From positions 54,403 through 118,402 of IMG/VR virus record IMGVR_UViG_3300028797_000006: a DNA stretch of 64,000 nt. One strand, 5' to 3'. Under the pieces are notes generated by a model. The model did no database searches and had not been told where the DNA came from. It saw only the letters and a program-made list of their open reading frames with translations. Source of the stretch: a virus (taxonomy: Duplodnaviria > Caudoviricetes). Numbering within the stretch: the first letter of the stretch is position 1; the number at the start of each line of letters is the position of its first letter. This document shows positions 1-64,000 of the stretch, one piece after another. The position numbers were made by a program, and so were the translations under genes.

Positions 1-125
1 AAAGATATTATAGGATATAAATTTCCTTTTGTCAAGTACCAGACTACCAAATTGATTAACTTGTTATTTTCGAATTAATTTTGATTCAAAATGAAAATCA
101 AATTAGTTATCCTCGCACTTTTCTT

Positions 126-1418
126 TTAATGAATGTACATATTGAATAAAAGTTCAAATTGCTGCCAGTTTACGACAAACAGGTTATCTTCAGCTCTAGT
201 TAGCGCAACATAAGCAATATTCAAATCCTCAGTACAACTAATAGTTGTATCAATAACGATTACATTCTTATATTCAAGACCTTTAGCCTGATGAATTGTC
301 GAAGCCTCAAAGTATCCCGCATCAGTAATGTATTTAACTTGTTTGTTAGTTCTACAAAGAATCATAGGTCTATTACTCATAAACTTTTTAAACTCTTCAA
401 TCAAGTTAATTTTGTGTTCAATGCCGTTCTCCATTTTAATACTTCTACCAAATGGATTGACGACTGTTACACTACCACCAGGACCACGAGCGCAATTAAT
501 TGCACTAGCCCTTTTTCACATAATTTCAGTGATATAGCAATCTTCTTCCATCATTGCATTTTCGCGCTGTTCAAGATAAACAGTAGTGGCATAATCAATT
601 ATCTCTTGATAACTTCTATAATTACACATTAACTTATATTCTTCAAAGTCCTCTGTCTTATCGAATACTTCACCATCTGCACCTCTAAAACAGAAGATTG
701 ATTGCCAAGGATCTCCAACGAAGAATTTCTTTTTAGCATTAACCTTTTGGAATAATTCAAACTGCACTTCATCGACATCTTGATATTCATCGACAAAAAG
801 CGCATCAATATTATTTATTTCCTCGTCATAAGTATTGAGAACATTATAGAGGTAAAGAGGATAATCTGTGAAATCATAAAGTAAATTATCTCTCTTGTAA
901 CGAATATATCTGTTTTCAAGCGCCACAAGAGTTCTCTTATAATTATCCTTGATATCCATGTTCTTATTTCCGCTAATAAAAGAATAAAGAATATCAATAT
1001 TTATATTTTTAATCTTTGAATGAATTATATAATCATCAACTAACTCTTGAAGAATTGATTTAATTTGCCCTTCTTGAAGTATTTTAATCTTAAACCCGTA
1101 TTTAATTGCGAAATCATTAAGTAATGTGCGGGCTCATACGTGGATTGTAGTAACATCAACATCAAAGATACCCATTTGTTGAAGGCGAGTTTCCATTTCA
1201 GCACGGGCTGCGCGAGTATAGGTGATCGCGCAGATTCTATCATTTATGTTCTCAAAACGATAGGCTGAAACCGCACTTAATATTGAGAAAGTTTTTCCAG
1301 AGCCAGCAGGTGCGCGCACTAAAATATTATCACTCTTGGAAGTGACAACCTTATATTGTGACTCATCTAATTTATCTAATTTTAATGTAAAGTTGTTGGC
1401 TCTAGTGATTTTTTCCAT
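126..1418 (-). CDS. UvrD/PcrA-family SF1 DNA helicase (TGA=Trp, 430 aa)
   Basis: Three same-frame ORF pieces joined across TGA at 1134 and 516; Walker A APAGSGKT, VDEYQD, VGDPWQSIF.FRGAD, NYRS, TIHQAKGLE, YVALTRA. Confidence 0.92.
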
Positions 1419-1927
1419 TCTTCTAATCTCTTTTCATAATCAGCTTCAATATCTTCAAGATGTGGATCGGTTTCAATATATTTGGATAAGAAATCGGCTG
1501 TAGCCAAAGCATTATGCATAGAAAGTTTTGAATCTTCATTTGTATACATATCAAGCATTGAAGTTAAATTGTCGTCTCCTTCAACTTTTTTCTTCATCAT
1601 TTCAACAAATTTATCTTCATATGGTAAAGATTCAACTAAGTCTTGAAAATTAACAATTAAATCAAACTTATATTTCTTAGGCATGTTGCCAATAATAATT
1701 AAATCATTCTTTTCTTTTTCTGCTAAATCATAAACTTTTTCCGCGCTTAAAATACTGTAAAAAAGCGCGTATTCTCAATTCTTTGCTAACTTTGTAACTA
1801 TTGTATAGTCCATGAAAGAAGGCATTGAAAAGCAATTATCTTTAGCATGCGCAGTTAGTCCTTTATAGACACCTACGCCCATATATGTATTTTTTTCATC
1901 TAAAGGCATTAAAACTAAAATCTTCAT
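1382..1927 (-). CDS. hypothetical protein (TGA=Trp)
   Basis: MKILVLMP start at 1927 is in frame with the 1382..1684 ORF across one TGA. Confidence 0.75.
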
Positions 1928-1929
1928 AA

Positions 1930-2409
1930 TTAATCCTCCAACTCCTGACGAGCACGGACTGCAAGCGCATCAACATAAATATTTCATTTATTGTCTGCGT
2001 GTCCTTTGACTCGAATAATTTCAATATCGAATTTTTCTTTTAACTTAATATAAAGGGCAATAACTCTTCCCCATAAATCTTGGTTTTTAACTGGTTGGCG
2101 GTCAGAAGTGCGCCATCCGTTTTTTAACCACGTAACATATCATTTATCATTGAAAGTGCGTTCAACATAGGCACTATCGGTATAGATTTTTACTTTTGTA
2201 AAGCGTGTTTGAATTGTATTAATGTTTTCAAGTGCGGATAAAAGTGCCATAATTTCCATTCTATTGTTCGTGGAATATGGTTCATATCCTGTCTTTTCAT
2301 CAATAATTTGCCCGTCTTCAAGACAAATCGCGGCCCAACCGCCCATTTCAGTTTTAGAGGAGAAAGCTCCATCTGTATAGAACTCTAATAATCTACTTGG
2401 TAGCATCAT
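1930..2409 (-). CDS. rnhA: ribonuclease HI (TGA=Trp)
   Basis: YTDG, TNNRME, YTDSAY; read-through gives [14 protein letters not shown] and VKGHADNK(W)NIYVDALA. Confidence 0.92.
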
Positions 2410-2862
2410 CTTTTGAGTCCTCCTTTTCATCGCATAAAGTAAAGAATAAATCTTTATATTTAATCGTAAAATTAAAGACATCATTTACTGTCTTATAATT
2501 AACGGCTTTTTTCATTAAAGAACGACTAGTTTTTATACCCATTAAATTTGAAGGAACATCTAAACGCCATTCACGTTCTCTTCTATCAGATTGAGTTAAT
2601 AAACCGAAGAAAACCGCGCATCCAACGTTAACAATAGATAAGAAGTTTACTATTTCTTCATCTGTTGCGTTACCTTCACCTTCAATATCGACAATATAAT
2701 GAACTGCTAAAGGGTCTTGGGATATAATTTGAGATAATGCGGTTTCAAAAGCTTTTTTAGCTTCAGAAACAGCGCTATTAAAGTTAATCGTAGCGCTGAT
2801 TTCTTTTGTTGTATATTTAAAATCTTTAATAATTTTATTGTCTACTAAATTAATGAACAACA
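2393..2862 (-). CDS. hypothetical protein
   Basis: ORF overlapping both neighbours; likely start MLFINL. Confidence 0.65.
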
Positions 2863-3437
2863 TTTTCTTTCTCCTGTTCTTCAACTTTCCTGAGATACGT
2901 AAAAACAGCGACTTCGCCCCAAACATCATTATAAGCATTATGTGCGTGATGTAAATAATAACCGGCTTCTTCGCAGAGGTCTGTAAGAGTTAAATGCTCA
3001 TTGCGCTTCAAAATGCGGCGTGCATTCGTGAATGTGCAGTAGCCATCAATTGGTTGGTCATTATAGGTATTAAGATTGAAACCCGCTTCTGTAAGGACAA
3101 TGCGGTCATTCTTGAGGCCATGACTTATAAGAAGCAATTCATTTAGAGGAATTATCTCTAGGTCATCTTGAATTGTCGCAATAAGGTCGCTTAATGGTAT
3201 TCCATTTTCTGAAAGGAAATTATTTGTAATTGATGTATATTCAGCAAAAGGATAACAAACTTGTTCAGTTACATATTGATTATAACTGCGCATTAGTTGG
3301 TATGTATCAATGTCAATGCGTTTAAAAAGAAGTCCAGCAAATTGAACGAGATGATTAGTGCTATCTTTTGTATTAAAGAACTCCAGGTCTATGAAAAAAA
3401 GATATGGATGATTCTCATTATAGGCTTTTATAATCAT
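2850..3437 (-). CDS. DEDDh 3'-5' exonuclease (DnaQ-like)
   Basis: FIDLEF, SHGLKND, HAHNAYNDV motifs. Confidence 0.8.
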   Translation of the reverse strand: MIIKAYNENHPYLFFIDLEFFNTKDSTNHLVQFAGLLFKRIDIDTYQLMRSYNQYVTEQVCYPFAEYTSITNNFLSENGIPLSDLIATIQDDLEIIPLNELLLISHGLKNDRIVLTEAGFNLNTYNDQPIDGYCTFTNARRILKRNEHLTLTDLCEEAGYYLHHAHNAYNDVWGEVAVFTYLRKVEEQEKENVVH

Positions 3438-3564
3438 TAATAAATTTCCTTTCTAAAATTACATTATAGTATAAGGGTCGAAATTGATTTAGTCAAAATA
3501 GGATAATTAAAGTTGGATTTGTGATTTAGAAGGATGGGAAGTATATTTTTTTGAGGTAAAATGC

Positions 3565-5340
3565 ATGAATAATTCAAGTTATATTTGAAAAGATTTTACA
3601 AAAGAAGACTTAAAGGCTTGGATTTTAGCGAATACAGACATTAAAGACTGGAATCATTGCCATAATATAGAATTAGATGAACAACAATTAAAATCATTAT
3701 GTAGTGCAATTGGGTGCGTCAGTATAAGTCCAGAGAATATATGGATTTATTTTTCTGATACAGTCAGTCCGCAACAATGATGAATTGGTACTGAAGACGA
3801 TAGCGCGATTACATTAACTTTTCCTGATACTTGTAAAAAAGTTAAAGGAGAATCTTTTAATAACAATTTAAAAAGAGCAAAAACTCGAGGAGTTGAAGAT
3901 AATAGCGAAGAGGGAAATATTTTGATATTAAGAAATATCAGAAGTGTTAGTTCAGCTTCAGATGCTCGAGGATCATATTGTCAGACGCCAAATGAATATA
4001 CTTTTTTAAGTTATATAGGTTTTACTGATAATAATATTTCCGCAACAAGCACGACTAATGGAAGTAAATTATATACAAAATCTTATTTAACAACACTAGG
4101 AAACTACGGAATAAATGGTAAACAATTTAAAATTATTACTTACCTAGATAATCCACCAGTTTATAATGATAATGAAGGATATCATTTTTACTATAAACAA
4201 AATTATGGTAATAATGCAGATACAAATAATTCTAAAAAATATAGAGATTGAGCAATTAATAATACTTCGATGGATATTGTGTGACACAATTTTACGTCTG
4301 GAGGAGGGTCTACCTCATCTCCTACAGTTACTAATGTCACTGAACAAGGTTTTGATCTAATTATTGGTGGTTCAACAACTCATTATATTAAAAATGCTTG
4401 GCAAGATGTATATGTTCTTTGTAGAGAAGCACCTAGCTCATATAATGGATGATGATCAGATAATGGTAATCAACCTCATATAGCGAGCGAAAATGAAAGT
4501 TATGCAGAAATGTTATATAGAACATATGGAACTTATATGGGAATTTTTCATGTTGGACAACTTACAGATAATTGAACAATGCCATTAATTGTTATGACGC
4601 CAGGAAAAGGAGGAGATAACCCTAATGTAGATGCAGACTATATTATTGATTGATATTATCCAACAATGTCCTATAAAAAGAATAGTGATAATACATGATA
4701 TAATATTAATGATAATATTTGATTAAGAAACAAAACAGTAGACTGAAAATCGGAAACACAATGAATAAATTGTCCTCATCAAAATCAAACTGTAGGAATA
4801 GCCCATTATAGTTGAGGATTTGCAGCAAGAAAAAAGAATACAAATAGAAAACCAGTAGAGTATGATACGCATATACTTGGCCCTGATAGTGATTATGCTT
4901 ATAATCGTGGTCGTTGATATGCGGTAGAATTTGATACATCAGGAAGAACTTATTGTATACAGTTAAATGTTGGTTATTGATCAATAAAAGGAATAAGCGA
5001 AAGTATTGCAAGCTCAAAGAGTACTACATTAAATTTTTCTTCTCTGACAGCCTACCATATGAGTTATTGAAATAACACATGACATATGGGTCCTTATAGT
5101 TCACTACAAGCGATAGTTACCGCAGATAAATTATTTCCAGGCATTTTTAAAAATAAGACAGTAATTAATGAAGAATTTTATAAAAAGGGTGCTTTTGATT
5201 GCGACACAGGTTATGACAACGAAACATTGGTAACTTTAGGCATAAGATCAGATGAGAGTGAATATGGAAAATGTCTATTAAAATTTGAAGGGAATAATAA
5301 TAATGGTTATGCAGTTATTTTGATAGATAATAGATCATAA
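3565..5340 (+). CDS. large Asn-rich hypothetical protein, possibly virion-associated (many TGA=Trp, ~591 aa)
   Basis: GAGG RBS then ATG at 3565; fragments 3922..4251 and 5086..5340 are in the same frame, interrupted by TGA; terminator follows. Confidence 0.7.
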
Positions 5341-5342
5341 TA

Positions 5343-5366
5343 AAAAGAGACCAAGCGGTCTCTTTT
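5343..5366. terminator. bidirectional intrinsic terminator
   Basis: AAAAAGAGACC-AAGC-GGTCTCTTTT between convergent genes. Confidence 0.75.
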
Positions 5367-5385
5367 ATCTCAGTTAAATTTTTAT

Positions 5386-5649
5386 TTAAAATGGCCAACG
5401 ATTAAATAAAAAGTCAAATAATGATTCCGCATCATTAATCGTTGTATGGAAATAACCATAATCTTTAATAAAATCTTTTAGAAGTTTCTTATAATTATCA
5501 AAAGCTTCTTGAACTTCTTTTGCTCTTTTAGCACGGACTTCTTTTTTAGCCTTTTCTTCTTCTTGCGCCTTGTTTAGGGCGGCTTCTGCTTTAATCAATG
5601 CTTCCTCAGAATTATAGAGTTTTTGTGTTTTTTCGGAATAATACTTCAT
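5386..5649 (-). CDS. hypothetical coiled-coil phage protein
   Basis: GGAGG RBS upstream of MKYYSEKTQKLY. Confidence 0.7.
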   Translation of the reverse strand: MKYYSEKTQKLYNSEEALIKAEAALNKAQEEEKAKKEVRAKRAKEVQEAFDNYKKLLKDFIKDYGYFHTTINDAESLFDFLFNRWPF

Positions 5650-5844
5650 ACTTTCTAACCTCCGTATGTTTAATGCGATCCTGTTCGCTTTATAAGTATC
5701 GGCCTGAGACACACCGAAAATAAACTATTTAATTCGTCGAGACCTACGGTTACATTTAAGTAGCTAGAACCGGTCTATCTTAATGAGCCACAACTCAAGA
5801 AGTTCACTAGTTTTTGTTTGTTTGTACTGTGACTAACGAATAAT

Positions 5845-5941
5845 TGGCACGGGTTGTAGGACTCGAACCCACACCTACCGCTTTGGACACGGAATCTTTA
5901 CGGTTTTGAAGACCGCTGTGCTGCCATTACACTAAACCCGC
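5845..5941 (-). tRNA. tRNA-Trp(UCA) opal decoder with ~23-nt expanded variable region
   Basis: GCGGGTT/AACCCGT acceptor, G73, CCA; anticodon arm GCGGT-CT TCA AA-ACCGT; T-arm GTGGG TTCGAGT CCTAC; acceptor resembles the phage's tRNA-Trp(CCA). Confidence 0.9.
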
Positions 5942-5956
5942 ATATTTAACTATTAA

Positions 5957-5985
5957 AATATAGTTAAAGTATTTTTGTTTGTCAA
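5957..5985 (-). promoter_or_regulatory. sigmaA-type promoter for tRNA-Trp(UCA)
   Basis: TTGACA-N17-TATATT immediately upstream of the tRNA. Confidence 0.65.
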
Positions 5986-5986
5986 G

Positions 5987-7717
5987 TTATTTTTCGAATG
6001 ATGATTTTTCTGGGAAATTAGTTTCAAAAAATTTATTTATATTAGCTCTTGTTATATCTTCTTTAATTGAAGAAACTTTTGTATCATTTAAACAGACCAT
6101 TTCTCTGTTCCTTACACAATCTCAAGGAGTATAACTATTTAATTCAAAATAATTAGATTTTTGATAAATTCTAGGTTTCTTTTTACTGACTCCTTGATAT
6201 TTCATACTATCAATAAACAATAAAGATGGAACGACATTCTTTTTATGTCTAAAACGTGAAACTTTCATAGCATCTCAAATTTCATCCATATATTTACTCA
6301 TAAAATCTATTTCATAAGATTTTAATCGTCCATCTGGTAAATGACTATAGTAAATATAGTTACTTCTTTGTCCGCAAATATTTTTTATTAAGAACTTAGT
6401 AGTATTATTTACAACAGAAGATCAAACGCCACTACCATTACCTCAATTTGCAGACATAGTTCCGGTTTCTCCATAATAAAGTGTATCACCTTCAAAGAAC
6501 ATATCCCTTGGAATAGGATTCATAAAATAAAAGTCATCATTACAAACAATAAAATGATTACTTAAATCTTTAATTCTATAATAGAACGTTTCAATAACTA
6601 ATGTACTAAAAGTTGGTAAAAACTCTTCAGGGATGAATTCATCATGATACACAATTCTAAGTTTCGGACATTCTCTATTTAATCATTCAGGTAATTGACT
6701 TTCTCTTTGAACAACTAAAAATACTTTATGTACTCAAGGACAATTTTTTTCAACACATCTAAATCAATATTTAAATACGCCTCAATCACGAGTTCTTTCA
6801 GTACCAAAAGCTTGAATATTAGAAGCATCTTGAATACCTTGATCAATTTCTAATTGTCTATATTTATTAAAATCTGCGCGTCAATTTTCATCATTAGGAT
6901 TAACTCATGGTACAATAATATCAATGTTTTCTCCGGTATTACAAGATTCTAATAAATCAATACGCTCTTCTTCAAACTGATTGAATCTCTCTAAATTAGA
7001 TGGCATATTTACTCCTTGAAAATCTAAAAATTCATTAATAGATAAATTTTTATCATCAATATAAAAATCTGCATTTGGTTTACCAAATCACAATTCGTCA
7101 TACTTAACGCCATTTTTATCTAATCAAGCACGTGTAATAGCATCATATTTAGCTATACGCTCTTCTATTGTTTTACAACTTTTTGCGCCACGAGCAGTAG
7201 AAAGAATAATCTTTCATCCTTGATCATGGAAACGATTAATTTGCTTAATTGTTTCAACAAGAGGATAAGAATTTTCAAAATCTCTATTTTTTGTGAGACA
7301 TAAGGTGTCATCAATATCTATACAAAGTGTGTTATATCTTTCTCTACTTTTAAGATATTCCTTTTCTTTTGTTGTGCTGATATTTGGGGTACGATCTAAA
7401 AAAACTACTTGAGCAAAAGTTTTTATACGATCAATATCATGGTATCCTTTATATTCTGAGCCACAAGCAAATATTTGGACATGTTTCAAATAACTAAATT
7501 TATCTTCTTGTGAGTAAAGAGGCACTACTTCATCGACATATCTAATGCTTAAAAGAATTTGTTTACGTTCTTCATATGAATAAAAAGGAATTTTGCCTTC
7601 AGGATTTACATTTACACCTACAACTAAATAATCGCCTAAAGCTTTAGCTCTGCGCAATAAACTAATATGTCCGTAATGTAGAATATCAAATGTTCCTGTT
7701 GTAAATACCTTTTTCAT
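5987..7717 (-). CDS. three-domain fusion: TagD-like cytidylyltransferase + HAD phosphatase + Stealth-family phosphotransferase (TGA=Trp, 576 aa)
   Basis: GTFDILHYGH; DIDDTL..STARG..FGKP..YIDD; IDIIVP(W)VNPND, P(W)VHKVFLV, HDEFIPEEFLPTFS, NDD; one frame with TGA interruptions. Confidence 0.85.
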
Positions 7718-8061
7718 TATCGACTCCTATGATATCTTTTTGGTTTTCTAGGTTTCTTTTCTTTTCTTTTATACGGGACTCAGCCTTTATTATATCCCGT
7801 TTCAATTGTATTCAACTTCTTAATCCAGTATTCCTCGCGCTCATTAAGTTTTGCTATTGGGCATAACTCAATTACATCTGCGCGAAAATTACGCCAGTCA
7901 GTCTTCCAATCTTTTTGCATATCTTTATTTGGATGATGACCCTTATAAAGTGCATTAATATGCTGTTTACATCTAAAATATACGTTCTGACTTTGCCCAA
8001 CGTATATTTTATTTTTCTTAAGGTTAGTTATTTTATATATTCCAGATGTTGGAAGCGTCAT
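7717..8061 (-). CDS. GIY-YIG nuclease (TGA=Trp)
   Basis: SGIYKI..YVGQS..R..E..GYN; read-through ends at a TAA overlapping the next ATG (TAATG). Confidence 0.85.
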
Positions 8062-8063
8062 AA

Positions 8064-8348
8064 TTAATGATTAAGTTTAATGACTACAGTCCAAGTTTCT
8101 GGGCGGACAATTTCACCGCTCTTATTAATCTTACCGGCTTTATATTTCTTTGTTGCAGCAGCAAATAAAGGATTTTGACGTGCTTCATTTACTTTTTCAT
8201 CTGCATCATTTTCGTCTTCATAGACGTATGTTTCTTTTGTTTCGACTACGAGCATGTGTCCGCATGTATCGTCTTCTGCCTTCATTTCAATCTTTGAGAG
8301 ATTGATGCCGAGGTTTTGAGCATAACTTGGTAAATCTTCAATTCTCAT
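8064..8348 (-). CDS. hypothetical protein
   Basis: 94-aa ORF with RBS. Confidence 0.7.
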   Translation of the reverse strand: MRIEDLPSYAQNLGINLSKIEMKAEDDTCGHMLVVETKETYVYEDENDADEKVNEARQNPLFAAATKKYKAGKINKSGEIVRPETWTVVIKLNH

Positions 8349-8384
8349 TTTATAAGTTTCCTTTCAATATAATTAAGTATAGAA

Positions 8385-8963
8385 TTAATTTTTGATGTTG
8401 TCAAGATAAGTTACTTCGGTCTCTTTGTATTTATTAGCTAAGAACTCAAGTAATCATTTTTCCACTTCTTTAGTAAGAACTCCAAAATCACTTAATCCTT
8501 TTGGTTTTTTGGGGGCATTGTTACATACAAAGAAAATTGCAGCATCGTCACAATTTATTGATAATTGAAATACAATATAGAATCGACCATCTTTTAATTC
8601 TTGATAAGCAAAGCCACCGACTTTATATTTGTCATCTATCATAATATCATTATAATCGCTACGAGCATTAAGGCCCTTATCTTTTAATTTATTAACTATA
8701 AAATTAGGGAACTCATGACAGAAATTATGATCTTTTTGCATAAAAATACCACTGATGTCCCCAACAGAATGTATGATTGTTCCGCCATTACGTCCGATAT
8801 TATAGACGGGGATACCTATATGAAGCACTTTATAATCTTTTTCAGTGCCAATAGTAATGATTTCTTTGTCATGGACCCCATAAGATAAATAGAAATCATT
8901 AGGATCTTTTAAAGAACTACTTAATCTATTGATTAATTGTTCAAAATTTCCTTTATAAATCAT
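8385..8963 (-). CDS. lipoate-protein ligase-like (BPL/LplA/LipB fold) (TGA=Trp)
   Basis: GRNGGTIIH..GDI and NDIMIDDKYKVGG resemble LplA motifs. Confidence 0.65.
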
Positions 8964-8974
8964 ATTATTCCTTT

Positions 8975-9499
8975 CTATTTTCCCGAACTACCTAATTTTC
9001 CATCTTTGCGCGCACTTTTCTCGCAAGCTATATCTCATTCAGCTTCGCCAATAGGCATAACTTTTACTACTGGCATCTCAACAGGGATAAGTTGCGCGAT
9101 TGCCTTAGATGCAGGATAGAATAAAATTGGTCCTGTATAATCATCAGATACAAACATTTTATCTACATAAGCCTTATCTACTGAATTAGTGATAATAGCT
9201 GGATAAGGGTTGTCGTTTTTTAAACAAATGAAAATTTCTCCCCTATAGTCCTTATCACAAACACCGCAATGAACGTGGAGTCCTTTACTGCCAGTTGATC
9301 CGCGATCGAAGGCCATTAACCAATAAGGTCCTTCAATAACATATGCTAAATCAGTCTTAAACATATGTTGTGAATGTGGTGGCATAACAACATGAGTTTC
9401 TGTTGTATAGATATCATATCCGGCCGCATCAGGTGCCTTAGTTGGCGTAATAGCTAATGAGCTAAAATGACGCCATTTAATTATACATTTTTCTTTCAT
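8975..9499 (-). CDS. dut: trimeric dUTPase (TGA=Trp)
   Basis: AAGYDI, RGS, GVCDKDYRGEI, IAQLI; motif 5 RKDGKLGSSGK appears only after TGA read-through. Confidence 0.92.
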
Positions 9500-9508
9500 A
9501 ATTTCTCC

Positions 9509-11146
9509 TTAATAATGAATTAAACTATCTCTATTCATATCAGAATTCTCTTCAATAAAATGATAGGTTGTTGGTGTAAATTCATAGGCAGGAATAATTA
9601 GCTTGCCTTCTGCTTCATATTCTCCTAACGCGCCTAAATTTAAACTATCTAACTGAGATAACTCTAATTGTCCGCCAACAATAGTACCATTATTTTTAGT
9701 ATAAACTGTTAACATTCCTCTACAAAAATCAGGTCAGTTTTCTTGTCTCATAAAATAAGCATTGATTTTGAAATCCTTATAAAGGTCTCATATTTTATTA
9801 TAAAAAGTATCTATAGACATTATTTTATAATTAACTTGTTCTATATCATCTAAGGATATAGTTTTTCTAAAATGTCCGTTTAGTGCTATATCTTCTATAG
9901 AACTTCCAACTGTATTTTGTAAATCTTCTTTTACCATGTTCGCACATCTACGAAAGAAGTTGTAACTTATATTTTTTAAAGTATTTTGCACAATTGAGTT
10001 ATCTGTAATAATTGCGCCGCCCTTAATTGCATCTGTTGCAATTAATTTTACTGTTTCAGATAGTGGTTTGATTGTTATAAAATTTCCAATACTAACACCA
10101 ACTTGAATCTTTTGAGATAATAAATTTTTAATTGTTTCAATTAAATTTTCATATTTATTTTTTATTAATTTACGTTCATTAAAATTTTTATTACTCATAT
10201 CTAACTCTACAGCCGTCTGTAATTTCTTTTTATTATCAATTAAAGTAATTCTAAATAAATCAATTAAACTCTTTACGCTTCCATGTGTTGTTTTCATTTG
10301 CACGAATTTAGTATGATTTTCAGGTCATTGTATTCTAAAACCATCTTGTGTATGAGCCATAACATCTTGCATCTCTCTAATAATTTTTTCAAGATGTTTT
10401 GAAAATCATCTGTCTATAATTCAATTAATTTGACTATTAGTAGTATCACCTGGTACTTTAGTAATACCAACAAAAACCTCTGCAATTAATTGTGCTAAAT
10501 TGTCTTCACGATTTTTCATACGCATTTCTGCTTGTAATTTTTCAGTGAAAACTTTTTGTAAATCTCTAAAAGCCTGAGTAGAACCTCGCTCAATAACAGT
10601 TCTCATTTGAGAAGGAGACATTTCTCTATTTAATACGTTTCCCTCAGTCGAAACCATTGCTTTATTTTGACCACCCATACTCATGGCTAATACATTATAT
10701 CCTAATTGTGTTCCATAATAATAAATATGCATTATTTCAGCAATATTTAAACGTTCTTGATCACTGTATTTTGTGCCATTTTGAAGCATATATGTTTCTT
10801 CACTATTAGCACGTTGTTTTTGACGAACTTCAAGTGTTGTATAGCTTGTTGTAAATCATTTCGCGGCAAAACGTTCAAAATCATTTTTGGGAATTCCAAA
10901 ATATGTATCATCATAGATTTCAATTACTATTTCATTTAAAGCATGTTGTAATATAAAAGATTGAAATTTTGGGTTTTCATAACTTTTATTACCAAAAAGA
11001 GACTCGTCCAATCATCCTTTGCTTCTTCCTCAAGCACCAGAAAAGTGGGCAAGCGCTCTTTTATACGTTCCTTTATCATTTGTCGCTTGTCCTATATATA
11101 ATGTTGTAGGGTCGTTTTTTGCATATATATGATAAATATAATTCAT
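9509..11146 (-). CDS. large protein with N-terminal GIY-YIG-like domain (TGA=Trp, ~545 aa)
   Basis: MNYIYHIY..LYIGQ..R..H..E..GYN; three same-frame ORF pieces. Confidence 0.65.
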
Positions 11147-11157
11147 AATCTATTTTT

Positions 11158-11316
11158 AATGCTCTGGCGCCAAGTCTTGAAACGAGGCCCTATTCGGATT
11201 GTTCTGCCGCTCCTTAAAGTCATCAGAGCTATACCGTTTTCCGACGCGCATAACCCCTTGAGTGGGCCTAAGTCTCTTATCCTACCACGAATCGAGGCAT
11301 CACCCATTCCAGAGCA
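11158..11316 (-). ncRNA. putative structured RNA or 5' leader
   Basis: GC-richer, ends pair (TGCTCTGG/CCAGAGCA), internal AGGCCC/GGGCCT stem, TATAAT just upstream. Confidence 0.45.
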
Positions 11317-11334
11317 ATTAATTATACTATTTTT

Positions 11335-12405
11335 CTAGTCGTGTAGCAAAAGCCAAGAAAGGTCTTTTCCTACGCCTTCTTCAAGTTGTTTAACAAAATT
11401 ATTCCAAGTTAATTCTTCAATAGTAAGCCCATACTTCGGCATATCATTTCTTAATGTCATATAGTATTTTAAACGCACTACCATAGTAGTTGATTTAAGT
11501 TCTTCTTCATAATTGTTTATGATTTCAAACATAAATTGATACATATTATAAACTCTCTTCTTTGTTTCTTCTTCTGTATCATTAAATTCTTTTAACTGTA
11601 AGAGGAAGAAAGTAAAGAATAAATCAACCCAAGCCAACTCTTTCAGTCTAGTATTCATTGGCTGTTCTTTTTTAAGTTTAATTAAAAGGTTTCTATTACA
11701 CATTATATAATCATGGTTATTCCAATAAAGATAATCCCTATTATCGTGGTTCCATTTTGAAGTAACGCTATCTGGATTTCTTACCCATAAATAAGTAAAA
11801 TAGTTACAATGAATTTGAGTTTCTTGTGGAGCTAAAAGCGCAACACACTTACCAAAGAATGTATCTTCGAATGTGCGAAGTCCTGGCAAGAATCTAATAT
11901 TATACTTTTCTAAAAAACTACGTCTGAAGACTTTTCCGTGCATCCAAATCATAGTTGGTTTCTCATGTTTAATTAAATCATAACCTTTTCCATCTGCGGC
12001 AATATGCTCTTCATAAAAACTACTTGAAAGTAAATTAAATTGCTCTCCTGTTTTTACGTTATTCACGCGCATCGCATTAAAAAGATTAAGTAGTGCTGTG
12101 CAGTCGAATAAACGGTCGTCCGCATCACAGAACATTACTAATGGATTTGATGTGTGGTCTAGACCTCATTGACGCGCCATACCGGCTCCGCCATTTTCTG
12201 GGGTTTCAAGATATTGAATTGGATAATTAAACGACTTTAAAAAGGCCTCTGATAGTTTATGGTCTGTATGGTCATTTACAATAGTTACTTGAAAGGCTGT
12301 ATTTTTAACGCCTACTTGGTTTTCGATTGATGTTAGAAGAGGTTTAATCATCTCTTCGGATTCTTTGTATTGAGGAATAATTATATCGAGATGTTCGAAT
12401 GTCAT
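11335..12405 (-). CDS. family 2 glycosyltransferase (TGA=Trp)
   Basis: DIIIPQY, IVND, NGGAGMARQ(W)G, FCDADD, FED. Confidence 0.88.
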
Positions 12406-12662
12406 AAAATTCTCCTTTATATATTATTATAGGGAAGATAAAAGAGTTTGATCAAAAATGAGGTATGGGAATTCTAAAGGAGAGATGCGGTTTTCGAAGG
12501 GCAATGAGCTTCTCAAAGCGCAAGCGGCTTACGTAGTAAGCCAAGATTGAAGTATTTTCCAGAGCTCATTTTCTTTCCTGTTTTCTAACCATTCCATGTA
12601 AATTTGATTTATAGAAGTTTTCAACTTAAAATAAATTGTATAAGTAGGAGTATATATTTTAC

Positions 12663-12971
12663 ATGGAGCATTTATCAATTATTCAAGGCGATACGTTAGA
12701 CGCCGTTGTAACAATCGAAAAACCGGCGGAACTTGTCATTGATAAGGTTCGCTTTGTTTGTGCTTCACTCAATCTCGATTGCGATTTGGAAGTCGCAGAT
12801 ACAGATGAAGAAGAGACAGAAATTGGTTATGCATTTATGTTAGCTCCTGAAGAAACACAAGCCTTAGGCGTTGGAAATTGAAATTTCGACATTATTGCGG
12901 AACTTGATAGCGGAGAGATTTACACAGTAATACAAGGCGTGTTTGAAGTAAAATATAGAAGAAATGCTTAA
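12663..12971 (+). CDS. putative virion/baseplate-associated protein (TGA=Trp)
   Basis: IIQGDT start; read-through stop overlaps the next start. Confidence 0.65.
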
Positions 12972-13458
12972 AAGTAGAAATAATCTTAAGGCTACAATAA
13001 GTGCGCAAAAGCTTAATGCAAGCCTTAAGCAACAAAATTTATCCGCTAGTTTCGGCAAGGGTGGATACACTCTTAAAGACCACTCTAAATTACAAAATCT
13101 TGATTATTTAAATAGTGGACATGAAGGTTTCGCTGGTATTCAATTCGGAACTACTGCGGAATGAAATGCCGAAAGAGATTATCGTCCTGTTAAGGGGATG
13201 CTTGTAGTTTATACAGATTATAGCTCAAAAGTTGATCCCGATACAGGCAAAATAATTTATATCCCAAACTTCAAGATAGGGGATGGTAATGCTTATCTCA
13301 TTGATAAACCATTTGTCGGAGATGACATTAGAGATATTCTTGAAGAACATATAGAAGATACCGGATTACATATTCAACCCGGTGAACGCGAATTCTGGAA
13401 CAATAAGCTAAATTATAATGAACCAGAAGGCGATTTATTAGAATTTACTAGAGATTAA
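12964..13458 (+). CDS. tail-fibre-type protein, Mtd N-terminal-like (TGA=Trp)
   Basis: GTTAE(W)N...FKIGDG pattern; two ORFs joined across TGA. Confidence 0.65.
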
Positions 13459-13475
13459 CTAGTAGGAGAGAATTT

Positions 13476-15104
13476 ATGGCAGCAGGAGCAACAAGTTTAT
13501 ATTATAATTTAGCGAAGTTAGGTAGAGTTCAATTACCTGGTGGTACTTCGTATGCTTTAATTGATTATAACGGTCGTGAATTAATTGCTGAAGTATTTAG
13601 CGCCAATGCAAGTTATGAAGAAGGACAATATATTCTTTATAGTAGTGATGGTTTCGGTAGTGAATTATTTCAATTCACTCAAGCCCATCCAGCAGGTGCA
13701 TGGAATTCAGCACATGTTCGTGGGCCAATTAATGTTGGCGGCGAATTAAATCGTTTAGAAGGTTTAATTGCTGGTGGTATCCATTATCGTGGTAAGACAA
13801 GTACCGCACTTTATGATGGTGCTACAACAAATCCAATTACAATTAATAGCGTAAGTTATACCGCAGAACAAGGTGATATGGTCATTGTTGACCGTTCAGC
13901 CGTTAAAGTTGATTATGCAACAGGTACAGCATATGCAATTCATACTTATATTTTAAATGGTGGTATTTATTATATTACTAATGCCGCAATTACTTCAACT
14001 GAAAATACATCTATTGATGCAATTAGAGATAAATTAGATGTCGTTAAAACTGATCCAGAGTTCTTATTTGATGGAACTATTTGGAATGTATTAGGTTCAG
14101 TTGCAGAAGGTTTAGGTGATTTAGCATTTAAAGATTCTGCAAGTGGTTCATATACCGCACCAACTGGTTCAGGTAGCGTATCAGTCAATGATTATTCTAC
14201 AACCAAGAAAAAATTAAGTACAACAACAGTTACTACAGTTGGAGGCACAGTTGGTGTTTCCAAAATGACTGCAGGAACAGCAGTTGATATTGCTAAAGCA
14301 GGTACAGCAGTTGTATATGGTACAGCTGATGTCGGAGATGAAGTTACTTATGGTACAGCCAACAAAGCTTCATCTGCAACTACTGTTGGTAATGCCGATG
14401 TTGGCTCTCCAGTAGTTTATGGAACTGCAGATGTCGCATCAGCTGTTACAGTCGCCGTTGCTGGAACACAAGTTGTTTATGGTATGGCAGACGTTGGTAG
14501 TGAAGTTACTTATGGTACTGCAAATCCTGGAACAGCAGTTACAGGAGTTGCTAAAGTAGGTAGCTCAAAAACATTTGCTACAGGTGGCATTACAGCCTCT
14601 GTTACAGATGACTGCTTAGCATTTGCGGCCGCAGGAACAAGTACTGTTATTGGTATCGCAGATACAACAGGTGTCTCAATCACACCAGCAGTTCAATCTA
14701 CAACCAAACTTACTCCTGCAACAGCAGCAGATACAAATAGAAAACTTACTCCTGTTGGTAGTACAACAAGTATTACACCAGCAAAAGCTGCAGATTCAAC
14801 AAGAACACTTACACCAGCAGTTCAATCTTCAACTTCAATTTATGGAGCAGTTGATTCAACAAGTAAATTAACTCCTGCAAAAGCTGCAGATTCAACAAGA
14901 ACAATTGTTCCAGCGGTATCAAATGGTTCAATTACACCTTGGTCAGAAACAGCACATACAGTTGCTGTCGCAGCGTCAAGTACAACAACACTTGCAACAG
15001 GTGGTCTCGAATCAGGTGATCAAATCGTTGTTGAAGTTACAGGCACTGCATCAACAAAGACAGTCACAGTCGGTACAACAACATCAACAGTTGTCGTTGA
15101 TTAA
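13476..15104 (+). CDS. Thr/Ala/Gly-rich repeat tail fibre or virion protein
   Basis: 542 aa; repeats VVYGTADVG and LTPAKAADST; LGDLAFKDS motif; terminator at ~15118-15143. Confidence 0.7.
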   Translation: MAAGATSLYYNLAKLGRVQLPGGTSYALIDYNGRELIAEVFSANASYEEGQYILYSSDGFGSELFQFTQAHPAGAWNSAHVRGPINVGGELNRLEGLIAGGIHYRGKTSTALYDGATTNPITINSVSYTAEQGDMVIVDRSAVKVDYATGTAYAIHTYILNGGIYYITNAAITSTENTSIDAIRDKLDVVKTDPEFLFDGTIWNVLGSVAEGLGDLAFKDSASGSYTAPTGSGSVSVNDYSTTKKKLSTTTVTTVGGTVGVSKMTAGTAVDIAKAGTAVVYGTADVGDEVTYGTANKASSATTVGNADVGSPVVYGTADVASAVTVAVAGTQVVYGMADVGSEVTYGTANPGTAVTGVAKVGSSKTFATGGITASVTDDCLAFAAAGTSTVIGIADTTGVSITPAVQSTTKLTPATAADTNRKLTPVGSTTSITPAKAADSTRTLTPAVQSSTSIYGAVDSTSKLTPAKAADSTRTIVPAVSNGSITPWSETAHTVAVAASSTTTLATGGLESGDQIVVEVTGTASTKTVTVGTTTSTVVVD

Positions 15105-15221
15105 TAAATACTTATTAAAGCTATCCTTCGGGATGGCTTTTTAATTGGAATGAAATTTGTAAAGTTCGGCTAATAAAGATATAATTTTAATGAAGAGAAA
15201 ATCTTATTTGATGGAGGGTGT

Positions 15222-15866
15222 ATGGCTAAACCAACTAATTCAATCGCGAATATCAAGATGCCGGGCGAAAATACTCAACGCCCTATTGTTCCATATGCAA
15301 TCGCGGTTGGAGGCAGTAATGTTTATCAAGCTACATTGCCGACACTTAGTGGAGACACTCAATTAGTAACTACTAGTGAAAATCATACAATTGATGGTTT
15401 AATAACTTTTACTAATGATAATTCTTTTACTGGTGAAAATACTTTTTCTGGCTGTAATCATTTTACTCAAGAAACTGAATTTACTCATGAAGAATATTGT
15501 CCTGATTGGATAGATATTGGCAGTGGTATTGGAAAATCATCTCTCTTTACAAGAGGTGCCTTCATGCAAGCAATTATTGGTCAGATTTTAACCGCCAATG
15601 ATGAGTATTATGATGAAGATACTGGTTACAATATCGAAGAAGGCAAATTAAAAATCGAACGTATTACTGATACTGAAGATGGACAACCTGTTTACACGAC
15701 AATTGCGGAATTTAGTGAAGATGGACTTGATTTAAAAGGAGGAGACTTGATTTTAAGTTCAAGTGGTAAGTTATCTAATGGAACCTATACTTTTGCACTT
15801 CCAACAGTAACTGCAAATAAAACATTAGGTCTTCAAATAGACATCGATGACTTAACGGAGTTATAA
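15222..15866 (+). CDS. putative tail fibre-associated protein
   Basis: 214 aa; NSFTGENTFSG; structural cluster. Confidence 0.6.
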   Translation: MAKPTNSIANIKMPGENTQRPIVPYAIAVGGSNVYQATLPTLSGDTQLVTTSENHTIDGLITFTNDNSFTGENTFSGCNHFTQETEFTHEEYCPDWIDIGSGIGKSSLFTRGAFMQAIIGQILTANDEYYDEDTGYNIEEGKLKIERITDTEDGQPVYTTIAEFSEDGLDLKGGDLILSSSGKLSNGTYTFALPTVTANKTLGLQIDIDDLTEL

Positions 15867-15868
15867 TT

Positions 15869-16423
15869 ATGAAGTACAAGGTAATGGTAGGAGATCAATG
15901 CTACAGAATCGCAATGAGTGATGGCTCTGATTATAAACCTGAAGAAGATAAAGATATTATAACCTTCTCTGTTGAAGATGGTATTCTATCTTATTCATTA
16001 AGTAATTTAAGTGCAAGAACTAAATATCTTCTTGATAATCATATACTTGGTTTAGGAGTATTTGTAGAAGAAAATCCTAGATGATTTAATAGAAAATGAA
16101 GAAGTAATTTTGCAAAGACAGAACATGAATGTAATCATTGTATAAAAGTCTTTAGAATTAATTCGATGAACGATCAATTCGATTTAACTAATGTAGGTTG
16201 ATATGCATGATCTGGTTGTTGAAGCAAGTCGTTGTATTACGTATTTAATTATTCAAGAACCTATCAAGACCCATATGTAGAAACGGGTATCGAAAAAATA
16301 GCTCTTGGACTAGGTAGAATGTATGATATTGATGAGTATAATTGAGTTGTATCAGCATTTAGACCGCATAAAGTTAGTCATTATGTAGAAACTGAAGTGC
16401 AGAATAAAGAACCAGAAGAATAA
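15869..16423 (+). CDS. hypothetical protein (several TGA=Trp)
   Basis: Frame continues through TGAs to TAA at 16421. Confidence 0.6.
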
Positions 16424-16517
16424 AATAAAATAAATAAATAGTTGGTGGGTCGTAGTGTACGAGCCTGGGTGGGGATGGGGTCAATATTTTTATATTCAAT
16501 TAAATGGAGGCCGGTAT

Positions 16518-17015
16518 ATGGTTGATTTACAAAGAGTAGTTAAATTAACTCAAGCACAGTATAATACGTTAAAAGCAGGTGGAACTGTAGGCAGTTATAC
16601 CGGTTTAAGCGCGAATTATATTTATTTTATTCAAGATAAGAATCAATATATTATAGATATTTCTAATGGCATTACTGCGGCTCATAAAGAGGCAGTTGAA
16701 GCCAATCCTGCAACATTAATTCAATATGGAGAATATGTATATGTACCAAATTATAGAGATGAAAGCATACCATCATATTACTCTTGCTTTGCGGTTGATG
16801 AATATAATGCATATTGATTTAATATTGATTGAGAAGAGTTAGATATAACTGATTCAAGTAATTATACTATTGCTACAACAAGTGATATTCCAACCGTAAA
16901 TAATGCGACCTTAACAATCACACAAAACAGTACATCAATAGGTACTTTTACTGCTAATGCGGCAAGTAACGTTACTGTTAATGTTGTAACACCACAAGTA
17001 AAAAGATATATTTAA
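16518..17015 (+). CDS. putative tail fibre protein (TGA=Trp)
   Basis: VVKLTQAQYNTL..YFI and IPTVNNATLTITQN..GTFTAN fibre-type motifs. Confidence 0.65.
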
Positions 17016-17042
17016 TATCTTATTTTTAGAAAAGGATTTTTT

Positions 17043-18695
17043 ATGAGAATAAGATATGGCAAGTCAATTAAAGTAAAAAGTTTATTGGGGAAACAAGATT
17101 CTCTTTCTTTTAATGATTATTACTCTGATCCAAGCTCTTATAGAACAGTTGGTAATGGCGAATATATTTTCAGCAACGGTCTTGGTTTAACCCTACATGG
17201 TAGTTACTTTACAAACATTACTTTAGATTCAACTCATCAATATCTATTTATTAGACTCGATACGTTTCAAGTAACACAATCTTCTGAATATTCTTGTAAT
17301 ATAGATGGTTCATTAACTTCACACACAGGTGCATATAGACCTGAAAATAGTCATTATACATTAGTTAAATTTACTGATACAACAGAATTTATAGGTTGGG
17401 AATGTTATAGATGAGGTGGTGATGCTTGGAATAATACGATGTATCCGCTTGCATTTTCATTAATAGATTTAACAGCAATAGGTCTAGACACATTAACAGC
17501 AGAACAATTTTATAATAAATACAATAGATATCTTCCTTTACTTGCTACAGGAGAAGAAATAACTATAGACAATAAAACTGGACAAATAGCATATGAAAAT
17601 TTAAATGATGATGTTATTAGATGTAAAGCTGCCGGCGGTTCATCAGATATTTATTACGGCTATAATCAATATACTCAGTTGTGGTCAGATGGTTCATATG
17701 GTGGAGTCACTATTACAGCAACGAATAATGGAAGAGGTATTTTATTACAAAATACCGCAACTAGTTGGTTTACATATGATAATTTATTTAACACTACAAT
17801 ACTATCTGGTCATAAAGTTTTAGTTAGAAGTACAGTCGTTAATAATACAGGTGCAAATTTTGGTTATAGATTAAGATATAATAATGGAACGATAGCATAT
17901 AGTGGGAATAATTTTAATCAAATCATAACTTTATCTGGGGATATAAATAAACTCCAATTATATGCTGATTTAAACGATGATTGTACAGGTATAACCTTAG
18001 ATGATTGTAATATAATAGATTTAACAGCTTGATTTGGATCTGGAAAAGAGCCAACTACAATAGCTGAATTTGAGGAAAAATTTATAAAAAATTACTATGG
18101 TTATTGTCCTACGTCTATTAAATTAACACACTATCAAATAGAAGCACTACCTAATTATGGATATAATCAAGTATTTAAAATAGGTAGTAGTAATGAATGT
18201 AATAGAGCTTATGATTCCGAAAAAGATGAATTTACTTTAACTGCCAACTCATCCACAACACATAATTATTTCGGCTTAACTTGTTATGGTGACAACTATA
18301 ATTTAGACTCAATTAAAGGACATAAAGCACTATGTATTGCAAAAATAACTGAGATTTCAACCGCAGATGCTTTTAGTAACATCCAATTTAGATGATCTTT
18401 ATCAAATATTACTGATAGACAAGATATAGCTCAACCAGGAATTGTTTGAGGCATAGGCACATGAGGCACGGCAAATCAAACTTTTATTAATATAATTAAA
18501 AATAGTGGCACTTTTACTCAAGGTGATTATTTTAAGGTGACAAATGTTCAAATTATAGACTTAACAGATTGATATGGCACTGGAAATGAACCAACAACTT
18601 ATGAACAATTTAAAGCTACCTTCCCAAATCGATACTATCCTTATTCAAAAAAACGACTATTGAATAAGTATATAATAAATAAACTAATCAACTAA
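17043..18695 (+). CDS. putative receptor-binding/tail protein with repeated IIDLT..FG.GKEPT module (TGA=Trp)
   Basis: IDLT motif three times; one frame across TGAs. Confidence 0.65.
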
Positions 18696-18746
18696 TAAAA
18701 TTGACTGGAATACAGTTTAAAAATATACTATTGAAGGAAGAGTATT

Positions 18747-19694
18747 ATGGCGAATTTAAAAGACCTTATTTATTTAAGTAATGAAGACTATGAAACATTA
18801 GTCACTACAGGCACCGTTACTATTGATGGTGAAACTTTAACATATAATGAAAATAATCTTTATGTTGTTCCTGATAAGCTTGCTTCTACTACTGAAGATG
18901 GCTTAATGTCTGCAGCAGATAAAACTAAATTAGATAATCTTCCAAAACCGATGGTTTATAAAGGTACCTTAGGTACTGGTGGAACTATTACTGATCTACC
19001 TGCTGCATCTTCTTCAAATGAAGGCTATACATATAAAGTTATTACTGCGGGTACTTATGCTTCAACTGCAGCAAAAGTTGGTGATGTTTTTATCTCCAAT
19101 GGCAGTGAATGGACATTAATTCCAGCTGGCGATGATGTTGAAGATACTTGAAGAAATATCAAAGTCGATAATACAGAAAAATTAGGATCAGGGATAAGTA
19201 CTGGTGCTTTAAATTTTATTTCTCAAAACGCTAATGCAGGAGATGTTTCCTTTACATATGATGGCGGAATTAAAGCATCCGCGAAAATGCCCTCAATTCC
19301 TTCAAAAGATAGCGATCTAACTAATGACAGATATGTCAGATATGATATTAATTCGCAAGGATTAACTGATGTTCAAAAATCTAATGCTAGAACTAACATT
19401 GGCGCATTACCAGACTCAACGACTTATTTAGCAAGCGCAGTTGCCAGTGGACATACATTAACAATTACTCCTTCTACTGGTTCTGATATTACTTTTACTG
19501 ACACAACCTATTCTGAAGCTACAACAAGTGCTACGGGATTAATGAGCGCAAGTGATAAAACCAAATTGGATGGAATTGCTACTGGCGCGCAAGTTAATGT
19601 CATAGAGACAGTCAAAGTTAATGGTACAGCTTTAACAGTTACTTCTAAGGCTGTTGATGTTATTGTTCCGCAAATTATTGATTATAGGAGTTAA
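18747..19694 (+). CDS. tail fibre protein (TGA=Trp)
   Basis: GLMSAADKTKLD twice, NARTNIG, GAQVNVIETVKVNGTAL. Confidence 0.75.
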
Positions 19695-19696
19695 TT

Positions 19697-20860
19697 ATGT
19701 CTACTTTTAAAATAGCTTGCGGATATCATAACGAACTTGAAGATAATACTTATACCTATAGTAATACTCCGCTTCCAGGAGCCTGAATAACTATTTCAAC
19801 AGGTCTTAATAGATATAGACATAGTTTATCAATAACGAATGATACAATTAAACATATTTGAGGTTTAGATGATAGAACAATAACTAGTTTTTCTATTTTA
19901 AAAGGAGGAAGTACTAGCGTTATAGGAAGTTGTATTTTTTCTGAAGTTTCGACTAATAAAGCTATTATTTTTACATATCTAGATACGGAATCAACTGTGC
20001 CTCTACTTACATCAGTTTCAGCAACTATAGATTATAAAGATTATACTAAAAAAGTTGCCGATATTTATAATAATGTTGTTCTTGGTCAAGCTACTACTGC
20101 ATCTAAAGAAATAACTATAGGCCCATATTATGATACTTATACTGGAACCGCAACTTGTATTGTTTATATTCCCGTGCCCCTCAGAAATCCTACACACACG
20201 GAGTTTCTGTTCAGTTCTATAAATTTAAACAATAGACTTGCTAGAAATATTGTAGTAGACAGCGTTACAATTGATACATTACCAGAATGGAACGCTTATG
20301 ATAAAACTTGTACAATAACTCATCAATATGTTCCTGATGCAACACAGGCAGTTTTTAAATTTTCGACACCTCCACAAACAACAATTGAAACGCCATTTAT
20401 CTGTAATGTCTCAGTCAATTATCATTATGATAAAGTATTACCAGACATATTTAATATATTAAGTGATTCTCCTAAACAAGGTCCTAGTTATGATGCTGGT
20501 GGGACTATTGTATTAGAAAATGGTACTAATTTTACAATAAGCGGTAAATTAAGTGAACAAGGATATTTAACAATGTATTTTACATTTAGTGATGGTTTAG
20601 ATACTTATTCTTTCTGGGATATATATAATGGTTCTCAATTTATAACAACACAAGAATCAGGATTTGGGACGATTTTTGATTATGATTATGATTATAATAG
20701 TGTTCATGAGATTAGAATATATAATCAAGAAGGTTCTTATGACCAAGGTGGCTTGCCTAATTATGATGAATCTTATATTAAAAGTATAGGATTAAAATTA
20801 ATATTAAAATTAGTATTAAAAAATGGTTATTGGTATTATTATGATTTCACAGGAGATTAA
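19697..20860 (+). CDS. putative virion protein (TGA=Trp)
   Basis: ATG at 19697 with RBS is in frame with 19997..20860. Confidence 0.6.
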
Positions 20861-21407
20861 AGATTTAGCAAAAAGAATATACGATGCTTGTCAACCGTAT
20901 TGTATTTCTATTTACTATGGTGGTAGTAGAGTTAATAAATATATAAAAAATCCAGGAGATTATGACTTCATATTGTTTGGAAGAACACCTGAAGATATGT
21001 GTCATATAAGAAGAGTTTTATTTAGATATCTAAATAAAAATTCAGATATACATTATATAAATGATTTCTCTCAAGTAAGAAATAAAGAAATAGAAGAACA
21101 TTCTTATGGTTCATATATCAATAATATGATGATAAAACTTGTAGGAGAAGATATAGAATTCAAATTTGATATTATTGATAAAAATAGAGAAGAATACAAA
21201 CAAATTCTTAAAGAAACTATTGTAAAATTAAATGAAGGTAAAATTAAAAATCAAAAGAGATGGTATCAAATTTATCAAGGATTATGTATAATGAATAATA
21301 ATTCTTATGAATTAACAGAAAAACAAATTAAAAATATAAATATACTTCATGACAAAAAAGAAGGTAGCAAAGAGATTATAGAGGAGATAAAGCTATGGCA
21401 AATTTAG
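20841..21407 (+). CDS. Pol-beta-type nucleotidyltransferase domain protein
   Basis: IYYGGSR..PGDYDF signature. Confidence 0.6.
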   Translation: MISQEIKDLAKRIYDACQPYCISIYYGGSRVNKYIKNPGDYDFILFGRTPEDMCHIRRVLFRYLNKNSDIHYINDFSQVRNKEIEEHSYGSYINNMMIKLVGEDIEFKFDIIDKNREEYKQILKETIVKLNEGKIKNQKRWYQIYQGLCIMNNNSYELTEKQIKNINILHDKKEGSKEIIEEIKLWQI

Positions 21408-21844
21408 GGAATGTAATTAAAATATCACAAGCAGATTTTGATTTAATTTTTAATGCCTATCCAAATTCAGAAGAAATTTCTACAGGGGACACTGTCACCT
21501 ATGATCCAAATAGTATTTATTTAGTTGAAGAAGAAGAGCCATCTTGGGTTAGTCAAAATTTAAGTAGTCAAAATTATTTAAATCTAGGTGATTGAAATCT
21601 AGTTCAAAGAAAAACAATTCAATTCACTTTTGATACAAATAATACAGGTAACGTATATTGTGGTCAAATGACACTATATCCAGCTTGGAAAGATTTTTAT
21701 TATGCATATATAGATTCAGATCCATATCGTCTTATAAGACTATCATTTTCAAACCAAGAAGCACATGCTCAAGTTATGAATTACAACTCAGGCACTTGGA
21801 CTGTTAATACTGCTGGTACACTATACGCAAGAATAGTAGATTAA
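21395..21844 (+). CDS. putative tail-associated protein (TGA=Trp)
   Basis: N-terminus resembles those of the 16518 and 18747 proteins (ISQADF..YDPNSIYLV). Confidence 0.6.
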
Positions 21845-21903
21845 GATATAAAAATAATAATATAAACAAATTAAAAAGAGCTCAATTGAGCTCTTTTTTA
21901 GTA

Positions 21904-22017
21904 TCTAAGCCGGGAGTCATAGTTCATTAGACTGAGACTCACACCCCAGCATTTCAACTAGAGGTGAATCATATCTTGCGATATGACGCCCGGTTCCGCA
22001 TCGAGCACCGGCTTAGA
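21904..22017. ncRNA. putative multi-stem structured RNA
   Basis: Closing stem TCTAAGCCGG/CCGGCTTAGA enclosing three hairpins. Confidence 0.45.
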
Positions 22018-22022
22018 CGATA

Positions 22023-23711
22023 TTAATCATTTATAATGTAAGTTACTTCAATTGTTTTGAAACGAGTATTCCCGCTACCGCTTGAAGCAGTAATTGTTAC
22101 ACTTGTAGGTGGATCTGTTTCGGTATTAAACCAAACACTTGTAGCATTAGCGCCCTTCCAATCAAGAGTATCTACATCAGAAGAGAATGTTTTTTGTGCA
22201 GCGCTAACAACATAATTAATAGTTTTTATATAACCATCAATACCATCTGCTATATGAATAGTCATAGTGTTGTTGCCATATATACGGAGTTCTCCACCAT
22301 TTTTAAAGTATTTTGGTTGAGAAGATCCGCCACCTTTTCCGCATAGCATTTGAACGTTGCCATCACCAATATCTACTTCAATACCATCTAATACGGTATC
22401 TGCGTCATATATTGTAGAGAATGTAATTGATTCAGTATATTCAGTTCCACCGCCACCGCCACCAGTAATGGTAATTTCTTTTTCATCATAAGTACCGTCC
22501 TCACAAGTAGCACGGATTAATAACGTACCAGCACTGACACCAGTAATATCGCAGTAGAAGTGACCATCTTCTTCATAAGAATCCAATTCAACTTCACCGT
22601 CACCATCAATAATTTCTCAAGTCATTTCTTCTGGTAGAACAATACATTTAGCTTCTCAAGTAACAGTTTCATCCGCAGCAACACCACCAATACCAATAAT
22701 TTTAACTCTATGAATTGGTGCATCTTCAAGGTGAGTATATAAGACACCATATCTTATACCAACCTGATTGCTTGCATTGTCGAATCTAAAGCGAACCTTT
22801 TGCGCATAAACATCTTCAGGCAATCATCCTCTTAATCAGAAATCGCTAGATACTAGACCACTGTCTTCCCAGGTAACGCCGCCGTCTTCAGAATAATCTA
22901 AATGGACAGTTTGTTGTTTTCCGCCCCATTGATCAAAGCTAATTGAGATACCATCAATATAACGTCTCAATTCATCTGTTTCGATGATAAATGGACCTTG
23001 TTTCGTAACAGGTTCATTATTAATCGGTTGTTCTGGACCTTGATGCGAAGCAGTTAAATAAGCAACCGCATAACCGAAGTCAATTTCATGTTCAACATAA
23101 CCACTTGTCCATTCATCGAAATCTTCAATTTCTCTGAAGTTCATAATAGCTGAATTTTCATCAGGTTCATAATGAATATTTACATTATAAGTATAACTGT
23201 CGCCGATATCATAATAACTATCATAGTAAGTAACAGTTACACCTGTTGTTTGCCCTTCGGTTTGTTCACCAATATCTACACTAGAAGGTTCGACATATTT
23301 ACTTAAACTTTCTTTTGAATAAGAGGCATAGCAATCACCATCAAATTCAATTTCATCGCCATAGATATAATCTTTAGTCATATCTTTACAGGTGACTTCT
23401 ATTTCCATCGGCTTAACAGTGATATTATAAGAAGCTTCTAATCCCTTAAAATATGTATAAACAGGATAGCTTCCCGCCACTTCGATGTCCACATCAGACA
23501 AATCTACTTCTGCAAATTCGCTTACATCTGCACTACCAATTGTCTCGGCACGTGCTGGATCATAATTATCTTTAATCCAAATAGTTCCATCACCTCTATC
23601 AGTAGCTACAGTAGACATCCATTCATATGGATCAATTTCTGTTGTATTAACTTTAATCTTGCCTTTAATTTCGGCAGAGCTTTCCACTTTAATATTGTTT
23701 TCTAATGGCAT
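22023..23711 (-). CDS. acidic Ig-like (Big-type) multidomain surface/virion protein (TGA=Trp, ~562 aa)
   Basis: TKDYIYGD..VTVTY and GVSAGT..IRAT..DGT Ig-type modules; one frame across TGAs. Confidence 0.65.
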
Positions 23712-24064
23712 GCCTCTACCTCCGCTTTCTTTTTGGCGAAGATTGTAACGATAGTTCCTTCATGATCGATGAATTTCGCGCAATAAATATATTTGCCTAT
23801 TGGGAACTTACTACTAATCTCTTCTGTAAAATCAAGATTAACGGAGTTACCTTCAATATTTGAGAAACGGAATTCATGAACAAGTTCTTTACCAATAGAT
23901 GTATAGAACTCGAATACAATTTCATCATTTTCATCGAAAATTAATGGTTCATCGTCTTTTGTTAACGAAATACCTCACTCAATGGTGAAGGTATTATTAA
24001 CGTATCATTTCAAAGTCTCACCTTCGAATCGCGGACTTTGTTTAGCAGGTTTAATTTCTATCAT
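23702..24064 (-). CDS. hypothetical protein (TGA=Trp)
   Basis: GGAGG RBS, MIEIKP start, two in-frame TGA; absent from the code-11 ORF track. Confidence 0.7.
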
Positions 24065-24256
24065 AAACGCATACCTCCATTAATCATAATTAGTATAAGA
24101 TTAGACAAGAGATAAGTCAAAATTTATAGTATGAGCGACGGGATTACTAAAGAGAAGCGCGGTTTTTGAAGGGTAATGAGCTTCTCAATCAATTTTATTA
24201 TATAGTTGAAATTGCATCTTTCTATAAAAATCAATATAATACTTTAGGAGATTATT

Positions 24257-26872
24257 ATGATCGAAGATTTAACTAATACTGAATGATTGATTAAAAGTAA
24301 TGCTACAATAGTAGAAACAACTGTAAGTTATGCAATTAATTTTGAAAGCAATAAAGAAGATTATTCTAGTATAACTTTTCTTCTTGGCGGAAATAATATA
24401 CATTTCTTACAATATGATCAAAAAGATGTAGCCTTTACTAACAATAGTTATTATGTTTTTCCTCCTGTCAATCAAGATTATCGTTTAATTAAAATTACTG
24501 GCGGCGAGGATGCAGTTAATATAAATTTAATTATTTGATTAACTACAAATGCAAAAAGAGTCCACAGTTATGATTTATTAGATAATAATATCGTAAGAGA
24601 AGATAAAAAGACTTCTTATTTAGTTGGTGTAAATGAATATAATGAAGTTGACACATCTCTTTATACAAAAGTTACATATACACCAAAATGACCATATATT
24701 ATTTTTGAAAGTAAAACTAGTTTTACTTTAGAAGTTTATGATCATATTAAACATTGAGATGGTATTTTAGAGTATTCTACAGATAGAAAACACTGGAATA
24801 CTTGAAGTGGCACAACTATTAGTTCTGCTTATAATAATATTAAAGAAAAACAATGTATTTTTGTTCGTGGATTGAATAATACAGTTATTACAGGATATTC
24901 AGGAGAATATAGATGAGTTTTAGATGGTTCACAAATAGAATGTCATGGTAATATCGAGGCTTTATTAGATTATAGAAAGATGCAATTATCTCATCCAATA
25001 ATTGGGGATTATTGTTATGCTTGTATGTTCTACAGATGTACAAGTCTTACAACAGCCCCAGAACTTCCAGCTGAAACTTTAGCTAATTATTGTTATGAAT
25101 CTATGTTTAGAGGATGTACAAGTCTTACAACAGCCCCAGAACTTCCAGCTGAAACTTTAGCTAATTATTGTTATGAATCTATGTTTAGAGAATGTACAAG
25201 CCTTACAACAGCCCCAGCATTACCAGCTGAAACTTTAACACAACTTTGTTATGAACATATGTTCCAGGGGTGTACAAGTCTTACATCAGCTCCAGAGTTA
25301 CCGGCTGAAACTTTAGCCGACAACTGCTATGAATATATGTTTGCAGGATGCACAAGTCTTACATCAGCTCCAGAATTACCTGTTGAAACTTTAGCTAACA
25401 ATTGTTATCGCGGTATGTTTAGTGGTTGTATAAAACTTGAAGAAGCACCAGAACTACCTGCTAGAAGAATAAATGATTATAGCTATGCTTTTATGTTTGA
25501 AGGATGTACTAATCTTGTAGAGGCACCAGAATTGCTTGCTACAGTTGTAGGGAGTAACAGTTATGAAGGTATGTTTAAGGGATGTACAAGTCTTACAATG
25601 GCTCCAGAATTATCAGCTGAAACTTTAGCCGCTTATTGTTATAGTCGTATGTTTGAAAATTGTACGAGCCTCATATCTGCTCCAGAATTATCAGCTGAAA
25701 CTTTAGCTAACAATTGTTATCAATATATGTTTGCAGGATGTACAAGTCTTACATCAGCTCCAGAGTTACCAACTGAAACTTTAGTTAACGCTTGCTATCA
25801 ATATATGTTTCAAGGATGTACAAGTCTTACTACAATTCCAACATTACCTGCTGAAACTTTGGCTACTTATTGCTATAATTATATGTTTAATAAATGTACA
25901 AGTCTCGTGTCGGTTCCAACTTTACCGACTGAAACTCTAGCTCAAGGTTGTTATCGAGGTATGTTTAATAAATGTACAGGTCTTATACTGCCCCCAACTC
26001 TACCAATCGAAACTTTAGCTAACAATTGTTATCAATATATGTTTGAAGGATGTACAAGTCTTACATCAGCTCCTGCTTTACCTGCTGAAACTTTAGCAGA
26101 TTATTGTTATGAATCTATGTTTAGGGGATGTACAAGTCTTACATCAGCTCCAGAGTTACCAGCTGAAACTTTAGCTAAATATTGTTATGCACATATGTTT
26201 GCAGGATGTACAAGTCTTACAATAGTTTCAACCTTACCTGCTGAAACTTTAGTTCAATATTGTTATCAATATATGTTTAGTGGATGTACAAGTCTTGCAA
26301 CGGCTCCTGTTTTACCTGCTGAAACTTTAGCTTACAATTGTTATGAATCTATGTTTGAAGGATGTACAAGTCTTACATCAGCTCCTGCTTTACCTGCTGA
26401 AACTTTAGCCGCTTATTGTTATGAATCTATGTTTAGTGGATGTACAAGTCTTACAACTGCTCCAGAGCTTCCGGCTGAAACTTTAGCTAATTACTGTTAT
26501 CAATATATGTTTCAAAGATGTACAAGTCTTACATCAGCTCCTGAATTACCAGCTGAAACTTTAGCTAATTACTGTTATCAATATATGTTTCAAGAATGTA
26601 CAAGCCTTATAAAACTACCTTATTTACGATGCAAGAACTTGACAGCTGGTTGCTATGGATATATGTTTCAAAAGTGTCATTCACTTCAACTTATTCAGTC
26701 GATAGCGCCAAGGGGTCAATACATATATCCTTATAGTATCCCACCTACTAGAGACGGCACTAGTAGCCAATCATCTGCATTAAGAGGTATGTTTGACTAT
26801 ACTGGAGGTATTTTTGTGGGTACGCCAGTAATTAATGAGCAATATTATACAAATAATGAACCAATTGGTTAG
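24257..26872 (+). CDS. BspA-like leucine-rich-repeat protein (~871 aa; N-terminus TGA=Trp)
   Basis: More than 20 tandem 26-aa repeats CTSLTSAPELPAETLANYCYxxMFxG. Confidence 0.85.
25000..26690 (+). repeat. 78-bp coding tandem repeat
   Basis: tgtacaagtcttaca...gctgaaactttagc...tgttat...atgttt repeated. Confidence 0.9.
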
Positions 26873-26886
26873 AATAGGAGTCTAAT

Positions 26887-27108
26887 ATGAACAAAATTAT
26901 CGCACAAAATGTCTCAAACAAAATCTTCAATGAACCAACTGACTTTGAAAGATGTAACATTACAAACTGCACCTTTAACGCAGAGTGTTATTGTGACAGA
27001 TGCAACATCATTAATTGCACTAACACATATAACTGCATCTGTGAAAAAAGCAATATCATCAATGAAGATGAAGAAGAGAGACCAGAAGAAGAAATTATTG
27101 AAGCTTAA
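26887..27108 (+). CDS. small Cys/Asn-rich protein
   Basis: RBS; CNITNC/CNIINC repeats; terminator after. Confidence 0.6.
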   Translation: MNKIIAQNVSNKIFNEPTDFERCNITNCTFNAECYCDRCNIINCTNTYNCICEKSNIINEDEEERPEEEIIEA

Positions 27109-27233
27109 AAAAGAACCCAATGAGGTTCTTTTTAAATGGACTCGCTAAAGGGATAATGCGGTTTTTGAAGCTCTATGACCTTCTTGAAGCCGCACCTTTG
27201 TTGTTTACGTAGTAAACAAAAAAGGGAGCATCT

Positions 27234-27491
27234 TTAGATGCTCTCTTTCTTTTTCTCCCAAGGCTCTTCGCCTTGAATTGTTTTAATTATATCTTCTGCG
27301 ACCCAGTCGGCCAAGAACCATTTTACCTTGACCTCAAAGTCATCAAATTCTCTAGCCCAATGTTCTTTGAGCTTATCTATTTTTTCTCTTGGGATATTGT
27401 GCTTAGTCATCAATTCGTCCAAGCTATCAAAATCAATCTCAAGAGTTGCGTGCACAATTTGTCGTGTTTCTAGAGTTTTTATATTTTCCAT
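27234..27491 (-). CDS. hypothetical protein
   Basis: ORF with RBS. Confidence 0.65.
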   Translation of the reverse strand: MENIKTLETRQIVHATLEIDFDSLDELMTKHNIPREKIDKLKEHWAREFDDFEVKVKWFLADWVAEDIIKTIQGEEPWEKKKESI

Positions 27492-27641
27492 TTAGTGCAC
27501 TCCTTAAAGCATATGTCTGGACGGAACTTTATATAAGCTAATTCTTACTACATCATTCTGTTCTGCAGGCTTATCAAAAGTAACTCTTGCAGTACGCTTA
27601 ATATGTTTAGCTTTCCTTTTTATAAGTTTTATCCTGTTCAT

Positions 27642-27920
27642 CTAGCGTACCTCATATTCTCTAACGTAGGCGTATTCTTCTACATTAAGTTCATCATCAA
27701 TTTCGTCTTTTCTAGCTACTGCGCGATCATAGTCCGCATAGACAGAATCAAGACGAGTAGAGGTGACTTTAGTTTCATAATAATCATCATAGCCGTCATC
27801 TTCATCCCAGCAAAGATCGTTAGATACTCTTTCTATTGTATCAACTAATACACAATAGACAACACGTTTAAGTTGACCGCCATTATAAGTGATAGTATCT
27901 TTTATATTGACGGTGCCCAT
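27642..27920 (-). CDS. hypothetical protein
   Basis: Coupled to upstream ORF. Confidence 0.65.
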   Translation of the reverse strand: MGTVNIKDTITYNGGQLKRVVYCVLVDTIERVSNDLCWDEDDGYDDYYETKVTSTRLDSVYADYDRAVARKDEIDDELNVEEYAYVREYEVR

Positions 27921-28180
27921 TAATCTAATATCTCCTCTACTGTTTGTTTAAGAAGATTTTTATGATAGCAATAATGCCATCCGCCGCCTGGAATCATATC
28001 ACCTGGATTATGGATGCCAGATACATAATAGCGGCCGTAAGTATCGTCAAGAGAAGCAAAGGTTCTAGCGATGAACTTAGCTGCCTTGAACTCATTACAG
28101 ATACAAAGAGTATGGACTTTATCGTTCACAATCTCGTATACCTGATATTGCGCAAATTCTTCTACTTCATACTTATACAT
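27920..28180 (-). CDS. hypothetical protein
   Basis: ORF with RBS. Confidence 0.65.
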   Translation of the reverse strand: MYKYEVEEFAQYQVYEIVNDKVHTLCICNEFKAAKFIARTFASLDDTYGRYYVSGIHNPGDMIPGGGWHYCYHKNLLKQTVEEILD

Positions 28181-28181
28181 A

Positions 28182-28403
28182 TTAAATACTCCTTACTATA
28201 TCCCAGCAAGCGTGGATTCCCAATAAAAATATTGGACCCAAGAATATATAAGTTGTTAATACAAATAAACACCAAGGACTAAAGAAAATAGCAAAGGTAA
28301 TTGCCACAGCTAATGGAGCTAATGATATTAGTATCATAAGAGCTAATAATAAACAATAACAATATTTTTCTAAAGCGGTTTCAAATTTCATTTTTATTTT
28401 CAT
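28182..28403 (-). CDS. small membrane protein
   Basis: Two hydrophobic segments. Confidence 0.6.
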   Translation of the reverse strand: MKIKMKFETALEKYCYCLLLALMILISLAPLAVAITFAIFFSPWCLFVLTTYIFLGPIFLLGIHACWDIVRSI

Positions 28404-28413
28404 ATTAGTCTCC

Positions 28414-28656
28414 TTAAGCTACATCACAAATTAAATCAACTACATCTATCGGATCGTCGATTTCACCATGATAATACATATTAAGTATGTCATTAATTTT
28501 TTCTAATTTCTTTTTATTCTCTTCCGCCTTTTTAAGATATGTTTCCATAAAGACTCTAAATTCTGCATCTTTAGGTGCTTTTAATTCATCCATAAATAGA
28601 CTAAAGGCTTCTAATGGTTTTAACATTTTACCCATAATTATCTCCTTATAAGTCAT
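28414..28656 (-). CDS. hypothetical protein
   Basis: ORF downstream of ligase. Confidence 0.6.
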   Translation of the reverse strand: MTYKEIIMGKMLKPLEAFSLFMDELKAPKDAEFRVFMETYLKKAEENKKKLEKINDILNMYYHGEIDDPIDVVDLICDVA

Positions 28657-29758
28657 TTCTTAATCTAACCACGTAAGGATGGCGAAGTCTGCCCAAATCG
28701 TTCGTTTGCATTGCCTTGACGACTGCATATAATTCGCCATGCTCAATCATCTCTTGCGCTTCGGCTGTTGCAAGCCATTCTCTATCTTCATCAGTTAGAC
28801 CGCTTGTAACGTCACAAGTTGTATTATTATATTCGACTGTGATGCCGTTCGCCCAATGATAGAAGTAAGGCTTAGTCACAGGATAACCTGGTATAGTTTT
28901 TCTATCGACATCTGGTTTAATTTCCACTAGCTCATTAATCTCGTATAATTCGCCTGTTTCTGGATCTTCACTATTTTCACCAGTAAAGATTTCCCAATAA
29001 GGCCATGTATCTTCGCAATCACCTTCATACCATTTCTTTGGTGGTAAAGCAGCGATTACTTTTAATTCCATTTCAGGAAGTGATTGCTTAAGCTTTAATG
29101 TTTTCCAAGCTGTTCTGGTGCCTGGCATATATGGATTGTCTTTTCTTTGAATGACTAATCCCTCTCCACCTAAACCAATTATCTCATCGGCTGCCTCCGC
29201 GAAGTCAATGCCATTATAGAGGATAGGTGTTCTCTTAAAATATTCTGCCTCATAATCTTGCGGGACTAAACCTGTGACTTCCTCCGCATATTCGCAAATA
29301 CGCTTTTCATAAGGTGTATTGGTTAGGTCTGTACCCGCGAACATTAATATATCAAATACAAAGGCATAAAGAGGATTATTCTTTTGTCTTTCTATTGCCT
29401 TTTCTGGTAAGCATCTAAGGATTGTGCCGACTGTATTCGCATTAGTGCCGCGTTCTTTAAAACATAGCTCTGCGAGAACTACTGTGTTATCTGGCCAGTT
29501 ATCCATTTCCGCTACAAGATGCGGAACTTTGGCTGTATAGTCTCCGTAGACACCAGTCACTTTACTGATACTGCGGCTACGAATTAAGTTTTTTCCTTTT
29601 GTATAATGGATGCACATTGACCAATCGCCATCGCGCTTTTCGGTCGCAATATAAAGGTTGTCTTTGTCTTCGATCATTTCTCTTCTTTTTGGACAATCAT
29701 TTTCATTATTATAGTACTTCATTGGCTCCATCATTGCGAAGTCATCTATTGTTCTCAT
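28646..29758 (-). CDS. ATP-dependent DNA ligase
   Basis: EKRDG, LAEL, FVFDIL, EGLVI, LKLK, LRHP motifs. Confidence 0.9.
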   Translation of the reverse strand: MRTIDDFAMMEPMKYYNNENDCPKRREMIEDKDNLYIATEKRDGDWSMCIHYTKGKNLIRSRSISKVTGVYGDYTAKVPHLVAEMDNWPDNTVVLAELCFKERGTNANTVGTILRCLPEKAIERQKNNPLYAFVFDILMFAGTDLTNTPYEKRICEYAEEVTGLVPQDYEAEYFKRTPILYNGIDFAEAADEIIGLGGEGLVIQRKDNPYMPGTRTAWKTLKLKQSLPEMELKVIAALPPKKWYEGDCEDTWPYWEIFTGENSEDPETGELYEINELVEIKPDVDRKTIPGYPVTKPYFYHWANGITVEYNNTTCDVTSGLTDEDREWLATAEAQEMIEHGELYAVVKAMQTNDLGRLRHPYVVRLRNDL

Positions 29759-29842
29759 ATTTTTATTCCTTTTTAATCTATATTATTATAGTAGACTTAT
29801 ATGGCTTAAGCAAGAAAAAAGAGAGTAAAGCCTCTCTTTTAT

Positions 29843-30328
29843 TTATTCTTCTGCATGTTTAATCTTATGAACAATAGGTTCAGAGAAGCCATTACCCATA
29901 ACAATAATTGTTTCTGAGCTCCAATCATCTCTAATTTTTAAGATTCCTTCACGTGCACCCAATTCCACAAGTGCATTAGTAAACCATTTAATAATATGAT
30001 TGACTTCAGTTTCTCCGCCATAATCACGAAGATCCCCTTCAATTGCGATTAAAGAACCTTCTCCAAGGACATTTTCATTCGCCTCAGAAGTATCTACAAA
30101 ATACCATTCAAGACTTCCTTCACTGCCCATAGGAATTCCGCAACCTTTTTCATTATCATCAAAAGCTTTACACCAGACATTTTGATGGAAATCTTCCCAT
30201 TCAGGTGAACGATACTTAAATTGTAGTCCGTCTTTCCAAAGGATAGGTTTACCCAAAATCTTTTCAAGTTCTTCTGGTTTTCTATATGAATATTGTATTG
30301 TTCCTATAGCGTGTGTCCATTGACTCAT
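29843..30328 (-). CDS. hypothetical phage protein
   Basis: MSQWTH..PMGSEGSL..GDLRD. Confidence 0.7.
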   Translation of the reverse strand: MSQWTHAIGTIQYSYRKPEELEKILGKPILWKDGLQFKYRSPEWEDFHQNVWCKAFDDNEKGCGIPMGSEGSLEWYFVDTSEANENVLGEGSLIAIEGDLRDYGGETEVNHIIKWFTNALVELGAREGILKIRDDWSSETIIVMGNGFSEPIVHKIKHAEE

Positions 30329-30330
30329 AG

Positions 30331-30624
30331 TTAGTTCTCCTTATAATAACTTTCTAAAGCGCACATAATATTGTAAAGATTTAATACAATTTTTCTATTT
30401 GTTTCACTTAAAGGTACGCCGTCGCAGTCTACACCAGAATCAAGTTCTTTTTTATATTCTGCTATTCTCCATTCGATACCTTTTTTAAGTTCTTCAAAGG
30501 CTTTAAGTGATTTTTCAATAGTATCTAAGTTAGTTAAATCTATAATACTTCCATATGTAGTATTACCTTCTACTTTAATTAATTTGGCTTTAATCTTATA
30601 AAAAGCTTCTAATTCTTTATTCAT
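30331..30624 (-). CDS. hypothetical protein
   Basis: ORF in operon. Confidence 0.65.
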   Translation of the reverse strand: MNKELEAFYKIKAKLIKVEGNTTYGSIIDLTNLDTIEKSLKAFEELKKGIEWRIAEYKKELDSGVDCDGVPLSETNRKIVLNLYNIMCALESYYKEN

Positions 30625-31066
30625 ATTTCTTTAACTCTTCCATAAGGTCATTATAATAGTAATCATCTGTGTCTAATAACCCGGCAATCAAAAAGCCTGT
30701 GCCAAACCATTCTTTATTCTTTGTTCGTAAGAAATAACATTCAGTAGGTTCATCACCTTTTTCATAACGATAAGTGCTGCCATCTTTATTGACCATAGTA
30801 GCTTTATAAATAATATGTTGTTCAGGAGCATATAACCAATAACAGCTATCTATCTCATATGCTAAATCCTCAAGAAGTTCTTCATCAACTTCTTCATTAT
30901 CTAGGTCGATAGCTTTATCAATGCGCCAATAATCTAAACGACTTAAGCGGATTTTTCCGTCATCAAAACATTTATAAATTTTGCCGACTTCTGGTGCTGG
31001 TGAATCGTGTCCTTCACCACAGTTAATTACTACAACACCACCATCATTCTTTTGTTTGAATTTCAT
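30617..31066 (-). CDS. hypothetical protein
   Basis: ORF with promoter and RBS. Confidence 0.7.
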   Translation of the reverse strand: MKFKQKNDGGVVVINCGEGHDSPAPEVGKIYKCFDDGKIRLSRLDYWRIDKAIDLDNEEVDEELLEDLAYEIDSCYWLYAPEQHIIYKATMVNKDGSTYRYEKGDEPTECYFLRTKNKEWFGTGFLIAGLLDTDDYYYNDLMEELKKYE

Positions 31067-31155
31067 AATCTTATATCCTTTTTAATCTATATTAGTATAG
31101 CAGACTTTTTAGATTAAGGCAAGTAAAAAGCCCTTTTTAAGGGCTTATTTATTGA

Positions 31156-32343
31156 TTACTTATATTGTGCGCCTCAAACTACGAATCGTTTTGCAGAAGA
31201 GCCAGTGAATGTAATTGTTGTTTCTTCACTAATAGATAATGTTATCTCTTGTAAGTAATTATCTGCGCTTCCATTTAAAGTGAAAGGATTATTATTAGCT
31301 ATACCGGAATCTGAAGTAAGAGCGATAGCTTCATGAGTAATACCGCTAATATTGAGTGAAAGGCTATTTACTCCATTCCAAGCAGCAGCATAGAATTTTA
31401 GTTCAGTTGCAGTTCCAGGAACTGTTATTGACATTGCGCCGCCTTTTTTAGAGGTGCCCACCTTAATGCCATTAATACCATTTACAGTACAAGAAGTGCC
31501 TTCTGTTACACCAGTCATAGTCGCATCTTGCCAAGAACCAGTAGACTCTTTCCAATGAGCTGTAAGTGTTATATCTTCAGTAATTGTCAATGGAAATGAG
31601 ACCTCTGTTTCTCCAATATACCAAGCATCAAATTCTTTTCCGGTTGGAGCAGTAAATTCAGAGTGAGTAGGAGTTGTAATTTGTTCATTTTCAATTACTC
31701 TTATTGAATCTTTTGTTCCTGACCCCTCGCCGGCGCTGAATGATACTGTATATTTAATTACAGGTGCTGGCTTATTATAGGCAAAGTTTTCTAATTGTGT
31801 ACTTCTATCCTCATCAGTCCAGTTACATCTTGATTCCGCAGCACCAAATTCATCTTGTGTATAAAAATAAATTGGTCCATAAGAATCTCCAACATTACCA
31901 GAATATGCTCTGCCATAATCATTTGAGAAGCTATATAATAATGTTCTTGAGCCTTCATGTTGTTTTAATAATCCACTTGATAAATCTCAAGTTGAACTAG
32001 TGTTTTTTAAGGCAGTATCAGAAGTACCTTTATAACCTAAATTATATGAACCGCGTTGAATAGTAACTGTTGTATTAGTAGTAAAAGTAACTGTAAATAG
32101 TGCTTCTGATGGGTCATTGGTTGTTTCCATTTTATCTCCACCAGTATAGGTTAAGTAATGTTCTTCATCATCAATAAGTGTGCGGCAATAAAATTCATTT
32201 ACATAATCACTACTTGTCGCAACATAATCTCTAGTTAATGCCAATGTATGAAACTCTGGCTTAGCTATAAATACTGTCGTAAGCGCGGTAATAGACACAC
32301 TAACGACAGAAAGTAAAGTTCATTTTTTATTAGTTGTAGTCAT
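31156..32343 (-). CDS. secreted or membrane-anchored protein with InlB B-repeat (TGA=Trp, ~395 aa)
   Basis: Signal-like MTTTNKK(W)TLLSVVSV; YTVSF..APTGKEFDAWY..EDITLTAHW. Confidence 0.7.
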
Positions 32344-32453
32344 ATCTTTTTACCTCATCTTATAACTATAACAAGTGAGACCGTAAAAGACAAATTTACT
32401 CTAAATCTCTATAAATAAGTCCGTATAAATCTAATTTGATTTAAAATTTGAAT

Positions 32454-32822
32454 CTATTTAGATTCAGTTTCATAAAGTTGATAACTATATCTTATACCAT
32501 TCTTTAAGGCTTCAAACTCTTCTTCATTCAAAAGAACGCGAGTAAAGTTAAGCCAATGATTTTTATAAAAGAAGTAATCAAAAGAACCTTTTATAAAAGT
32601 ATTATAAAATGTTATCATTTCCGGCATAGCTCTATCGAGCAAATCGAGATATTGTGTCGCAGGAACTAGGTCATCAAGGTAGTCCAACATCTCGTAAACA
32701 TCTTTACAATCCATTGGTCCACCATCAGGTCCTTCATTATATTCATCAATAGCATACTTGATATTCTGCGCATTTAAGCAAAGTGTATGCTCTAGTTTTT
32801 CAAACTTTTGTTCATTATTCAT
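32454..32822 (-). CDS. hypothetical protein
   Basis: ORF in operon. Confidence 0.65.
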   Translation of the reverse strand: MNNEQKFEKLEHTLCLNAQNIKYAIDEYNEGPDGGPMDCKDVYEMLDYLDDLVPATQYLDLLDRAMPEMITFYNTFIKGSFDYFFYKNHWLNFTRVLLNEEEFEALKNGIRYSYQLYETESK

Positions 32823-33054
32823 CTAATAAATCTCCTCTCACTACATAGCGAGGATAAATACCGTTTTTATGTAAAACATCATAATAACTTTCTTCTACGG
32901 CTAATATTCCTACCTTCGTAAGAAAATCTAATGTATAACTAACTGCATAATCCGGTACGCGGATTAATTCTACAGTATGTGTTACCATCATAGTTGGATG
33001 TTTAATATATGGCTCGATGTTATAGTGACATTGTAAATTAAAAGGTTGTTTCAT
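32815..33054 (-). CDS. hypothetical protein
   Basis: Overlapping stop/start. Confidence 0.6.
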   Translation of the reverse strand: MKQPFNLQCHYNIEPYIKHPTMMVTHTVELIRVPDYAVSYTLDFLTKVGILAVEESYYDVLHKNGIYPRYVVRGDLLDE

Positions 33055-33359
33055 TATTTAAATACCTTTCTGGAGTCCTCTAATCTTTTTTCGTTCTTCT
33101 CTATGGCTTCTTTAGAAGGAGGTGTTAATGCTTCTCTTAAAGCATCCGATTCATTTTTTTCTTCTATTTCTGCCAAATCCCAAACGGCTTCTTGTAGACA
33201 TTGTGCCGCATGAGATACTTTAACAGCATCTTCTTTCTTTTCTAAGGCTTCTTGTAAAAATTCAAGCTCTAATTCTATTTCATCTAATTGTTTAATTCTT
33301 TTTCTAAGAAAGTTTTGTCTTTGAGCTTTATTTAATTGTTTAATTTTTTCTGCAATCAT
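33054..33359 (-). CDS. hypothetical coiled-coil protein
   Basis: Start MIAEK just after upstream TAA. Confidence 0.6.
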   Translation of the reverse strand: MIAEKIKQLNKAQRQNFLRKRIKQLDEIELELEFLQEALEKKEDAVKVSHAAQCLQEAVWDLAEIEEKNESDALREALTPPSKEAIEKNEKRLEDSRKVFK

Positions 33360-33360
33360 A

Positions 33361-33528
33361 TTATTTCTTTCCGTTAAATTTATCAATCATTTTTTGTATT
33401 TCACGCTCTTTTTTATATTCTTTGATATCGTCAATCATTATCCAAATTAACATACCTACTTCCGCACCAGCAATAAGTATTAAAAGAACTGCCATTATAA
33501 TAAGTATAACAATTAAAAATTTAACCAT
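33361..33528 (-). CDS. small membrane protein
   Basis: MVKFLIVILIIMAVLLILI. Confidence 0.55.
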   Translation of the reverse strand: MVKFLIVILIIMAVLLILIAGAEVGMLIWIMIDDIKEYKKEREIQKMIDKFNGKK

Positions 33529-33861
33529 ACTATTACCCCACTATTATTTTACTAATCGCGCAACAGATACCAGTAACCAATAACATTATTGATCCACTAA
33601 ATAATACCCAACGGATGTTTTCGCGCGAGAAAGTATGTCTAATATCTTCCCAAATTTTTCTGAAGAATGCTTTAATCTTAAATTGAAGTTTAATCATAAA
33701 TTGACTCTCCTGTATCTATGCCCCAAATTGTGCAGAATACTGCAGACAGTAACATGCACAAGAAGGCAATTAAATAAACTACGCCCAACATTGCCCAAGC
33801 TAAAATAATAAAAGGTATAACAATAATTGTAGAAATAACTCTAACAATAACCGCGAAAATT

Positions 33862-34113
33862 TTATCTATCATACCAAAAGTCCTCCAATTCTTCTCTTGT
33901 AGGTGGAAGGCTTGCCGCAGGTATTGTTTCAATAATAGGTGCGACAACATCTCTTGATTTTTCAAGCTCACTTAATTTTGTGTAAGCATCTTGTTCCATC
34001 CATTCGATCACAGCCTTATAATCTGGATCGTGTTCATCTATTGTAATTGCGAAAAGACCGCTACCATAACGTGCGTGCTTTTTCAAAATTTTTGCTATTT
34101 CAATACTATTCAT
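33862..34113 (-). CDS. hypothetical protein
   Basis: ORF with RBS and promoter. Confidence 0.6.
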   Translation of the reverse strand: MNSIEIAKILKKHARYGSGLFAITIDEHDPDYKAVIEWMEQDAYTKLSELEKSRDVVAPIIETIPAASLPPTREELEDFWYDR

Positions 34114-34382
34114 CTTTTTAATCTCCTATTGTATTATAATAAACTATTTGGATTGAGGCAACTAATTCTGGCTTTTCGCCGCACGATTTTTTATTGGAGG
34201 AACGACAATAAAAAAAGAGGTCGATGTTAATCGACCTCTCTGATTTCATCCTTTGGCGCCTTATAGGTCACATTGTCCTTTAGGCGTCTGACTTGCACGG
34301 TAGTAGAATCAATCTCTTTAATTATCTCTACTGTTTTATTAGTTCTAATATCAATATATTTCATTCTACTACCTCCTGGACT

Positions 34383-35114
34383 TTACTCTATGTCCTTATA
34401 AAGTTCGGCTTTCCAGTATTCAGTATGATATTTCATTGGCTTAAATAGCTTGAATATACAGAACTTATCCTGTTCAACCTTTACGTGATTCATTGCGAAG
34501 TAATTGTGGAATGGAACCATATAGCCTACGATGTCGTTATGGTCGTAGAAGTTGTAACACTCTTTTGTGCACTTGCTAAGATATTCTCTCATATCCGGAT
34601 CTTTGCCGGCCCAAGGTTTAACACTACCATAAGTAAATAGGTGTGCTTTAACCCCATAATTGAAGAATAAATCTTGCGCGCACAATTGAGCTATTGCTGA
34701 GCCAAGTGACCAGCCAATAATTTCAACCTCTTTTACGCCAACTTCATCTATTAAAGCCTTATATTCATCTCTAATAAGGTGTTTGAGGGCGCAGTATAGG
34801 TCTACCCATCCACGTGCTGCTTTAAGTTGGATGTCCTTCCCATCAAATTGGAACCTATCATAATAGGTATCTGGGAAGTTAAAGTTCGCCATCCATTGCG
34901 ATTTTGATGATGTCTCTTTGAAATAGATTTGAATTACATCTCTTGCCTTCTCATACCATATCCAGTAGTAAGCATCATGCTTGTGACCATGACGGCAGGT
35001 GTATTCAACCTTCTTATAAGGGATATGCATGCGGGGATATCCGCCGTAGTTCCCATTTGATTGATCGGCAAAGTATTGCTCGAATCTTAGTCTTTTATAT
35101 TCCATAATAAGCAC
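34383..35114 (-). CDS. class 3 lipase / alpha-beta hydrolase
   Basis: IIGWSLGSAIA nucleophile elbow, FTYGS, DIV, C-terminal His. Confidence 0.8.
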   Translation of the reverse strand: MLIMEYKRLRFEQYFADQSNGNYGGYPRMHIPYKKVEYTCRHGHKHDAYYWIWYEKARDVIQIYFKETSSKSQWMANFNFPDTYYDRFQFDGKDIQLKAARGWVDLYCALKHLIRDEYKALIDEVGVKEVEIIGWSLGSAIAQLCAQDLFFNYGVKAHLFTYGSVKPWAGKDPDMREYLSKCTKECYNFYDHNDIVGYMVPFHNYFAMNHVKVEQDKFCIFKLFKPMKYHTEYWKAELYKDIE

Positions 35115-35133
35115 CTCTTTATAGAAGTTTAGC

Positions 35134-35859
35134 TTATTTAGGTTCTCCGGTCAAGTTTTTACGCGCGATTTGCTTGTCGATTGCAATTCTATGGATATCA
35201 GGGGTATTCTTTAATACTCCGCTAGTGACGATTTCTTTTAATGAGACAGGAGTATAGTTGATATGCTCCGCACAAATATTCATATAAAGTGAATTGTAAT
35301 CTAAATTATGTTGATGTCCATGGATATTGAAGAGAAATTCTGGTAACCATCCAATTGGCTCATGTGATAAAACGATTTTATTTGAAATTATAACTGCGCC
35401 TTCATAGACTTCATCAAAGAGATGATTATCTTCATAAACATCATCTTTTGGTTTTACAGTGCCGCACTCAGGACACCAAGCATATTCATAACCGCAGTTA
35501 TAAGCAGTTAATAAATCATGATTAACTTCTCCTCCACATTTTGGGCAAGTATCTGAATTATGTTCTATTTCAGTTATCTTTCTTTTGTAATAACTTGCGC
35601 CGCGGTCATGGTTTCCTAAAATTAAAACCTTATAGCCTGCTTTTAACTTTTTGACGCGTTCAATGTCACCAACGTCTCCTAAAATAATAAGAGTATCATT
35701 CTTGTGAACTACTGCGTTAATGCGGTTAATTTGTTCTTCATCTGTGATACCACGAATGGCATTCATTTCTGCGTCGCCAAAATGCGGATCGCTATAGAGG
35801 TAAATTGAACCTCCGCGATACCAGCGTTGCGCGAAAACATCATACAAATGTTTAATCAT
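35134..35859 (-). CDS. calcineurin-like metallophosphoesterase with Zn-ribbon insert
   Basis: SDPHFG, LGDVG, GNHD, HEP, HGHQH; CPKC..CPEC insert. Confidence 0.85.
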   Translation of the reverse strand: MIKHLYDVFAQRWYRGGSIYLYSDPHFGDAEMNAIRGITDEEQINRINAVVHKNDTLIILGDVGDIERVKKLKAGYKVLILGNHDRGASYYKRKITEIEHNSDTCPKCGGEVNHDLLTAYNCGYEYAWCPECGTVKPKDDVYEDNHLFDEVYEGAVIISNKIVLSHEPIGWLPEFLFNIHGHQHNLDYNSLYMNICAEHINYTPVSLKEIVTSGVLKNTPDIHRIAIDKQIARKNLTGEPK

Positions 35860-35877
35860 AATAAATCCTTTCTTTAA

Positions 35878-35953
35878 TGGCACCGCTAGTAGGATTTGCA
35901 CCCACGTAAGACGACTTAGAAGGTCGTTGCATCATCTTCTATGCTATAGCGGT
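35878..35953 (-). tRNA. tRNA-Arg(TCT)
   Basis: ACGAC-CT TCT AA-GTCGT, CCA. Confidence 0.88.
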
Positions 35954-35958
35954 AAATT

Positions 35959-36033
35959 TGGCACCCTTGGTAGGAGTTGCACCCGCATCCTGAGTTTCGT
36001 AGACTCACATTCTATCTGTTGAACTACAAGGGT
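35959..36033 (-). tRNA. tRNA-Arg(ACG)
   Basis: TGAGT-CT ACG AA-ACTCA. Confidence 0.88.
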
Positions 36034-36036
36034 AAA

Positions 36037-36127
36037 TGGCAGAGACGGTGGGATTCGAACCCACGGGCCCGTTACAGGCACACAAGATTTCAAATCTAGG
36101 CGCTTATGACCACTTGCGCACGTCTCT
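36037..36127 (-). tRNA. tRNA-Ser(TGA)
   Basis: TT TGA AA loop, long variable arm, G73. Confidence 0.85.
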
Positions 36128-36216
36128 AGATGGTTACTCCCAACATAAACCTGATAAAGGGGTTTCACCTGGCATTCTTTTTTATCTGCTCATGACTAGT
36201 ATTGAGCAAGTAGGTT

Positions 36217-36302
36217 TGGCAGAAGCGGAGAGATTCGAACTCTCGGTCCTTGCGGACTCTTGTTTTCTAGACAAGTGGTTTAAACCGCTCACCCACACTT
36301 CT
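36217..36302 (-). tRNA. tRNA-Ser(AGA)
   Basis: CTTGT-CT AGA AA-ACAAG, long arm. Confidence 0.85.
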
Positions 36303-36473
36303 ATATTGTCATGCTAGTATCACTGCTAACGGCTAGACAGAGCCGGGTGGTTCACAAACACCATTCGCCTGCAGATCTTCGCTGTAGACCCAAGCAGTGC
36401 TTTTCGATAGACTGCCTCGCTGTCGTTTCGTTGATTAATCGGGTAGACAGCACCATACCTGTTATAAATTATT

Positions 36474-36568
36474 TGGCAGAGAACGCCGGACTTGAACCGG
36501 CACCCCGGATTACTCCGAGTACTGGCGGTTTAGCAAACCACTGCCTTACCAATTAGGCTTAGTTCTCT
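36474..36568 (-). tRNA. tRNA-Ser(GCT)
   Basis: GTGGT-TT GCT AA-ACCGC. Confidence 0.88.
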
Positions 36569-36571
36569 ATT

Positions 36572-36647
36572 TGGTGCGCCTAGAGTGATTCGAACACTCG
36601 ACTCCATAATTAAAAGTTATGTACTCTACCGGCTGAGTTATAGGCAC
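36572..36647 (-). tRNA. tRNA-Lys(TTT)
   Basis: CATAA-CT TTT AA-TTATG. Confidence 0.9.
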
Positions 36648-36837
36648 ATATGGTGGGCCTTACACCCACTCAAGAGGTATCGTAACGCGTGTCATACTTG
36701 CGAGTTTAAAGTTTTCTTTCTTATATAATAAGGAAGTAGCGGCCCCTGCCTACTTTACAATGGACTTCTTTGCGAGGCTCCGTTCTCCTTCTCATATTGG
36801 TTATTTTGAGAACTATCCATTAACCTTATAAATTAAT

Positions 36838-36913
36838 TGGTACTCCGCCTGGGACTCGAACCCAGATAACACTAATTAAGAGTTAGTTGCACGACCAGTT
36901 GTGCTAACGGAAT
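36838..36913 (-). tRNA. tRNA-Lys(CTT)
   Basis: ACTAA-CT CTT AA-TTAGT. Confidence 0.88.
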
Positions 36914-36916
36914 ATT

Positions 36917-37018
36917 TGGTGGGAATTGAGGACTCGAACCTCCACCTCTCACTTCACCGAGAGGCCTTTGTTTCACCCCGTTTTCGCAGGGCGGTGCCAC
37001 CTTGACACTTTCATCCCA
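36917..37018 (-). ncRNA. atypical tRNA-like RNA
   Basis: D-arm, T-loop TTCGAGT and CCA present; non-canonical anticodon arm plus extra CCTCTC/GAGAGG hairpin. Confidence 0.6.
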
Positions 37019-37020
37019 TT

Positions 37021-37105
37021 TGGTACCGGAAGTGGGACTCGAACCCACACGTCTCTCGACAATTGCTTCTAAGGCAATCTTCTGTGCCAACTCGAATATT
37101 CCGGC
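37021..37105 (-). tRNA. tRNA-Leu(TAG)
   Basis: ATTGC-CT TAG AA-GCAAT. Confidence 0.88.
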
Positions 37106-37108
37106 ATT

Positions 37109-37195
37109 TGGTGTCTAAGGTGAGACTCGAACTCACACGCCCTTTCGGACATTACCCCCTCAAAGTAAGGCGTCTACCAGTTCCGCCACTTAGAC
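37109..37195 (-). tRNA. tRNA-Leu(GAG)
   Basis: TTACT-TT GAG GG-GGTAA. Confidence 0.88.
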
Positions 37196-37201
37196 GTTTT
37201 T

Positions 37202-37334
37202 TGGAATAGGCAGGAGTTGAACCCGCATAAAATACTTCTGTGATGACAAACAATATTCCGATAGATCTGCCCATAAGTCATCTAATTATTGGACTCGTCC
37301 CGTCAGCTCTCCCATTTGAGCTATAACTATTCCA
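37202..37334 (-). ncRNA. tRNA-like RNA with greatly enlarged anticodon region
   Basis: TGGAATAG/CTATTCCA ends, D-arm GCTC..GAGC, T-arm GCGGG TTCAACT CCTGC, ~75-nt middle. Confidence 0.6.
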
Positions 37335-37338
37335 TATA

Positions 37339-37414
37339 TGGTGGTCAGACTCAGAGTCGAACTGAGGTGCATGGTTTTTCAGACCATTGTACCAACCGTG
37401 TATACCATCTGACC
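37339..37414 (-). tRNA. tRNA-Phe(GAA)
   Basis: ATGGT-CT GAA AA-ACCAT. Confidence 0.88.
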
Positions 37415-37416
37415 AG

Positions 37417-37962
37417 TTAGATGGAATCTGCTGTAATTCCACTATTATCGCACATTCTAATAACTTTCATCATCTCGACAGGAGTATAATCCCATCTTTC
37501 TACACATAGACATGCGCCATTACGTGCGATTGTAGGGAACATGCCATGAAAGTCCTTTGCGTGCACATGACCATAGAAGTGATAGTCATATGTATCATGT
37601 GAGTTTCCTGGACGCGCATCAGGTCTGTGTGAGAAGAAGATTTTATTCCCTGCAATTTCTTTAATGAATGAAGGTAATACTTCTTCAAAACCGCAATCAA
37701 GATAGAATTGTTTGGACTTAGTGTCGTGATTGCCGCGCACTAGAATTTTATGTCCTTTAAGTCGAGGAATGATCCACTTAAGTGAAGACTCTTGACCGAG
37801 CCCGACATCACCAAGATGAATAACAATGTCGTCATCTGTGACTACTGCATTCCATCTCTTAATCATTGCGTCATTCATTTCTTCAATAGAGCGAAATGGT
37901 CTATCTTCATATTGAATGATATTTTTATGATTGAAGTGAGTGTCGCTAATTAAATAAATCAT
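37417..37962 (-). CDS. calcineurin-like metallophosphoesterase
   Basis: SDTHFNH, HLGDVG, GNHD, GHVH. Confidence 0.88.
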   Translation of the reverse strand: MIYLISDTHFNHKNIIQYEDRPFRSIEEMNDAMIKRWNAVVTDDDIVIHLGDVGLGQESSLKWIIPRLKGHKILVRGNHDTKSKQFYLDCGFEEVLPSFIKEIAGNKIFFSHRPDARPGNSHDTYDYHFYGHVHAKDFHGMFPTIARNGACLCVERWDYTPVEMMKVIRMCDNSGITADSI

Positions 37963-38029
37963 AACTTTCCTTTCTTATACAAATAATTATACCAGAACCT
38001 TTTGAGTTTGTCGATAACTTTTTTCCTTT

Positions 38030-38101
38030 TGGTCGCCGCACGTGGAGTCGAACCACGCTAAGACGCTTATGAAACGTCCGCGATCACCGGATCATACGGC
38101 G
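38030..38101 (-). tRNA. tRNA-Met(CAT) elongator (or Ile2), short D-arm
   Basis: GACGT-TT CAT AA-GCGTC; 1-72 paired. Confidence 0.75.
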
Positions 38102-38103
38102 GT

Positions 38104-38180
38104 TGGCTAGGGCGGGAGGACTCGAACCTCCACAAACACGGGTTCAAGGCCCGTTGACTCTACCATTCGTCCACGCCCCA
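38104..38180 (-). tRNA. tRNA-Gln(TTG)
   Basis: CT TTG-type loop in ACGGG..CCCGT stem. Confidence 0.85.
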
Positions 38181-38184
38181 ATGT

Positions 38185-38279
38185 TGGTACTCCCTGAGGG
38201 ACTCGAACCCCCAACCAGCCAATTATCTGTTGCTATACGGGGTATAAACCCGCCGCTCTACCGGTTGAGCTAAGGGAGT
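38185..38279 (-). tRNA. tRNA-Ile(TAT) with long variable region
   Basis: GCGGG-TT TAT AC-CCCGT plus ~24-nt variable region. Confidence 0.8.
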
Positions 38280-38283
38280 ATAA

Positions 38284-38364
38284 TGGAGACACTGGCAGGA
38301 TTTGCACCTGCGATGATTTACTGAGGTTGCAGCTCAGCCCCTTCGACTACTCGGGCACAGTGCC
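38284..38364 (-). tRNA. tRNA-Cys(GCA)
   Basis: CTGAG-CT GCA AC-CTCAG, U73. Confidence 0.88.
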
Positions 38365-38367
38365 AAT

Positions 38368-38402
38368 AAAAAACCGCTAGACATATTCCTATGCTAGCGG
38401 TT
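38368..38402 (-). terminator. attenuator terminator preceding tRNA operon 1
   Basis: AACCGCTAG-CATAGGAATATGT-CTAGCGG-TTTTTT; its TAGCATAGGAA can instead pair with TTCCTATGCTA in the leader ORF. Confidence 0.8.
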
Positions 38403-38436
38403 GTACCTGATTGTACACTGTTAGTGCCAGTGTTAA

Positions 38437-38526
38437 TTATTTGGTTTTGTTAGCATAGGAAAACTTACACTTCATAAAGCGTGAACTAAGTCTTTGTTTG
38501 GAACATATCTTTAATTCGTTGATCAT
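38437..38526 (-). CDS. leader peptide 1, MINELKICSKQRLSSRFMKCKFSYANKTK
   Basis: AAAGGAGA RBS; codons match operon-1 anticodons; last codons form the antiterminator. Confidence 0.8.
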   Translation of the reverse strand: MINELKICSKQRLSSRFMKCKFSYANKTK

Positions 38527-38995
38527 GTTGTGTTTCTCCTTTGCTAAACGATTATAAGGTTCATTTAACCAACAGACAGTAAGCTTGTAGGGTTCTCTTT
38601 CGAGACTTTGCAGTTGGCACCTCGGGCCTCGCACCGTCCACTGACATAATGCCAGATACCTTACCTATCTTAACCTTACATTATTATTATAGGATAATTT
38701 TTCGATCCTGTCAATAGAATTTTCATAAAAAAATTACCGAGTTATCGGTAATCTCCGGGAATAGATTTTGAGTAAGGCCCCTAAGGTCACTATTCAGTGT
38801 TAACTTTTATGCAGCCGTTAACGAACAACTAGTTATCGTACTAGCGAACTAGAATGGATTTGGGACCATTCATTTACCCAAGAACATATTTACTAGCTAT
38901 CGGTAAAGGCCACTTAGTCAACCCTATTCATTCTTACTCTTATGTAGGAACTCATCCTTTACTATTATGGGGTCTATTGTTAGGCTAGTAACGTA

Positions 38996-39598
38996 ACTGC
39001 CCTTTGATAATTATCTAATGCTGACCTTCGTCATACACGGCTTATTAACTGACATTATTCACACACGTTCACTAGAGTCTGAGGCAAAGGGAGCGACCCA
39101 ATGACTTCTCTAATGGCATAAAGCGATCAACGGGAACAGTTTACTTTGTTCCAACTTTCACCGAGCTTCAGAGCATATTGTATATTGATCGTAACTTTCA
39201 ACGTCGCGGTCAGATTTAACCTTATGTTAAAGCTTCTTCATTTGTCTTTCAGCTACTCGTACAGCCATATTCAGTTATAGGTTATTTCTAACCATCAAGA
39301 CACCGGTTTCCTTTGAGTGCCGGGATATTAAGTTTCTCAGGCTTAATTCCTTAGGCGAGATGCATTACTGCAGTTGCTACTTGTCACCGCTGAATTTAGG
39401 CTTTGCTTATGCGTAGTTAACACGATGCACAACCAACTACATCCTTCACTGCTTTCCCATAGTAGGTTTACCTATAAGTTTCCCGATAGGTTTCTTACTC
39501 ACAATACAGTATCCCATATTGCTTTCATTCTGTAGCTGGCTCCAGGCGGTCCGCAAGACCATCTTCACCTGGTTGCAAAGATAATTATCAAAGAACAA
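38996..39598 (-). ncRNA. large structured ncRNA, ROOL-like (~600 nt)
   Basis: Ends pair (CTTTGATAATTATCT/AGATAATTATCAAAG); own TTGACA-N17-TATAAT promoter; ORF-free and tRNA-adjacent; GGGTCGCTCCC..TCAGACT segment recalled from ROOL RNAs but not verified. Confidence 0.6.
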
Positions 39599-39941
39599 TT
39601 ACAACATTAAGAAGTTTATTTTTCCTTAATGGTATATGTATTATAGAATTTTTCTGACGAGATGTCAAGAAACTTTCCACTAATTTTTGAAGAAGTTTTT
39701 GGTTATAGCCCTTAGGGCAACCTTAAGGCGAACTTCTCGGAAACCTCCAGATCGTTCTAATTGGCAGTAGAACTTATTGGCTAAGACTGTTTGCTACTGT
39801 AGCCTTCCGCTTCACATTGTTTAAGCACTTGTCGCAGCCATACCGCATCTCGGAACTTTTTAGCAAATAGGTATACGCGGCCAATCTCAACCCTATTGGT
39901 AGGTCGGGGTTATAACTCCCACTTGAATAATTAAATATAAA

Positions 39942-40277
39942 TTATTTTCTCTTCTTAGTCAAGGACTTTTTGGCTTTTTCTTCAAGAATTCTCTTGAGGT
40001 TATCCTTGATATCAGCAAGGTAAACATCTTTTGCCGCACAAGTTGGAAGTAATTTATATTCATCCCATAAGTCAGAAACACAAATCTTAACACCACGTGC
40101 GTTGCAAGCAAGAGCAAATGACTCTTTATCGTGATATTTACTTAACAAACCACAAGCACCGACATCAATGCGGCCGACTTTGTCGAGACCGTGCCATAAA
40201 TGTCTTTTTGGACCGTGATGTTTGCGCAAGCGTATTTTAACTGGGGCCGCTGGCTTACCCCCTCTTCGAACTGCCAT
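39942..40277 (-). CDS. basic hypothetical protein
   Basis: Arg/Lys/His-rich N-terminus; own promoter. Confidence 0.7.
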   Translation of the reverse strand: MAVRRGGKPAAPVKIRLRKHHGPKRHLWHGLDKVGRIDVGACGLLSKYHDKESFALACNARGVKICVSDLWDEYKLLPTCAAKDVYLADIKDNLKRILEEKAKKSLTKKRK

Positions 40278-40341
40278 TGTAGTAGTTCTCCTTTCTTTAT
40301 ATAAATAATTATAGCATAACCTTTTGAGTTATGCCACAATT

Positions 40342-40635
40342 TTATTCTCTAATAATGCAACGATCATGGAATTCATCACTACCTACATAGTGAAGTTTTC
40401 CATCAAGAACATAGAAAACTCCTTCGCAACCGTCATATTCAACGATTTGATAATCAGTTGCTTCATCTGGAACCTCTACAACCTTAAGTGTTTCGGCGTA
40501 TCCACCGAACTCATTAATGCGACCGACAAAGCGTCCTGTTTCCACTAATTCAATAAAATCTGGACGGAAACGTGCTATTGCACTGGTTTCACTAATTTTT
40601 CCGTAACTTGTATTTATAACTACTTTCATGCGCAT
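40342..40635 (-). CDS. hypothetical phage protein
   Basis: KVVIN..LKVVEVPD..YQIVEYDGCE. Confidence 0.7.
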   Translation of the reverse strand: MRMKVVINTSYGKISETSAIARFRPDFIELVETGRFVGRINEFGGYAETLKVVEVPDEATDYQIVEYDGCEGVFYVLDGKLHYVGSDEFHDRCIIRE

Positions 40636-41018
40636 TTTCTCCGTTTTTCCGCCACTTCCCTTTAGAACTCCCCAGTATCATTTTTAATACTGAGATTGTC
40701 GAGTTCTTCCTCATAAAGTCTTTCAACTTCGTCCTCATATTCGTCACAGTTCTCGCAGTTAATGTGGCAATAGTAAGAATGTTCACAGTCCATGCACATC
40801 ATCTCATATACATAATCTTCAATGTTAATCATAAAAGTGCTCCTTTTTATTTTCATAGCCGTGCTCAATCCAGCCTCTTATATAATCTTCTCTATTGCTT
40901 TTATTTCTAAGAAGATAGAACCAAGCACTAAGTTTGCTGGTATAAGCCTTTTTAATAACAAAGCCGCCGCGGATTAAATAGCAGCCATAATAAACTTCTT
41001 GCATTTCTGGTTTTTCCA

Positions 41019-41669
41019 TTAATCCCACCAGCTTTCTAAATATTTAGACACGATGCCTAAAAACTTTCTTTTATACTTTTGTTCTAATTTATACATCTTT
41101 TTATGCCATTTCTTGACGATTTTGCGGCTAGATGGATACCATTTTCCGTCTGGTCTGAAACGGTATTCGCACTTCCAATTGCGGTCAAAAATCTTTTCAG
41201 AGTCGTCAAGGTCAATGACTTTAAAATTATCATCACTAATGTGTTGCCATTTATAATAATATTCAAGAGCTTTTGTGAGTGTTTCTTCACGAGTTGGCTC
41301 ATTTTTATAACGGATAGGATCTTCGTCTTTTTGTTCCATAGCGTGAACACCTTCACCGCCATGATAAAAATCCTTCATAAGATTTAAGTAAGTGACGAAC
41401 ATATCCATACCATAGCTCCATTCGCCTGGATGGCTTTCATCAACAATTTTATGAAGTTCATTTTTATAAGCGTCTATCATATCATAATAGCCGTCAGAAT
41501 AATCGCATTTTATTTCGTTGCCGAGAGAATTATATGCTTCGTTAGAAGAACAAGATGGGTCTTCATCTTCTTCATCATCGTGAAGCAGAAGATTCTCGCA
41601 GTCATCAAAAAAGAAGTCTTGTGCTAAATCTTCTTCTGCTGTATCAGGCATTAAATCCATTTTACACAT
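41019..41669 (-). CDS. hypothetical protein
   Basis: 216-aa ORF ending WWD. Confidence 0.7.
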   Translation of the reverse strand: MCKMDLMPDTAEEDLAQDFFFDDCENLLLHDDEEDEDPSCSSNEAYNSLGNEIKCDYSDGYYDMIDAYKNELHKIVDESHPGEWSYGMDMFVTYLNLMKDFYHGGEGVHAMEQKDEDPIRYKNEPTREETLTKALEYYYKWQHISDDNFKVIDLDDSEKIFDRNWKCEYRFRPDGKWYPSSRKIVKKWHKKMYKLEQKYKRKFLGIVSKYLESWWD

Positions 41670-41671
41670 AA

Positions 41672-42052
41672 CTATTTATCCCTTATACGTAAGAATTGAT
41701 CCCAGTTCCAAGGATACCAATCGGTTTCACCATAGGAACGGAGTGTATCCATACACCATTCAACAAATTCTATTGAGCGGCGTCTATTGAAAAATTTGTC
41801 TTCTCTTGGAAGATAAATCATTAGTTCATCACCGATACATTCGGTGCAAATCTGCTTTAATGTTTGTTTTGCGAAAAGTTTATTAGCTCTATACATTAAA
41901 GGTATAAGTCTACGAACTCTATCATAAGCAGTTGCTGGTTGAAGATGATTGTTGCGTCTGTAAGCATATCTACATTCAACGATTAAAAGGTCATACATAT
42001 CTTTTAATTCTATTCTAATTTTAGCATTTATATCCCATTCTAGTGTTTTCAT
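41672..42052 (-). CDS. hypothetical protein
   Basis: RBS before MKTLEW. Confidence 0.65.
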   Translation of the reverse strand: MKTLEWDINAKIRIELKDMYDLLIVECRYAYRRNNHLQPATAYDRVRRLIPLMYRANKLFAKQTLKQICTECIGDELMIYLPREDKFFNRRRSIEFVEWCMDTLRSYGETDWYPWNWDQFLRIRDK

Positions 42053-42063
42053 AATTGTTCTCC

Positions 42064-42456
42064 TTAGATAATGTAGATATCGAGGCAATCAATATAATCT
42101 TTACCAACGTATTCTATTTTTAATTCTCCGTTTAAGTCTTTGCTGAAGTTCATTGGTCTGAAACCACTTGCTTCTATGCGGAAAACTTTATAATTACCAA
42201 ATCTCTTGAGCAATACATTTGTTTCAGTATCAAGAGGTTTATAATGACGAGCATCATCGCAGAATGGATTATTATCCCAATAATCTTCATTTAAGCTAAG
42301 TATTTTATTAAGAGTGTTTCTGCGGCTTCTATCTCTAAAATTATAAGGACTATGAACCTTACGAAAAGACTCGAAGATTAAACAATCTCTATTTGGTTGA
42401 TAAATGCGATAATGTGTATGAGGTGCTAAATTTAGAATGAATTCTCGTAGGGTCAT
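42064..42456 (-). CDS. hypothetical protein
   Basis: ORF with promoter and RBS. Confidence 0.65.
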   Translation of the reverse strand: MTLREFILNLAPHTHYRIYQPNRDCLIFESFRKVHSPYNFRDRSRRNTLNKILSLNEDYWDNNPFCDDARHYKPLDTETNVLLKRFGNYKVFRIEASGFRPMNFSKDLNGELKIEYVGKDYIDCLDIYII

Positions 42457-42514
42457 ATTTTATATACTCCTTTTAATCTATATTAGTATACCATAACTTT
42501 TTAGTTTAGTCAAT

Positions 42515-42905
42515 AAAAAACCTCCCTTAAGGGAGGAAAAGAGCCCCTCTGACTAATACAGGAAGAGAGGCGCAGGCACAACCCTGCTAGCAGACTTACT
42601 GTCTGGAGTTTCCCGGCTTTCTCTTCTTTCTACCTTATGCATTGAGGTTAATTACCTATTACATAGACAAGTACGACTTGTAGCATATGCCTAATAGGCT
42701 GAAGGAGTCCACTGACTTCTTAGGACAGGCCTTTCACCTGCATGTCCCTCCTACTCGATATTATTTCAATCTTTCTGAGGATGCTTCTACGTGCAATTAC
42801 TTGCTGTCAACTTAAGTTACCTAAGAAACAACATTCAGTACTGGGTGGTGGAACATGCGCGCGGGATATCCCCGGGCCTAATAGGACAACTAAGTCCTAC
42901 CTCTT
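42515..42905 (-). ncRNA. putative ~380-nt ncRNA
   Basis: ORF-free; TTGACA..TATAAT promoter upstream; 5' hairpin; terminator CCTCCC/GGGAGG-T6. Confidence 0.55.
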
Positions 42906-42924
42906 TTGATATATAATTATATGA

Positions 42925-43263
42925 TTAATCTTCTGCTTTGTCAAGACTTTTCCTATAATCGTCTAAAAGTTCTTGGGCCTCTTCATCAGAGAAGACAAGA
43001 TGTCTTGAGTTGTCTGGTAAAGTTATCCAAGTACCAACTTCTTGTTCCATACCAATATATTGGAATTGTCCGCCCCATTCGTGATTATATGGGACAACAT
43101 CCCATTCAATAATGGTACAATAGCCGTCAGTACATATATGTATATCACAATAATGCTCGTCACTTTTATTATTATATTCAAAAAGATAATCTAAAAGTTT
43201 TTTATGTAATCCTTGCTCTACTTCTTCTGGAGTAAAAGCCATACTATTATATTCTGTTTTCAT
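42925..43263 (-). CDS. hypothetical protein
   Basis: ORF with RBS. Confidence 0.65.
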   Translation of the reverse strand: MKTEYNSMAFTPEEVEQGLHKKLLDYLFEYNNKSDEHYCDIHICTDGYCTIIEWDVVPYNHEWGGQFQYIGMEQEVGTWITLPDNSRHLVFSDEEAQELLDDYRKSLDKAED

Positions 43264-43274
43264 ATTTTAACTCC

Positions 43275-43574
43275 TTATTGCTTTTGTTTTTGTTTAATTA
43301 AATCATTAACATAATCAACGACTTCATTCCAATCTTGGATGGCTTTATTTTTAGCTTCATCATCTTTAACATTGATGTTATCATAGCCATCTGCTTTAAT
43401 AATTCCGCAGCCGCCACATTCTAACCAATATTCTGTGCAGCAATCATACTCCATATCACCCCATGGGTCGAAGCCTCTTGACTTTATGACAGGAGCTGCG
43501 CCGCAAATTGGGCATGGCTTTCCCACATAATCCTTGTGTTCTAGTCTTGTTTTTAATCTATCTATCGTACTCAT
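43275..43574 (-). CDS. Lar-like Zn-ribbon protein
   Basis: KPCPICG..C..CG..AIQDWN pattern. Confidence 0.6.
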   Translation of the reverse strand: MSTIDRLKTRLEHKDYVGKPCPICGAAPVIKSRGFDPWGDMEYDCCTEYWLECGGCGIIKADGYDNINVKDDEAKNKAIQDWNEVVDYVNDLIKQKQKQ

Positions 43575-43648
43575 AAAACTTATACCTTTCTAATATCTAT
43601 ATTAGTATACTAAAAAAGATGGACTATGTCCATCATATTATTGGTTAA

Positions 43649-43724
43649 TGGTGCGTCTTGAAGGGCTCGAACCTCCGACCTCTACTACGTCAAAGTGGCG
43701 CTCTCCCAACTGAGCTAAAGGCGC
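43649..43724 (-). tRNA. tRNA-Val(GAC)
   Basis: TT GAC GT loop. Confidence 0.88.
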
Positions 43725-43885
43725 ATGAGTGGAATTTTTGGCAGGAACTCCACGAACCGTCAACTATTTTAACCACGAAAGTTTTCACAAAGGATAGGTT
43801 TTAACGCGACCCAGTTTGAGTTGATGAGGCTCCACCTACAAACGGCTGTTAGGACATTACAGCTTTGGGAATCACCCGCCCTACT

Positions 43886-43961
43886 TGGTACTCCCTGACG
43901 GGCTTGAACCGCCGACCCACTGCGTGTAAAACAGTAGCTCTCCCAACTGAGCTAAAGGAGT
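43886..43961 (-). tRNA. tRNA-Val(TAC)
   Basis: ACTGT-TT TAC AC-GCAGT. Confidence 0.9.
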
Positions 43962-43968
43962 ATATATA

Positions 43969-44205
43969 TAATTTCTCTCTGAAGTCTCATTTTTTGTGCA
44001 GCCTGGGCTTCGTTGTTATCTGCACGTTCGTCGACGCCAGGTCTTTTTTATCGCGTCCCTCAATATCACGCCTTAGTCGGAAAACCCCGGCTCGCCTTTG
44101 ATATGGTCTTGGGAACATCCTTTGTTACAAGCAGTCTTCATCTGCAGCCCTTCTCCGTTCTACTACTGTGCACATAGTAAATCGGTAATACGTTGAGAGA
44201 AATTA
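43969..44205 (-). ncRNA. putative ~235-nt structured RNA in tRNA operon
   Basis: Ends pair AATTTCTCTC/GAGAGAAATT; GC-richer interior. Confidence 0.5.
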
Positions 44206-44213
44206 GAAATAAT

Positions 44214-44310
44214 TGGACAGGCTAACGGAGTTGAACCGATGGCCCCTCGAGCGAGCCTTTTATAATCAACCGTATACAATTGATTATAAAACTTACCGTA
44301 AGTTAACCTG
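44214..44310 (-). ncRNA. tRNA-like RNA with 12-bp extended anticodon stem
   Basis: Acceptor-like CAGGTTA/TAGCCTG, CCA end, T-loop TTCAACT, stem TTTTATAATCAA/TTGATTATAAAA. Confidence 0.6.
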
Positions 44311-44314
44311 ATAA

Positions 44315-44388
44315 TGGAGCCGTAAGAGGGAGTCGAACCCTCGACCTTTCCTTGGCAAGGAAATGTTTTACCGCTAAACTACTACGAC
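44315..44388 (-). tRNA. tRNA-Gly(GCC)
   Basis: TTTCC-TT GCC AA-GGAAA. Confidence 0.9.
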
Positions 44389-44389
44389 A

Positions 44390-44463
44390 TGGCACGGGAG
44401 CTACGATTTGAACGCAGATACACAGTTTTGGAGACTGCAGTCCTACCGTTGGACGACACCCGC
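44390..44463 (-). tRNA. tRNA-Trp(CCA)
   Basis: GCAGT-CT CCA AA-ACTGT. Confidence 0.88.
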
Positions 44464-44706
44464 ATATGATGGAGAGTGATTATTTTCGCAGCCCTCTCTC
44501 CCAGGATTTCTTGTGTCCGTTCTGCTAGCCGAGTTTCACGGCATCTTTTATAGACATGTGGACGTCACTTGAAGGCTAAGTCTTGTAGCCCAACGGTTGC
44601 TCTCGGTAATGGCCGTTCCCTGCACCGCCGCTTTTATGCGAGGATAGCGGTACCTCTTAACTATTTTGTTTTTATGTTAAACGGGCGTCACCCCATGCAA
44701 ACTATT

Positions 44707-44792
44707 TGGTGGGTAAAGAGAGACTTGAACTCTCACGACCAACCGGTCAGCGGATTTTAAGTCCGCTTTGTCTGCCATTCCAACACTTACCC
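44707..44792 (-). tRNA. tRNA-Leu(TAA)
   Basis: GCGGA-CT TAA AA-TCCGC. Confidence 0.9.
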
Positions 44793-44805
44793 AATGAATG
44801 GTTAT

Positions 44806-44882
44806 TGGTACCCCTCGAAGGATTCGAACCTTCACTAAATAGTTTTTGAAACTACTGCCTCTGCCAGTTGGGCTAGAAGGGC
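44806..44882 (-). tRNA. tRNA-Leu(CAA), short variable arm
   Basis: GTAGT-TT CAA AA-ACTAT. Confidence 0.82.
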
Positions 44883-44885
44883 ATA

Positions 44886-44962
44886 TGGTCCGAAGCAAAG
44901 GATTTGAACCTTTGATCCCCTGATCCCAAATCAGGTGCATTACCAAGCTCTGCTAGCTCCGG
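44886..44962 (-). tRNA. tRNA-Pro(TGG)
   Basis: CCTGA-TT TGG GA-TCAGG. Confidence 0.9.
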
Positions 44963-44967
44963 ATAAT

Positions 44968-45041
44968 TGGTGGATCGAAGGGGAATCGAACCCCTAGCCC
45001 CTGAGTGCAAATCAGGAAGTTTCCCGTTAGCCTACCGACCC
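44968..45041 (-). tRNA. tRNA-Ala(TGC)
   Basis: CCTGA-TT TGC AC-TCAGG; G3:U70. Confidence 0.88.
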
Positions 45042-45044
45042 ATA

Positions 45045-45620
45045 TGCGCGGTTGTCAGTGGTTTAGAGAGGTACCGTAACCGCAAATCAACCTCTATACC
45101 TACCTTGGCTTTCTCCGCACCCTGCTACTCGCAATAGCCAACCCCGAGTTGCGGCTCAAGTTTCTGGGCTCTCCACCCCGCGGGCACTGCCAAATTCGTT
45201 CAACACTTTCATCCTGTGGTAGTTGCCACCAACGGCTTTATCGGGTGGATAGCCGCAAACCTCGCGTCGAGCATCATATTTCTATGAAGGTTATCTGCAA
45301 CGCACTACCTCGTCGTAGCCCGCTCCTAGGGTTCATCAATGCTTCCTCAGTTTCGGGTCGTTCTGTCCCACGGTGACCACATGGTCTTTATCCTTTGTTG
45401 TGGGTTTTAAGTAATACTGACTTTTGCCACTGGATGGCAGGATTGGCCTGCGTTCCGAAGTCCTAAACCTCGGGTGCTAGATCGGCACTACGTCCAGATC
45501 ATCAGTATTTTTATTTAACATCAGCAGGGCGGTAACCGACGCGCGTCCCTTTCGTTAGCCAGCTTTCATCCGATGACCTTCTAGTCGGTAATGTCTCATC
45601 GGTATCTACCCTCTAACTTT
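45045..45620 (-). ncRNA. ~575-nt GC-rich noncoding tract (one or more structured RNAs) in tRNA operon
   Basis: No credible ORF; many hairpins, e.g. ATACTGA/TCAGTAT enclosing ~100 nt. Confidence 0.55.
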
Positions 45621-45642
45621 TTGTATTGATGTTATAAACTAA

Positions 45643-45719
45643 TGGTGCCCGTTGAAAGATTTGAACTTCCAACCCTTCGCTTACAAGGCGACTGCTCTAC
45701 CGTTAAGAGCTAAACGGGC
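45643..45719 (-). tRNA. tRNA-Thr(TGT)
   Basis: TCGC-CT TGT AA-GCGA. Confidence 0.88.
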
Positions 45720-45896
45720 ATATCGGATTTTCTCTTCCCCGTCGGGCGATGCAATTATTCCGGGCGATTTGTCCTGTCAACACGCCACCGATGACAGACT
45801 CTTTTGGCGTTCTCTGGAAAGAGTAATTTCGAGGGAGATTCACCTCCACGCAGTCTTAATTTACTATTGCTAATAAACTAACATTGCGTGAGAACT

Positions 45897-45978
45897 TAGT
45901 CGAGGGAATGGGATTCGAACCCATGGTCACTGATACTGTTTTAATCCGGAAGCTGCCTTACCACTTGGCTATCCCTCG
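45897..45978 (-). ncRNA. tRNA-like RNA or pseudo-tRNA without canonical anticodon arm
   Basis: Intact acceptor, D and T arms; anticodon region unpaired; ends CTA. Confidence 0.6.
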
Positions 45979-45980
45979 AT

Positions 45981-46055
45981 TGGTTGCCGGGGTGAGAGTC
46001 GAACTCACTACCCAAAGGTTATGAGCCTCAGATGCAACCGTTACACTTCCCGGCG
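45981..46055 (-). tRNA. tRNA-fMet-like (CAT)
   Basis: CT CAT AA loop; C1:A72 mismatch. Confidence 0.8.
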
Positions 46056-46062
46056 ATATTAT

Positions 46063-46136
46063 TGGAGCCGCACAACGGATTCGAACCGATGTCATCTGCT
46101 TGGAGGGCAGAGGTATTGCCACTATACGAGTGCGAC
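46063..46136 (-). tRNA. tRNA-Gly(TCC)
   Basis: TCTGC-CC TCC AA-GCAGA. Confidence 0.88.
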
Positions 46137-46141
46137 ATAAT

Positions 46142-46216
46142 TGGCGGAGCCAGAGGGAGTCGAACCCTCACCGTCCGCGTGACAGGCGGACATCATAACC
46201 CCTAGACCATGACTCC
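46142..46216 (-). tRNA. tRNA-Asp(GTC)
   Basis: TCCGC-CT GTC AC-GCGGA. Confidence 0.9.
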
Positions 46217-46218
46217 AT

Positions 46219-46295
46219 TGGTGGGAGGCCAGGGAATTGAACCCCGAACCTTTGCCTTATCAAGACACTGCTCTAACCTATTGAGCTAGCTTCCC
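46219..46295 (-). tRNA. tRNA-Ile(GAT)
   Basis: TT GAT AA loop. Confidence 0.88.
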
Positions 46296-46299
46296 ATAT

Positions 46300-46374
46300 T
46301 GGTGACCCCGGTCGGTTACGCTCCGGCCGTGTTAGGATGAAAGCCTAATGACTTCACTAGTTGTCTACGGGGCC
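46300..46374 (-). tRNA. tRNA-Glu(TTC)
   Basis: TTAGG-CT TTC AT-CCTAA. Confidence 0.85.
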
Positions 46375-46449
46375 AATTAGTTTTCTTCTTTCTTTTTACA
46401 TATATATTATACGGTAAGCTTTTGAGTTTGTCCATATAATTTTTCTTTT

Positions 46450-46525
46450 TGGTGTGAGGTGCGGGAGTTGAACCCGCATAGCTGGTTTCACAGACCAGTG
46501 AACTAACCATTGTTCTAACCTCACC
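46450..46525 (-). tRNA. tRNA-His(GTG)
   Basis: CTGGT-CT GTG AA-ACCAG. Confidence 0.88.
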
Positions 46526-46532
46526 ATAGCAT

Positions 46533-46609
46533 TGGCGGCCCGTTAGGGATTCGAACCCCAAACCCTCTCCTTAACAGGGAGCTGCTCTGACCGTTGGAGC
46601 TACCGAGCC
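46533..46609 (-). tRNA. tRNA-Asn(GTT)
   Basis: CTCC-CT GTT AA-GGAG. Confidence 0.9.
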
Positions 46610-46611
46610 AT

Positions 46612-46696
46612 TGGTGGAGATTGATGGAGTTGCACCACCCGAAGTTTCCTAACAGTTTTACAGACTGCCCCGCTACTATCTACGGTATAAATCTCC
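46612..46696 (-). tRNA. tRNA-Tyr(GTA)
   Basis: GCAGT-CT GTA AA-ACTGT. Confidence 0.88.
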
Positions 46697-46698
46697 AA

Positions 46699-46896
46699 TT
46701 ACTTATTGCTTAGTACTTTGATATAAAGTCCGCATTGGCATTCGCCATCACCTTGTTCTCTAAACTCCTTACACATACATTTATTTTCAGGAATATGTTT
46801 TAATTTACAAGGACAATAGCCATCATTAGCTTTTAGAGCTTTTTTGACTTCATCGACAATATCCTTATCGACATTTTGTATAACTAAATACTTCAT
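46699..46896 (-). CDS. ferredoxin-thioredoxin reductase catalytic-subunit-like protein
   Basis: GYCPC..CMC..GECQCGLY. Confidence 0.75.
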   Translation of the reverse strand: MKYLVIQNVDKDIVDEVKKALKANDGYCPCKLKHIPENKCMCKEFREQGDGECQCGLYIKVLSNK

Positions 46897-46908
46897 AGTT
46901 CTCCTAAT

Positions 46909-46935
46909 AAAAAAGCAAGGGTTAGAGCCCTTGCT
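46909..46935 (-). terminator. attenuator terminator preceding tRNA operon 2
   Basis: AGCAAGGG-CTCTAA-CCCTTGCT-TTTTT; its 5' arm can pair with the leader's CCTTGTTAATTAGT. Confidence 0.8.
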
Positions 46936-46962
46936 AATTAGTTTTCAAGTGATAAATTGAGA

Positions 46963-47043
46963 CTAATTAACAAGGTTGCTTAAAGGTTCGACATCTAAGC
47001 CGTGAATGGTATTATATGCTACTGTCCACAATACTTTTGCCAT
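46963..47043 (-). CDS. leader peptide 2, MAKVLWTVAYNTIHGLDVEPLSNLVN
   Basis: AAAGGAGA RBS; codons match operon-2 anticodons; last codons and stop form the antiterminator. Confidence 0.8.
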   Translation of the reverse strand: MAKVLWTVAYNTIHGLDVEPLSNLVN

Positions 47044-47059
47044 AACCTTTTCTCCTTTG

Positions 47060-47430
47060 CGTAACGGTAGTAATCGCTTCACTACCAAGCTACCACATCC
47101 TTGCGTGGTTCCAATGACCTGCCGTTTTATAGTCCCCTCGGGTCAATCGAGATAGGGTAATTTTGCTGTGTCGTGCGTCAGGATTACTACAACCATAATC
47201 ACGGTGGCGTTCATTCATAGGGGAATGCATATAGCCACAACCATCACCCGGAAGTTTTCTATGCCTGTCTAGATTAAGAAGGTTACGCCGTCAAAACGGT
47301 TAGTGGAGCCTTCATACTTCCAACTACATTGGTATCTCGCCGCAGCATCGCGCTACTTTATCTCTGCCGATAATTTGTTAGTCGCATCAGTTTAAGCATA
47401 AGTGGTAAATCGTGGCTTGCGACCAATAAG
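47060..47430 (-). ncRNA. ~370-nt structured 5' leader upstream of leader peptide 2
   Basis: ORF-free, hairpin-rich, downstream of TTGACA-N17-TATAAT at ~47455-47483. Confidence 0.5.
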
Positions 47431-47491
47431 ATATATTATATCTTATCTATAATTATTATAGAACTTTCTTGTCCCGTTGTCAAGAGATTTT

Positions 47492-48475
47492 CTACTTTTG
47501 GTGTTTCTTTTCCCAAGCCTCTCTATATTCAGCAGGGATATGTACTTCAAGAGTCTCTCTACTGCGTTCACTTTCGTCTATATTATAAATAACTTCATCA
47601 ATAGTATAGGCAAGGAATTTCCACTCTTCAGGAGCTTCTTTGATTACATCTTGGACATCTTCATAAGTTTTGAAATAGGACATACTGCCGCAATCAAACT
47701 TTGTGCCCATCCAATCTGGTGCTTGTCTTACATATTTAATTTCATAGCGTGTATAGGAATCGTCACCATTTTCATCGTGTAAAAACCTATTTTCATATTC
47801 TTCAAGCATATGCTCTTCTTTATCGAGCAAATCAAACAAGCCTTGAATATAAAGGTTACGGTCATCCTTATCATAAACACTATCACTAATATCACTTACT
47901 TGTTCACCTGTGTGGCGGTTAGTAGTATAACCATAGTCATAGGCAACATAATTACCATATCTATTGATGCCGATCTGTCCATTATCTCCAGTAAAACCGA
48001 AGTGGTCATTTAAAGCCTCCATAGCTTCGACTGCCTTGGTAGCACTTTCATAAGTTCTATCATAGCGTTCAGAGAACTCTTCTTCTGTTTCATTCTCTCT
48101 GCGGTTGACATAATCCATATAGTCATCAACATCACTATAATCGTCGTAAAAGTCTCTCCAGTCTTCAACTTCTACTCTTTCCATAATCTCGACAAAACGC
48201 CCATATGCGGCGATTTCCGCGAGTGGTAAAAAGTCACAGCATTCTAAATATGTTTTAATTTCAAGTTGATTTTGTCTGTATCCACCAATTCCCATTGCGA
48301 CTTTAACAATACAAGGGAAAGGAATACGCAAACCAAGTTTATATTCTAATTCAGTAGAAAATGGAAAGACCATGCGGGCGCAACCTGCATCCTCAGTATT
48401 TAATCCCATAACATAATCTAAGATTATTTTCTCTTGTTCGTGTGTTAGAACTATAATGTTTTCAGTTAATACCAT
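47492..48475 (-). CDS. acidic protein, possibly protein-kinase-like fold
   Basis: GCARMVF..VKVA..NQLE..IMERV..DNGQIG..VAYDYG resemble kinase subdomains. Confidence 0.5.
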   Translation of the reverse strand: MVLTENIIVLTHEQEKIILDYVMGLNTEDAGCARMVFPFSTELEYKLGLRIPFPCIVKVAMGIGGYRQNQLEIKTYLECCDFLPLAEIAAYGRFVEIMERVEVEDWRDFYDDYSDVDDYMDYVNRRENETEEEFSERYDRTYESATKAVEAMEALNDHFGFTGDNGQIGINRYGNYVAYDYGYTTNRHTGEQVSDISDSVYDKDDRNLYIQGLFDLLDKEEHMLEEYENRFLHDENGDDSYTRYEIKYVRQAPDWMGTKFDCGSMSYFKTYEDVQDVIKEAPEEWKFLAYTIDEVIYNIDESERSRETLEVHIPAEYREAWEKKHQK

Positions 48476-48589
48476 AGCCTTTCTACCTTCTTTCTTATAT
48501 AATTATTATACTATATAAAAAAGGCTTGTTCAAGATATTTTCCGCTCAAGCCCAAATATTTTCGCAATTCCGTCTGCCTTCCAAAATAA

Positions 48590-49925
48590 AAGGACTAGTA
48601 AGTAATTACTAGTCCAAAAGAAGGAGGAAAATGAAGAGTAAGAATTACCCTTCAAGCAGGACATTAGGTTAGGAAGGAGGTGATAAATGAAACACCTAAT
48701 GTACTGCTTGAAGGGTAGTAGGACACTTTACGACTCGAATAAGTGAGCCCACCTACTACTCTATTGTACCCATAGTCGCGCAACTATGGTCATTACTTTT
48801 TATGGAAGTGAATTATAAACTTCCATGTATTGTAATCGGGTGGCCGTTGAAGTAATGAGAACCCGCATTAGTCTATTATCCGTTTTTCGAGTGTCGTCCG
48901 TTCCTAATGAAAACCTGTCTCTGTTAGCAGTCCCTGTGCTAACACATGGTCAATAGAACTTACTCAGTCGCCACTGACTTCGACTGGGTGTACCCTGCTA
49001 GACACCATAGCTGTCGTGCTGTTCTTCCCGACATGTCAAGTAGATCGGTTCGGCTACTGCGACTTCTCTTACGGTGGAGAGTACCGGTCAATTGCGTCCC
49101 AACTAACAAGAACGATTAGGTCGTAAACCCAGTATATAAGGCCCTGCGGCTTCATACATTTACGCTACCAGCATGGTTACGAGTGAATAACGGCTCCACT
49201 AGGCGGTCGGGGTTTAATTCATAGCAGGAAGCATCCGACTTGGCTCCTGTCCTACCATCGCAAGCACGATAGGCGGTGTCTCTTTTGAACTTGCGAAGAG
49301 ATTAAGCAGGAGAGTTTTATACAGATACATACCTCTCTAACTTCTGCCTTTTACGATTAGCATCTCACGCCGTTTACGCAGTAAACGGAAACTGGATAAG
49401 ACATCATTTCTTTGGAGCTTGTCTTTTCATTTCACACCAGTAGGGGCCGGTTATTAAGTTCATTTTCTACCCTACATCTTCGCTACACCTTATCTAAATG
49501 GAGGTGCCAACCGTACTGAACATTTTACTTCGCCAGTCAGAAGGTTCGTTCTACTTACGAAGAGAGACTGTGGTCTGCTACTTCGTCATACTCCGGAAAG
49601 ACACATCGGTCGGAATGGACTTACGGGCTGTAAGGTCGCCGTGCCCTGTTCATTCAGTGGGCTCACCGAGCTCATTGTCACCAGATTGCTCACTAGGCTG
49701 GTCTAGTTAGCCATTTAGTCTATTGCTAACTTGTGTACCCATACGTTGAGGTTTCCATGGTCTACGGGTTTAACGCCGTGCCGCCGAACGTCTTACACAG
49801 GCACAACTGTGCTGCGCGGACAACAAGTTGTCCTGATGCTTTACGGACTTACTGCACATCCCAGCGGGGAGTTTGAGTTTAACGACTTCGGGGTCCAACC
49901 GTTCTGGTCAAGAGAAGACAAGAAT
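48590..49925 (-). ncRNA. giant (~1.3 kb) noncoding transcript candidate
   Basis: TTGCTA-N17-TATAAT promoter upstream; no credible ORF; 3' hairpin displaying ATCACCTCCTT; terminator GGACTAGTAA/TTACTAGTCC-TTTT. Confidence 0.6.
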
Positions 49926-50041
49926 TATCTTTCTTCTCTATATATAATTATACGATATATTGTTAAACTTAGCAAGAAATTTTTACAATATAAAGGGGAG
50001 TTTTTAGGAACTCCCCAACCTGATTTATTACTGTCTAATGA

Positions 50042-50527
50042 CTATTCAATGTCACGGACAAATCCGTAGACACCGACTTCTGACTTAGAAACAGATGGGA
50101 CTTCAACCATATCTCCTTTTGAGAGATTGCCTTTCTTAACAAGACCATTGATTGAACCTGAACTCATTTTGTCTCTGCCCATAGCTTTTGCTAAATCAGC
50201 AAGAGTGAATGGTGATTCGATTGAGCTGACTACTTCAAGGATAGCCTTTTCGCCATCAGTGTAGTTGAATGGTTTTCCTTCTGCATTTGAGAGGGCTTCT
50301 GCTGTAACGAAGTTATAGCTGGAAACTTCTCTTGTTGATGGTCTTTCGATTTCTCTTGTACCAATCTTTGCGATTAAACCTTTCTTGATAGCGGAAGTAA
50401 GGTGACCTGGTTTGAATTCTCCGCCGTTAGCGTTTAATTCAGCAAGAGTTAAACCTTCTGTTCCTTTGAGTGCTGCTACGAGAGCACGGTCGTTGTCTGT
50501 ATAGACGATTTCTTTTGCTTTAGACAT
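50042..50527 (-). CDS. tandem winged-HTH protein (phage paralogue family)
   Basis: Two repeats YTD..AL..TLAEL..G..T.LxKKG. Confidence 0.7.
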   Translation of the reverse strand: MSKAKEIVYTDNDRALVAALKGTEGLTLAELNANGGEFKPGHLTSAIKKGLIAKIGTREIERPSTREVSSYNFVTAEALSNAEGKPFNYTDGEKAILEVVSSIESPFTLADLAKAMGRDKMSSGSINGLVKKGNLSKGDMVEVPSVSKSEVGVYGFVRDIE

Positions 50528-50616
50528 CTCGAATGTCTCCTTTCTTATCTTATATATAATTATAGTCTTTGATGGCGACTATGACCAGAGTTTTTTTCAT
50601 ATTAAGTGAAGAACTT

Positions 50617-50835
50617 TTAGATTAGTGCGGTATTTCTTTCAGTAGCGACTAATTCAGCCTCTTCAAGTAAATGCTCTTTAATGTATGATTTTGCCTCACG
50701 CATTTTAACTTCTTTCGGCATAACCATTGAGATGCGGTATCCGTCTTTTAAGGTGAGAGAACCTTCCCAACCACCTTGTGTGGCGTGACCCCACTCAATA
50801 TTTTTAACTAATTTATCTGTGAGTTTCTTGTCCAT
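50617..50835 (-). CDS. hypothetical protein
   Basis: ORF with promoter and RBS. Confidence 0.65.
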   Translation of the reverse strand: MDKKLTDKLVKNIEWGHATQGGWEGSLTLKDGYRISMVMPKEVKMREAKSYIKEHLLEEAELVATERNTALI

Positions 50836-50911
50836 ATTTTAATTTTTTCCTTCTCTTATTATCTATATAAGTATAGCTCATAAGGTTCACTTAATCCAGT
50901 AAAACTTTTAG

Positions 50912-51757
50912 TTAGTTGAACATATTTTCGTAGATTCCGTCTGAGTTCGCAAAATACTTGATTGGCTCTTCGTCACTCTCATAAACAAAGGCATTAACTT
51001 TTCCGCCATAAGGATAATTTGAGCAACCATCAATAGCGATTAACTTTCCATTTTTATGAGTGTATGTTGAACAATCAATATCTGTCCCCCAAACAGCTCT
51101 CATACTTGGGTCGGCAACTCTTGGATATCCGTGTTCTTGTGCAAGTCTCCAAGCGTGCCAGTGTCCGATTAAGAGTGGTTTTTCTGGATAACAAGCAGGT
51201 CTCTTTGATAAGTTTTGAGAGTGAGCCCAAGATGACTCATACCATTTATTCCAGCTGGTTTTTCTCCAATCAGCCTTTAACTTCAATTGATGAGTTTTTG
51301 TATCTTCATTGATAGGAAGCCAAGCGTGAACTGCGATCAAATCTTTGAACTCTATAGCCCAGCAACATTCGTGAAAATATTGAAACAATGATTTCTTTAC
51401 TTCTTCATTTTGTGGAAAACCAAGAGCATAAATCATTGTGTCTAAGCCAACTGTTTTCTTACTCATATGTGTAAAAGACTCCAAAGTCTCTGGAACGCCA
51501 TTTTGAATATCAGCTCCTGATATGTAATCTAAACCGAAAACTAATTGTCTTAATCTCGCGTCGTGGTTTCCCCAGATGAGTATTCTGTTAGGGCAACTTA
51601 AAAGATAATCCAAGACTTCTTTGCTTGCCGGACCTCTGTCGAAAGGATCGCCCACACTGACGAGTGTATCTTTTTCCTTATCAAAATCAACACCATTAAG
51701 TGCTTCAATTAACAAATCAAACTTTCCGTGAATATCGGACACAAATACATATTTCAT
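50912..51757 (-). CDS. metallophosphoesterase (Ser/Thr phosphatase-like)
   Basis: SDIHG, GDPFDRG, GNHD, VHA, GHWH, IDG. Confidence 0.88.
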   Translation of the reverse strand: MKYVFVSDIHGKFDLLIEALNGVDFDKEKDTLVSVGDPFDRGPASKEVLDYLLSCPNRILIWGNHDARLRQLVFGLDYISGADIQNGVPETLESFTHMSKKTVGLDTMIYALGFPQNEEVKKSLFQYFHECCWAIEFKDLIAVHAWLPINEDTKTHQLKLKADWRKTSWNKWYESSWAHSQNLSKRPACYPEKPLLIGHWHAWRLAQEHGYPRVADPSMRAVWGTDIDCSTYTHKNGKLIAIDGCSNYPYGGKVNAFVYESDEEPIKYFANSDGIYENMFN

Positions 51758-51966
51758 TTGAATGCTCTCCTTTCTGCTTTGCCGTCTTTCCAATAGAGGT
51801 ATCCCCAAATATCTATCTTGCGGTCAATCACGTGGTTAGTATAATCTTTCAACTTACCACCAACTAATCGGCAATAGATACCAAGTTTATCAGTTTCACG
51901 AAGGACTAAATCAATTTGCTCGATTTTCTTTTCCTTCATCAACTTTTCTAAATCTGCTCGTTTCAT
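51754..51966 (-). CDS. hypothetical protein
   Basis: ORF with promoter. Confidence 0.6.
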   Translation of the reverse strand: MKRADLEKLMKEKKIEQIDLVLRETDKLGIYCRLVGGKLKDYTNHVIDRKIDIWGYLYWKDGKAERRAFK

Positions 51967-52031
51967 ACCTCTACCTTTCTATATAATAATTATAGCATAA
52001 GAAAAAGGCTTATGCAAGCCTTTTTTACATA

Positions 52032-52757
52032 TTATTTACTTACCTTATTGTGTTCGGCAATATATTCATCTAATTCTTTTGGACAATATCGTGAGATGTA
52101 GGCGGTCAATTTTTTGAAGTTTTCGAGGTCATTTTTTATTTCATCTCTTTTCTTATGAATAATGTAATTTTCCCATACCTCAACGAGCATTTTCTTAAAC
52201 TCGCGCTCGCCTTTTTCTTTATCGTTCAAAATCGCTTTTGCGTCGCCAACACTTTCGGTTACCAAATCATCTATGCTATATGTATCTCCCAATAATACAT
52301 CAATAAAGTTTCTCATACCCCATTTCTGTATTGCTTCATAGTTCGCGGAGTTGTTTTTTAAGCGAAAAGTTTTGCTTTTTGTCTGTGTTAAACTTGATGA
52401 TTGAAATGTATAAGCGATGCGCGCTTTCTTTTTCTTCCAATTCACATAACATCTAACCATATGATTTTTATAAATCAAGGTAATGATATGGCTATCCCAA
52501 TCCGAAGCTTGAACCCCAATATGTAGTTCTTCTTCTTTACAATACCAAACAACACCGAAAGCCGTAATTAAATGCTTTACGAATACATCTCTAAACTTAC
52601 CTATTTGTTCAAGGTAAGGGTTTGTTTCTCCGCTTTCAACGGTGAACTCGCCTGTATCCCATGGTGTCTTGAAGAATATATAGTATATTAACAAACAAAT
52701 TGCTAAGACCAGTAACCCCGCTAATATAATTAGCGTCCAGCTATCAGCCTTACTCAT
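52032..52757 (-). CDS. membrane-anchored hypothetical protein
   Basis: N-terminal transmembrane helix. Confidence 0.7.
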   Translation of the reverse strand: MSKADSWTLIILAGLLVLAICLLIYYIFFKTPWDTGEFTVESGETNPYLEQIGKFRDVFVKHLITAFGVVWYCKEEELHIGVQASDWDSHIITLIYKNHMVRCYVNWKKKKARIAYTFQSSSLTQTKSKTFRLKNNSANYEAIQKWGMRNFIDVLLGDTYSIDDLVTESVGDAKAILNDKEKGEREFKKMLVEVWENYIIHKKRDEIKNDLENFKKLTAYISRYCPKELDEYIAEHNKVSK

Positions 52758-52759
52758 AA

Positions 52760-53200
52760 TTAGTCCTCAAGGAATTCGACATCCTCATTGTAGTCGTCAG
52801 CATAATCATAGCCTTCGACGTCCGCATTATAGTTGTCTTCTTGTATCATTTCGTGGATGAAGTCGCCAAGATATTGTTTATAAGGTTTATCTTCTTCTGG
52901 CTTTCTAATCCAACTATCGTGAGTTTCATTCCAGCCATAACCTTCGCTAATGAGTTCATAGCTAATGGTTTCATCATCGCCTCTATCCCATTTCTTATAG
53001 TCTTCATAAACTTGTTCCCAAGTTAAATCTTTAACTGCGTTATAAATTGCGATGTGGTCTCTTGCCCAACTTGTAGTGGCTTCTTTCTCTGTGAAAGATT
53101 TTAACCATTCAACTGTTTTCTTCCAGTCTTCCTCACCGAATTCATTTACTCTTGTTTCCCACACTAATTCACTGCGGGTCATTCTAATTGCTTTGGACAT
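52760..53200 (-). CDS. hypothetical acidic protein
   Basis: ORF with RBS. Confidence 0.7.
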   Translation of the reverse strand: MSKAIRMTRSELVWETRVNEFGEEDWKKTVEWLKSFTEKEATTSWARDHIAIYNAVKDLTWEQVYEDYKKWDRGDDETISYELISEGYGWNETHDSWIRKPEEDKPYKQYLGDFIHEMIQEDNYNADVEGYDYADDYNEDVEFLED

Positions 53201-53338
53201 ATTGTAAGTCCTCCTTATTATGTTATTTAATTATAGTATATCTTTTTAGCTTAAGCAAACTTTTTTGATTGAAAACCCGCAACTTCTCTTTAGCACTCCT
53301 GTTGCTCATTCCAAATAAAAAGGACTATGTAAGTCCTT

Positions 53339-53776
53339 TTAGTTAAGTAAGTTTTTCTTTGCTTCAAGTTCGGCTAATTTTCTTTGGCGTTTTTCTTCAA
53401 TCTCTGCTTGTTTCTTTGCCTTTTCTTCTGCCTTTGCTTTTTTCTTGGCTTCTTTTTCGGCATTTTCTTCGTCAAAGGTTGAGGCTTCAATGAATGGGTC
53501 GTAGTCAATACTCTTAATAGTTGTCTTAATTTCTCAACTAAAACTAAAATCGCCTGGTTCATTCTCTGCTACGATGACGATACCATCCTTAGTTTCGACA
53601 ACATCAAATTCATCCCCATACATATCAATGAGGTCTTGTTTGAATGCGGCGACACCTCTCTTACGAAGGATATTTCTTTGTGATTGTTGAATTGTGTTAG
53701 CACCTGTTGCTGTGGTATTTGTTTCAAACTCTGTTTGTTCTACTTCTCTTAAAAAAGAACTAAAATTGTTTTCCAT
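53339..53776 (-). CDS. hypothetical protein with Lys/Glu/Ala-rich tail (one TGA=Trp)
   Basis: Read-through FSFS(W)ELKTTIK..EKEAKKKAKAEEKAKK to TAA at 53339. Confidence 0.65.
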
Positions 53777-53944
53777 TTACATCTCCTATCAAAACAATAA
53801 AGTATCTTATCTATCCAAATATCTTTTATACCTAACAAATAATTATAATAGTTTTATTTTGAATGGGCAAGCAATTTTCGTAATTTTTATTAAAAAATCC
53901 ACCTCATAGAGATGGTTTTTATATAACTTATCAGTTCTACTTAA

Positions 53945-54598
53945 TTAGTCAATTCTTGCCCATCTATATCCACCGGCTTGATTTCTTTTACCATTACAAA
54001 CCTTTGTAATAGAACTATTATCAATGCCTGTTTCGCGGGCTGCGGCCGCAATGCTTGTATATTCCTTAACCAATTCTCCACCTAAGGTAAATTGTGCTAC
54101 ACCTTGTCTTTTATTGCTCACTCTTAATGGGTAAGTTTCTTTCGGATCGGTCCAAGTTCTACCTTGGTTAATATCTTCTACTGTGCTTAATCCTACATCG
54201 AATTGTTTAGCAATCTCTGTTAAACTCAAATTTGTATTTTTAATTAGATTGCGAACTTCCTCGCCTTTATCAAATAATTTATCAGTTATTCTTTCAAACT
54301 TTTGAGCACTAATTAACGCAGTATTATATCCGTTTGGTTGAAGAGAATTGTAATATAAAATCCAATATTCTTCTCTATTATTTAAGAACTTTTCATCGCA
54401 TTCTTCAATTACTTCTTTTGAAAAATTATTCCAACCATATTCTCTAATATCTACACTTAATGGTCTATTATAAGCAGGCCTATTTTCATAGAAAGCCTCA
54501 TTAAATTCTTCTTGCCATCTTGTTTCGATATGAATAGATTGACCGATATAAATCTTTCCGTTGATTAGGTTTGTAATTTTATATATTCCACATTTCAT
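53945..54598 (-). CDS. GIY-YIG homing endonuclease with NUMOD1 HTH
   Basis: CGIYKITN..YIGQS..PNGYN; EYTSIAAAARETG..AGGYRW. Confidence 0.88.
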   Translation of the reverse strand: MKCGIYKITNLINGKIYIGQSIHIETRWQEEFNEAFYENRPAYNRPLSVDIREYGWNNFSKEVIEECDEKFLNNREEYWILYYNSLQPNGYNTALISAQKFERITDKLFDKGEEVRNLIKNTNLSLTEIAKQFDVGLSTVEDINQGRTWTDPKETYPLRVSNKRQGVAQFTLGGELVKEYTSIAAAARETGIDNSSITKVCNGKRNQAGGYRWARID

Positions 54599-54700
54599 AC
54601 CTTATTATACACAGGTTGGACAGATAAATCAAGAATTAGGTAATAAAAAATCCACCTTTTGATAAGATGGATTTTATTTATGAGTGGAATTATTTCTTAA

Positions 54701-54946
54701 TTAGTCAATGAAGTAGACTTTGTAAGAGTGCTTACTTCCACATGTTGGGCAGACATCTTCTCTGTCTTCTTTGTGGATAACAACGCCTTCACCTGGGAAT
54801 TTGTCAGCTTTTTTGCTGATTGAGGTTAAGACTGCTGGTTTAATTCCTAATTGTGCAGCTGATAATGGTGTTCCTCTATTTGAACGGAGGACTTCAAGAG
54901 CTGCCATTTCGTTTTCTGTGTAAACGAGTTCTGTTGCTTTTGCCAT
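54701..54946 (-). CDS. small wHTH-family paralogue with CxxC
   Basis: YTENEMAALEVL..VYFID. Confidence 0.65.
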   Translation of the reverse strand: MAKATELVYTENEMAALEVLRSNRGTPLSAAQLGIKPAVLTSISKKADKFPGEGVVIHKEDREDVCPTCGSKHSYKVYFID

Positions 54947-55147
54947 TGTAATTTTTTCCTTTTCTTATAATAAGACTGGTCATTGGTTGAAACGCCATCG
55001 CCACTTGAAGGCTGACCATTGATGGCTTGGGGCAATCCCGCGTATACTGTCGTGGCCTTAGACAATATTATTTGATTACCTTTAATACTTTATTATATGC
55101 TAATCTTTGAGGTCTGTCAAGAAACTTTTCAAGATTTCCAAGATTGG

Positions 55148-55738
55148 TTATTTATTTTTCGTCCGCATCGACGCCTTTTCAACTTCGTGTCGGCAACGAT
55201 CACTCCACAATTCTTCAGGTATAAAGTAAGTTCTTGCTCTTCGGCAACTATCCAGGACACTATAATCACCCTTGCGTAGTAAACCGCAACTCTCCAAGTA
55301 ATCAGTATCTTCCGATATGCTATCCTTATTCATCATTAACTTTAATGCTATACTCATCCTTGCGTGCGTATATGAACCTAAATTGCGCATCGCCCAATAA
55401 TAGAGGTAAAGGTATAAGCGCACGATCGTTTTCTTCTCTCGCGTCGACCTACTTTTTACAACCTCATAAAGCTTGTCCCAAACCTCAAACGGCATCAATA
55501 CCACAAAACCTTCGAAAAACCGCACTTCCCGATGTATATCCCTTATTCCCCTGTATGTCTTTCGGTCAATACCAAAATAAGAGCGCATCTCCTTATCGTT
55601 CTTCTGGGTAGTTAAATAATAGATATAATTCATATCAAAATCAATCAACACCTGAGGGGATATATTCCTAATAAACCCGCAAGTATAGTAAAGATTCTCA
55701 TTATGTTTCATATCTCCTGATGGGCTGAGTTCAAACAT
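55148..55738 (-). CDS. putative replication initiator-like wHTH protein
   Basis: LYLYL..IALKL..SIS..YLESCGLL; next to an AT-rich noncoding region. Confidence 0.45.
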   Translation of the reverse strand: MFELSPSGDMKHNENLYYTCGFIRNISPQVLIDFDMNYIYYLTTQKNDKEMRSYFGIDRKTYRGIRDIHREVRFFEGFVVLMPFEVWDKLYEVVKSRSTREKKTIVRLYLYLYYWAMRNLGSYTHARMSIALKLMMNKDSISEDTDYLESCGLLRKGDYSVLDSCRRARTYFIPEELWSDRCRHEVEKASMRTKNK

Positions 55739-56157
55739 ATCCTCAGTTAGTGGTATTACTTGATTTCAATTTGTAGTCATATTGGTAGTATAGGGTAGTT
55801 AAATGGTACTGTCAAGATTTTTAAGATAAAAGTGGGGAATAACTGTGTCACTTATCATAATATAATAGAGAACATTTTTATCTTCCCGATAATGATTTTT
55901 GATTTAGTAGTTTTATATCTCAATTAACTTGTGATAAAGAAATTATCTTTTTCGAGCGCAGCGAGAGATGAGCATCTTTAGATGCGAATGTTGGGGTTAA
56001 GGGGCTTGCCCCTTATCATAGGTAGCCCAAGTTCTCTATGAAGCTCATTGACCTTGAAAAACCGCAACTTTCCTTTAGATTTCCCAAAAGCTCAATTCCA
56101 ATCCCGATAACTCGTTTCACTCGTTTATCGTAACGTGCGTCCCACTAACGTGCGTAA

Positions 56158-56358
56158 TTACTTTTCTTCTTTACTATTGTTTCTTTCCATTAACTCGTTC
56201 GCTCCGGCTTGAGGCCTACGCTCACGAGAGGTTGAAAAATCAAGGGTTACTTCGTTATCCTGATTAACCTGTATGTTCACCTTTAGTGGTTCTCCATTTA
56301 TAGTGATGTTAGCCTTTTTCAAGGTTCTTGCTAAATGTTTAAGTTCTCTTATCGTCAT
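56158..56358 (-). CDS. hypothetical protein
   Basis: MTIRELK ORF. Confidence 0.5.
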   Translation of the reverse strand: MTIRELKHLARTLKKANITINGEPLKVNIQVNQDNEVTLDFSTSRERRPQAGANELMERNNSKEEK

Positions 56359-56987
56359 AACGTGTGTATTGTGTATCCTTCTAAATCGTGCGTTCTATGC
56401 CAACGGCTTAGCACGATTTCCCGAGCCGAGAGAGTCGATTGTATACTTTCCCTCATAGTAGTATAGGGAATAACTAAAGGATTGGCAAGGATTTTTTCTA
56501 TGTAAACCGCATTCTTTTTACTATTGGGATTAGTTGAATGAGGCTCATTTTTCTTCACGGTTATAGGGATTTCTAAAGGGAATATGGGATGTCTAAAGAA
56601 CTGCGCGGACACTTTGTGTCCTTGCTGCGGTCAAAGTCAGAAGAAATGCCGCCCGCGATTTTATTGAATTTGTAGCTTCTAGCGTTTATATTACGTGGAT
56701 TTCTTAAGAAAAACGTTTAATTTTTGAATTTTTTATGCCAAATTGTCATATTTTTCAGTAGAATTATATAAAAAACTGTATAATTATTGCTTTTTTATGC
56801 GACATTATATAGGATTTTATATAAAAACTATGGGATTTCTAAAGAGACTATGCGGTTTCAGTGAAAAAGATGCGCACTTTAATCAAAAATAGCTTGTATA
56901 ATCCGAAAAAGATATGGTATAATAAATTGGAACAACAAAATTTTGTGGATTTATTTTCAAATAAAAAAAGAATCCAAGTGGATTCTT

Positions 56988-57836
56988 TTACATTGGTAGT
57001 TTATCTCCGAACTGGAGCTTGAGGTCCTGACAGGCTTTTACAAGGATTTGTCTGACGCGCTCTCTGGTAAGGGTTGGAGTAAGTAGCCCGCCGATTTCCT
57101 CAAGAGTGTGCTCCTCGAAATACATTTGCGGATCACCTGGTTCTCCAAGTCCAAATCTAAGTTTGAAGATTTTCTTGGTGCGGTCATCGAGACTGCCGAT
57201 AATCTTCATAGCGAGTTCGTGTTGAGCGTTTCTTTCCACATACTCGGTTGGTGTTTCGGTATGTGTGTCCTCACATAAGTCTTCAAGGGTGTTGTCCTCT
57301 TCATCGTTAATAGGTGTTGAGAGGCTGACTGTGTTTTGCTTCCAGCTCATCAAGTCATTATAGTCCTTGATATCCATACCAAGTTTCTTAGCGACTTCTT
57401 CGGAGCTTGGTTCTCTGCAGAGGTCAGCTGTGAGTTCTTCACGAGCTTTTCTTTCTTGATTAAACTTTTGAACGATATGAGCAGGGATACGGATAGGTCT
57501 GCTTTTATCAATTATGGATTTTGTGATAGCTTGTTTAATCCAAGGAACTGCGCAGGTTGAGAATCTGTAGCCAAGTGTGTAGTCATACTTTTCTACTGCG
57601 GTAATGAGTCCAGTAGTACCTTCAGCGATTAAGTCTTCTAAGCTCATATTGTTATATGAATTTTTGAAAGGCTTAGCTATTGATACAACGAGTCTAAGGT
57701 TGTGCTTAATCATTAACTGACGAGCATCTTCATCGTTCTCATCTTTGATGCGGCGACCAAGCTCGAGTTCCTCTTTTGCTGTAAGTAATCTATAACTTCC
57801 AATTTCTTTAAGATAAATTGATAGTGAATTGTCCAT
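56988..57836 (-). CDS. RpoD-like sigma-70 family RNA polymerase sigma factor
   Basis: YLKEIG..LLT, NLRLVVSIAK, DLIAEG..GL, YRFST, RPIRIPAH, TLEEIG..TRERVRQI. Confidence 0.95.
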   Translation of the reverse strand: MDNSLSIYLKEIGSYRLLTAKEELELGRRIKDENDEDARQLMIKHNLRLVVSIAKPFKNSYNNMSLEDLIAEGTTGLITAVEKYDYTLGYRFSTCAVPWIKQAITKSIIDKSRPIRIPAHIVQKFNQERKAREELTADLCREPSSEEVAKKLGMDIKDYNDLMSWKQNTVSLSTPINDEEDNTLEDLCEDTHTETPTEYVERNAQHELAMKIIGSLDDRTKKIFKLRFGLGEPGDPQMYFEEHTLEEIGGLLTPTLTRERVRQILVKACQDLKLQFGDKLPM

Positions 57837-57929
57837 AATAATAATCTCCTTCTTAACTTATATATATAATTATACTACATAACTCCCAAGTATTCAAGAA
57901 GTTTTTTAGCTAGTTGGAAAAATTATCCT

Positions 57930-58202
57930 CTACCAAACATCTTCAGAGTAGAGGCAGGTTCCATTAAAGTCATCACTGATTATTTGGTTTGCCTGCTTGG
58001 CGATGACCGCGGCCTCATAGCGGCTTACGAACCTATCACGGTTAGTGACAAATCCTTCTACTGCGGTCACCTTATCGTATTTGATGCCGTCTAAATACAT
58101 GCGGCGTAATGCGTCACAATGGCGTTTTCCAGTGTAAATACACCAGGCGTCCATATCGTCAAGACGGTGGAACTTAATTGCTGAACAAATGACTTTCTCC
58201 AT
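57930..58202 (-). CDS. conserved-type phage hypothetical protein
   Basis: ICSAI..GKRH..GFVT..RFVSR.EA..LYSEDVW. Confidence 0.7.
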   Translation of the reverse strand: MEKVICSAIKFHRLDDMDAWCIYTGKRHCDALRRMYLDGIKYDKVTAVEGFVTNRDRFVSRYEAAVIAKQANQIISDDFNGTCLYSEDVW

Positions 58203-58203
58203 A

Positions 58204-58356
58204 TTAGTCCTCCTGATTACGGTGTTTACGCTTGCGGGTATATTTAGTGCGGTCGCGGAAAATATTCATACGGTTTCGTTTTTGTATGTTGAAATGAAAT
58301 TCATTACGAACCTTGGCCGGATCGACTTTAATATGGATTGTTTGCTTGTCCGCCAT
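58204..58356 (-). CDS. 50-aa basic protein, ArfA-like C-terminal motif
   Basis: MADKQTIHIK..IFRDRTKYTRKRKHR; GGAGG RBS and promoter. Confidence 0.55.
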   Translation of the reverse strand: MADKQTIHIKVDPAKVRNEFHFNIQKRNRMNIFRDRTKYTRKRKHRNQED

Positions 58357-58584
58357 AATATTTTCCTCCTTTTATTTTATATAAATATATTACACCCAGC
58401 TTCTGGGTTTGTCAATAGTTTTTTAGATTACTCCTGCTATTAGGACGTCTAAAGGGAAGATGCGGTTCAACCGGACTTATGTCGAATAAATCGACGAAAG
58501 TCGCATAAAATAATTTTAGTTAAAATTATATTTACAAAGTGCCTGCGATGTGGTATAATACCAGACGGAATAATTTTTATAAAC

Positions 58585-60200
58585 AAAAAGCACTCCATTT
58601 GGAGTGCTACGCGATCTAATGCTCATTTCTCATACCCGAGAGCTAGGGTAATTATGCGCTACCTCCCGGCAAGGAGGTTGCCCGTTATTGCCGTAACAGG
58701 ACTTCTACTATACGATAGTAGCCAACGACTGGCTGTAACGTTTGCCACCGGTGCCGCTTTCTTAGGGTTTCTTGTCGTAACCCTGCTCCGGTCTCACTAG
58801 CTGAATCCAGGGCGGTCAACTCCCCAGCGTCTTACTCAACCATCAGGTGCCTCCAGGAGGTCGACTCCTGGATTTTACGAGTCTGCTCGAAGCGCAGTTT
58901 AATGTGGTACACCCCACTGACCGATGAGGTTTTTTTAACGAGTGTTTCCCTACTCACTCGGTTGTCTCCTCTTGAGACATAGTCAAGTCGTGTATCGTTA
59001 CTACCCGGCGGCTTTACAGTGTGCCACACACTTCTGGTTTCACCGCAACCACCAGCAAGGAGTACTACGCCCGAGTCCACAGGTGTCGTCAGCACATCGT
59101 CGACCCTAGACGATTTTGTCGTCACAGGTCGTTGCTACACGGTTAGTTTTCTAGGCACTAACACTCGCCATCGGAGTTATCCTATTCTCAGCCATCGGCT
59201 CCTCAACTTGCTTTAGACAAATTGTCTGGTAAAGCGTAGCGTCCCCGGTCCTGCCGGCCCCAGCTCGCATCACAGTGGGGAAGAGTTGCAGATTACCCGT
59301 CTGCCTCTCGCTTCGGGGAGTTTAAGCCCGTGCTCGGCGAACTTCGTTCTCAGGTACGTTGCCCCGGTCTTGTGACTGCCGGTCATTGGGTTCCAGCCCA
59401 CTGCTGTTAATTAGTTGTTTTCTACAATGATGAGAGTGTAGTCTCTGGCCGACATATTCCCTCGACCCGTTGGTATGCTTTGATAATAATCGGGCGTTTA
59501 GCTCCTTAAACCCTTTGCCGGATAGATGCCGGCACCAGGACGTCCCGTTTTTATGGAGGTTGTACCCCTCGCAGCCGTCCCGACCGCAGGTCCATAGACC
59601 CCATGTGGTACTGCTTTCGTACGGCACAATGCCCGGTATCGTACCACTGAATGGATAACGTTTCCAAGCCCAGACACTCGACACGGTCTGGCGCGGCAGC
59701 CTTGCTTGCTCCATCACTGCTTAGGAGACTAACATACTATACCCCATCAGTTAGCCTAAGGGTTGCAGGCCATCAGCCTGCTGGGTACCTTGTACGGATT
59801 ACCAAACGTCCGCCAGCAGATCGATTCCCGTTTCGACGGCTTTCGCTTTCTCACCTGGTTACTGCTGGATGGGAGTTATGAGACCTCGGTGGGAGTTGCA
59901 CCCAATAGATGCTCTGTATCTACCAGACTCGTACATTTTTCGAGTCCACCGCGACCCTGCTGAGGGAGGCCATATCGTTGGAAGGAGTGGCCCGTGACGT
60001 GGGCCTTACGGCTATCTTCTTTGTTTTTTAGAGTGGAGTATACGCCTAGCAGGGAGCTGTTCCACTGGATTTTATTTGTTGGATTATTTCACTAATCTAA
60101 GGATGTGAGTAGTTTACAGACGTGCTCAGGTTGTCGCTTTCGCGTGTCCCAGTATGACGGTCTGGTTCCGTTGGCCCCGCATTTGGGCTAGAGTTTTTAA
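58585..60200 (-). ncRNA. giant (~1.6 kb) GC-rich noncoding transcript candidate
   Basis: TTGACT-N17-TATAAT at ~60228-60256; terminator AGCACTCCA/TGGAGTGCT-TTTT; dense hairpins; no ORF with RBS or phage-like codon use. Confidence 0.65.
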
Positions 60201-60262
60201 GACTTTTATCTTTGTCCTTATATAATAATTATACTCTTGTTTTCCCGTTAAGTCAAGGAGAA

Positions 60263-60526
60263 TTAGTCATTGCTGACTAATTCATAGACCTTGGCGGATT
60301 TCTTGACGGAGCCGACTTTAACGCCGTTGTAGATTACATCACAAGCGTATTCGACTTCCTCATCAGCCTTGACGATACCTTTCTTGATTAAGGTATTGAC
60401 TGAACCAGACTTGAAGTTAAAACCTTTGAAGTAGTTTAATTCAAATAAGGTTGCCTTTCCACCGTTGTCCTTTAATGCCTTACAGAAGGCAGTTTGGGTT
60501 TCATTCATTGACCATTGTTTTTCCAT
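60263..60526 (-). CDS. small wHTH-family paralogue
   Basis: W..NETQ..LK..ATL.EL..FKSGSVNTLIKKG. Confidence 0.7.
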   Translation of the reverse strand: MEKQWSMNETQTAFCKALKDNGGKATLFELNYFKGFNFKSGSVNTLIKKGIVKADEEVEYACDVIYNGVKVGSVKKSAKVYELVSND

Positions 60527-60837
60527 TTTTAATTTTTCCTTTCTTCTTTTTTGATAATATAATTATACCATATCTTTTTGACCTGGTCAATAAGTTTTTC
60601 AACTTAGTTCCAAATCTTTTTGATTAAGTAATAACTTATTATCTTTCTTTTCTTATACTATAATTATACTATAGCTTTTTGACTTGGTCAACATAATTTG
60701 CAGTTTCTCCTGCTGCTTTTGCACTAGTGGACCTTATGTGCAAAAAATGCACAGAAGTAGCAAGACGACCCACGATCGGATCGGCCTAAAAAATAAGTTC
60801 CAATTTATTATAACATATCTTTTTGACTTAGTCAATA

Positions 60838-61630
60838 TGAAAGCGCTTACATCCGTCTGCTTTCCGTCTGGTATTTGTAAGCGCTTACATTAGCACGCGA
60901 AAAAAGTTGCTCGATCGAGCAACTTGGTTATTCCGTCTGCCGTAGGGCTATCGGTTATTCACCGATAGCGTAGGTAGCGACTTCGACATAGACAGTCTTA
61001 GCGACTTTCTTGGTGCCGACTTTCTTGATAAGTCCAGCAGCGAGCATAGCGTTGGTTGTGCCGGTTTTGACTTCGACACCTGCGGCGTTGCTGATTTCTG
61101 CGAGGGTCATTTCTCCGTCTGCTTCCTTAAGGACAGCAAGGACTTTCTCACGAATTGGGTTCATTTTGATTTTGATTTCTTTAGACATAATTTCTTTTCT
61201 CCTTCTTTATATATATATTATATCATTTTTTCGGGTTGAGGTCAAGTAGTTTTTAACTAACTTTTTATTTAATTTTTAACTCCTTTCCCTTACCTTACAT
61301 ATATAATTATACGCCTAAACTTTCACTATTACAAGACCCAAATGAAAAAGTTTCGATCAATTCTAACTTTTTATTTGTCAAGTTGAAACCGCTTACATCC
61401 TGCTGCTTGTAAGCGCTTACATTCCGTCTGGTGACCCCTTCGGGGCCCCTTCCCCGAAGCACATTTTGGGCCGGAAGTCAAGTAGAAAGCGCTTACATTT
61501 TATATCAAAATATCATTTTAATTTTGATATAATTTATTTGTCAAGATGAAAACGTTTACATTTTTATTTCGCAAACCCAAAAATTTTTTAGAAACGCGAA
61601 ATAAGATTTGTCAAGATGAAAGCGCTTTCA
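60838..61630. promoter_or_regulatory. cluster of 7 cre/LacI-type palindromes TGWAAGCGCTTACA
   Basis: At 60838, 60876, 61384, 61408, 61484, 61547, 61617. Confidence 0.75.
60955..61188 (-). CDS. small wHTH-family paralogue
   Basis: VLAVLKEADGEMTLAEIS..TGTTNAMLAAGLI. Confidence 0.75.
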   Translation of the reverse strand: MSKEIKIKMNPIREKVLAVLKEADGEMTLAEISNAAGVEVKTGTTNAMLAAGLIKKVGTKKVAKTVYVEVATYAIGE

Positions 61631-61729
61631 TGCTGCTTTAGTGAAAAAATACTTGACAAACCCCGTTCCGTCTGCAAGCAGACGGACTTTCCGTCTGCGA
61701 AAAAGAGCAGACTTCCGTCTGCCCGTTTC

Positions 61730-62344
61730 TTAGGCACTGGCCAGAGCCAATGCCTTCAACAATATCGCCAATTCTATTTTGCTATCTTCAAGGGCTGTGT
61801 GTTCTTCGGTGTAATCCGTCTGCCCAGTGAGATATCTAAATACCGTTTCGGCTTTCGCTTGTGGTCTTGGTTTCTTGTGCTTGGTCATAAACCCATTCCG
61901 TCTGCAGAATTCCTTATACTCTTTTGTAGAGGTGATATGTGGGTCGGTTAATCCTTTCCAAATATCTTTAATTCCGTCTGCGGTAGGATTACTCTTAATC
62001 CCAAGTTTTTCGCAAGTCTTGGCGATAGCACGAGTATCAAAGCGAGAGTTATAAGCGTAAATTCCGTCTACCTTATATTTATTCATATCTCTCTTTAACA
62101 TACGCAACGCATACGCCCACTTAATTTTCTTACAATATCCGTCTGCTAATCTCTTGTGATAGATAGGCAACTTGTCGGCATAGTAAGCAGTTTTCATTTT
62201 GCGTTCATCATCAAAGATTTCACTAGTGATGTAATCACGGGTTTTAATAATTCCGTCTGCGTCATCATAGATGAGATAACCTAAATCGTAAACTGATGGG
62301 TCAAATACTCCAAGGGTTTCGGTATCAAGTACTAATAATCGCAT
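61730..62344 (-). CDS. DEDDh 3'-5' exonuclease
   Basis: LVLDTET, AYNSRFD, EEHTALED. Confidence 0.85.
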   Translation of the reverse strand: MRLLVLDTETLGVFDPSVYDLGYLIYDDADGIIKTRDYITSEIFDDERKMKTAYYADKLPIYHKRLADGYCKKIKWAYALRMLKRDMNKYKVDGIYAYNSRFDTRAIAKTCEKLGIKSNPTADGIKDIWKGLTDPHITSTKEYKEFCRRNGFMTKHKKPRPQAKAETVFRYLTGQTDYTEEHTALEDSKIELAILLKALALASA

Positions 62345-63240
62345 TTTTCCTTCCTTCCTTTGATACATATATTATAACATAATCAACTACTGATTACAAG
62401 AGGCAGACTTTAAGTTCCGTCTGCCAGGGAACAGCAGTTTATTTCCGTCTGCCAATATCGGAGAGGGCTTGGTTTATACAGGATTAACCATAGGTCGCAA
62501 TCACCCACGAACTGACCGTTCTATTCTATTTCCTTTTCTGTTTTTGAGGGACAGCGGTGTGTTGAATTAACCTTTCCCTTTTGATGATATAATTATATCA
62601 TATCTAAGTATTAAATACAATACCTATTTAAGAATTCCGTCTGTGCCGGTGATTACGCGTTTCACTCACTCATTACTCTGCCGTTTCCGTCTGCCCGACT
62701 AGTTCTTGGGCTACATAGATACCGATTTTGCGACCCACATCTTAGGTCTTATCCGTATTTTTCCGTCTGCTACGCAATTCGATACTTTACATTGTGGTTA
62801 AACGGAACTCTTAAATAAGTGGTAGACTTTTTCATTCCGTCTACCAGGGAATGATAGTTCAGATTACAAACCTTCTTTTTGTTTGGAAGAAAGTCGTTTA
62901 ACTAACAACTCGCATATAGAAACCAAATATTTCCGTCAGTGGAGCATAACCGCTATCCTAGGTCAGGTTATGCTTATACTCCCCAGATTATCCGTCTGGC
63001 GGTCGGAGGTCTTCTTATTCTACAAATTCCTAAACTCATCTGGTTTCTTTACAAAGCCAGCAAAGTGTAGCCCGTTTTCACTCACGTGGAACAATGATTA
63101 CGATAATCCCGTCTGCCGTTGTGGCTCGCAGCGAACCGTCTGGGTGTTCCCATTAGACAAGGTAGATGAAGGTAAGAGAGAAGAACTCCGTCTGCCCTGT
63201 CTAATGGGGGAACGGGTTGCCCCGTTCCGTCTGCCCTTAG

Positions 63241-63495
63241 TTATTTTAAGCGATAGGTTTTTGCTGGGACTTTTCTTTCGCCAACTTTTGTGCCACGATA
63301 GAATTGTTCGTAAACGATTTCTCCGTCTGCACTTTCAACCAATTCTCTCATATGAGCATTATTGATTGTGCCTGTTGCGAACTTAATACCCTTATCAATC
63401 TCAATGTCTTTGAGAGTTGCTCCGTCTGGGTAGTCCTTTAAGACCTCTAAGAACTTTGCTTGATTTTCGTTTGGTGTCCAAGATTTTTCTGCCAT
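63241..63495 (-). CDS. small wHTH-family paralogue
   Basis: WTPNENQ..LEVLK..ATL.DI..FATGTIN. Confidence 0.7.
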   Translation of the reverse strand: MAEKSWTPNENQAKFLEVLKDYPDGATLKDIEIDKGIKFATGTINNAHMRELVESADGEIVYEQFYRGTKVGERKVPAKTYRLK

Positions 63496-63693
63496 AAATT
63501 TTTCTCCTTCCTTATCTTGTTATAGATATTATAGCATAACTTGATTTGATTTTCAAGTGGTTTTTATCAGTTTCCGTCTGCCGTTCTCTCTTGTCGGTGT
63601 GAGAGTTTTTAGTTATCACCTTTTCTTTACATATATATTATACCATTTTTGAAGATGGCTGTAAAGCGTTTCTTTTGACTTTCCGTCTGGTCG

Positions 63694-63906
63694 CTACCTT
63701 ATGATTTGATACATATAGCAACGACCGACATCATACGCTTTTCCGTCTGGGTCATCAAGAACTCTAATTAACATATGTTCTTTTCCGTCTCGCCCAGTGT
63801 ATTTAATATGCTCACTTGCTTGACTGATAATCCATTCACGGCATTCCGTCTCAGTTCCTTCAAATAAGACTGGACTATCTTTCTTTTGGTAATATATAAC
63901 TTTCAT
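63694..63906 (-). CDS. hypothetical protein
   Basis: MKVIYYQK after GAGG RBS. Confidence 0.55.
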   Translation of the reverse strand: MKVIYYQKKDSPVLFEGTETECREWIISQASEHIKYTGRDGKEHMLIRVLDDPDGKAYDVGRCYMYQIIR

Positions 63907-64000
63907 TCCGTCTGACCTCTCTTTCTTTGAGATACTAATTATCTCTTCTTTACACATATAATTATATCATATGTGTATAGAAGAAACAAGTAGTTTTACT

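What the first reader, a model, noticed from the sequence alone, without database searches (positions are those of the whole stretch)
126..32343. Partitioned stop-codon reassignment: TGA=Trp concentrated in replication and structural genes
Seen: TGA falls at conserved Trp positions. Read-through restores dUTPase motif 5, the RNase H C-terminus, the helicase and a TAATG gene coupling at 7717. Trp-rich genes in 27-64 kb (ligase, lipase, phosphoesterases) use only TGG; exceptions are 31156-32343 and 53339-53776, and most genes there end in TAA or TAG. Established: recoded phages can gate late expression with suppressor tRNAs. Inference: early genes are code-neutral and later genes depend on tRNA-Trp(UCA), suggesting a standard-code host or a broad host range.
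Basis: partly seen in the sequence, partly recalled or inferred. Interest (0 to 1): 0.75.

Follow-up and report, generated by a model that had tools for sequence, protein, structure and literature searches.

The report
Phage reads TGA as tryptophan late
A 118-kb cattle-rumen phage reads the stop codon TGA as tryptophan through its own tRNA but keeps TGA out of its early and core DNA-replication genes, which is a clean new example of a pattern already published for gut phages, not a new phenomenon.

Summary
The window is the second half of a complete 118,402-bp phage genome. TGA means Trp: with TGA masked, it aligns to TGG in 30% and to TGA in 34% of orthologue columns. The phage tRNA(UCA) is a paralogue of its own tRNA-Trp(CCA).

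Usage is sharply partitioned. Late, accessory and lysis modules have 153 TGA against 90 TGG. Early plus replisome modules have 19 against 201 (Fisher p=1.6e-36).

One correction to the title: the core replisome (GyrB to DnaE), just upstream of the window, has 0 TGA in 55 Trp codons. Two relatives show 0/49 and 0/50, one of them with GC3 of only 0.15, so AT content does not explain the pattern. Tail genes use TGA at about the neutral A/G level, and head genes are intermediate.

No RF1, RF2 or TrpRS gene is present. Consensus host-type promoters precede the TGA-free units and the suppressor tRNA.

This matches the TGA-recoded 'Agate' phages of Borges et al. (bioRxiv 10.1101/2021.08.26.457843), so it is a new member of a known kind. 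The scan noted it before on this same genome (e1-5945087).

The possibly new part lies elsewhere. The suppressor's variable arm copies the Trp anticodon loop, and a tRNA-Ile(UAU) in the same genome carries a GAU-loop arm.

The parts
5845..5941 (-). Suppressor tRNA-Trp(UCA), 97 nt, 7/5 acceptor/T stems, G73, with a 27-nt variable region that forms a stem and a 7-nt loop GUCCAAA
   Evidence: ARAGORN and Rfam. It shares the acceptor and anticodon stems with the phage tRNA-Trp(CCA). The anticodon arm and variable region are 100% identical in relative G001, while the other stems covary.
5957..5985 (-). Near-consensus host-type promoter TTGACA-17-TATATT for the suppressor tRNA
   Evidence: Promoter scan; sequence read.
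44390..44463 (-). Phage tRNA-Trp(CCA), paralogue of the suppressor
126..1418 (-). UvrD-like helicase, 430 aa, 2 TGA / 2 TGG; split into three ORFs under code 11
1930..2484 (-). RNase H, 2 TGA / 4 TGG; TGA115 lies on a conserved Trp
3565..5340 (+). Trp-rich protein of unknown function, 591 aa, 18 TGA / 4 TGG
   Evidence: No Pfam or PHROG match.
5987..7717 (-). Cytidylyltransferase-Stealth fusion (sugar-phosphate transferase), 576 aa, 13 TGA / 0 TGG
7717..8061 (-). GIY-YIG endonuclease; TGA94 is read through to a TAA that overlaps the next ATG (TAATG at 7717)
8975..9499 (-). dUTPase; TGA155 precedes motif V
9509..11146 (-). Unknown protein, 545 aa, 8 TGA / 0 TGG
12663..26872 (.). Variable block of mostly unknown genes, probably fibre or host-recognition proteins. 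Total 31 TGA / 28 TGG. It includes the TGA-free 542-aa gene at 13476-15104 and the BspA-type LRR protein at 24257-26872 (6 TGA).
   Evidence: Atlas leads to beta-helix tailspikes are weak.
7..35 (-). Perfect TTGACA-17-TATAAT promoter firing leftwards into gyrB. It heads the TGA-free replisome block, which lies just before the window (genome 38311-54322).
26869..64000 (-). Early region: small genes, ligase, phosphoesterases, 30 tRNAs and a ROOL RNA. It is essentially TGA-free and holds five perfect consensus promoters, all on the minus strand.
31156..32343 (-). Exception: a secreted or anchored protein with 3 TGA / 5 TGG inside the early region
53339..53776 (-). Exception: a 145-aa protein with one mid-gene TGA. 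Orthologues in G001 and G002 also carry exactly one TGA, and the sequence after it is conserved.

Best explanation
This is a virulent phage of cattle-rumen Bacillota, about 118 kb, that switches the infected cell from the standard code to TGA=Trp with one phage tRNA.

Shown:
- TGA is a Trp codon.
- The only recoding gene found is a tRNA-Trp(UCA) derived from the phage's tRNA-Trp(CCA).
- TGA is never needed as a stop.
- TGA use falls into tiers: none in the replisome operon and almost none in the early region; 1-2 per gene in accessory DNA enzymes; about half of Trp codons in head and packaging genes; 81-84% in tail, baseplate and fibre genes, which is about the neutral A/G level.

Inferred:
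- The host terminates at TGA, so any gene that must be translated before the suppressor accumulates is kept TGA-free by purifying selection.
- Very abundant head proteins are also kept TGA-free, because suppression is costly.
- Elsewhere TGG drifts to TGA under AT pressure.
- Late and lysis proteins therefore cannot be completed until the tRNA is abundant. That timing effect may be a by-product rather than a selected gate.
For: TGA = Trp:
- With TGA masked as X, it aligns to TGG 30%, TGA 34%, F/L/Y 5-6% each and Gly 2%, against a background Trp frequency of 1.5%.
- It falls on conserved Trp in RNase H and NrdD.
- TGA and TGG swap between orthologues, for example in dUTPase.
- The suppressor shares its stems with tRNA-Trp(CCA) and has G73.

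Partition:
- Module counts with Fisher p=1.6e-36. The K/E/Q A-ending bias predicts 59 TGA in the replisome block against 3 observed, and 101 in the early region against 16.
- Most of the 16 early-region TGAs lie upstream of the true starts.
- Replisome 0/55, 0/49 and 0/50 in three genomes whose replisome proteins are 50-79% identical, one of them with GC3 0.15. Tail genes 46/9, 51/12 and 41/8. Head genes 16/19, 13/26 and 18/15.

Host-type expression of the TGA-free units:
- All six perfect TTGACA-17-TATAAT sites are on the gene strand, five in the early region and one upstream of gyrB. G002 has the same before gyrB and dnaE. The suppressor has TTGACA-17-TATATT.

Other support:
- No RF-1, PCRF or TrpRS domain in G000, G001 or G002.
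- All 118 terminase matches are Bacillota phages.
- The pattern matches the published Agate phages, including a recoded tail protein next to the lysis cassette and a recoded TM lysis protein.
Against: - The host is not identified, so its code and RF2 status are inferred only.
- No time-resolved expression data exist. 'Early' rests on promoters, gene content and analogy.
- The structural operon also has a good sigma-70-like promoter (TTGCCA-17-TATAAT at genome 3702).
- The suppressor has a strong host-type promoter, so a sharp temporal switch is not evident.
- No +4 context bias marks competition with RF2.
- GC3 correlates with TGA use in this genome, although not in G002.
Confidence: 0.8

Rival explanations
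1. Selected gate: in-frame TGAs in late and lysis genes are positively selected to block premature translation. This is the regulatory reading of Borges et al., and it is not exclusive with the best explanation.
For: - The TM protein beside the holin has 4 TGA / 1 TGG, and the tail-fibre gene upstream of the lysis genes has 5/0.
- The w53339 family keeps exactly one TGA in all three genomes inside TGA-free surroundings.
- Borges reports the same families as significantly TGA-biased.
Against: - The TGA share in tail genes (81-84%) is at or below the neutral K/E/Q A-ending share (85-95%), so there is no excess.
- TGA shows no 5' positional bias within genes.
- TGA and TGG swap freely between orthologues (30 mixed of 82 Trp-Trp columns).
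- The holin itself has 0 TGA, and the recoding of single genes varies between relatives (g2321 family: 6/4, 0/7, 8/2).
Confidence: 0.25
2. The host itself uses code 4 (for example a Mollicute), and the TGA/TGG bias only tracks AT content or expression level.
For: In this genome GC3 alone predicts TGA use well (nll 242 against 225 for module), and late genes are more AT-rich.
Against: - In G002 the replisome has GC3 0.15 and a K/E/Q A-ending share of 0.88, yet 0 TGA / 50 TGG (P=1.7e-46).
- The module term stays significant after GC3 and A-bias are included (nll 235.3 to 211.4).
- A code-4 host gives no reason for total exclusion across 12 genes in three genomes.
- The phage carries its own UCA tRNA.
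- Terminase relatives infect standard-code Bacillota.
Confidence: 0.03
3. Mosaic origin: the TGA-free blocks were recently acquired from standard-code phages and have not yet accumulated TGA.
For: The DnaE is SPbeta-YorL-like (36% identity), and the modules differ in GC3.
Against: - The block is syntenic and TGA-free in three genomes that have diverged to 50-79% protein identity.
- Each copy has been ameliorated to its own genome's GC3 (0.28, 0.25, 0.15). That is ample time for TGG to TGA transitions if they were neutral.
Confidence: 0.03
4. TGA encodes something other than Trp. ARAGORN labels the tRNA as tRNA-SeC, which would mean selenocysteine. Other options are Gly (code 25), or Ser through SerRS recognition of the long variable arm plus G73.
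For: ARAGORN labels the tRNA SeC. The tRNA has a long variable arm and G73, as tRNA-Ser and tRNA-Sec do.
Against: - The aligned residues are Trp, then F/L/Y. Ser and Gly are 2% each, and Cys is not among the ten commonest aligned residues.
- The tRNA has 7/5 stems, not the 8/5 of bacterial tRNA-Sec.
- It is a paralogue of tRNA-Trp(CCA).
- 13-23 TGAs per gene is incompatible with SECIS-dependent Sec.
Confidence: 0.02

Closest known systems
TGA-recoded 'Agate' phages of animal guts (Borges et al., bioRxiv 10.1101/2021.08.26.457843; later Nat Microbiol 2022)
   Same: - Genomes of about 127 kb from cattle, pig and tortoise gut, with TGA=Trp and a suppressor tRNA.
- Replication machinery in the standard code, structural and lysis genes recoded, and TGA lost as a stop.
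- The tail protein next to the lysis cassette and a TM lysis protein are strongly recoded.
   Different: - Clade membership could not be tested, because no Agate sequences are held.
- Added here: absolute exclusion replicated in three genomes, a neutral TGA level in tail genes, TGA-free putative head proteins, consensus promoters before the TGA-free units, and the tRNA's anticodon-loop-like variable arm.
TGA-recoded Jade phages with a code-change module (tRNA-UCA + TrpRS + RF1)
   Same: They have the same reassignment. A phage tRNA-Trp(UCA) was shown to insert Trp at UGA (PMC12636597).
   Different: This phage and G001 have no TrpRS or release factor, so the tRNA must be charged by the host enzyme.
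TAG-recoded crAss-like and Lak phages (code 15)
   Same: They show the same logic: early genes are code-neutral, late genes are recoded, and the phage encodes a suppressor tRNA.
   Different: They differ in the stop codon (TAG), the amino acid (Gln) and the host phylum (Bacteroidota).
Phages of Mycoplasma and Spiroplasma (hosts that use code 4)
   Same: TGA=Trp.
   Different: There the host already reads TGA as Trp, so no partition is expected. Here 0 of 154 replisome Trp codons are TGA.

Membership tests
Stop-codon-recoded phage (code 4) of a standard-code host, in the sense of Borges et al. | In-frame TGA in conserved genes, and coding density restored under code 4 | tested here: met
Stop-codon-recoded phage (code 4) of a standard-code host, in the sense of Borges et al. 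| TGA aligns with Trp | tested here: met
Stop-codon-recoded phage (code 4) of a standard-code host, in the sense of Borges et al. | Phage-encoded suppressor tRNA for the recoded stop | tested here: met
   tRNA(UCA) at 5845-5941.
Stop-codon-recoded phage (code 4) of a standard-code host, in the sense of Borges et al. | Early and replication genes compatible with the standard code; structural and lysis genes recoded | tested here: met
Stop-codon-recoded phage (code 4) of a standard-code host, in the sense of Borges et al. | The recoded codon is no longer used as a terminator | tested here: met
   All called genes end in TAA or TAG. The candidate TGA stops have conserved downstream sequence.
Stop-codon-recoded phage (code 4) of a standard-code host, in the sense of Borges et al. 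| The host uses the standard code | not testable with these tools
   Inferred from TGA exclusion and from Bacillota-phage relatives. The host was not identified.
Agate clade | The large terminase falls inside the Agate clade | not testable with these tools
   No Agate sequences are held. The nearest cultured terminases are at most 35% identical.
Agate clade | Genome of about 127 kb, animal gut, TGA-recoded, with a recoded tail and TM lysis protein | tested here: met
   Genomes of 118 and 130 kb from a bovine gut metagenome.
tRNA-Sec / selenocysteine decoding | 8/5 (or 9/4) acceptor/T-stem architecture and sparse SECIS-dependent UGA | tested here: not met
   The tRNA has 7/5 stems. Up to 23 TGAs occur per gene.
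Code 25 (TGA=Gly) | TGA aligns with Gly | tested here: not met
   Gly is 2% of aligned residues.

The most novel reading that the evidence does not exclude
The code switch needs no phage synthetase because the suppressor carries a decoy.

The structure:
- The variable arm of the suppressor is a stem closed by a 7-nt loop N-U-C-C-A-A-A, a copy of the tRNA-Trp anticodon loop.
- This could present the C34-C35-A36 identity element to the host TrpRS while the real anticodon (UCA) reads TGA.

Support from the suppressor itself:
- The arm is 100% conserved between G000 and G001, while the other stems covary.
- Its stem covaries across 46 unique phage tRNA(UCA) genes: 33 distinct stems, 3.70 of 4 positions paired against 2.17 in partner-shuffled controls.
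- In a scan that did not require the loop, 28 of 66 UCA tRNAs had it exactly. Seventeen had short variable loops, and most of the remainder were true tRNA-Sec or near variants.

Support from a second tRNA:
- The tRNA-Ile(UAU) of the same phage (38185-38279) has a variable arm with loop C-A-G-A-U-A-A, which is the canonical Ile anticodon GAU.
- Other phage tRNA-Ile(UAU) genes have the same loop on covarying stems.

I found no paper describing this.
Probability: 0.45. Interest if true: 0.85.

Novelty: new member of a known kind. Interest (0 to 1): 0.38.

Why it matters
The partition itself confirms a published model, with unusually clean numbers:
- TGA is totally excluded from 12 replisome genes in three diverged genomes.
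- Tail genes use TGA at the neutral level.

This argues that the pattern is made mainly by selection against TGA where the suppressor is absent or too costly, rather than by selection for a gate.

Practically, such genomes must be annotated with code 4, or half of the late genes appear broken.

The part that could open something new is how a single tRNA, without a phage TrpRS or release factor, recodes a standard-code cell. The anticodon-loop copy in the variable arm, seen again in tRNA-Ile(UAU), is a directly testable answer, and it could be useful for engineering orthogonal suppressors.

Tried and rejected
- RF2 competition in the +4 context: the base after TGA does not differ from that after TGG or after all sense codons (p=0.45 and 0.66).
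- Positional bias of TGA within genes: none (p=0.54).
- Release factor or TrpRS genes: none in three genomes. One sub-threshold PCRF hit in G001 lies inside a 456-aa open frame on the strand of the tail genes.
- Theta or HDV-like ribozyme beside the suppressor: nothing in Rfam.
- Identity of the putative major head protein (genome 10228-11241):
  - No Pfam match, and a PHROG of unknown function.
  - No PDB sequence hit.
  - The AlphaFold model from three sequences was poor (pLDDT 46.6) and was not searched.
  - 'Head protein' therefore rests on gene order only.
For 13476-15104 it gave only weak leads.
- Close relatives among deposited phages: none.
- Metatranscriptome contigs cover 12651-14917 identically in two studies. 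Contigs cannot rank expression or exclude DNA carry-over, so this is only a hint that the TGA-free 542-aa gene is highly expressed.
- The genome-contig scan for the tRNA pattern was mostly chance hits and true tRNA-Sec genes whose variable-arm loop holds UCCAAA. Pattern-selected sets are therefore biased, and it gave no host for this phage.
Full report
**What the DNA is.** The window is bases 54403-118402 of a complete 118,402-bp phage record with a 127-bp terminal overlap. It comes from a bovine gut metagenome. It carries 31 tRNA genes and a ROOL RNA. All 118 terminase matches among deposited phages are phages of Bacillota, at 35% identity or less. The DnaE-type polymerase is nearest to SPbeta YorL at 36% identity.

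**Code.** ORFs of at least 100 aa cover 57% of the genome under code 11 and 80% under code 4. The gain is confined to genome 0-36 kb and 55-80 kb, the latter being window 0.6-25.6 kb.
- With TGA masked as X, reciprocal-best orthologues from two relatives place TGA opposite TGG in 30% of columns and opposite TGA in 34%. F, L and Y follow at 5-6% each, and Gly and Ser at 2% each. Background Trp is 1.5%. The relatives are G001 (130 kb, complete) and G002 (73 kb), with 25-82% protein identity (replisome proteins 50-79%).
- TGA sits on the Trp conserved in solved RNases H and in NrdD.
- The tRNA at 5845-5941 has anticodon UCA, 7/5 stems and G73. It shares its acceptor and anticodon stems with the phage tRNA-Trp(CCA).
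- ARAGORN's 'SeC' label comes from the long variable arm.

All check out.
- The UvrD-like helicase is reassembled from three fragments.
- The RNase H C-terminus is restored.
- dUTPase motif V lies after TGA155, which is TGG in G001.
- The GIY-YIG gene extends to the TAATG overlap at 7717, with a conserved tail.
- Ligase, lipase-like and phosphoesterase genes use only TGG. TGAs apparently at the 5' ends of several early ORFs lie upstream of RBS-backed starts.
- The two named exceptions are real recoded genes.

**The partition.** TGA/TGG counts by module:

| Module | TGA/TGG |
|---|---|
| Structural operon, genome 3.7-33.5 kb | 67/33 |
| Lysis-side genes | 8/7 |
| Replisome-side operon, 36-54.3 kb | 3/77 |
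| Window 0.1-12.4 kb | 47/22 |
| Window 12.6-26.9 kb | 31/28 |
| Early region | 16/124 |

- The test across six modules gives p=4.9e-31. Late against early gives p=1.6e-36.
- The three TGAs in the replisome-side operon all lie in the C-terminus of one unknown gene whose orthologues are recoded too.
- From GyrB to DnaE there are 0 TGA in 55 Trp codons. These are GyrB, GyrA, Sak annealing protein, DnaB, primase, RecJ and DnaE.
- The title's 'replication' is therefore misleading. The TGA-bearing DNA enzymes in the window are accessory ones with 0-2 TGA each.
- The heavy users are a cytidylyltransferase-Stealth fusion (13/0), two unknown proteins (18/4 and 8/0) and the tail proteins (for example 23/2 in a 1746-aa protein).

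**Is it only AT content?** No.
- In the TGA-free genes, Lys, Glu and Gln codons still end in A 72-76% of the time. That predicts 59 and 101 TGAs where 3 and 16 are seen.
- The module term remains after GC3 and A-bias are fitted.
- Decisively, G002 has GC3 0.15 in its replisome and still shows 0/50. G001 shows 0/49.
- Tail, baseplate and fibre genes show 46/9, 51/12 and 41/8, which is about the neutral expectation. Head and packaging genes are intermediate.
- The putative major head protein and its neighbours are TGA-free in all three genomes.
- In structural genes TGA and TGG swap freely between orthologues.

**Timing evidence.**
- All six perfect TTGACA-17-TATAAT sites lie on the minus strand. 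Five are in the early region and one is in the gap between the helicase and gyrB.
- G002 has perfect sites before gyrB and dnaE.
- The suppressor has its own TTGACA-17-TATATT.
- This fits transcription of the TGA-free units and of the tRNA by unmodified host polymerase. The structural operon also has a good promoter, however, and no expression time course exists.

**Machinery.** No release factor or TrpRS domain is found in any frame of the three genomes, and no ribozyme lies beside the tRNA.

**Comparison with the literature.** Borges et al. describe TGA-recoded Agate phages of about 127 kb from cattle, pig and tortoise guts. [quoted passage not shown] TGA is lost as a stop, and a tail protein next to the lysis cassette and a TM lysis protein are recoded. 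The same features are present here: a fibre gene with a Peptidase_S74 chaperone domain (5/0), a TM protein (4/1) beside a holin. Decoding of UGA as Trp by phage tRNA-Trp(UCA) has been shown experimentally for Jade phages, with their own TrpRS. The finding is therefore a new member of a known kind.

**What may be new.**
- The suppressor's anticodon arm and its whole 27-nt variable region are identical in G000 and G001, while the acceptor, D and T stems carry compensatory changes.
- The variable arm is a short stem with the loop GUCCAAA, which is the Trp anticodon loop.
- Across 46 unique phage tRNA(UCA) genes the stem covaries.
- In a scan that did not require the loop, it was the commonest architecture.
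- The tRNA-Ile(UAU) of this phage has a variable arm with loop CAGAUAA, the canonical Ile anticodon. Other phage tRNA-Ile(UAU) genes repeat this on different stems.
- A decoy anticodon arm that keeps synthetase identity while the real anticodon changes would explain why no phage TrpRS is needed.
- I found no publication of it.
- It is untested, and the pattern-selected sets are biased.

Noticed in passing
window 5845-5941 (-), with loci L031-L150: The suppressor tRNA's variable arm copies the Trp anticodon loop (N-UCCAAA on a covarying 4-6-bp stem). The arm is recurrent in phage tRNA(UCA) genes. A phage-type copy also lies in a 1.48-Mb scaffold of Bacteroides neonati MS4 (L203).
   Followed up: partly
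window 38185-38279 (-), with loci L282-L301: tRNA-Ile(UAU), 95 nt, has a long variable arm whose 7-nt loop CAGAUAA holds the canonical Ile anticodon GAU. Eight other viral-contig tRNA-Ile(UAU)-type genes (one mislabelled by ARAGORN) show the same loop on different, complementary stems.
   Followed up: partly
window 39002-39596 (-): A full-length ROOL RNA (Rfam RF03087, 222 bits) lies between the two tRNA blocks, just downstream of a perfect consensus promoter at 39668.
   Followed up: no
genome 54322-54402, just before window base 1, downstream of the promoter at window 7-35: The gyrB leader contains a hairpin, ACACCTATATAGGTGT, followed by a T-run, lying between the perfect promoter and the RBS. 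It looks like an intrinsic terminator or attenuator in front of the TGA-free replisome operon.
   Followed up: no
window 53339-53776 (-): This early-region gene keeps exactly one mid-gene TGA in all three genomes, at the same Trp in G000 and G002 and 27 codons upstream in G001. Early in infection it would yield an 80-aa N-terminal product, and later the full 145-aa protein with a Lys/Glu-rich tail.
   Followed up: partly
genome 2321-3253 (-), before the window: This protein has an N-terminal TM segment, a coiled coil and a C-terminal GIY-YIG domain. Its recoding differs between relatives: 6 TGA here, 8 in G002 and 0 in G001.
   Followed up: partly
window 126-1418 (-): The nearest solved relatives of the UvrD-like helicase are Gabija GajB proteins (E about 1e-21), nearer than UvrD, PcrA or Rep.
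   Followed up: no
window 5987-12405 (-): A cluster of cell-envelope-type sugar enzymes lies in a phage: a cytidylyltransferase-HAD-Stealth fusion, a lipoate-ligase-like protein and a GT2 glycosyltransferase. G001 has a different set of five TGA-rich genes of about 280 aa at the same place, just after its suppressor tRNA.
   Followed up: no

Follow-up and report, generated by a model that had tools for sequence, protein, structure and literature searches.

A phage tryptophan-type suppressor tRNA that possibly carries a new type of identity element, a second anticodon-like arm

The closest described counterpart of the tRNA reported here is man-made: in the pseudo-anticodon arm engineered by Mukai 2020, a hairpin at the variable arm of an allo-tRNA chassis copies the cognate anticodon arm and, used with a HisRS fused to an added anticodon-binding domain, raised both the efficiency and the specificity of charging (PMC7590224). 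Hairpins that copy an anticodon loop also recruit synthetases, sometimes in a non-canonical geometry, in the E. coli thrS operator and in the viral tRNA-like structures of TYMV and BMV (PMC9976931; PMC10870377), where they belong to an mRNA or a viral genome and function in regulation or in the charging of 3' ends. The arm that we describe, arm 2 hereafter, is natural, would serve tryptophan, is presumably read by an unmodified host enzyme, and lies inside a decoding tRNA beside a working anticodon. The same anticodon UCA reads UGA and UGG as tryptophan in the tRNA-Trp(UCA) of Mycoplasma and mitochondria, which use genetic code 4; these tRNAs have the ordinary length of ~75 nt, lack a second arm and are charged by their own TrpRS, which accepts U34. 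Code-4 gut phages, in the accessible parts of Borges et al. (10.1101/2021.08.26.457843) and Seki et al. (PMC12636597), likewise encode a tRNA(UCA), with late and structural genes rich in TGA that is read as tryptophan, early genes compatible with the standard code, and a proposed reliance on the host TrpRS. The charging of such stop-reading tRNAs by host synthetases is an open point in the accessible text of Borges et al. (10.1101/2021.08.26.457843). Full-text literature searches yielded no description of a natural tRNA that has a second arm resembling an anticodon arm, and the accessible parts of Borges et al. (10.1101/2021.08.26.457843) and Seki et al. (PMC12636597) make no mention of the extra arm.

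The tRNA belongs to a cattle-gut phage, the DNA of which is present in bovine gut metagenomes as judged by a sequencing-run search. Its IMG/VR record is a complete virus of 118,402 bp with direct terminal repeats, and the stretch analysed here, the window, is the 64,000 nucleotides of its second half (54403-118402 of the record). A blastn comparison of the locus with the GenBank phages gave zero matches, leaving no cultured relative at hand. ARAGORN finds 31 tRNA genes in the window, 30 of which form two arrays at 35.9-38.4 kb and 43.6-46.6 kb; the tRNA(UCA) on the minus strand is the sole solitary tRNA gene, ~30 kb away from both arrays, and the single tca tRNA of the complete 118-kb genome. 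An earlier note on this DNA had thus rightly placed it outside both arrays. The solitary position is not part of the design, however, as most relatives sit in a tRNA array adjoining a tRNA-Trp(CCA). The gene, its parts and the neighbours referred to below are laid out as follows.

5845..5941 (-), whole tRNA gene, 97 nt (ARAGORN; Rfam RF00005; fold)
5900..5916 (-), arm 1, the decoding arm, GCGGU-CUUCAAA-ACCGU, anticodon UCA at 5907-5909 (fold)
5893..5899 (-), linker AAAGAUU, unpaired, between the two arms (fold)
5878..5892 (-), arm 2, the anticodon-arm mimic, CCGU-GUCCAAA-GCGG, CCA at 5884-5886 (MFE fold)
5873..5877 (-), tail UAGGU, from arm 2 to the T stem (NGGU in relatives)
5957..5985 (-), promoter-like TTGACA-17-TATATT (11/12), ending 16 nt upstream of the tRNA (a consensus match only)
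5987..7726 (-), gene of a cytidylyltransferase - HAD-like - Stealth fusion, upstream and co-directional, with 13 in-frame TGA and no TGG
38185..38279 (-), tRNA-Ile(UAU), 95 nt (ARAGORN; its extra hairpin is a manual reading)
44390..44463 (-), ordinary tRNA-Trp(CCA) (ARAGORN)

The tRNA(UCA) gene matches the Rfam tRNA family RF00005 over model positions 1-71 with 57.3 bits (E 6e-12; gathering threshold 29 bits), and the alignment places a 24-nt insertion in its variable region; ARAGORN reads the anticodon as tca and labels the gene "SeC". It has an acceptor stem of 7 bp (5' strand GCGGGUU), a T stem of 5 bp and a D stem of 4 bp with a 7-nt loop, while G73 lies at 5848 and the CCA end is gene-encoded at 5845-5847. 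The MFE fold is a cloverleaf with the additional hairpin CCGU-GUCCAAA-GCGG. The description in the earlier note holds exactly for the insert, for its stem of 4 bp and loop of 7 nt, and for the CCA in the loop centre (5884-5886). C34-C35-A36 is absent from arm 1, which has UCA in its place, and CCA is confined to arm 2, the loop of which, N-U-CCA-A-A, copies the cognate tRNA-Trp anticodon loop CUCCAAA as a pseudo-anticodon arm does. Acceptor pairs 1-5 (G1-U72, C2-G71, G3-C70, G4-C69 and G5-C68) and G73 are identical to those of the phage's own tRNA-Trp(CCA). G73 is a major tRNA-Trp determinant, and A1-U72 and G5-C68 are minor ones (PMC9976931); the window's tRNA(UCA) has G1-U72 and G5-C68, and among 13 relatives (described below) A1-U72 occurs in 12 and G5-C68 in eight. 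As for a promoter of its own, the TTGACA-17-TATATT sequence upstream of the gene is promoter-like, a consensus match only, of a quality for which ~1.9 sites are expected by chance in this region.

The meaning of TGA was read from the fusion gene upstream of the tRNA, which was translated with X at TGA before its Stealth part was set against 120 homologues. Of these, 68 are distant (<=32% identity; background W content 3%), and six of the ten columns with a TGA in the Stealth domain have W in 51-68 of them. Because these six TGA fall on near-invariant W columns, TGA is tryptophan in the source phage. The columns are W and not C, U or S, which makes charging by SerRS unlikely and points, indirectly, to tryptophan as the amino acid that the tRNA(UCA) inserts; together with the Rfam match, the UCA anticodon and the Trp-type G73 and acceptor pairs, this agrees with the earlier identification as an opal-decoding tRNA-Trp(UCA). 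Over 79 large ORFs there are ~190 in-frame TGA against 266 TGG, such that ~4 in 10 tryptophans are written UGA, and many long frames are open only with TGA read through. The spread is uneven, with 35 TGA versus 6 TGG in the 20-30 kb bin, 2 versus 19 in the 40-50 kb bin and zero in-frame TGA in a 1343-aa ORF of the replication-gene block. The source phage thus combines in-frame TGA concentrated in a subset of genes with a tRNA(UCA), as code-4 phages do, and its TGA pattern is the partial recoding that the accessible text of Borges et al. (10.1101/2021.08.26.457843) describes for phages of standard-code hosts; we infer that its host uses the standard code. According to the accessible parts of Borges et al. 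and Seki et al., some of their phages carry a TrpRS and an RF1 of their own, whereas in the complete 118-kb genome of the source phage the TrpRS family (PF00579) is absent by family search and a search of the whole genome found no release-factor gene. The three-part fusion of cytidylyltransferase, HAD-like phosphatase and Stealth CR2/CR4 sugar-phosphate transferase recurs in ~20 homologues of 567-590 aa. On the plus strand, a 609-codon frame (window 3511-5340), open only with 18 TGA read through and without a PHROG match, may be a heavily recoded gene or else no gene at all.

Searching IMG/VR for the exact word of arm 1 plus AAAG brought up eight large phage contigs; a homologue of 93-96 nt is present on seven of them, in five cases adjoining a tRNA-Trp(CCA). 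A scan with the D arm only, blind to both arms, gave 13 distinct long tRNA(UCA). In these 13 relatives, found via the D arm alone, the arm 2 loop U-CCA-A-A is invariant, as is G73, while the arm 2 stems vary (CGGGU/ACCCG, GGGGU/ACCUC, GCGGG/CCCGC, CCUGU/GCAGG and others), with three of the four counted pairs changing on both sides and 96% of the cells paired. Arm 1 likewise has an invariant loop, with both sides altered in four of the five pairs of its stem. Over the entire cloverleaf, 99% of the cells are paired, versus 40-49% with slid partners, and 17 pairs change on both sides. When both loops and the T loop were required, a scan returned 52 distinct sequences. Their D arms and acceptor stems diverge widely, and the loop N-U-CCA-A-A is closed by 42 different stems in arm 2. 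Across this set arm 2 has a mean of 4.6 of its 5 pairs, versus 2.6 with shuffled partners, the linker measures 2-7 nt, and the NGGU tail, 4 nt long in 46 of the 52, has the length of a normal variable loop of 4-5 nt. Finally, a scan blind to arm 2 (arm 1 loop, long variable region and T loop) gave 67 distinct long tRNA(UCA), ten of them true Sec-type and 57 Trp-type, and CCA stands in the arm 2 loop of 55-56 of the 57. Covariation among homologues, which the earlier note had named as a check, is therefore seen in the arm 2 stem, with the CCA loop kept in all 13 relatives and in 55-56 of the 57 Trp-type tRNAs, and by these comparisons arm 2 is under selection, far beyond chance.

The lone exception of the blind scan, on contig L663 (about 2890-2990, +), is a 98-nt Trp-type tRNA(UCA) with acceptor strand AGGGGCU and G73, and its variable region of 28 nt has neither a CCA loop nor a clear hairpin. 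Two further contigs, L160 (2558-2630, +) and L215 (5460-5532, +), encode a 73-nt tRNA(UCA) with the same D arm, a UAGGU variable loop and no second arm; a TrpRS search in these two contigs gave no match, the contigs being fragments just 8-11% complete. The pattern TCTTCAAAA..CTCCAAA returned mainly chance matches and two new relatives only, and a scan of genome contigs returned mainly true tRNA-Sec and chance matches, with a few Trp-type two-arm genes on MAG contigs. Two metatranscriptome runs contain parts of the region, and contigs with intact two-arm relatives occur there; as DNA carry-over is possible, these contigs do not bear on transcription, ends or mature length.

Arm 2 differs in kind from the variable arm of ordinary class II tRNAs (Ser, Leu and bacterial Tyr). 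These likewise have an extra helix between the anticodon stem and the T stem, and in Ser and Tyr tRNAs this variable arm is an identity element. Their arms begin after 1 unpaired nucleotide and end in loops of 3-5 nt without a fixed sequence, whereas the joints of arm 2 measure 4-5 and 3-4 nt and its loop, of 7 nt, resembles that of an anticodon arm. In a set of 12 long tRNA(UCA), ten have an unpaired lead of 4-5 nt, eight a trail of 3-4 nt and ten a loop of 7 nt; for the Ser (48), Leu (29) and Tyr (8) tRNAs of the same loci the commonest values are a lead of 1, a trail of 1-3 and a loop of 4 nt. On the strength of the long joints and the 7-nt loop we reject a class II arm. We likewise reject a decoding loop shaped for the ribosome, as position 32 is G in 26 of the 52 arm 2 loops and in just 7 of 697 real anticodon loops of the same loci. 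Selection thus keeps U33, C34, C35, A36, A37 and A38 but not the 32-38 geometry, which fits a protein reader rather than decoding.

Support for the idea that the second loop tracks the amino acid comes from phages that reassign a different stop codon. A looser scan that asked for UCCAAA together with CUA in arm 1 brought up a single true tRNA (L340:7800-7892), and a scan for CUA or UUA plus CCA with the window's exact D arm gave three chance matches and no tRNA. The L340 tRNA has the D arm, T arm and GGGU tail of the UCA family, its arm 2 is GAGGU-GUCCAAA-GCCUC, and it adjoins a tRNA-Trp(CCA). It is the lone tRNA(CUA) of a phage genome of 146 kb (L343-L350, 93% complete), in which no TrpRS gene was found, and it is of the two-armed Trp type. 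The late genes of this phage are TAG-rich and TGG-poor, one 1822-aa ORF having 30 TAG and 5 TGG, and at four of the five TAG columns of its endolysin the residue is W in 118, 120, 112 and 74 of 120 homologues. Since these columns fall on W, TAG is tryptophan in the 146-kb phage. At 22-35% identity, the proteins of this phage and the source phage were too divergent for TAG to be read by aligning them with each other, and a TAG-rich BspA-like repeat protein gave no reading. This sister tRNA is telling, because in E. coli the amber variant tRNATrp(CUA) escapes TrpRS and receives its amino acid from GlnRS (PMC2965240). The phage recodings reported in the accessible text of Borges et al. (10.1101/2021.08.26.457843) are TAG-to-Gln and TGA-to-Trp only.

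Glutamine and isoleucine provide further cases. We found 39 distinct long tRNA(CUA) with a short second hairpin, the loop of which has CUG or UUG (CUCUGAA, UUCUGAG or CUUUGAA). In one phage with such a tRNA, the TAG codons of a radical-SAM gene line up with three columns where 114-118 of 118 homologues have Q, and with no W column, so that TAG in that phage is Gln. The variable region of the window's tRNA-Ile(UAU) can be drawn as a bulged 5-bp hairpin with the loop CAGAUAA, in which GAU is the ordinary Ile anticodon, whereas the MFE fold of 38185-38279 has no clean 7-nt loop; among the other long phage tRNA-Ile(UAU) in the retrieved loci, seven of nine have CAGAUAA or CAGAUUA and two have UGACAA or UCACAA. 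In every case tested, across three code variants, the second loop matches the ordinary anticodon of the amino acid delivered, which is consistent with a synthetase handle. The proposal of the earlier note that the extra arm could supply the CCA identity element to the host TrpRS fits this comparative match between second loop and sense anticodon. The acceptor-stem and G73 identity elements change along with the second loop, and for this reason the contributions of arm 2 and of the tRNA body are confounded in these comparisons.

We lean, if not strongly, towards a model in which arm 2 is a handle read by the host TrpRS for charging. In this model, the tRNA(UCA) would be the phage's only UGA decoder, a tryptophan-type suppressor tRNA in which arm 1, in the normal place of the anticodon arm, reads UGA, and UGG by wobble, on the ribosome. 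Arm 2 would be a free-jointed copy of the tRNA-Trp anticodon stem-loop at the position of the variable arm, offering C34-C35-A36 to the anticodon-binding domain of the host TrpRS, and the mature tRNA would keep it. The tRNA could then be charged efficiently with tryptophan and without loss to GlnRS, whatever stop anticodon arm 1 carries. Arm 2 might dock directly from the variable-arm side, its long joints allowing a sideways approach, or it might replace arm 1 under the D stem during charging. Such a swap is conceivable because the 4-nt tail has the length of a normal variable loop, so that arm 2, tail and T stem copy the canonical geometry.

For UCA itself the handle may be unneeded. In an E. 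coli TrpRS-tRNA structure the enzyme need not distinguish C34 from U34 (PMC12135181), an opal tRNATrp(UCA) is functional with the TrpRS of B. subtilis (cited in the accessible text of PMC2965240), and in E. coli extract thirteen tRNA(UCA) of phages proved able to insert Trp according to the accessible parts of PMC12636597. For this anticodon arm 2 may therefore not be essential but improve efficiency or ward off GlnRS, and the CUA/Trp sister tRNA is where it should be essential. Counting against the handle are the two 73-nt relatives without arm 2, the L663 tRNA without a CCA loop, and the variable-arm position, which is far from the usual contact between anticodon and enzyme. We are evenly divided on whether the pattern extends to a general phage tRNA architecture that separates a decoding arm (UCA, CUA or UAU) from a free-jointed identity arm (CCA, CUG/UUG or GAU). 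If it does, a stop codon could be assigned to Trp or Gln, and even TAG to Trp, with unmodified host enzymes. The handle would explain how TAG can be Trp despite E. coli tRNATrp(CUA) going to GlnRS, and a natural second anticodon arm, possibly a new type of identity element on a phage suppressor tRNA, would answer how recoded phages obtain charging from their hosts. For genetic-code expansion, it would be a ready-made design in which the decoding anticodon is changed and the identity is kept.

It is unlikely, although worth weighing, that arm 2 serves another protein or purpose than charging by TrpRS, for instance as an anti-determinant against GlnRS or another synthetase, as a substrate or landing site for an enzyme that modifies A36-A37-A38, as a decoy for a host anticodon nuclease, or as a phage-protein site. 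Besides CCA, U33 and A36-A37-A38 are retained in the loop, such that any protein which recognises the anticodon loop of tRNA-Trp might be the partner; help with U34 may be unnecessary for bacterial TrpRS (PMC12135181); and short relatives that lack arm 2 exist. However, a simple steric anti-determinant would not require an invariant CCA, and the loop is CUG/UUG exactly where the stop codon is Gln and CCA where TAG is Trp, which argues for a role in the choice of the amino acid. Nor does a conserved neighbour gene accompany the tRNA, its relatives being members of ordinary tRNA arrays.

A two-headed decoder or conformational switch, in which the tRNA alternately presents UCA or CCA to the ribosome or a competing fold times the change of code, is improbable. 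Removal of either arm leaves the normal 74-nt layout of a tRNA-Trp, with the 4-nt tail as a normal variable loop, and the duplication on which the earlier note had based a competing fold is real, as the 3' strand of arm 1 (ACCGU) pairs 5/5 with GCGGU at the 3' strand of arm 2 in the window. This fold is weaker than the cloverleaf by 5.5 kcal/mol (-22.0 versus -27.5) and its pairing reaches <=2/5 in ten of the 13 relatives, and we reject the folding switch as a conserved feature. Half of the arm 2 loops have G32, which is near-absent from real decoding loops (7/697), and the phage already has a separate tRNA-Trp(CCA). Moreover, a U34 anticodon can read UGG by wobble, as in Mycoplasma and mitochondria.

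Still less probable is the excision of arm 2, or of arm 1 with the linker, during maturation, the gene then being the precursor of a tRNA of ordinary length. The loss of either module yields a canonical tRNA, but there are no group I intron features, Rfam matches tRNA only, and stem covariation with a fixed loop is the behaviour of a functional RNA hairpin. We know of no bacterial pathway for excising a variable-region hairpin, and the RNA-library contigs carry intact two-arm relatives, albeit with possible DNA carry-over. That the gene is a misread selenocysteine or serine-type class II tRNA with an incidental CCA loop is scarcely credible: it shares with bacterial tRNA-Sec the UCA anticodon, G73, the long variable region and the ARAGORN label SeC, and the genome-contig scan did find true bacterial Sec tRNAs with UCCAAA in the variable loop, but its 7/5 acceptor/T layout and 4-bp D stem with a 7-nt loop are not the 8-bp acceptor, 5-bp T and 6-bp D stem with 4-nt loop of Sec, the ten true Sec-type tRNAs of the blind scan look quite different, its TGA columns decode as W and not C, U or S, and CCA is kept in 55-56 of the 57 Trp-type relatives, for which reasons a tRNA-Sec identity is rejected.

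Several tRNAs met in these scans are unusual in their own right. True Sec-type tRNAs, with a long acceptor stem, a 6-bp D stem and a long variable stem, occur on the phage contigs L595, L609, L616, L620, L621, L623, L626, L635 and L640. A tmRNA gene (L005:987-1411, +) lies in a 24-gene phage tRNA array that also holds a two-armed tRNA(UCA). In the window, tRNA-Cys(GCA) (38284-38364, -; 81 nt) and tRNA-Leu(UAA) (45899-45978, -; 80 nt) have lengths unusual for their types. Finally, a 93-nt tRNA called Pro(tgg) (L189:5520-5612, -), with a body that looks like the Gln or Trp type, has a hairpin insertion of ~20 nt in the region of the anticodon loop, possibly an intron.

Follow-up and report, generated by a model that had tools for sequence, protein, structure and literature searches.

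In attenuators of the leader-peptide type, the usual design has regulatory codons for one amino acid (PMC1183508). The ilvGMEDA, ilvBN, and thr leaders combine a short translated leader carrying codons for more than one amino acid with overlapping terminator and antiterminator structures, and the position of the ribosome decides between them. These leaders sense two or three amino acids by repeated codons and control biosynthetic enzymes. The pheST (pheM) leader is a leader-peptide attenuator before a gene of the translation apparatus and responds to the supply of charged tRNA, but it senses only Phe codons and controls a synthetase, not tRNA genes. T-box riboswitches likewise report the status of a specific tRNA through a terminator/antiterminator switch in a 5′ leader. 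A T-box binds one uncharged tRNA directly, by means of a specifier codon and the conserved T-box sequence, and involves no translation. The vmlR, bmrCD, and ermK leaders are ribosome-stalling attenuators of antibiotic-response genes and show that the mechanism operates in Firmicutes. Their design has three elements, and the antiterminator is freed when a ribosome stalls within a short leader ORF; a ribosome-targeting drug, not codon-specific tRNA supply, causes the stall, and the targets are resistance genes.

Here we describe two phage loci that share much with these systems and differ in what they appear to sense and control. Leader 1, which precedes a tRNA array, meets the structural criteria for a leader-peptide attenuator: a leader ORF with a ribosome-binding site, an intrinsic terminator before the controlled genes, an antiterminator that excludes the terminator and can be covered by a ribosome, and cognate regulatory codons. 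The three-element layout is that of the vmlR, bmrCD, and ermK leaders. In contrast with the ilv and thr leaders, the phage leaders carry one codon for each of 13 to 15 tRNA species, resolve isoacceptors, and lie ahead of tRNA genes; in contrast with a T-box, the element has a predicted translated ORF. An Rfam search of positions 35500 to 47500 at E values up to 1 found no T-box, no operon leader of the His, Trp, Leu, Thr, or Phe type, no riboswitch, and no other cis-regulatory leader family. We consider it probable that the element is an attenuator of transcription, mediated by the ribosome, and that what it senses is the speed of decoding across the tRNAs of its own array; that the ORF is translated, in which direction and how strongly the switch responds, and what triggers it are inferred.

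The window, that is, the whole 64-kb stretch of DNA analyzed, forms the right-hand part of a virus record of 118,402 bp, which is complete and has direct terminal repeats. Its two minus-strand tRNA arrays hold 31 to 33 tRNA genes. Array 1 (35878 to 38364, minus strand) has 14 tRNAs in the order Cys, Ile-TAT, Gln, and Met, then a phosphoesterase gene (37417 to 37962), then Phe, Leu-GAG, Leu-TAG, Lys-CTT, Lys-TTT, Ser-GCT, Ser-AGA, Ser-TGA, Arg-ACG, and Arg-TCT. Array 2 (43649 to 46696, minus strand) has 18 genes for 17 species and is preceded by a 65-codon Cys-rich ORF on the same strand (46699 to 46896). A ROOL RNA identified with Rfam lies directly upstream of the leader-1 unit, at 39002 to 39596. 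The DNA runs in which the phage was found originate from bovine gut. Among cultured phages, the best protein matches to the phosphoesterase were Bacillus Herelleviridae phages (~40% identity), which makes a Firmicute host likely but unproven. Phage BigBertha has no tRNAs near its phosphoesterase gene, so no cultured model was found; a DNA search of sequenced phage isolates gave no match for the leader and none for ROOL.

The leader-1 unit, on the minus strand, starts with a sigma-70-type promoter that matches the consensus at 12/12 positions in a sequence scan (TTGACA-17-TATAAT; 38686 to 38714). The 5′ untranslated leader (38527 to 38680) is ~150 nt long, of which ~110 nt is an insertion missing from close relatives; this insertion does not fold better than shuffled sequence. 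A strong Shine-Dalgarno sequence, AGGAG (38540 to 38536), sits 9 to 10 nt 5′ of the ATG at 38526. The ORF that follows (38437 to 38526) has 29 codons and a TAA stop (38439 to 38437), and homologous ORFs were found in the relatives L036, L037, L040, L038/L039, L001, and L003. An intrinsic terminator (38368 to 38400), made of a hairpin (38400 to 38374) and a tract of six T's (38373 to 38368), ends 4 nt before tRNA-Cys (38364). Within codons 22 to 26 of the ORF, positions 38461 to 38451 are exactly complementary over 11 nt to positions 38396 to 38386, the 5′ arm and loop of the terminator. The complete leader RNA folded into the terminator (−36.6 kcal/mol; z = −3.4). When the 3′ arm of the terminator was withheld, the 11-bp antiterminator formed instead, around a small spacer hairpin (38415 to 38433). 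Since the fold adopted depends on the presence of the terminator 3′ arm, terminator and antiterminator are mutually exclusive. The first-pass annotation of this DNA had listed a promoter, a ribosome-binding site, a 29-aa ORF, a terminator before tRNA-Cys, and an 11-bp antiterminator, and had proposed folding as a check; all of these parts are present in 38368 to 38714, and the folds behave as it anticipated.

The arrangement implies the same race between ribosome and polymerase as at trpL and hisL, with a similar distance from stop codon to terminator (~65 to 70 nt) and, likewise, mutually exclusive helices. Unlike at trpL and hisL, only three segments are evident in the phage leader. No anti-antiterminator or pause hairpin (segment 1:2) was evident except in L001, and in the window only weak hairpins are found inside the ORF. 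An untranslated phage leader should therefore default to read-through, whereas untranslated trpL and hisL leaders super-attenuate. The regulatory codons of the phage leader also differ from those of trpL and hisL in being all different and not repeated.

Codons 6 to 18 of leader 1 (38473 to 38511) are the proposed sensor. When codon 18 occupies the A site, the codon in the P site begins at 38478 and the front edge of the ribosome (P site plus 15 nt) lies at ~38463, two bases short of the antiterminator. By these coordinates, codon 18 is both the last of the all-different codons and the last stall site that leaves the antiterminator free. The same geometric limit falls at codon 19 in the second leader of the window, whose own run ends at codon 21, and at codon 17 in the second leader of L038, where the run ends at codon 18. 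By this geometry, a ribosome stalled on the sensor leaves the antiterminator free, and one that completes the ORF covers it.

On this basis, the switch is predicted to work as follows. Transcription would start at the consensus promoter, and a ribosome would load at the Shine-Dalgarno sequence and translate the 29-codon leader while RNA polymerase approaches the terminator. Should all sensor codons, one for each of 13 tRNA species encoded downstream, be decoded rapidly, the ribosome would reach codons 22 to 29 and the stop codon and cover 38461 to 38451; the terminator at 38400 to 38374 could then form, and transcription would end 4 nt short of tRNA-Cys. If any one sensor codon were slow, or several were moderately slow, the front edge of the ribosome would remain upstream of 38461. 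With the ribosome lagging, 38461 to 38451 would pair with 38396 to 38386, no terminator would form, and polymerase would enter the array. Host and phage tRNAs would both read the leader, which would place phage tRNA output under negative feedback with a set level for each species. A second, independent copy with a disjoint codon set would gate array 2.

The opposite polarity was also considered. In such a feed-forward circuit, successful translation of the leader with phage tRNAs would promote read-through and stalling would terminate, which could provide positive autoregulation once the first tRNAs had been made from internal promoters. However, 37 nt separate the end of the ORF from the terminator stem, which puts the terminator out of reach of melting by a translating ribosome, and the last codons of the ORF (in leader 2, the stop codon too) overlap the antiterminator strand, so finished translation favors the terminator. 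We regard reversed polarity as extremely unlikely.

The codon content of leader 1 was compared with the tRNAs of the two arrays. Decoding rules were that G34 reads U and C; A34, as inosine, reads U, C, and A; C34 reads G; and U34 reads A and G or, leniently, entire four-codon boxes. Codons 6 to 18 can be assigned one to one to 13 of the 14 array-1 tRNAs, and only Leu-TAG is left out, exactly the match that the first-pass annotation had reported; our codon map, built with standard wobble rules, agrees with it. Isoacceptors are resolved: AAG and AAA correspond to Lys-CTT and Lys-TTT, AGA and CGC to Arg-TCT and Arg-ACG, and TCC, AGT, and TCA to the three Ser tRNAs. Two Val tRNAs are likewise represented in leader codons, by GTA and GTC. 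Some assignments assume that A34 is inosine in the Ser, Leu, and Thr tRNAs and that U34 reads entire four-codon boxes, neither of which is proven for this phage. The readable stretch extends beyond the sensor. Array 1 can read all 18 consecutive codons from 6 to 23, of which array 2 can read only the common Met codon ATG. Outside this run, eight codons are unreadable by array 1, and all eight are readable by array 2. Mismatches exist, in that codons 2 to 5 belong to array 2 and neither Leu-TAG nor Gly-TCC has a sensor codon.

Chance figures were calculated by hand with generic proteome amino-acid frequencies. The amino-acid set of array 1 accounts for at most ~46% of codons, an upper bound because all Ile and Leu codons were counted. 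By this estimate, a run of 18 array-1 codons has a probability of at most ~1e-6 per position, with ~0.1 such runs expected in the six frames of the window, and the placement of 13 codons on 13 different tRNAs of 14 contributes a further factor of ~1e-4. The correspondence between codons and tRNAs is thus confirmed and, by these hand estimates, far beyond chance.

A second unit of the same design precedes array 2, also on the minus strand. Its promoter again matches the consensus at 12/12 positions in the sequence scan (47455 to 47483). After a long 5′ leader, AGGAG precedes leader ORF 2 (46963 to 47043), which has 26 codons and a TAG stop. The switch region (46908 to 46975) consists of an antiterminator (46975 to 46962 with 46942 to 46929), a terminator hairpin (46935 to 46914), and a T-tract (46913 to 46908). 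This antiterminator has 14 bp, uses the last codons together with the stop codon, and is the minimum-energy fold even with the terminator present. All 18 of leader-2 codons 4 to 21 (46981 to 47034) are readable by array 2, and they cover 15 of its 17 tRNA species. When codons readable by only one array were counted (array 1:array 2), the ratio was 19:8 in leader 1 and 3:22 in leader 2; the 2-by-2 table of these counts gives a one-sided p of ~5e-5 (normal approximation by hand). The same test applied to the relatives L038 (17:6 and 5:20) and G003 (18:10 and 2:19) gave p of ~3e-4 each, likewise estimated by hand. These counts indicate that the two leaders split the genetic code as the two arrays do.

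To characterize conservation, we utilized relatives recovered by scans with the phosphoesterase gene embedded in array 1. These are the groups G001 (L001, L031, and L043), G002, and G003 (L003, L032, and L033) and the closer rumen contigs L036, L037, L040, and L038 (L039 is the same as L038). Six array-1 leader variants and three array-2 leader variants keep the architecture, and each of the nine leaders examined has a ribosome-binding site and a short ORF. Every relative that reaches the start of array 1 (L001/G001, L003/G003, L036, L037, L040, and L038/L039) has a Shine-Dalgarno sequence, an ORF of 25 to 29 codons, and a terminator before tRNA-Cys; the terminator of G003 is separated from the tRNAs by a promoter and one gene. 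Leader 2 is present in L038, with the attenuator-2 design, and in G003. In each relative, the last codons of the ORF pair with the 5′ arm of the terminator, and the most stable fold of L040, like that of leader 2, is the antiterminator.

Both helices covary. In a four-sequence alignment, 96% of antiterminator cells were paired, versus 24 to 50% in slid controls, and three pairs had changed on both sides; for the terminator, 97% of cells were paired and there were four double changes. RNAalifold, run on five sequences (L037 added) with the 3′ arm withheld, found the antiterminator unaided (12 pairs, 3 compensatory), and it likewise found the terminator unaided in the five sequences (11 pairs, 7 compensatory). 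At two positions in the 5′ arm of the terminator, changes coincide with changes in both pairing partners, of which one is in the ORF and one in the 3′ arm. Such joint change is the expectation if both helices are used.

The design is not universal. The related phage G002, which has a four-tRNA array, has no leader, and in a different rumen phage group (L049 and L061) the array is preceded by a conserved structured stretch but by no leader ORF. L038/L039 and L043 added no further leader variants. No further relatives emerged when viral contigs were scanned with a conserved 24-nt block or with the upstream 327-residue protein, whether as a single sequence or as an alignment. A 58-codon ORF before array 2 of G001 was not counted as a leader; a promoter follows it. 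Of its 57 codons, 46 are readable by array 2, and it shows weak alternative pairing with the terminator.

The relatives differ in tRNA content, and leader codons were compared with these differences. Gln codons occur exactly where the array holds tRNA-Gln, in seven of seven leaders. L037, in which the gene between Ile-TAT and Met is lost, also lacks Gln codons in its leader. The two Gln tRNAs of G003 belong to array 2; leader 2 there contains CAA, CAG, and CAA, and leader 1 has no Gln codon. The G003 leaders match CAA and CAG to Gln-TTG and Gln-CTG, and GCA and GCC to Ala-TGC and Ala-GGC. Pro and Thr tRNAs have moved to array 1 in G003, where leader 1 has three Pro codons and one Thr codon, and the Phe tRNA has moved to array 2, where leader 2 has two Phe codons. 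All seven array-1 leaders contain ATA, and each of the seven arrays has Ile-TAT (for G003, this tRNA was detected by Rfam only, with its anticodon read from the sequence). In G001, Ser-GCT is in array 2, and leader 1 lacks an AGY codon. The proposal that leader codons should covary with tRNA content in related phages is thus borne out for Gln, Pro, Thr, Phe, Ser-GCT, and Ile-TAT. Two cases do not fit: L036 and L038 keep a TCC codon with no Ser-AGA gene detected, and leader 1 of G001 has four array-2 codons within sensing range.

Changes among close relatives point the same way. Between the window and L040, two reciprocal swaps (ATA/ATG and CAA/TCA) leave the inventory complete. Between the window and L036, the 14 aligned sensor codons are identical at the nucleotide level and the flanks have diverged. 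The divergent relatives do not conserve the peptide sequence, and their codon set follows the array. Together, these results indicate that selection acts on which codons are present and not on the peptide sequence.

These observations bear on the possibility that the ORF encodes a small functional peptide ahead of an ordinary terminator. The arrays would then be expressed by read-through and from internal promoters, and the codon likeness would come from peptide composition and common ancestry. The peptides of close relatives are indeed alignable, an Asn near the N terminus recurs, and the terminator is strong. A conserved peptide fails, however, to account for the divergent relatives, in which the codon set tracks the array without peptide conservation, or for the close group, in which the sensor is kept at the nucleotide level without synonymous drift. 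Nor does it explain the compensatory changes that tie the end of the ORF to the terminator, or the recurrence of the design before a second array with the complementary amino-acid set. We judge this explanation very unlikely, and attenuation by decoding speed remains the reading that we prefer.

A second explanation accepts a real translation-coupled switch and holds that it reports general translation capacity (host shutoff, ribosome availability, or the timing of infection) and not individual tRNAs. The codon content would then serve only to have the phage's own tRNAs read the leader. Single codons confer low sensitivity to any one tRNA, and in leader 2 and L040, where the antiterminator is the most stable fold, any failure of translation would lead to read-through; the internal promoters described below suggest layered, temporal control. 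Sensing of general capacity would not, however, need two leaders with disjoint codon sets. It also would not need matching at the level of isoacceptors, reciprocal swaps that keep the inventory, or loss of the Gln codon along with tRNA-Gln. This explanation seems unlikely to us, though it is the most serious of the three alternatives weighed here; sensing of the array's own tRNAs accounts for these features.

RNA evidence came from four bovine-gut metatranscriptome runs in which the phage was present, and consisted of contigs only. Depth was very uneven, from hundreds to ~1000 over ROOL to 0 to 4 over neighboring protein genes, which argues that the contigs derive from RNA and not from contaminating DNA. 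Three leader contigs (38406 to 38686, 38406 to 38666, and 38280 to 38667) begin at 38666 to 38686. In three rumen metatranscriptomes, the leader transcript is separate from the upstream ROOL RNA, and no RNA contig crosses 38690 to 38750, at the leader-1 promoter. One contig, 38667 to 38280, passes the terminator and continues to the 3′ end of tRNA-Cys, indicating that cotranscription of leader and tRNA occurs. The leader contigs of two studies end at 38406, 6 nt before the terminator stem, and ROOL contigs from each of the four runs end at the ROOL terminator's edge. The contig ends at 38406 are only a weak hint of termination, since a strain difference at 38402 could also break contigs; regions that lacked coverage were given no weight.

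Leader-peptide attenuation, as the first-pass annotation had proposed, is therefore supported by a complete and conserved anatomy, by covarying helices, by a codon inventory that is replicated in relatives, by the geometry, and by leader and read-through RNA; the response itself is inferred. The annotation had further described a multi-codon OR gate. The multi-codon sensor stands, while a strict OR does not, because with single codons a kinetic sum of decoding delays fits better. With one codon per tRNA, the switch probably adds up delays in decoding, and it would respond to severe loss of one tRNA species or to moderate loss of several. The response to mild shortage may be weak, given a single codon per tRNA where known attenuators use runs of regulatory codons.

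The further statement that the array is transcribed only when one tRNA fails was too strong, since conserved internal promoters exist. The caveat that accompanied it, of an internal promoter that could bypass control, proved well founded. A sequence scan found a near-consensus site, TCGACA-17-TATAAT with an upstream TG, at 37986 to 38014 on the minus strand, and it is conserved in L038 (9826 to 9854). Transcription from this promoter could reach the phosphoesterase gene and the ten distal tRNAs without passing the attenuator. Near-consensus internal promoters conserved in L038 are present inside both arrays, so much tRNA expression may escape the switch. The mechanism also presupposes coupling of transcription and translation. 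In Bacillus subtilis, RNA polymerase outruns the ribosome, and coupling is doubtful in some Firmicutes. The closest cultured relatives of the phosphoesterase are Firmicute phages, and a lack of coupling would weaken attenuation.

Multivalent leader-peptide attenuation is known; what is new here is tRNA genes as the target and, as the sensor, one isoacceptor-specific codon for each of 13 to 15 species. The first-pass annotation had known of no description of a multi-codon gate on tRNA genes, and a search of the literature in full text, including the text of a key paper on phage tRNAs, found no published account of such control either. The purpose of phage tRNA genes has been debated for ~50 years, with codon compensation on one side and replacement of tRNAs destroyed by host defenses on the other (PMC10264068, PMC11464382). 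A tentative extension, which we put forward as possible but doubtful, is that the leaders are inducible counterdefense sensors: removal of any of ~30 species by an anticodon nuclease or by tRNA decay would stall the ribosome at a single codon and turn on the replacement array. More broadly, on the same tentative footing, the leaders may represent a widespread class of tRNA-homeostasis circuits with one channel per array.

A built-in sensor that lists the tRNAs supplied by the phage would show that the phage measures decoding speed codon by codon. If this is correct, phage tRNA genes are regulated by demand and not solely at the promoter, and the idea of replacement on demand becomes directly testable. 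It would also extend classical attenuation from one to three inputs to more than a dozen. Such a sensor would also be a compact natural part with which to report the status of many tRNAs at once.

Directly upstream of attenuator 1, the leader ORF and terminator ahead of the first tRNA array, lies a full-length ROOL RNA (39002-39596, minus strand; 222 bits). It is a separate transcription unit, with its own promoter (39668-39640) and terminator hairpin (38753-38731), both on the minus strand. In rumen metatranscriptome contigs, ROOL was by far the most abundant part of the window's phage. ROOL likewise lies upstream of leader 1 in the related phage G003 and is missing from the closer rumen contig L038.

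Some tRNA genes in the window and in G003 encode their CCA end and show a non-canonical T-loop. These tRNAs fell under the Rfam threshold or were overlooked by ARAGORN at default settings. They are a tRNA-Tyr in the window (46612-46696, minus strand) and Glu-TTC, His-GTG, Tyr-GTA, and Ile-TAT tRNAs in G003 (L033 8560-8997, minus strand; L003 7973-8044). Codons matching their anticodons occur in the adjacent leaders.

Both arrays contain gaps of 90 to 600 nt without tRNAs or convincing ORFs, at 36127-36217, 36302-36474, and 36647-36838 in array 1 and at 43961-44315, 44463-44707, and 45041-45643 in array 2. Since RNA contigs cover some of these gaps (e.g., 45242-45617 and 43977-44742), they may hold further small RNAs.

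A phage-encoded tRNA-Sec with anticodon TCA was predicted at 5845-5941 (minus strand), as it was in rumen phage contigs L034, L055, L061, L076, and L098. Among related phages and further rumen phages, tmRNA genes adjoin tRNA arrays in L031 (phage G001), L003/L033 (G003), L004, L049, L061, and L076; no tmRNA gene was found in the window. In the different rumen phage group represented by L061 and L049, the place of the leader ORF ahead of the tRNA array is taken by a conserved, apparently structured non-coding stretch (L061 1900-2200 and L049 3100-3370, both minus strand).

The second attenuator has a non-coding leader of ~400 nt between its promoter and leader ORF 2 (47044-47448, minus strand), and RNA contigs cover 47052-47432. 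Several blocks of 10 to 26 nt are common to this leader and its ~700-nt counterpart in L038 (2205-2900). The leader matched no Rfam family and could be a structured RNA of unknown type. A Cys-rich ORF of 65 codons (46699-46896, minus strand), with repeated C-x-C motifs and its own Shine-Dalgarno site, separates the attenuator-2 terminator from the first array-2 tRNA. This ORF is absent from L038, where the terminator directly adjoins tRNA-Tyr.

Each array also contains an internal near-consensus promoter on the minus strand (37986-38014 in array 1 and 46406-46434 in array 2; 11/12 matches each), and both positions are conserved in L038 (9826-9854 and 3387-3415). These conserved promoters suggest a second layer of tRNA expression that is independent of the attenuators.

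Follow-up and report, generated by a model that had tools for sequence, protein, structure and literature searches.

A probable multivalent leader-peptide attenuator sensing tRNA supply ahead of a phage tRNA array

Among the leader peptides of enterobacteria, those of ilvGMEDA (Ile/Val/Leu) and thr (Thr/Ile) are multivalent, and further examples are the trp, his, leu, and phe leaders. Enterobacterial attenuators have the same composition as the phage leaders described here: a promoter, a Shine-Dalgarno (SD) sequence with a short regulatory open reading frame (ORF), an antiterminator that is masked by a terminating ribosome, and an intrinsic terminator located before the regulated genes. However, the enterobacterial attenuators regulate biosynthetic enzymes whereas the phage leaders precede tRNA genes, and the regulatory codons are tandem repeats for one to three amino acids in the former and a roster of 13-16 different, mostly single-use codons in the latter. 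The phage unit further differs from enterobacterial attenuators in being phage-encoded and in forming a reciprocal pair, and the two types of leader have no sequence similarity. The leaders of one of the two phage arrays (array 1) are trp-like, with a region 1 (SD), a region 2 (anti-SD), a region 3 (an SD-like stretch within the terminator arm and loop), and a region 4. Untranslated RNA of the leader of the other array (leader 2) is predicted to read through, whereas that of trp terminates.

T-box riboswitches resemble the phage leaders in that the status of tRNA is sensed and an antiterminator is opposed to a terminator within the leader, but they bind one uncharged tRNA directly via specifier codon and T-box motif, involve no translation, and control synthetase or amino-acid genes. 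In the drug-inducible leader peptides acting on transcription, such as those of bmrCD, msrD/mef, and vmlR (PMC4191407, PMC4335068), and in translational attenuation of the ermC type, a ribosome that stalls within a short leader changes the fold of the RNA downstream, as is proposed for the phage leaders. These systems function in Gram-positive hosts and differ in that the stall is caused by an antibiotic together with a specific nascent peptide, not by codon identity, and in that resistance genes are regulated. The L-array of Anabaena PCC 7120, a horizontally mobile long tRNA array, is silent until translation is impaired (PMC8421152), and the phage arrays would be like it in being inducible on impaired translation. 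In a full-text literature search, no account was found of tRNA genes controlled by a leader peptide.

The leader analysed here is part of a stretch of 64,000 nucleotides from a Caudoviricetes genome (IMG/VR record IMGVR_UViG_3300028797_000006), hereafter termed the window. All elements of the leader 2 unit and both tRNA arrays are encoded on the minus strand, on which the order from 5' to 3' is promoter, SD, 26-codon ORF, 14-bp antiterminator, terminator, 65-aa ORF, and 18-gene tRNA array. The features are as follows:

47455-47483, minus: sigma-70-type promoter, TTGACA-17-TATAAT, consensus match 12/12
47061-47448, minus: untranslated 5' leader of about 390 nt, with short blocks common to the related genome G001 and absent in the related genome G002
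47049-47060, minus: SD region, 12-mer GCAAAGGAGAAA, GGAG 8 nt 5' of the ATG at 47043
46963-47043, minus: leader ORF 2, 26 codons plus TAG, translation MAKVLWTVAYNTIHGLDVEPLSNLVN
46962-46975, minus: antiterminator 5' strand CCTTGTTAATTAGT, last four codons, TAG stop, and 1 nt
46929-46942, minus: antiterminator 3' strand ACTAATTAGCAAGG, final 7 nt identical with the 5' arm of the terminator
46909-46935, minus: intrinsic terminator, GC-rich 8-bp stem, 6-nt loop, T6, hairpin -10.8 kcal/mol
46699-46896, minus: 65-aa Cys-rich protein (phrog_38239), first gene past the terminator
43649-46696, minus: tRNA array 2, 18 genes (ARAGORN, Rfam, BLAST)
46406-46434, minus: promoter-like site inside array 2, TGGACA-17-TATAAT, 11/12, between tRNA-His and tRNA-Glu
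43634-43618, minus: array 2 terminator
38368-38714, minus: partner unit ahead of array 1, promoter at 38714-38686, SD at 38544-38533
38526-38437, minus: leader ORF 1, 29 codons
38461-38451 and 38396-38386, minus: partner antiterminator strands
38400-38374, minus: partner terminator, followed by a T-run; tRNA-Cys is next, at 38364
35878-38364, minus: tRNA array 1 (ARAGORN, Rfam)

Transcription from the leader 2 promoter, one of four perfect consensus promoters that the minus strand, and only this strand, carries within 35-51 kb, is expected to start near 47448. The ribosome-binding site (RBS) looks functional, and leader ORF 2 is a candidate for translation. An identical GCAAAGGAGAAA precedes the partner leader (38544-38533), there is no other exact copy in the window, and this 12-mer is the only sequence common to the two leaders; an earlier note on this DNA, which had called leader 2 an independent second copy, was fair in this respect. 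The CCTTGTTAATTAGT x ACTAATTAGCAAGG duplex has 14 bp including one G:U pair and an energy of -19.7 kcal/mol (p = 0.001 against codon-shuffled ORFs), and it competes for 7 nt with the terminator, whose arms AGCAAGGG/CCCTTGCT occupy 46935-46914 before the T-run. The combination of RBS, short ORF, and terminator, and the pairing that overlaps the terminator's 5' arm, had been noticed earlier and are real. The SD of the 65-aa gene begins directly after the T-run, with a gap of 12 nt between T-run and ATG, and no promoter-like site was found between the leader 2 terminator and this gene. The 65-aa protein shows a sub-threshold match to the beta chain of ferredoxin-thioredoxin reductase; a homologue occupies the same position in G001, and 79 of the 80 loci encoding this protein are without an adjacent array.

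The layout is retained in nine related leaders, which come from four metagenome contigs and two viral genomes, while the order of the peptide is scrambled. The alternative pairings, which are conserved, would also suit an RNA switch that is run not by the ribosome but by a protein of phage or host, or by T-box-like binding of tRNA; the ORF would then be incidental. The long, partly conserved 5' leader ahead of the ORF in the window and in G001 fits with such a switch. Yet the only RNA families found in 38300-50600 (Rfam, E <= 0.1) are ROOL and tRNAs, and a T-box leader model (stem I specifier loop, T-box bulge sequence) gave no match in this region at the same threshold. The 5' leader itself, which matched no Rfam family and was rejected as a structured RNA, its fold stability not exceeding that of shuffles, is missing in G002, whereas SD, ATG, and reading frame are retained in ten of ten leaders despite sequence change. 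As a switch of this kind also gives the codon roster described below no role, we consider it the least probable of the explanations discussed here.

Array 2 is composed, in the direction of transcription, of tRNA genes for Tyr, Asn, His, Glu, Ile-GAT, Asp, Gly-TCC, an initiator-like CAT tRNA (45984-46055, with a C1:A72 mismatch), a further tRNA-like gene whose anticodon arm is aberrant (45978-45900), Thr, Ala, Pro, Leu-CAA, Leu-TAA, Trp, Gly-GCC, Val-TAC, and Val-GAC. The tRNA-Tyr gene (about 46696-46612) was missed by ARAGORN and was recognised by a BLAST match to phage tRNA-Tyr genes and by Rfam (26 bits). Leaving aside the aberrant eighteenth gene, the array provides 17 tRNA species, the number given by the earlier note, 16 of which are elongators. 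Array 1 comprises Cys, Ile-TAT, Gln, Met, a phosphoesterase gene, Phe, Leu-GAG, Leu-TAG, Lys-CTT, Lys-TTT, Ser-GCT, Ser-AGA, Ser-TGA, Arg-ACG, and Arg-TCT, and contains an internal promoter-like site at 38014-37986. Units of SD, ORF, and terminator are present only at the array heads and in none of the gaps within the arrays. The promoter-like site inside array 2, which has no counterpart at that place in G001, could drive 15 of the 18 genes independently. Constitutive transcription from it had been named as a possible refutation of attenuation; the site is real, and only the 65-aa ORF and tRNA-Tyr, Asn, and His depend strictly on read-through.

The influence of the ribosome was modelled by partition-function folding with a ribosome mask of 27-33 nt in three footprint sizes, and also with the entire 390-nt leader. 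In leader 2, an A site at any of codons 2-16 leaves the terminator a probability of <=0.02, and an A site anywhere from codons 19-20 through the stop raises it to 0.9-1.0, the switch point lying at codons 17-20; in the free RNA, the antiterminator has a probability of 0.99. This outcome was the same for all footprint sizes and with the full leader included. According to the model, the antiterminator and terminator pairings are thus mutually exclusive and their formation tracks the position of the ribosome. In all array-1 leaders and in leader 2' of G002 the terminator is favoured at equilibrium at every ribosome position, and antitermination would therefore have to be kinetic; because equilibrium folding gives no antitermination in the array-1 leaders, these were additionally folded as transcripts without the terminator 3' arm. 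By textbook energies, antitermination in trp is likewise kinetic. In leader 2 of G001 and G002, a ribosome at the stop codon no longer covers the antiterminator strand.

Judged by their sequence, the regulatory codons of leader 2 are not a run for one amino acid but a roster, with little redundancy, of the codons that the downstream tRNAs decode. Twenty-two of the 26 codons are cognate to array 2, among them GCA at codon 1 and an unbroken run of 18 (codons 3-20), and 15 of the 16 elongator species of array 2 are sampled, only Gly-TCC being unmatched, as had been proposed. The leader was also said to be devoid of Cys, Gln, Phe, and Arg codons, which it is, but three array-1 codons had been left out of that account, namely AAA (codon 2), AGC (codon 21), and CTT (codon 23), the latter two sitting past the sensing window. 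Taken alone, leader 2 shows a modest enrichment within the sensing window, where 15 of 16 codons are read by array 2 tRNAs (p = 0.015); array 2 codons make up 67% of all codons in the phage, and a synonymous-codon test on the array-2 leaders was not significant. Leader 1 covers 13 of the 14 array 1 species and has an 18-codon run; 21 of its 29 codons are array 1 codons against a background of 0.33, and 13 consecutive codons correspond to 13 different array-1 isoacceptors. The probability of at least 15 distinct array 2 species in 26 random codons is 3e-4, and one of 6020 26-codon windows of real ORFs reaches this number; the equivalent values for leader 1 are 1e-4 and none of 5939. Among the 510 ATG ORFs of 20-45 codons in the six frames of the window, each leader ranks first or tied-first for its own array, and among the tied ORFs both leaders are the shortest. 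The reciprocal codon partition between the two leaders is statistically real, as the earlier note, which held chance to be very unlikely, had maintained.

The partition recurs in the relatives. At the same place in G001, a 41-codon leader encodes a peptide unlike that of leader 2. The first 22 codons past the ATG of this G001 leader are all array-2 codons and represent 16 of 17 species, and its antiterminator shows compensatory changes. In the seven array-1 leaders the set of amino acids (M, I, C, S, K, Q, R, L, F) is constant and its order is shuffled. In G002, tRNA-Ser-GCT is located in array 2' and tRNA-Leu-TAA and tRNA-Leu-CAA are located in array 1'; leader 2' contains four AGY codons, and leader 1' contains none but does contain TTA. 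By sequence, Ser-AGY and Leu-UUR codons thus change leader where their tRNA genes change array. In the two leaders of the window and in the six other array-1 leaders, the segment of the ORF that forms the strongest duplex with the terminator 5' arm plus loop lies in the last 5-8 codons; in leader 2 of G001 and G002, it ends 4-10 codons short of the stop codon. Across the ten leaders, duplex energies are -12 to -21 kcal/mol versus -10 to -19 for the terminators, and in seven of the ten the duplex is stronger than that of codon-shuffled ORFs (p<=0.005). In the array-1 alignment 85% of the cells are paired, a value that drops to 25-48% on sliding the partner columns; at one pair of the helix, three sequences have AU and three have GC.

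Part of these data could be accommodated by an ordinary terminated unit for a small protein or small RNA, with the array transcribed from its own promoters and the codon match due to composition or chance. The promoter-like sites within or before the arrays are consistent with this assumption, as is the one that immediately follows the terminator of the leader-2' unit in G002, whereas neither the window nor G001 has such a site from the terminator to the next gene. Although the conserved C-terminal motif MKC.FS[YC]A of the array-1 leaders would suit a functional peptide, it overlaps the covarying RNA helix, and the codon class is common to the array-2 leaders of G001 and the window, whose peptides have no sequence in common. 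Since the two rosters would moreover arise jointly by chance with a probability of about 3e-8, before allowing for search, this explanation appears distinctly improbable.

A closer competitor is a general sensor of translation stress of the erm/cat/bmrCD type, whose broad set of codons would report the overall translation capacity and not the tRNAs of the array. The switch model requires merely a ribosome delayed anywhere in codons 1-18, leader 2, whose free RNA is antiterminated, would also be opened if initiation were blocked globally, and a bacterial tRNA array is inducible by translation inhibitors (PMC8421152). A stress sensor, however, would have no reason to exclude the codons of the other array, yet the leaders split the code reciprocally, and the codons follow the tRNA genes that have moved between arrays in G002. 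We therefore regard this alternative as unlikely.

The array-2-type leader is carried by only three genomes, and the closer metagenome contigs (L118-L122) contribute array-1 leaders only. In G004 and G005, which are related more distantly, arrays are present without an SD-ORF-terminator unit, and the design is therefore not universal. In phiCbK, a matched leader and an annotated terminator are found at two of three tRNA blocks, the third (Glu, Asp) being weakly matched. No relative of the 327-aa upstream gene was present in IMG/VR, DNA patterns for the 5'-leader block, the ROOL 3' core, and tRNA-Tyr matched only two already known genomes, a scan of genome contigs gave only distant phosphoesterase homologues, none with arrays, and a taxonomy search found no cultured relative. 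The contigs of the relatives originate from ruminant and gut samples dominated by Bacillota. In Bacillus, transcription can outrun translation.

In leader 2, the hallmarks of an attenuator come together: an upstream promoter, a short ORF with RBS, a terminator, an antiterminator predicted to depend on the ribosome, and matching regulatory codons, the last in a new form, as the regulated products are tRNAs and not amino acids. Sequence and computation establish these parts, their order, their exclusive pairings, the codon-tRNA match, and its conservation and covariation. With the elements in the right order, masked folding that switches as proposed, and relatives that keep the design, the attenuator interpretation of the earlier note gains support, and we consider it likely that leader 2 is a multivalent leader-peptide transcription attenuator which senses tRNA supply and gates the phage tRNA array. 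We infer for this attenuator translation of the ORF, a functional terminator that opens on ribosome stalling, and a shortage of tRNA as the physiological signal. Transcription would begin at the consensus promoter and a ribosome would load on the strong SD. If all roster codons are decoded fast, the ribosome would, by the time RNA polymerase is making the terminator, be at codons 20-26 or at the stop, and it would cover the antiterminator 5' strand, so that the hairpin would form and transcription would end at 46914-46909. If a cognate charged tRNA is scarce, a ribosome held up anywhere between codon 1 and about codon 18 would allow the antiterminator to sequester the 5' arm of the terminator, and polymerase would proceed to transcribe the 65-aa gene and the array; read-through would likewise result if no ribosome loads. 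The net effect would be a demand-driven negative feedback on tRNA synthesis, and the second, unrelated leader would gate array 1 in the same manner with the complementary half of the code. The shortage could arise because the tRNA pool of the host is insufficient or has been degraded, or through the action of host anticodon nucleases. Because promoter-like sites occur in the arrays and after the array-2' terminator of G002, the attenuator may add to a basal expression of the array instead of gating it.

Why large phages carry tRNA arrays and when these are expressed is debated; current proposals are that the tRNAs compensate for codon usage, replace a host pool that has been degraded, or allow escape from defences that cleave tRNA. 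If a leader reads the decoding speed of the codons served by its array, array expression is demand-driven, leader-peptide attenuation extends from amino-acid biosynthetic operons to genes of the translation machinery, and a new sensor design that accommodates 13-16 inputs in under 30 codons is at hand, which would be of use in synthetic biology as a compact sensor of tRNA availability. For annotation, the results argue that short 'hypothetical proteins' ahead of phage tRNA arrays are regulatory leaders. We see about an even chance that roster leader peptides are a general closed-loop control of phage tRNA genes, each mini-ORF auditing precisely those tRNA species that its array provides, by which only the half-set with slowed decoding is switched on. 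The design would then have arisen repeatedly, as the two leaders of the window share no sequence, a possible trigger would be the destruction of tRNAs by host anticodon nucleases or host shut-off, and the arrays would be an inducible counter-measure, not a constitutive supplement for codon usage. For the rumen-type phage studied here, array tRNAs are probably made only when ribosomes read the roster codons slowly.

The leader-2 unit, built around a 26-codon open reading frame (leader 2) in front of the second of two phage tRNA arrays, is likely to be a leader-peptide transcription attenuator of that array, with a smaller share of the probability left to three rival explanations, namely a non-specific sensor of translation stress, an ordinary small gene plus its terminator, and a non-ribosomal RNA switch. 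A partner frame of 29 codons (leader 1, 38526-38437, minus strand) precedes array 1. All features discussed are located on the minus strand of the window, which is the final 64 kb of an IMG/VR virus record; the record is complete, is 118 kb long and has direct terminal repeats. Read on this strand, the description of the leader-2 locus in an earlier note was matched base for base, and the 17 tRNA species it listed for array 2 were all found, together with one extra aberrant gene. The parts are:

47483-47455 (-), consensus promoter of the leader-2 unit, a perfect TTGACA-17-TATAAT
47060-47049 (-), SD-containing 12-mer GCAAAGGAGAAA upstream of leader 2
47043-46963 (-), leader 2, 26 codons, ATG at 47043 and TAG at 46965-46963
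46975-46962 with 46942-46929 (-), antiterminator strands, 14 bp including one G:U
46935-46914 (-), terminator, then T-run
46896-46699 (-), 65-aa Cys-rich ORF (phrog_38239), starting 12 nt past the T-run of the leader-2 terminator
46696-43649 (-), tRNA array 2
38714-38686 (-), consensus promoter of the partner (leader-1) unit, a perfect TTGACA-17-TATAAT
38364-35878 (-), tRNA array 1

Four such perfect promoters occur in the region of both arrays, and the 12-mer has a second exact copy at 38544-38533 and no others. The 65-aa protein shows a sub-threshold ferredoxin-thioredoxin-reductase-like match. The tRNA-Tyr gene following it was missed by ARAGORN and identified by its BLAST similarity to tRNA-Tyr genes of phages and by an Rfam match of 26 bits, and the CAT tRNA (45984-46055) carries a C1:A72 mismatch, as is typical of initiators. 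The aberrant gene (45978-45900, minus strand; 48 bits), called Leu-TAA by ARAGORN, is composed of normal acceptor, D and T arms and 24 nt instead of a 17-nt anticodon arm; it may be a tRNA whose anticodon loop is expanded, or else a pseudo-tRNA. The unusual length (95 nt) of tRNA-Ile(TAT) (38185-38279, minus strand) suggests an insertion. The phage also encodes tRNA-SeC(TCA) (5845-5941, minus strand) and, directly after the array-2 terminator, a Lar-like restriction-alleviation protein (43275-43574, minus strand; Pfam PF14354, E = 9e-7).

Codon content was judged against the phage's own usage in 27 long ORFs (6695 codons), in which array-2 codons account for 67% and array-1 codons for 33%. Leader 2 consists of array-2 codons at 22 of 26 positions, with a run of 18 and 15 of 16 elongator species represented; leader 1 has 21 array-1 codons out of 29, likewise with a run of 18, and 13 of 14 species, 13 successive codons of the run corresponding to 13 different array-1 tRNAs. 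The match of leader 2 to its array reported in the earlier note stands, except that three array-1 codons (AAA, AGC and CTT) had gone unmentioned. Random codon strings attain the species count of leader 2 with P = 3e-4 and that of leader 1 with P = 1e-4; of the equal-length windows slid along real ORFs, 1 of 6020 and 0 of 5939, respectively, do so. The six frames of the window contain 510 ORFs that start with ATG and have 20-45 codons; for its own array each leader ranks first or shares first place, as the shortest of the tied ORFs, and the two leaders head the 35 ORFs that have an SD-like motif. The enrichment of leader 2 by itself is modest, because the array-2 codon class is common, and the case against chance rests on species coverage, reciprocity and position. 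The longest array-2 run of the window (22 codons) is found in a 29-codon ATG ORF without SD (52760-52849, minus strand), which is probably an out-of-frame or in-gene artefact.

The layout is common to only two IMG/VR genomes, G001 (130 kb) and G002 (116 kb). G001 has the order of the window, i.e. promoter, long leader, SD-ORF, terminator, 65-aa gene and an array opening with Tyr, Asn and His. Its leader 2 (41 codons, MNVWYTEINLGTNPAEGHYDVIG...) is without similarity to the leader-2 peptide of the window; each of the first 22 codons following the ATG belongs to the array-2 class, 16 of 17 species are covered, and the antiterminator (CCTTGTTTATTG with CAATAAGCAAGG) differs in its bases from that of the window with the pairing kept. 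G002 carries both units with the tRNAs split differently between the arrays, Ser-GCT being in array 2' and Leu-TAA and Leu-CAA in array 1' (the prime denotes the G002 counterparts). Leader 2' contains four AGY codons and leader 1' none, and the sensing window of leader 1' includes TTA. At the level of sequence, this shift of codons alongside the moved tRNAs is the covariation that the attenuator model would lead one to expect. The attenuator interpretation of the earlier note receives support from independent comparative evidence.

Four metagenome contigs (L118, L119, L120/L121 and L122) provided additional array-1 leaders; these contigs are partial and were scored with the array partition of the window, which is an approximation. 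The seven array-1 leader peptides (MINELKICSKQRLSSRFMKCKFSYANKTK; MNTRICSKQRLSSRFMKCYFSYASLNK; MTKSICLKSRFSSRFMKCIFSCAKI; MNLVMCSKSFRLSQRFIKCSLSCASK; MTKLISKQFRLSCQRSMKCMFSYASKR; MNGILCMQSKQFRRSSSVYFSVLAK; MTNMISKLQLKQRFCVNTCHFRMPN) preserve the array-1 amino-acid set in varying order. One to four A-rich N-terminal codons are followed by own-array runs of 12-14 codons (binomial p 1e-3 to 2e-6, for leaders that are related and hence not independent). Synonymous resampling with the peptide fixed placed array-1 leaders about two isoacceptors above expectation (p 0.002-0.13), with a coverage of 14/14 in two of them, and was uninformative for array-2 leaders. In these genomes, SD-ORF-terminator units are located at array heads only and in none of many intra-array gaps; there are none in G004 and G005, which are more distantly related.

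The free RNA of leader 2 is predicted to adopt the antiterminator fold rather than the terminator (z = -3.6 versus shuffles). Partition functions were computed with the ribosome modelled as a forced-unpaired, ribosome-sized stretch: P(terminator) stays at <=0.02 while the A site is anywhere in codons 2-16, climbs over codons 17-20 and is 0.9-1.0 from there up to the stop, and the result was the same with three footprint sizes and with the full 390-nt 5' leader. The sensing window of leader 2 therefore comprises codons 1 to about 18 and includes 14 array-2 species, or 15 counting CCT (codon 19, where the switch falls); the foreign codons AGC and CTT lie downstream of it and AAA is codon 2. This geometry would imply a race between ribosome and polymerase, in which termination would need a ribosome at most about 75 nt from the polymerase when the T-run is synthesized. 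T-box identity was rejected for the unit, as Rfam gave no T-box match at E <= 0.1 over 38300-50600.

The strongest pairing of each ORF with the terminator 5' arm and loop was searched with no motif preset. It is located in the last 5-8 codons in both leaders of the window and in every other array-1 leader, and ends 10 codons before the stop in leader 2 of G001 and 4 codons before it in leader 2' of G002. Energies are -12 to -21 kcal/mol for antiterminator duplexes versus -10 to -19 for terminator hairpins. Compared with codon-shuffled ORFs, the duplex has p <= 0.005 in seven leaders and weaker values in leader 1 of the window (0.019), leader 1' (0.05) and L120 (0.2). In the array-1 alignment, pairing in the helix amounts to 85%, versus 25-48% with the partner columns slid, and three pairs show two-sided changes; one of these is AU in three sequences and GC in another three. 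The antiterminator 5' strand of array-1 leaders is an anti-SD (TTTCCT) with two possible partners, the SD of the leader itself and an SD-like sequence within the terminator arm and loop, a choice resembling the four-region arrangement of trp. At equilibrium, the terminator is always the favoured fold of array-1 leaders and leader 2'. When the RNA ends before the terminator 3' arm, P of the antiterminator is 0.5-0.98 at most ribosome positions from the start codon to about codon 16, falls to 0.02-0.47 at mid-window codons of L120, leader 1', L119 and leader 1 of the window, and is 0.00 from about codon 18 through the stop. Antitermination in these leaders would be kinetic, as it likewise is in trp by textbook energies. 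A ribosome at the stop fails to mask the antiterminator strand in leader 2 of G001 and G002, so that timing matters there also.

Several elements accompany the two units. The promoter and SD of leader 2 are separated by an untranslated stretch of about 390 nt (47061-47448, minus strand), which is not present in G002, shares short blocks with G001 (a GTCGCA...TGCGAC hairpin, CCACGCAAGGATGTGG and a hairpin immediately 5' of the SD) and may be an additional input or pause site. A TTATAG(A/T)(A)AAGAT... motif, which folds as a small AT-rich hairpin, forms the first transcribed bases after several promoters (47430-47450 and 38660-38690, minus strand; leaders of L112 and L113) and could be a phage-specific 5' element. 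Further elements are:

46434-46406 (-), promoter-like site within array 2, after tRNA-His
38014-37986 (-), promoter-like site within array 1, before an embedded metallophosphoesterase gene
39596-39002 (-), ROOL RNA (Rfam, 222 bits), just upstream of the array-1 leader

G001 has no promoter-like site after tRNA-His, and G002 has one past the array-2' terminator. The metallophosphoesterase gene (Pfam Metallophos_2; 37417-37962, minus strand), inside array 1 with its own promoter-like site upstream, is conserved in array context in G001-G004 and several rumen and gut metagenome contigs. The ROOL RNA has its own perfect consensus promoter (39668-39640, minus strand) and is followed by about 240 nt of extra sequence, a terminator near 38745 and the leader-1 promoter; in G002, too, the ROOL RNA precedes the leader, and its core contains identical segments of 25-30 nt. 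The tRNA-Thr/tRNA-Ala gap of array 2 (45042-45412, minus strand; 88% identity over 377 nt in G001, 79% over 184 nt in G004) contains no SD-ORF or Rfam family, has a fold stability not above shuffles and is a conserved non-coding element within the array. The region 42521-42944 (-) looks like a non-coding transcription unit, with a perfect consensus promoter, about 390 nt without SD-ORF or Rfam match and a strong terminator (CCTCCC-TTAA-GGGAGG and T-run). About 1.4 kb at 48500-50020 (-) is ORF-poor, extends from a promoter-like site (49975-49947) to two terminators (48654-48592), and gave a single Rfam match, below threshold, and no similarity to the loci retrieved for comparison.

The regulatory logic corresponds to leader-peptide attenuation, most closely to that of the multivalent ilv and thr leaders. 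Unlike in these, control acts on tRNA genes, the roster of regulatory codons is broad and mostly unrepeated, and leader 2 is predicted to read through if untranslated. Full-text literature searches turned up no account of tRNA genes controlled by a leader peptide, and the text of a survey of premature terminators lacks 'tRNA operon' and 'tRNA genes'. The nearest functional parallel is an Anabaena tRNA array induced by translational stress (PMC8421152), in whose text 'leader', 'attenuat' and 'terminator' are absent. The unit would represent a known kind of regulation in a form for which we found no description in the searched literature. If the internal promoter-like sites are active, the attenuator adjusts part of array expression above a basal level. 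In phage phiCbK (JX100813), gp083 (45 aa; Ser, Leu, Pro or Lys at 24 of the 44 positions beyond Met) lies ahead of an annotated terminator and then tRNA genes for Pro, Pro, Lys, Lys, Leu, Leu, Leu, Ser and Ser, an unannotated ORF (MSKTYRQFVRQIQVV...) with an annotated terminator precedes Phe, Val, Ile, Ile, Val, Gln and Gln, and a third leader, upstream of Glu and Asp, shows a weak codon match. The design therefore plausibly recurs beyond the relatives of the window, phiCbK being an unrelated phage in culture whose host is tractable.

Follow-up and report, generated by a model that had tools for sequence, protein, structure and literature searches.

Very large structured non-coding RNAs of bacteria and phages are, to our knowledge, limited to a handful (OLE, GOLLD, ROOL, HEARO and raiA). 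Each of them opened a line of work, the latest step being that ROOL and GOLLD build RNA-only cages. Both are large 'ornate' RNAs of phages and prophages (PMC12286853, PMC5737381), abundant, self-assembling and encoded near tRNA islands (PMC12286853). OLE RNA contains a mimic of the anti-Shine-Dalgarno sequence that binds the ribosomal protein bS21 (PMC12054373), and the cuckoo RNAs present CCUCCUCCC loops on variable stems (PMC4615179). A catalogue of viral structured RNAs published in 2023 contains motifs of 67 nt on average and required three IMG/VR matches, and for these two reasons it cannot contain the RNA described here. Our literature search returned no paper describing this RNA family.

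Here, we analysed a stretch of 64,000 nt (called the window) from the 118-kb record, with direct terminal repeats, of a Caudoviricetes phage of the cattle rumen. A preliminary description had placed a giant non-coding unit at 48590-49925, with its own promoter and terminator and a raised GC content. We find a stand-alone transcription unit on the minus strand (~49940-48585) with a predicted transcript of ~1,355 nt. From the position of the promoter a start near 49940 is predicted, and the unit as described stands, except that its true 5' side lies ~15 nt further out. The promoter occupies the same place in five loci of the window's lineage (L005, L006, L009, L008 and L014), more distant members having TAGACA/TTGACT ... 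TATAAT, and the terminator is retained in close homologues. The GC content across the unit is ~0.44-0.53 compared to 0.36 for the window, so that all three of these claims were borne out. Coordinates are collected in Table 1. After the terminator, 14 of the listed loci have the GCAGACGGAA 10-mer, its complement or a shortened version, in one orientation or the other; the motif is absent in L006/L007 and L032 and recurs after the 1.6-kb unit described below. It probably works at the DNA level and does not belong to the RNA.

Table 1. Features of the unit and its surroundings (positions in the window).
Feature	Position	Strand	Basis
Predicted transcript (giant non-coding RNA)	48585..49940	-	Bounded by promoter and terminator; no ORF; non-coding evolution
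Sigma-70-type promoter, TTGCTA-17 nt-TATAAT	49947..49975	-	10/12 matches
Conserved 5' domain, ~570 nt, common to the whole family	49371..49940	-	nhmmer, alignment, compensatory pairs
Subdomain R1	49611..49777	-	153-160 nt in 14 sequences measured
33-nt core CCCGUAGACCAUGGAAACCUCAACGUAUGGGUA, hairpin ACCCGUA/UAUGGGU, conserved loop	49736..49768	-	Alignments A1 and A3
Block CAGURCGGUUGGCACCUCCAYUUAGAUAAGGUG, hairpin	49485..49520	-	Alignment pair table
Lineage-specific 3' domain	48730..49370	-	RNAalifold on six sequences
Long near-perfect hairpin, ~23 bp, 24-nt loop with AUCACCUCCUUCC	48647..48717	-	Folds
Second CCUCCUU, single-stranded tract UUCAUUUUCCUCCUUCUUUUGG before the terminator	48621..48627	-	Conserved in the window's lineage
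Intrinsic terminator, 10-bp hairpin and U-run	48584..48615	-	Hairpin 48615-48592, then UUUUAUUUU
GCAGACGGAA motif directly after the terminator	48568..48577	-	Recurrence across loci
Gene for a 161-aa tandem winged-helix protein, own terminator 50016-49995	50042..50527	-	Synteny, AlphaFold2

Homologues were identified in 18 further distinct metagenome loci, and the syntenic ones share 79-84% nucleotide identity over the full length. Scanning JGI metagenomes with a 20-mer of the core yielded ten family loci and one chance match without homology (L020), while homologues of the neighbouring protein led to nine more loci, five of them distinct. One further locus (L034), found with the conserved block at 49485..49520 as search pattern, lies on a contig of a metagenome-assembled genome, which looks like a binned phage fragment and hence names no host. 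At 79-82%, the identity of the RNA exceeds that of two genes, the one for the 327-aa protein and the phosphoesterase gene (74-77%). No GenBank phage was matched when the unit and its neighbours were searched by BLAST, and none of 185,579 bacterial species genomes contains the 20-mer of the core. Within IMG/VR, no relatives emerged when loci were searched with the 327-aa protein and the sigma protein, and scans with three conserved motifs matched only the window's own record. The unit is the local member of an undescribed phage RNA family of ~1.0-1.5 kb in uncultured, TGA-recoded rumen and gut phages.

The part common to the whole family is the 5' domain; nhmmer matches span profile positions ~16-610 in those distant loci that are more complete, and shorter blocks in the others. 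The domain contains 14 compensatory pairs compared to 3.1 +/- 2.5 in column-shuffled alignments, counts that are not independent events because most homologues stem from one habitat and few phage lineages. The 5' 570 nt are not more stable than shuffles (MFE z-score -1.0), and the structure of this domain accordingly rests on covariation. Within it, subdomain R1, present in one copy in the phage genome, comprises an invariant hairpin, two further hairpins, one covarying with the loop AGACUNAA and one engaged in a tentative pseudoknot, and a nested pair of covarying helices. In the MAFFT alignment A2, which was not fitted to the structure, 81.7% of the R1 cells pair (23-41% when slid) and 19 pairs are changed on both sides, a real value reached by none of 500 shuffles. 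The CM-aligned set A3 (18 sequences) gave 85.4% paired cells compared to 17-40% in slid controls, and a covariation score of 0.232 compared to at most 0.085. For the pseudoknot (helix 5), the positions and several double changes fit, but shuffles performed sequence by sequence were not significant, and we therefore regard it as tentative.

The 33-nt core inside R1 is identical in the five A1 sequences and nearly identical in all 18, and many metatranscriptome contigs of relatives match this core only and diverge on both sides of it. In the hairpin block further downstream, CACC/GGUG covaries to CAAC/GUUG and the pair 649-665 is either AU or CG. The conserved helices also contain invariant G-U pairs, e.g. 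G13-U37 in the core hairpin, indicating that the minus strand is the RNA strand. The comparison of homologues suggested in the preliminary description thus revealed compensatory changes that keep a common secondary structure across the 18 other loci.

Downstream of the common part, the 3' domain is conserved and structured in the five loci of the window's lineage named above and replaced by other sequence in distant members, where no match was found. Of the 149 pairs that RNAalifold predicted from six sequences, 51 show compensatory changes (19 +/- 4 in column shuffles; again not independent events). The consensus energy is -121.9 kcal/mol, whereas 40 shuffles of the columns gave -51.7 +/- 5.8 kcal/mol (z = -12). 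The MFE z-score of the 3' 785 nt is -3.8, so that the claimed richness in hairpins holds for this part and finds no thermodynamic counterpart in the 5' 570 nt.

The transcript ends in a tail with repeated CCUCCUU motifs. The loop of the long hairpin exposes AUCACCUCCUUCC (48684-48672), which we take to be 11 consecutive bases of the 16S rRNA 3' end. All 16 members whose 3' end was folded have a long hairpin of unrelated stem sequence capped by a CCUCCUU-type loop, with the variant UCCUUCC/CUCCUUCC in three of them. The second CCUCCUU copy, single-stranded in the window's lineage, is found in the terminator loop instead in several distant lineages. Distant members additionally have an AGGAGG loop complementary to the CCUCCU loop. 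No conserved GGAGG or Shine-Dalgarno-like loop (UCAGGAGGAUAA) was found in the window's lineage, and a single loop-loop or Shine-Dalgarno/anti-Shine-Dalgarno-duplex model consequently does not fit all members; intramolecular kissing between the two kinds of loop was rejected on this ground. In 11 of the 16 members, CCUCC is preceded by CAU at a distance of 0-6 nt. As full antisense of an initiation region, this combination was discarded owing to its too short and too variable spacing, and it is retained as a hint only. Shine-Dalgarno sites precede 21 of 26 of the phage's own genes. When read on the opposite strand, the loops look like perfect ribosome-binding sites with a following AUG in most members, an observation that weighs against the explanation favoured below.

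Parts of the unit are contained in 23 RNA runs. Four runs, which come from four independent bovine-gut metatranscriptome studies, gave an RNA depth of 36-1425x compared to 0-90x for flanking genes, and near-identical pieces in run X1 reached 548x and 378x, against 4-24x for the remaining genes of this phage; these are contig depths, which are blind to strand, ends and true abundance, in runs chosen for holding this stretch, and parts lacking contig cover were left out of the evidence. The metatranscriptome contigs cover exactly the bins of 48585..49940. The RNA is far more abundant than the neighbouring phage genes in rumen metatranscriptome assemblies. The interpretation of the unit as a large non-coding RNA, which the preliminary description had tied to a stable transcript and a conserved structure, gained support on both counts: a transcript was found at 10-100 times the depth of its neighbours, together with the structure shared with the other loci. 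In our estimate, it is very likely that the RNA is functional and structured and represents a new family.

Wherever the upstream flank of a locus is present, the gene for the 161-aa protein immediately precedes the RNA, which makes the protein a candidate partner. The protein family has 175 members, and the gene shares 95-97% nucleotide identity with its relatives compared to ~75% for other genes. An AlphaFold2 model (pLDDT 91.6) predicts two winged-helix domains; VIA-align retrieved generic wHTH folds only (Z 7-8.7), Foldseek gave no match at E <= 0.001, and the protein has no Pfam or PHROGs match. Judging from the model, the fold is generic, and binding to DNA would be an equally likely activity. 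The other neighbour of the RNA is the gene for a 327-aa protein without Pfam match.

The phage carries 31 tRNAs and a ROOL RNA (39002-39596, 222 bits) 9 kb from the unit, as well as a second giant RNA, the 1.6-kb unit (~60221-58590, minus strand). Together, ROOL (0.6 kb), the RNA described here (1.36 kb) and the 1.6-kb unit amount to ~3.6 kb in the window, where the preliminary description had estimated roughly 5-6 kb of large non-coding RNA in all. The same description had seen no evident similarity between the latter two units, in agreement with BLAST of the unit against the whole phage, which found only a 34-nt match in the promoter region, and with the reciprocal BLAST from the 1.6-kb unit, which found nothing.

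The best explanation of the whole, which we hold to be probable, is an abundant structured non-coding RNA of ~1.35 kb that belongs to a new giant family. That it would act in translation initiation, through its anti-Shine-Dalgarno-like loops, is a tentative proposal, possible in our judgement. The RNA would be made early from the host-type promoter and then accumulate. Its large 5' core would serve as a folded scaffold, to which the winged-helix protein may bind or which may assemble with itself as ROOL and GOLLD do, and the exposed loops would engage the translation-initiation machinery. They may pair with Shine-Dalgarno regions of mRNAs, as is thought for the cuckoo/CcsR small RNAs, or, as has been shown for OLE RNA, present a ribosomal factor (e.g. 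bS21) with a mimic of the 16S tail. A bolder and rather doubtful version pictures a giant decoy of the mRNA-binding end of the small subunit, which would capture mRNA initiation regions, 30S or bS21 and thereby reprogram early host translation. A complex with the winged-helix protein (probably) or the self-assembled RNA would display copies of the 16S 3' tail, and most lineages would also display a Shine-Dalgarno sequence lacking a start codon. The RNA would then be one of at least three giant RNAs (ROOL, this RNA and the 1.6-kb unit) of an RNA-based takeover toolkit in the TGA-recoded phages of the rumen.

An alternative that overlaps with this explanation is an RNA-only homo-oligomer in the style of ROOL/GOLLD (cage or scaffold). 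A-minor and loop-loop contacts would join the large 5' cores into multimers, and assembly or cargo capture, not translation control, would be the task of the pyrimidine loops. The phage contains ROOL and a second giant RNA besides, ROOL and GOLLD are known to self-assemble and to lie near tRNA islands (PMC12286853), the conserved AGACUNAA loop and the invariant core loop are candidate tertiary or quaternary contacts, and distant members possess complementary AGGAGG and CCUCCU loops. However, the RNA is not homologous to ROOL or GOLLD, the window's lineage lacks a conserved GGAGG loop to receive CCUCCU, and the conserved adjoining protein gene points to a ribonucleoprotein. We consider an assembly without protein unlikely.

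Far less probable is the possibility that the functional elements are tiny plus-strand genes with perfect ribosome-binding sites, which the long RNA regulates as an antisense or merely overlaps in the manner of type I toxin-antitoxin systems. There are candidate ORFs of 13 codons (48631-48672) and 19 codons (48687-48746), and in 11 of 16 members the loop sequences read as GGAAGGAGG followed by AUG within 0-8 nt. Among homologues, however, these ORFs range from 3 to 19 codons and are conserved neither in length nor in sequence, no promoter precedes them, and the site is a hairpin loop with covarying stems. Such genes would account for at most 100 of 1,350 conserved nt, and the G-U pairs favour the minus strand.

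The same pairs bear on whether the region acts as DNA, i.e. as a replication origin, packaging site or regulatory region of inverted repeats that is transcribed incidentally: helices are kept via G-U pairs, which correspond to A-C on the opposite strand. A large gene-free region with hairpins, the recurrent GCAGACGGAA motif in the flank and an adjoining gene with a DNA-binding fold would suit such an element. However, the conserved promoter and terminator bracket exactly the conserved block, the RNA depth is 10-100 times that of the neighbouring genes, and the base composition displays no skew shift here, which makes a DNA-level element highly improbable.

That the RNA is a divergent form or a remnant of one of the known large RNAs (rRNA, group I/II intron, GOLLD, ROOL, OLE or HEARO) is less probable still. 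The Rfam scan called for in the preliminary description was performed with 4,227 models over 48300-50200 at E up to 10, and at the gathering threshold in ten homologous loci; neither gave a match, indicating that the RNA does not belong to a described family. Accordingly, the ROOL model RF03087 found nothing in 48300-50200 at E up to 10 or in the ten homologous loci, GOLLD gave no match in the unit (E up to 10) or in the homologues (gathering threshold), Cuckoo/CcsR gave none in the unit, and OLE had no Rfam match; the neighbours here are the winged-helix gene and the 327-aa protein gene, not oapA, oapB or oapC. Its size near that of 16S rRNA and several short motifs which we take to be 16S-like (AUCACCUCCUU; GCGGUUGG-CACCUCC; UAAACUCAAA; GUUGGG...CGCAAC) recall the small subunit. 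The SSU rRNA model RF00177, however, found nothing in the whole 118-kb phage and was positive in 14/14 control genomes. The motifs are not collinear with 16S rRNA and, except for the 3' tail, are near chance length. A divergent 16S rRNA was thus rejected, only the tail motif AUCACCUCCUU being in common.

The absence of a credible ORF, also claimed beforehand, held throughout. All six frames contain 19-35 stops, the longest open stretch spans 82 codons in the standard code and likewise with TGA read as Trp, and the longest frame obtained by ignoring any one stop is at most 167 codons, on the plus strand. Relative to three homologues, substitutions are spread evenly over the codon positions (203/230/219, p=0.43), and of the 49 indels in the unit 42 are not multiples of three, whereas three flanking genes used as comparison exhibited periodicity (p<1e-10) and in-frame indels only. 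A protein-coding gene masked by an unusual code, frameshifts or introns, or a decayed pseudogene, is next to impossible: the suppressor tRNA at 5845-5941 fits TGA as Trp, but all three stops are frequent in the six frames, the conservation takes the form of blocks and compensatory stems, and 80% identity with an invariant core would not persist in a pseudogene across phages whose proteins are 50-70% identical.

With 1.0-1.5 kb, this family would be the largest class of such RNAs outside ribosomal RNA. The habitat in which the RNA is abundant is well sampled, the conserved core suits structure determination, and the candidate protein partner together with loops that copy the 16S anti-Shine-Dalgarno sequence provides a testable functional handle. 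As this phage combines ROOL and a further giant RNA with 31 tRNAs and genetic recoding, its group constitutes a natural system in which giant phage RNAs can be studied in relation to host translation.

In kind, though not as a homologous family, the RNA is one of the large ornate phage RNAs: it is longer than 500 nt, non-coding, covarying, phage-encoded and highly expressed. Like ROOL and GOLLD, it is very large and intricately folded, organized as a stand-alone unit in a phage with a tRNA island, and abundant. With GOLLD it shares the division into one well-conserved and one less conserved region, but in GOLLD the conserved part is 3' and the variable part 5' (PMC12286853), whereas here the 5' part is conserved and the 3' part variable. 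Sequence or covariance-model similarity to either RNA is absent, ROOL (~580 nt) and GOLLD (~800 nt) are smaller than the 1.0-1.5 kb of this family, and no partner protein is known for ROOL, whereas a tandem winged-helix gene always adjoins here. Two further differences from both are the anti-Shine-Dalgarno-like loops at the 3' end and the protein gene that sets this RNA apart from the tRNA blocks.

OLE is likewise a large structured RNA with a copy of the 16S 3'-tail CCUCCU, and in distant members of our family the Shine-Dalgarno-like AGGAGG loop could pair with the anti-Shine-Dalgarno-like copy as in OLE P6. OLE has dedicated partner proteins; here, the partner is a candidate only. The two RNAs are not homologous: OLE is encoded by Bacillota cells, is ~600 nt long, partners with membrane proteins and carries the mimic in an internal stem, whereas the phage RNA exposes it in loops at its 3' end. 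The 3' tail follows the pattern of the Cuckoo/CcsR RNAs, in which adjacent hairpins with freely varying stems present the same C/U-rich anti-Shine-Dalgarno-like loop motif. The latter belong to Alphaproteobacteria and are separate small RNAs in which 2-4 hairpins carry the loop CCUCCUCCC, whereas here the loop is CCUCCUU(CC) and the module makes up the last ~150 nt of a 1.35-kb phage RNA, merging with the terminator. Measured against them, our RNA has one long hairpin plus a terminator hairpin or single-stranded tract, each with CCUCCUU(CC), the stems being fully variable, and the last bases of the motif differ; the likeness is a resemblance in design, not membership.

With its 64 kb, the window forms the right-hand part of a phage record that is complete at 118,402 bp and bears direct terminal repeats. 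Its 1.3-kb unit, a predicted transcript on the minus strand like the genes surrounding it, comprises ~1,355 nt enclosed between a promoter and a terminator. The 161-aa gene upstream has its own terminator and the 327-aa gene downstream its own promoter, and therefore the unit stands alone. The preliminary description had credited it with its own promoter and terminator and with an elevated GC content; both boundaries were located (see table), and the GC content is 0.44-0.53 in the unit versus 0.36 in the window.

Window coordinates of the two giant RNA units and of features in their surroundings
Feature	Position	Strand	Remarks
161-aa gene	50042-50527	minus	directly upstream of 1.3-kb unit
Terminator of 161-aa gene	50016-49995		
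Promoter of 1.3-kb unit	49975-49947	minus	TTGCTA-17-TATAAT
Subdomain R1	49777-49611	minus	in 5' domain
Core	49736-49768	minus	invariant 33-nt block in 5' domain
Tiny ORF	48687-48746	plus	19 codons
Tiny ORF	48631-48672	plus	13 codons
Terminator of 1.3-kb unit	48615-48592	minus	10-bp hairpin, then UUUUAUUUU
10-mer GCAGACGGAA	48568-48577		just after terminator of 1.3-kb unit
Promoter of 327-aa gene	48533-48505		
Leader/attenuator region	46967-47500		upstream of tRNA block
Winged-helix paralogue, 87 aa	60263-60526	minus	single domain; directly upstream of 1.6-kb unit promoter
1.6-kb unit	58590-60256	minus	including promoter; unit itself about 60221-58590
Promoter of 1.6-kb unit	60256-60228	minus	TTGACT-17-TATAAT
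Terminator of 1.6-kb unit	58608-58589	minus	then TTCCGTCTG

The 1.3-kb unit is non-coding, in agreement with the earlier statement that it holds no credible ORF. All three kinds of stop codon occur in every frame (19-35 stops per frame), no stretch stays open beyond 82 codons, be it with the standard code or with TGA read as Trp, and reading through any single stop yields at most 167 codons. Compared with three homologues at ~80% identity, substitutions were spread evenly over the codon phases (203/230/219, p=0.43). Of 49 indels, 42 had lengths not divisible by three. In three neighbouring genes, substitutions were strongly concentrated at third positions (p<1e-10) and all indels kept the frame. 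A plus-strand reading, in which the functional elements would be tiny ORFs preceded by perfect ribosome-binding sites, is improbable: these ORFs span only 3-19 codons and lack both conservation and a promoter. The ribosome-binding sites of the two listed in the table are the mirror image of CCUCCUU motifs in the RNA, and neither the length nor the sequence of these two ORFs is kept in the homologues.

Nothing similar to the unit was found among GenBank phages or in IMG/VR. The first relatives were reached via homologues of the 327-aa neighbour, which led to ENA and Logan contigs with an equivalent gap of ~1.6 kb between the 161-aa and 327-aa genes, which aligns from end to end at 82-84% (local) or 79-82% (global) identity. 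A 123-kb bovine contig carries collinear patches matching the unit at 70-75%, and the alignment of homologues consists of invariant blocks with variable stretches between them. With a 20-mer of the longest invariant block, ten family loci and one chance match were retrieved from JGI metagenomes. Via the 175-member family of homologues of the 161-aa protein, nine further loci (five distinct) were reached in more distant phages, each with a gene-free gap of 1.4-2.6 kb after the winged-helix gene that holds the same 5' domain, and a second motif yielded one more member, on a metagenome-assembled-genome contig with unchanged gene order. The core motif occurs in none of 185,579 species genomes of bacteria and archaea. 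The module of winged-helix gene and giant RNA changes place between phages, as a comparison of L010, L011 and L012 with L008 and L024-L032 shows. Most phages have the pair directly behind a sigma-factor gene, whereas the window's lineage has it ~6 kb away from there; L010, L011 and L012, three relatives at a greater distance, lack it beside their 327-aa homologue.

Homologue covariation, proposed as a check in the preliminary description, was found in both halves of the RNA. R1 measures 153-160 nt in 14 sequences, although its stems diverge. Its structure was drawn from the window sequence and then scored on 14 sequences in a plain MAFFT alignment, where 81.7% of the cells pair versus 23-41% with the partners slid, both sides have changed in 19 of 41 pairs, and the observed values were reached in none of 500 shuffles. 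A covariance model built on this structure recovered 18 sequences with the domain, and a single occurrence in the phage; in the resulting alignment 85.4% of the cells pair (17-40% when slid), with a covariation score of 0.232 versus at most 0.085. The minus strand is fixed by numerous G-U pairs, among them an invariant one in the core hairpin. A pseudoknot joining the loop of the third R1 hairpin to the segment preceding CCCACU is compatible in position and contains double changes; it is considered tentative because the test sequence by sequence gave no significance. For the 3' half, RNAalifold predicted 149 pairs from six sequences of the window's lineage, with compensatory changes in 51 (19 +/- 4 in 40 column-shuffled alignments) and a consensus energy of -121.9 versus -51.7 +/- 5.8 kcal/mol (z = -12). 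Eleven diverse sequences of the 5' domain gave 14 compensatory pairs versus 3.1 +/- 2.5. Single-sequence stability was significant for the 3' part (z = -3.8), not for the 5' domain (z = -1.0).

Parts of the unit are present in 23 bovine-gut metatranscriptomic runs (the 24 runs listed belong to 12 studies). Contig depth was compared over 8 kb around the unit in four runs from four studies, and amounted to 36-1425x over the RNA bins, 0-3x over the 327-aa gene, 3-90x over the 161-aa gene and mostly 0-6x further upstream. Near-identical pieces in run X1 reached 548x and 378x for the RNA versus 4-24x for other genes of the same phage, which argues against DNA carry-over. Since contig depth gives neither strand nor ends and the runs were picked for holding this stretch, the evidence for an abundant transcript is good but not final. 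Many contigs match the 33-nt core alone and diverge on both sides, a sign that relatives in the rumen are highly diverse. The leader/attenuator region was covered by contigs at 10-40x in all four runs, in several length variants with joints at 47115-47161.

The unit specifies an abundant non-coding RNA that is conserved and structured; its 5' core is constant, as is the style of its 3' tail. Predicted lengths in the family range from ~1.0 to 1.5 kb. According to profile searches, the first ~570 nt are common to the more complete distant members, and blocks of them occur in the rest. The following 600-700 nt (3' domain) are lineage-dependent and swapped as modules, one type being common to the family loci L018 and L027 and another to L013 and L015. 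The tail style is common to all 16 members whose 3' end is present: a long hairpin whose large loop contains CCUCCUU(CC), on stems unrelated in sequence. A second copy of this motif lies in the terminator loop; the window's lineage has it before the terminator instead, in a single-stranded tract. The loop of the window's tail hairpin is AUCACCUCCUUCC, which agrees with the bacterial 16S rRNA 3' end over 11 consecutive bases. Other lineages carry an extra hairpin with the loop UCAGGAGGAUAA just upstream of the anti-Shine-Dalgarno-like hairpin. This UCAGGAG(G)AUAA loop, a Shine-Dalgarno sequence without start codon, is found in the tails of L015, L017, L018, L019, L024, L027, L029 and L030 and is lacking in the window's lineage; the two kinds of loop are complementary over 6 nt in the distant members. 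In the distant locus L032 (3990-5350), the winged-helix gene immediately precedes a short 5' core copy of ~170 nt. Next come another TATAAT promoter and a second, different structured RNA (~1 kb), again ending in a CCUCCUU-loop hairpin. This arrangement suggests modular rearrangement of giant RNAs.

The 161-aa protein consists of two winged-helix domains in tandem (AlphaFold2 pLDDT 91.6) with generic structural matches to one domain (MarR, PadR, ArsR, ScpB and Z-alpha types, Z 7-8.7). Conservation of its gene is unusually strong, with 95-97% nucleotide identity between phages whose other genes are at ~75%. The 87-aa protein is its paralogue (BLASTP E=1e-5), so that each giant RNA has a winged-helix paralogue as its partner gene directly upstream. 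The 1.6-kb unit (GC 0.48, AACCUCCUU close to its 3' end) has homologues of its own at L015, L019, L021, L029, L030 and L032 and therefore represents a second conserved giant RNA family. It has nothing in common with the window's 1.3-kb RNA, as described before, and a 58-nt module of it recurs at 84% identity in L024, a member of the 1.3-kb family. In most homologues the giant-RNA terminator is followed, in either orientation, by GCAGACGGAA, its complement or a shorter version (L005, L008, L009, L014, L015, L018, L019, L027, L029, L030 and L034), and the motif also lies 3' of the 1.6-kb unit terminator. It is probably a protein-binding DNA site, and the winged-helix paralogues are candidate binders of the giant RNAs or of this motif.

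The Rfam scan, likewise proposed earlier, returned no family for the 1.3-kb unit at E up to 10, and none for ten homologous loci at the gathering threshold; a ROOL model match in the window lies at another place. An SSU rRNA model found nothing in the phage and was positive in 14 of 14 controls. None of the papers searched contains the core motifs, and topical literature searches returned the known ROOL, GOLLD and OLE papers only. A 2023 catalogue of viral structured RNAs contains motifs of ~67 nt and required three IMG/VR matches. The 1.3-kb unit is a real feature outside every described family.

Synthesis of the RNA would be early, as its host-type promoter and gene position suggest. The 5' core may serve as a folded scaffold, forming a ribonucleoprotein with the winged-helix protein or self-assembling as ROOL and GOLLD do (PMC12286853), and the tail would offer the 16S anti-Shine-Dalgarno sequence in accessible loops. 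The design of the tail looks the same as that of the Cuckoo/CcsR small RNAs, with variable stems and constant CCUCCUCCC loops (PMC4615179), and as the anti-Shine-Dalgarno mimic of OLE RNA, which binds ribosomal protein bS21 (PMC12054373). Shine-Dalgarno sites are present on 21 of 26 of the phage's own genes, so the host ribosome relies on such pairing. These two look-alike designs and the Shine-Dalgarno usage favour an action on translation initiation, which we propose tentatively and regard as rather doubtful; it overlaps with a role in assembly or as a scaffold. The RNA belongs to the known kind of large ornate phage RNAs, among which its family is the largest so far and differs in having its conserved region at the 5' rather than the 3' end, an obligatory winged-helix neighbour and anti-Shine-Dalgarno-like loops.
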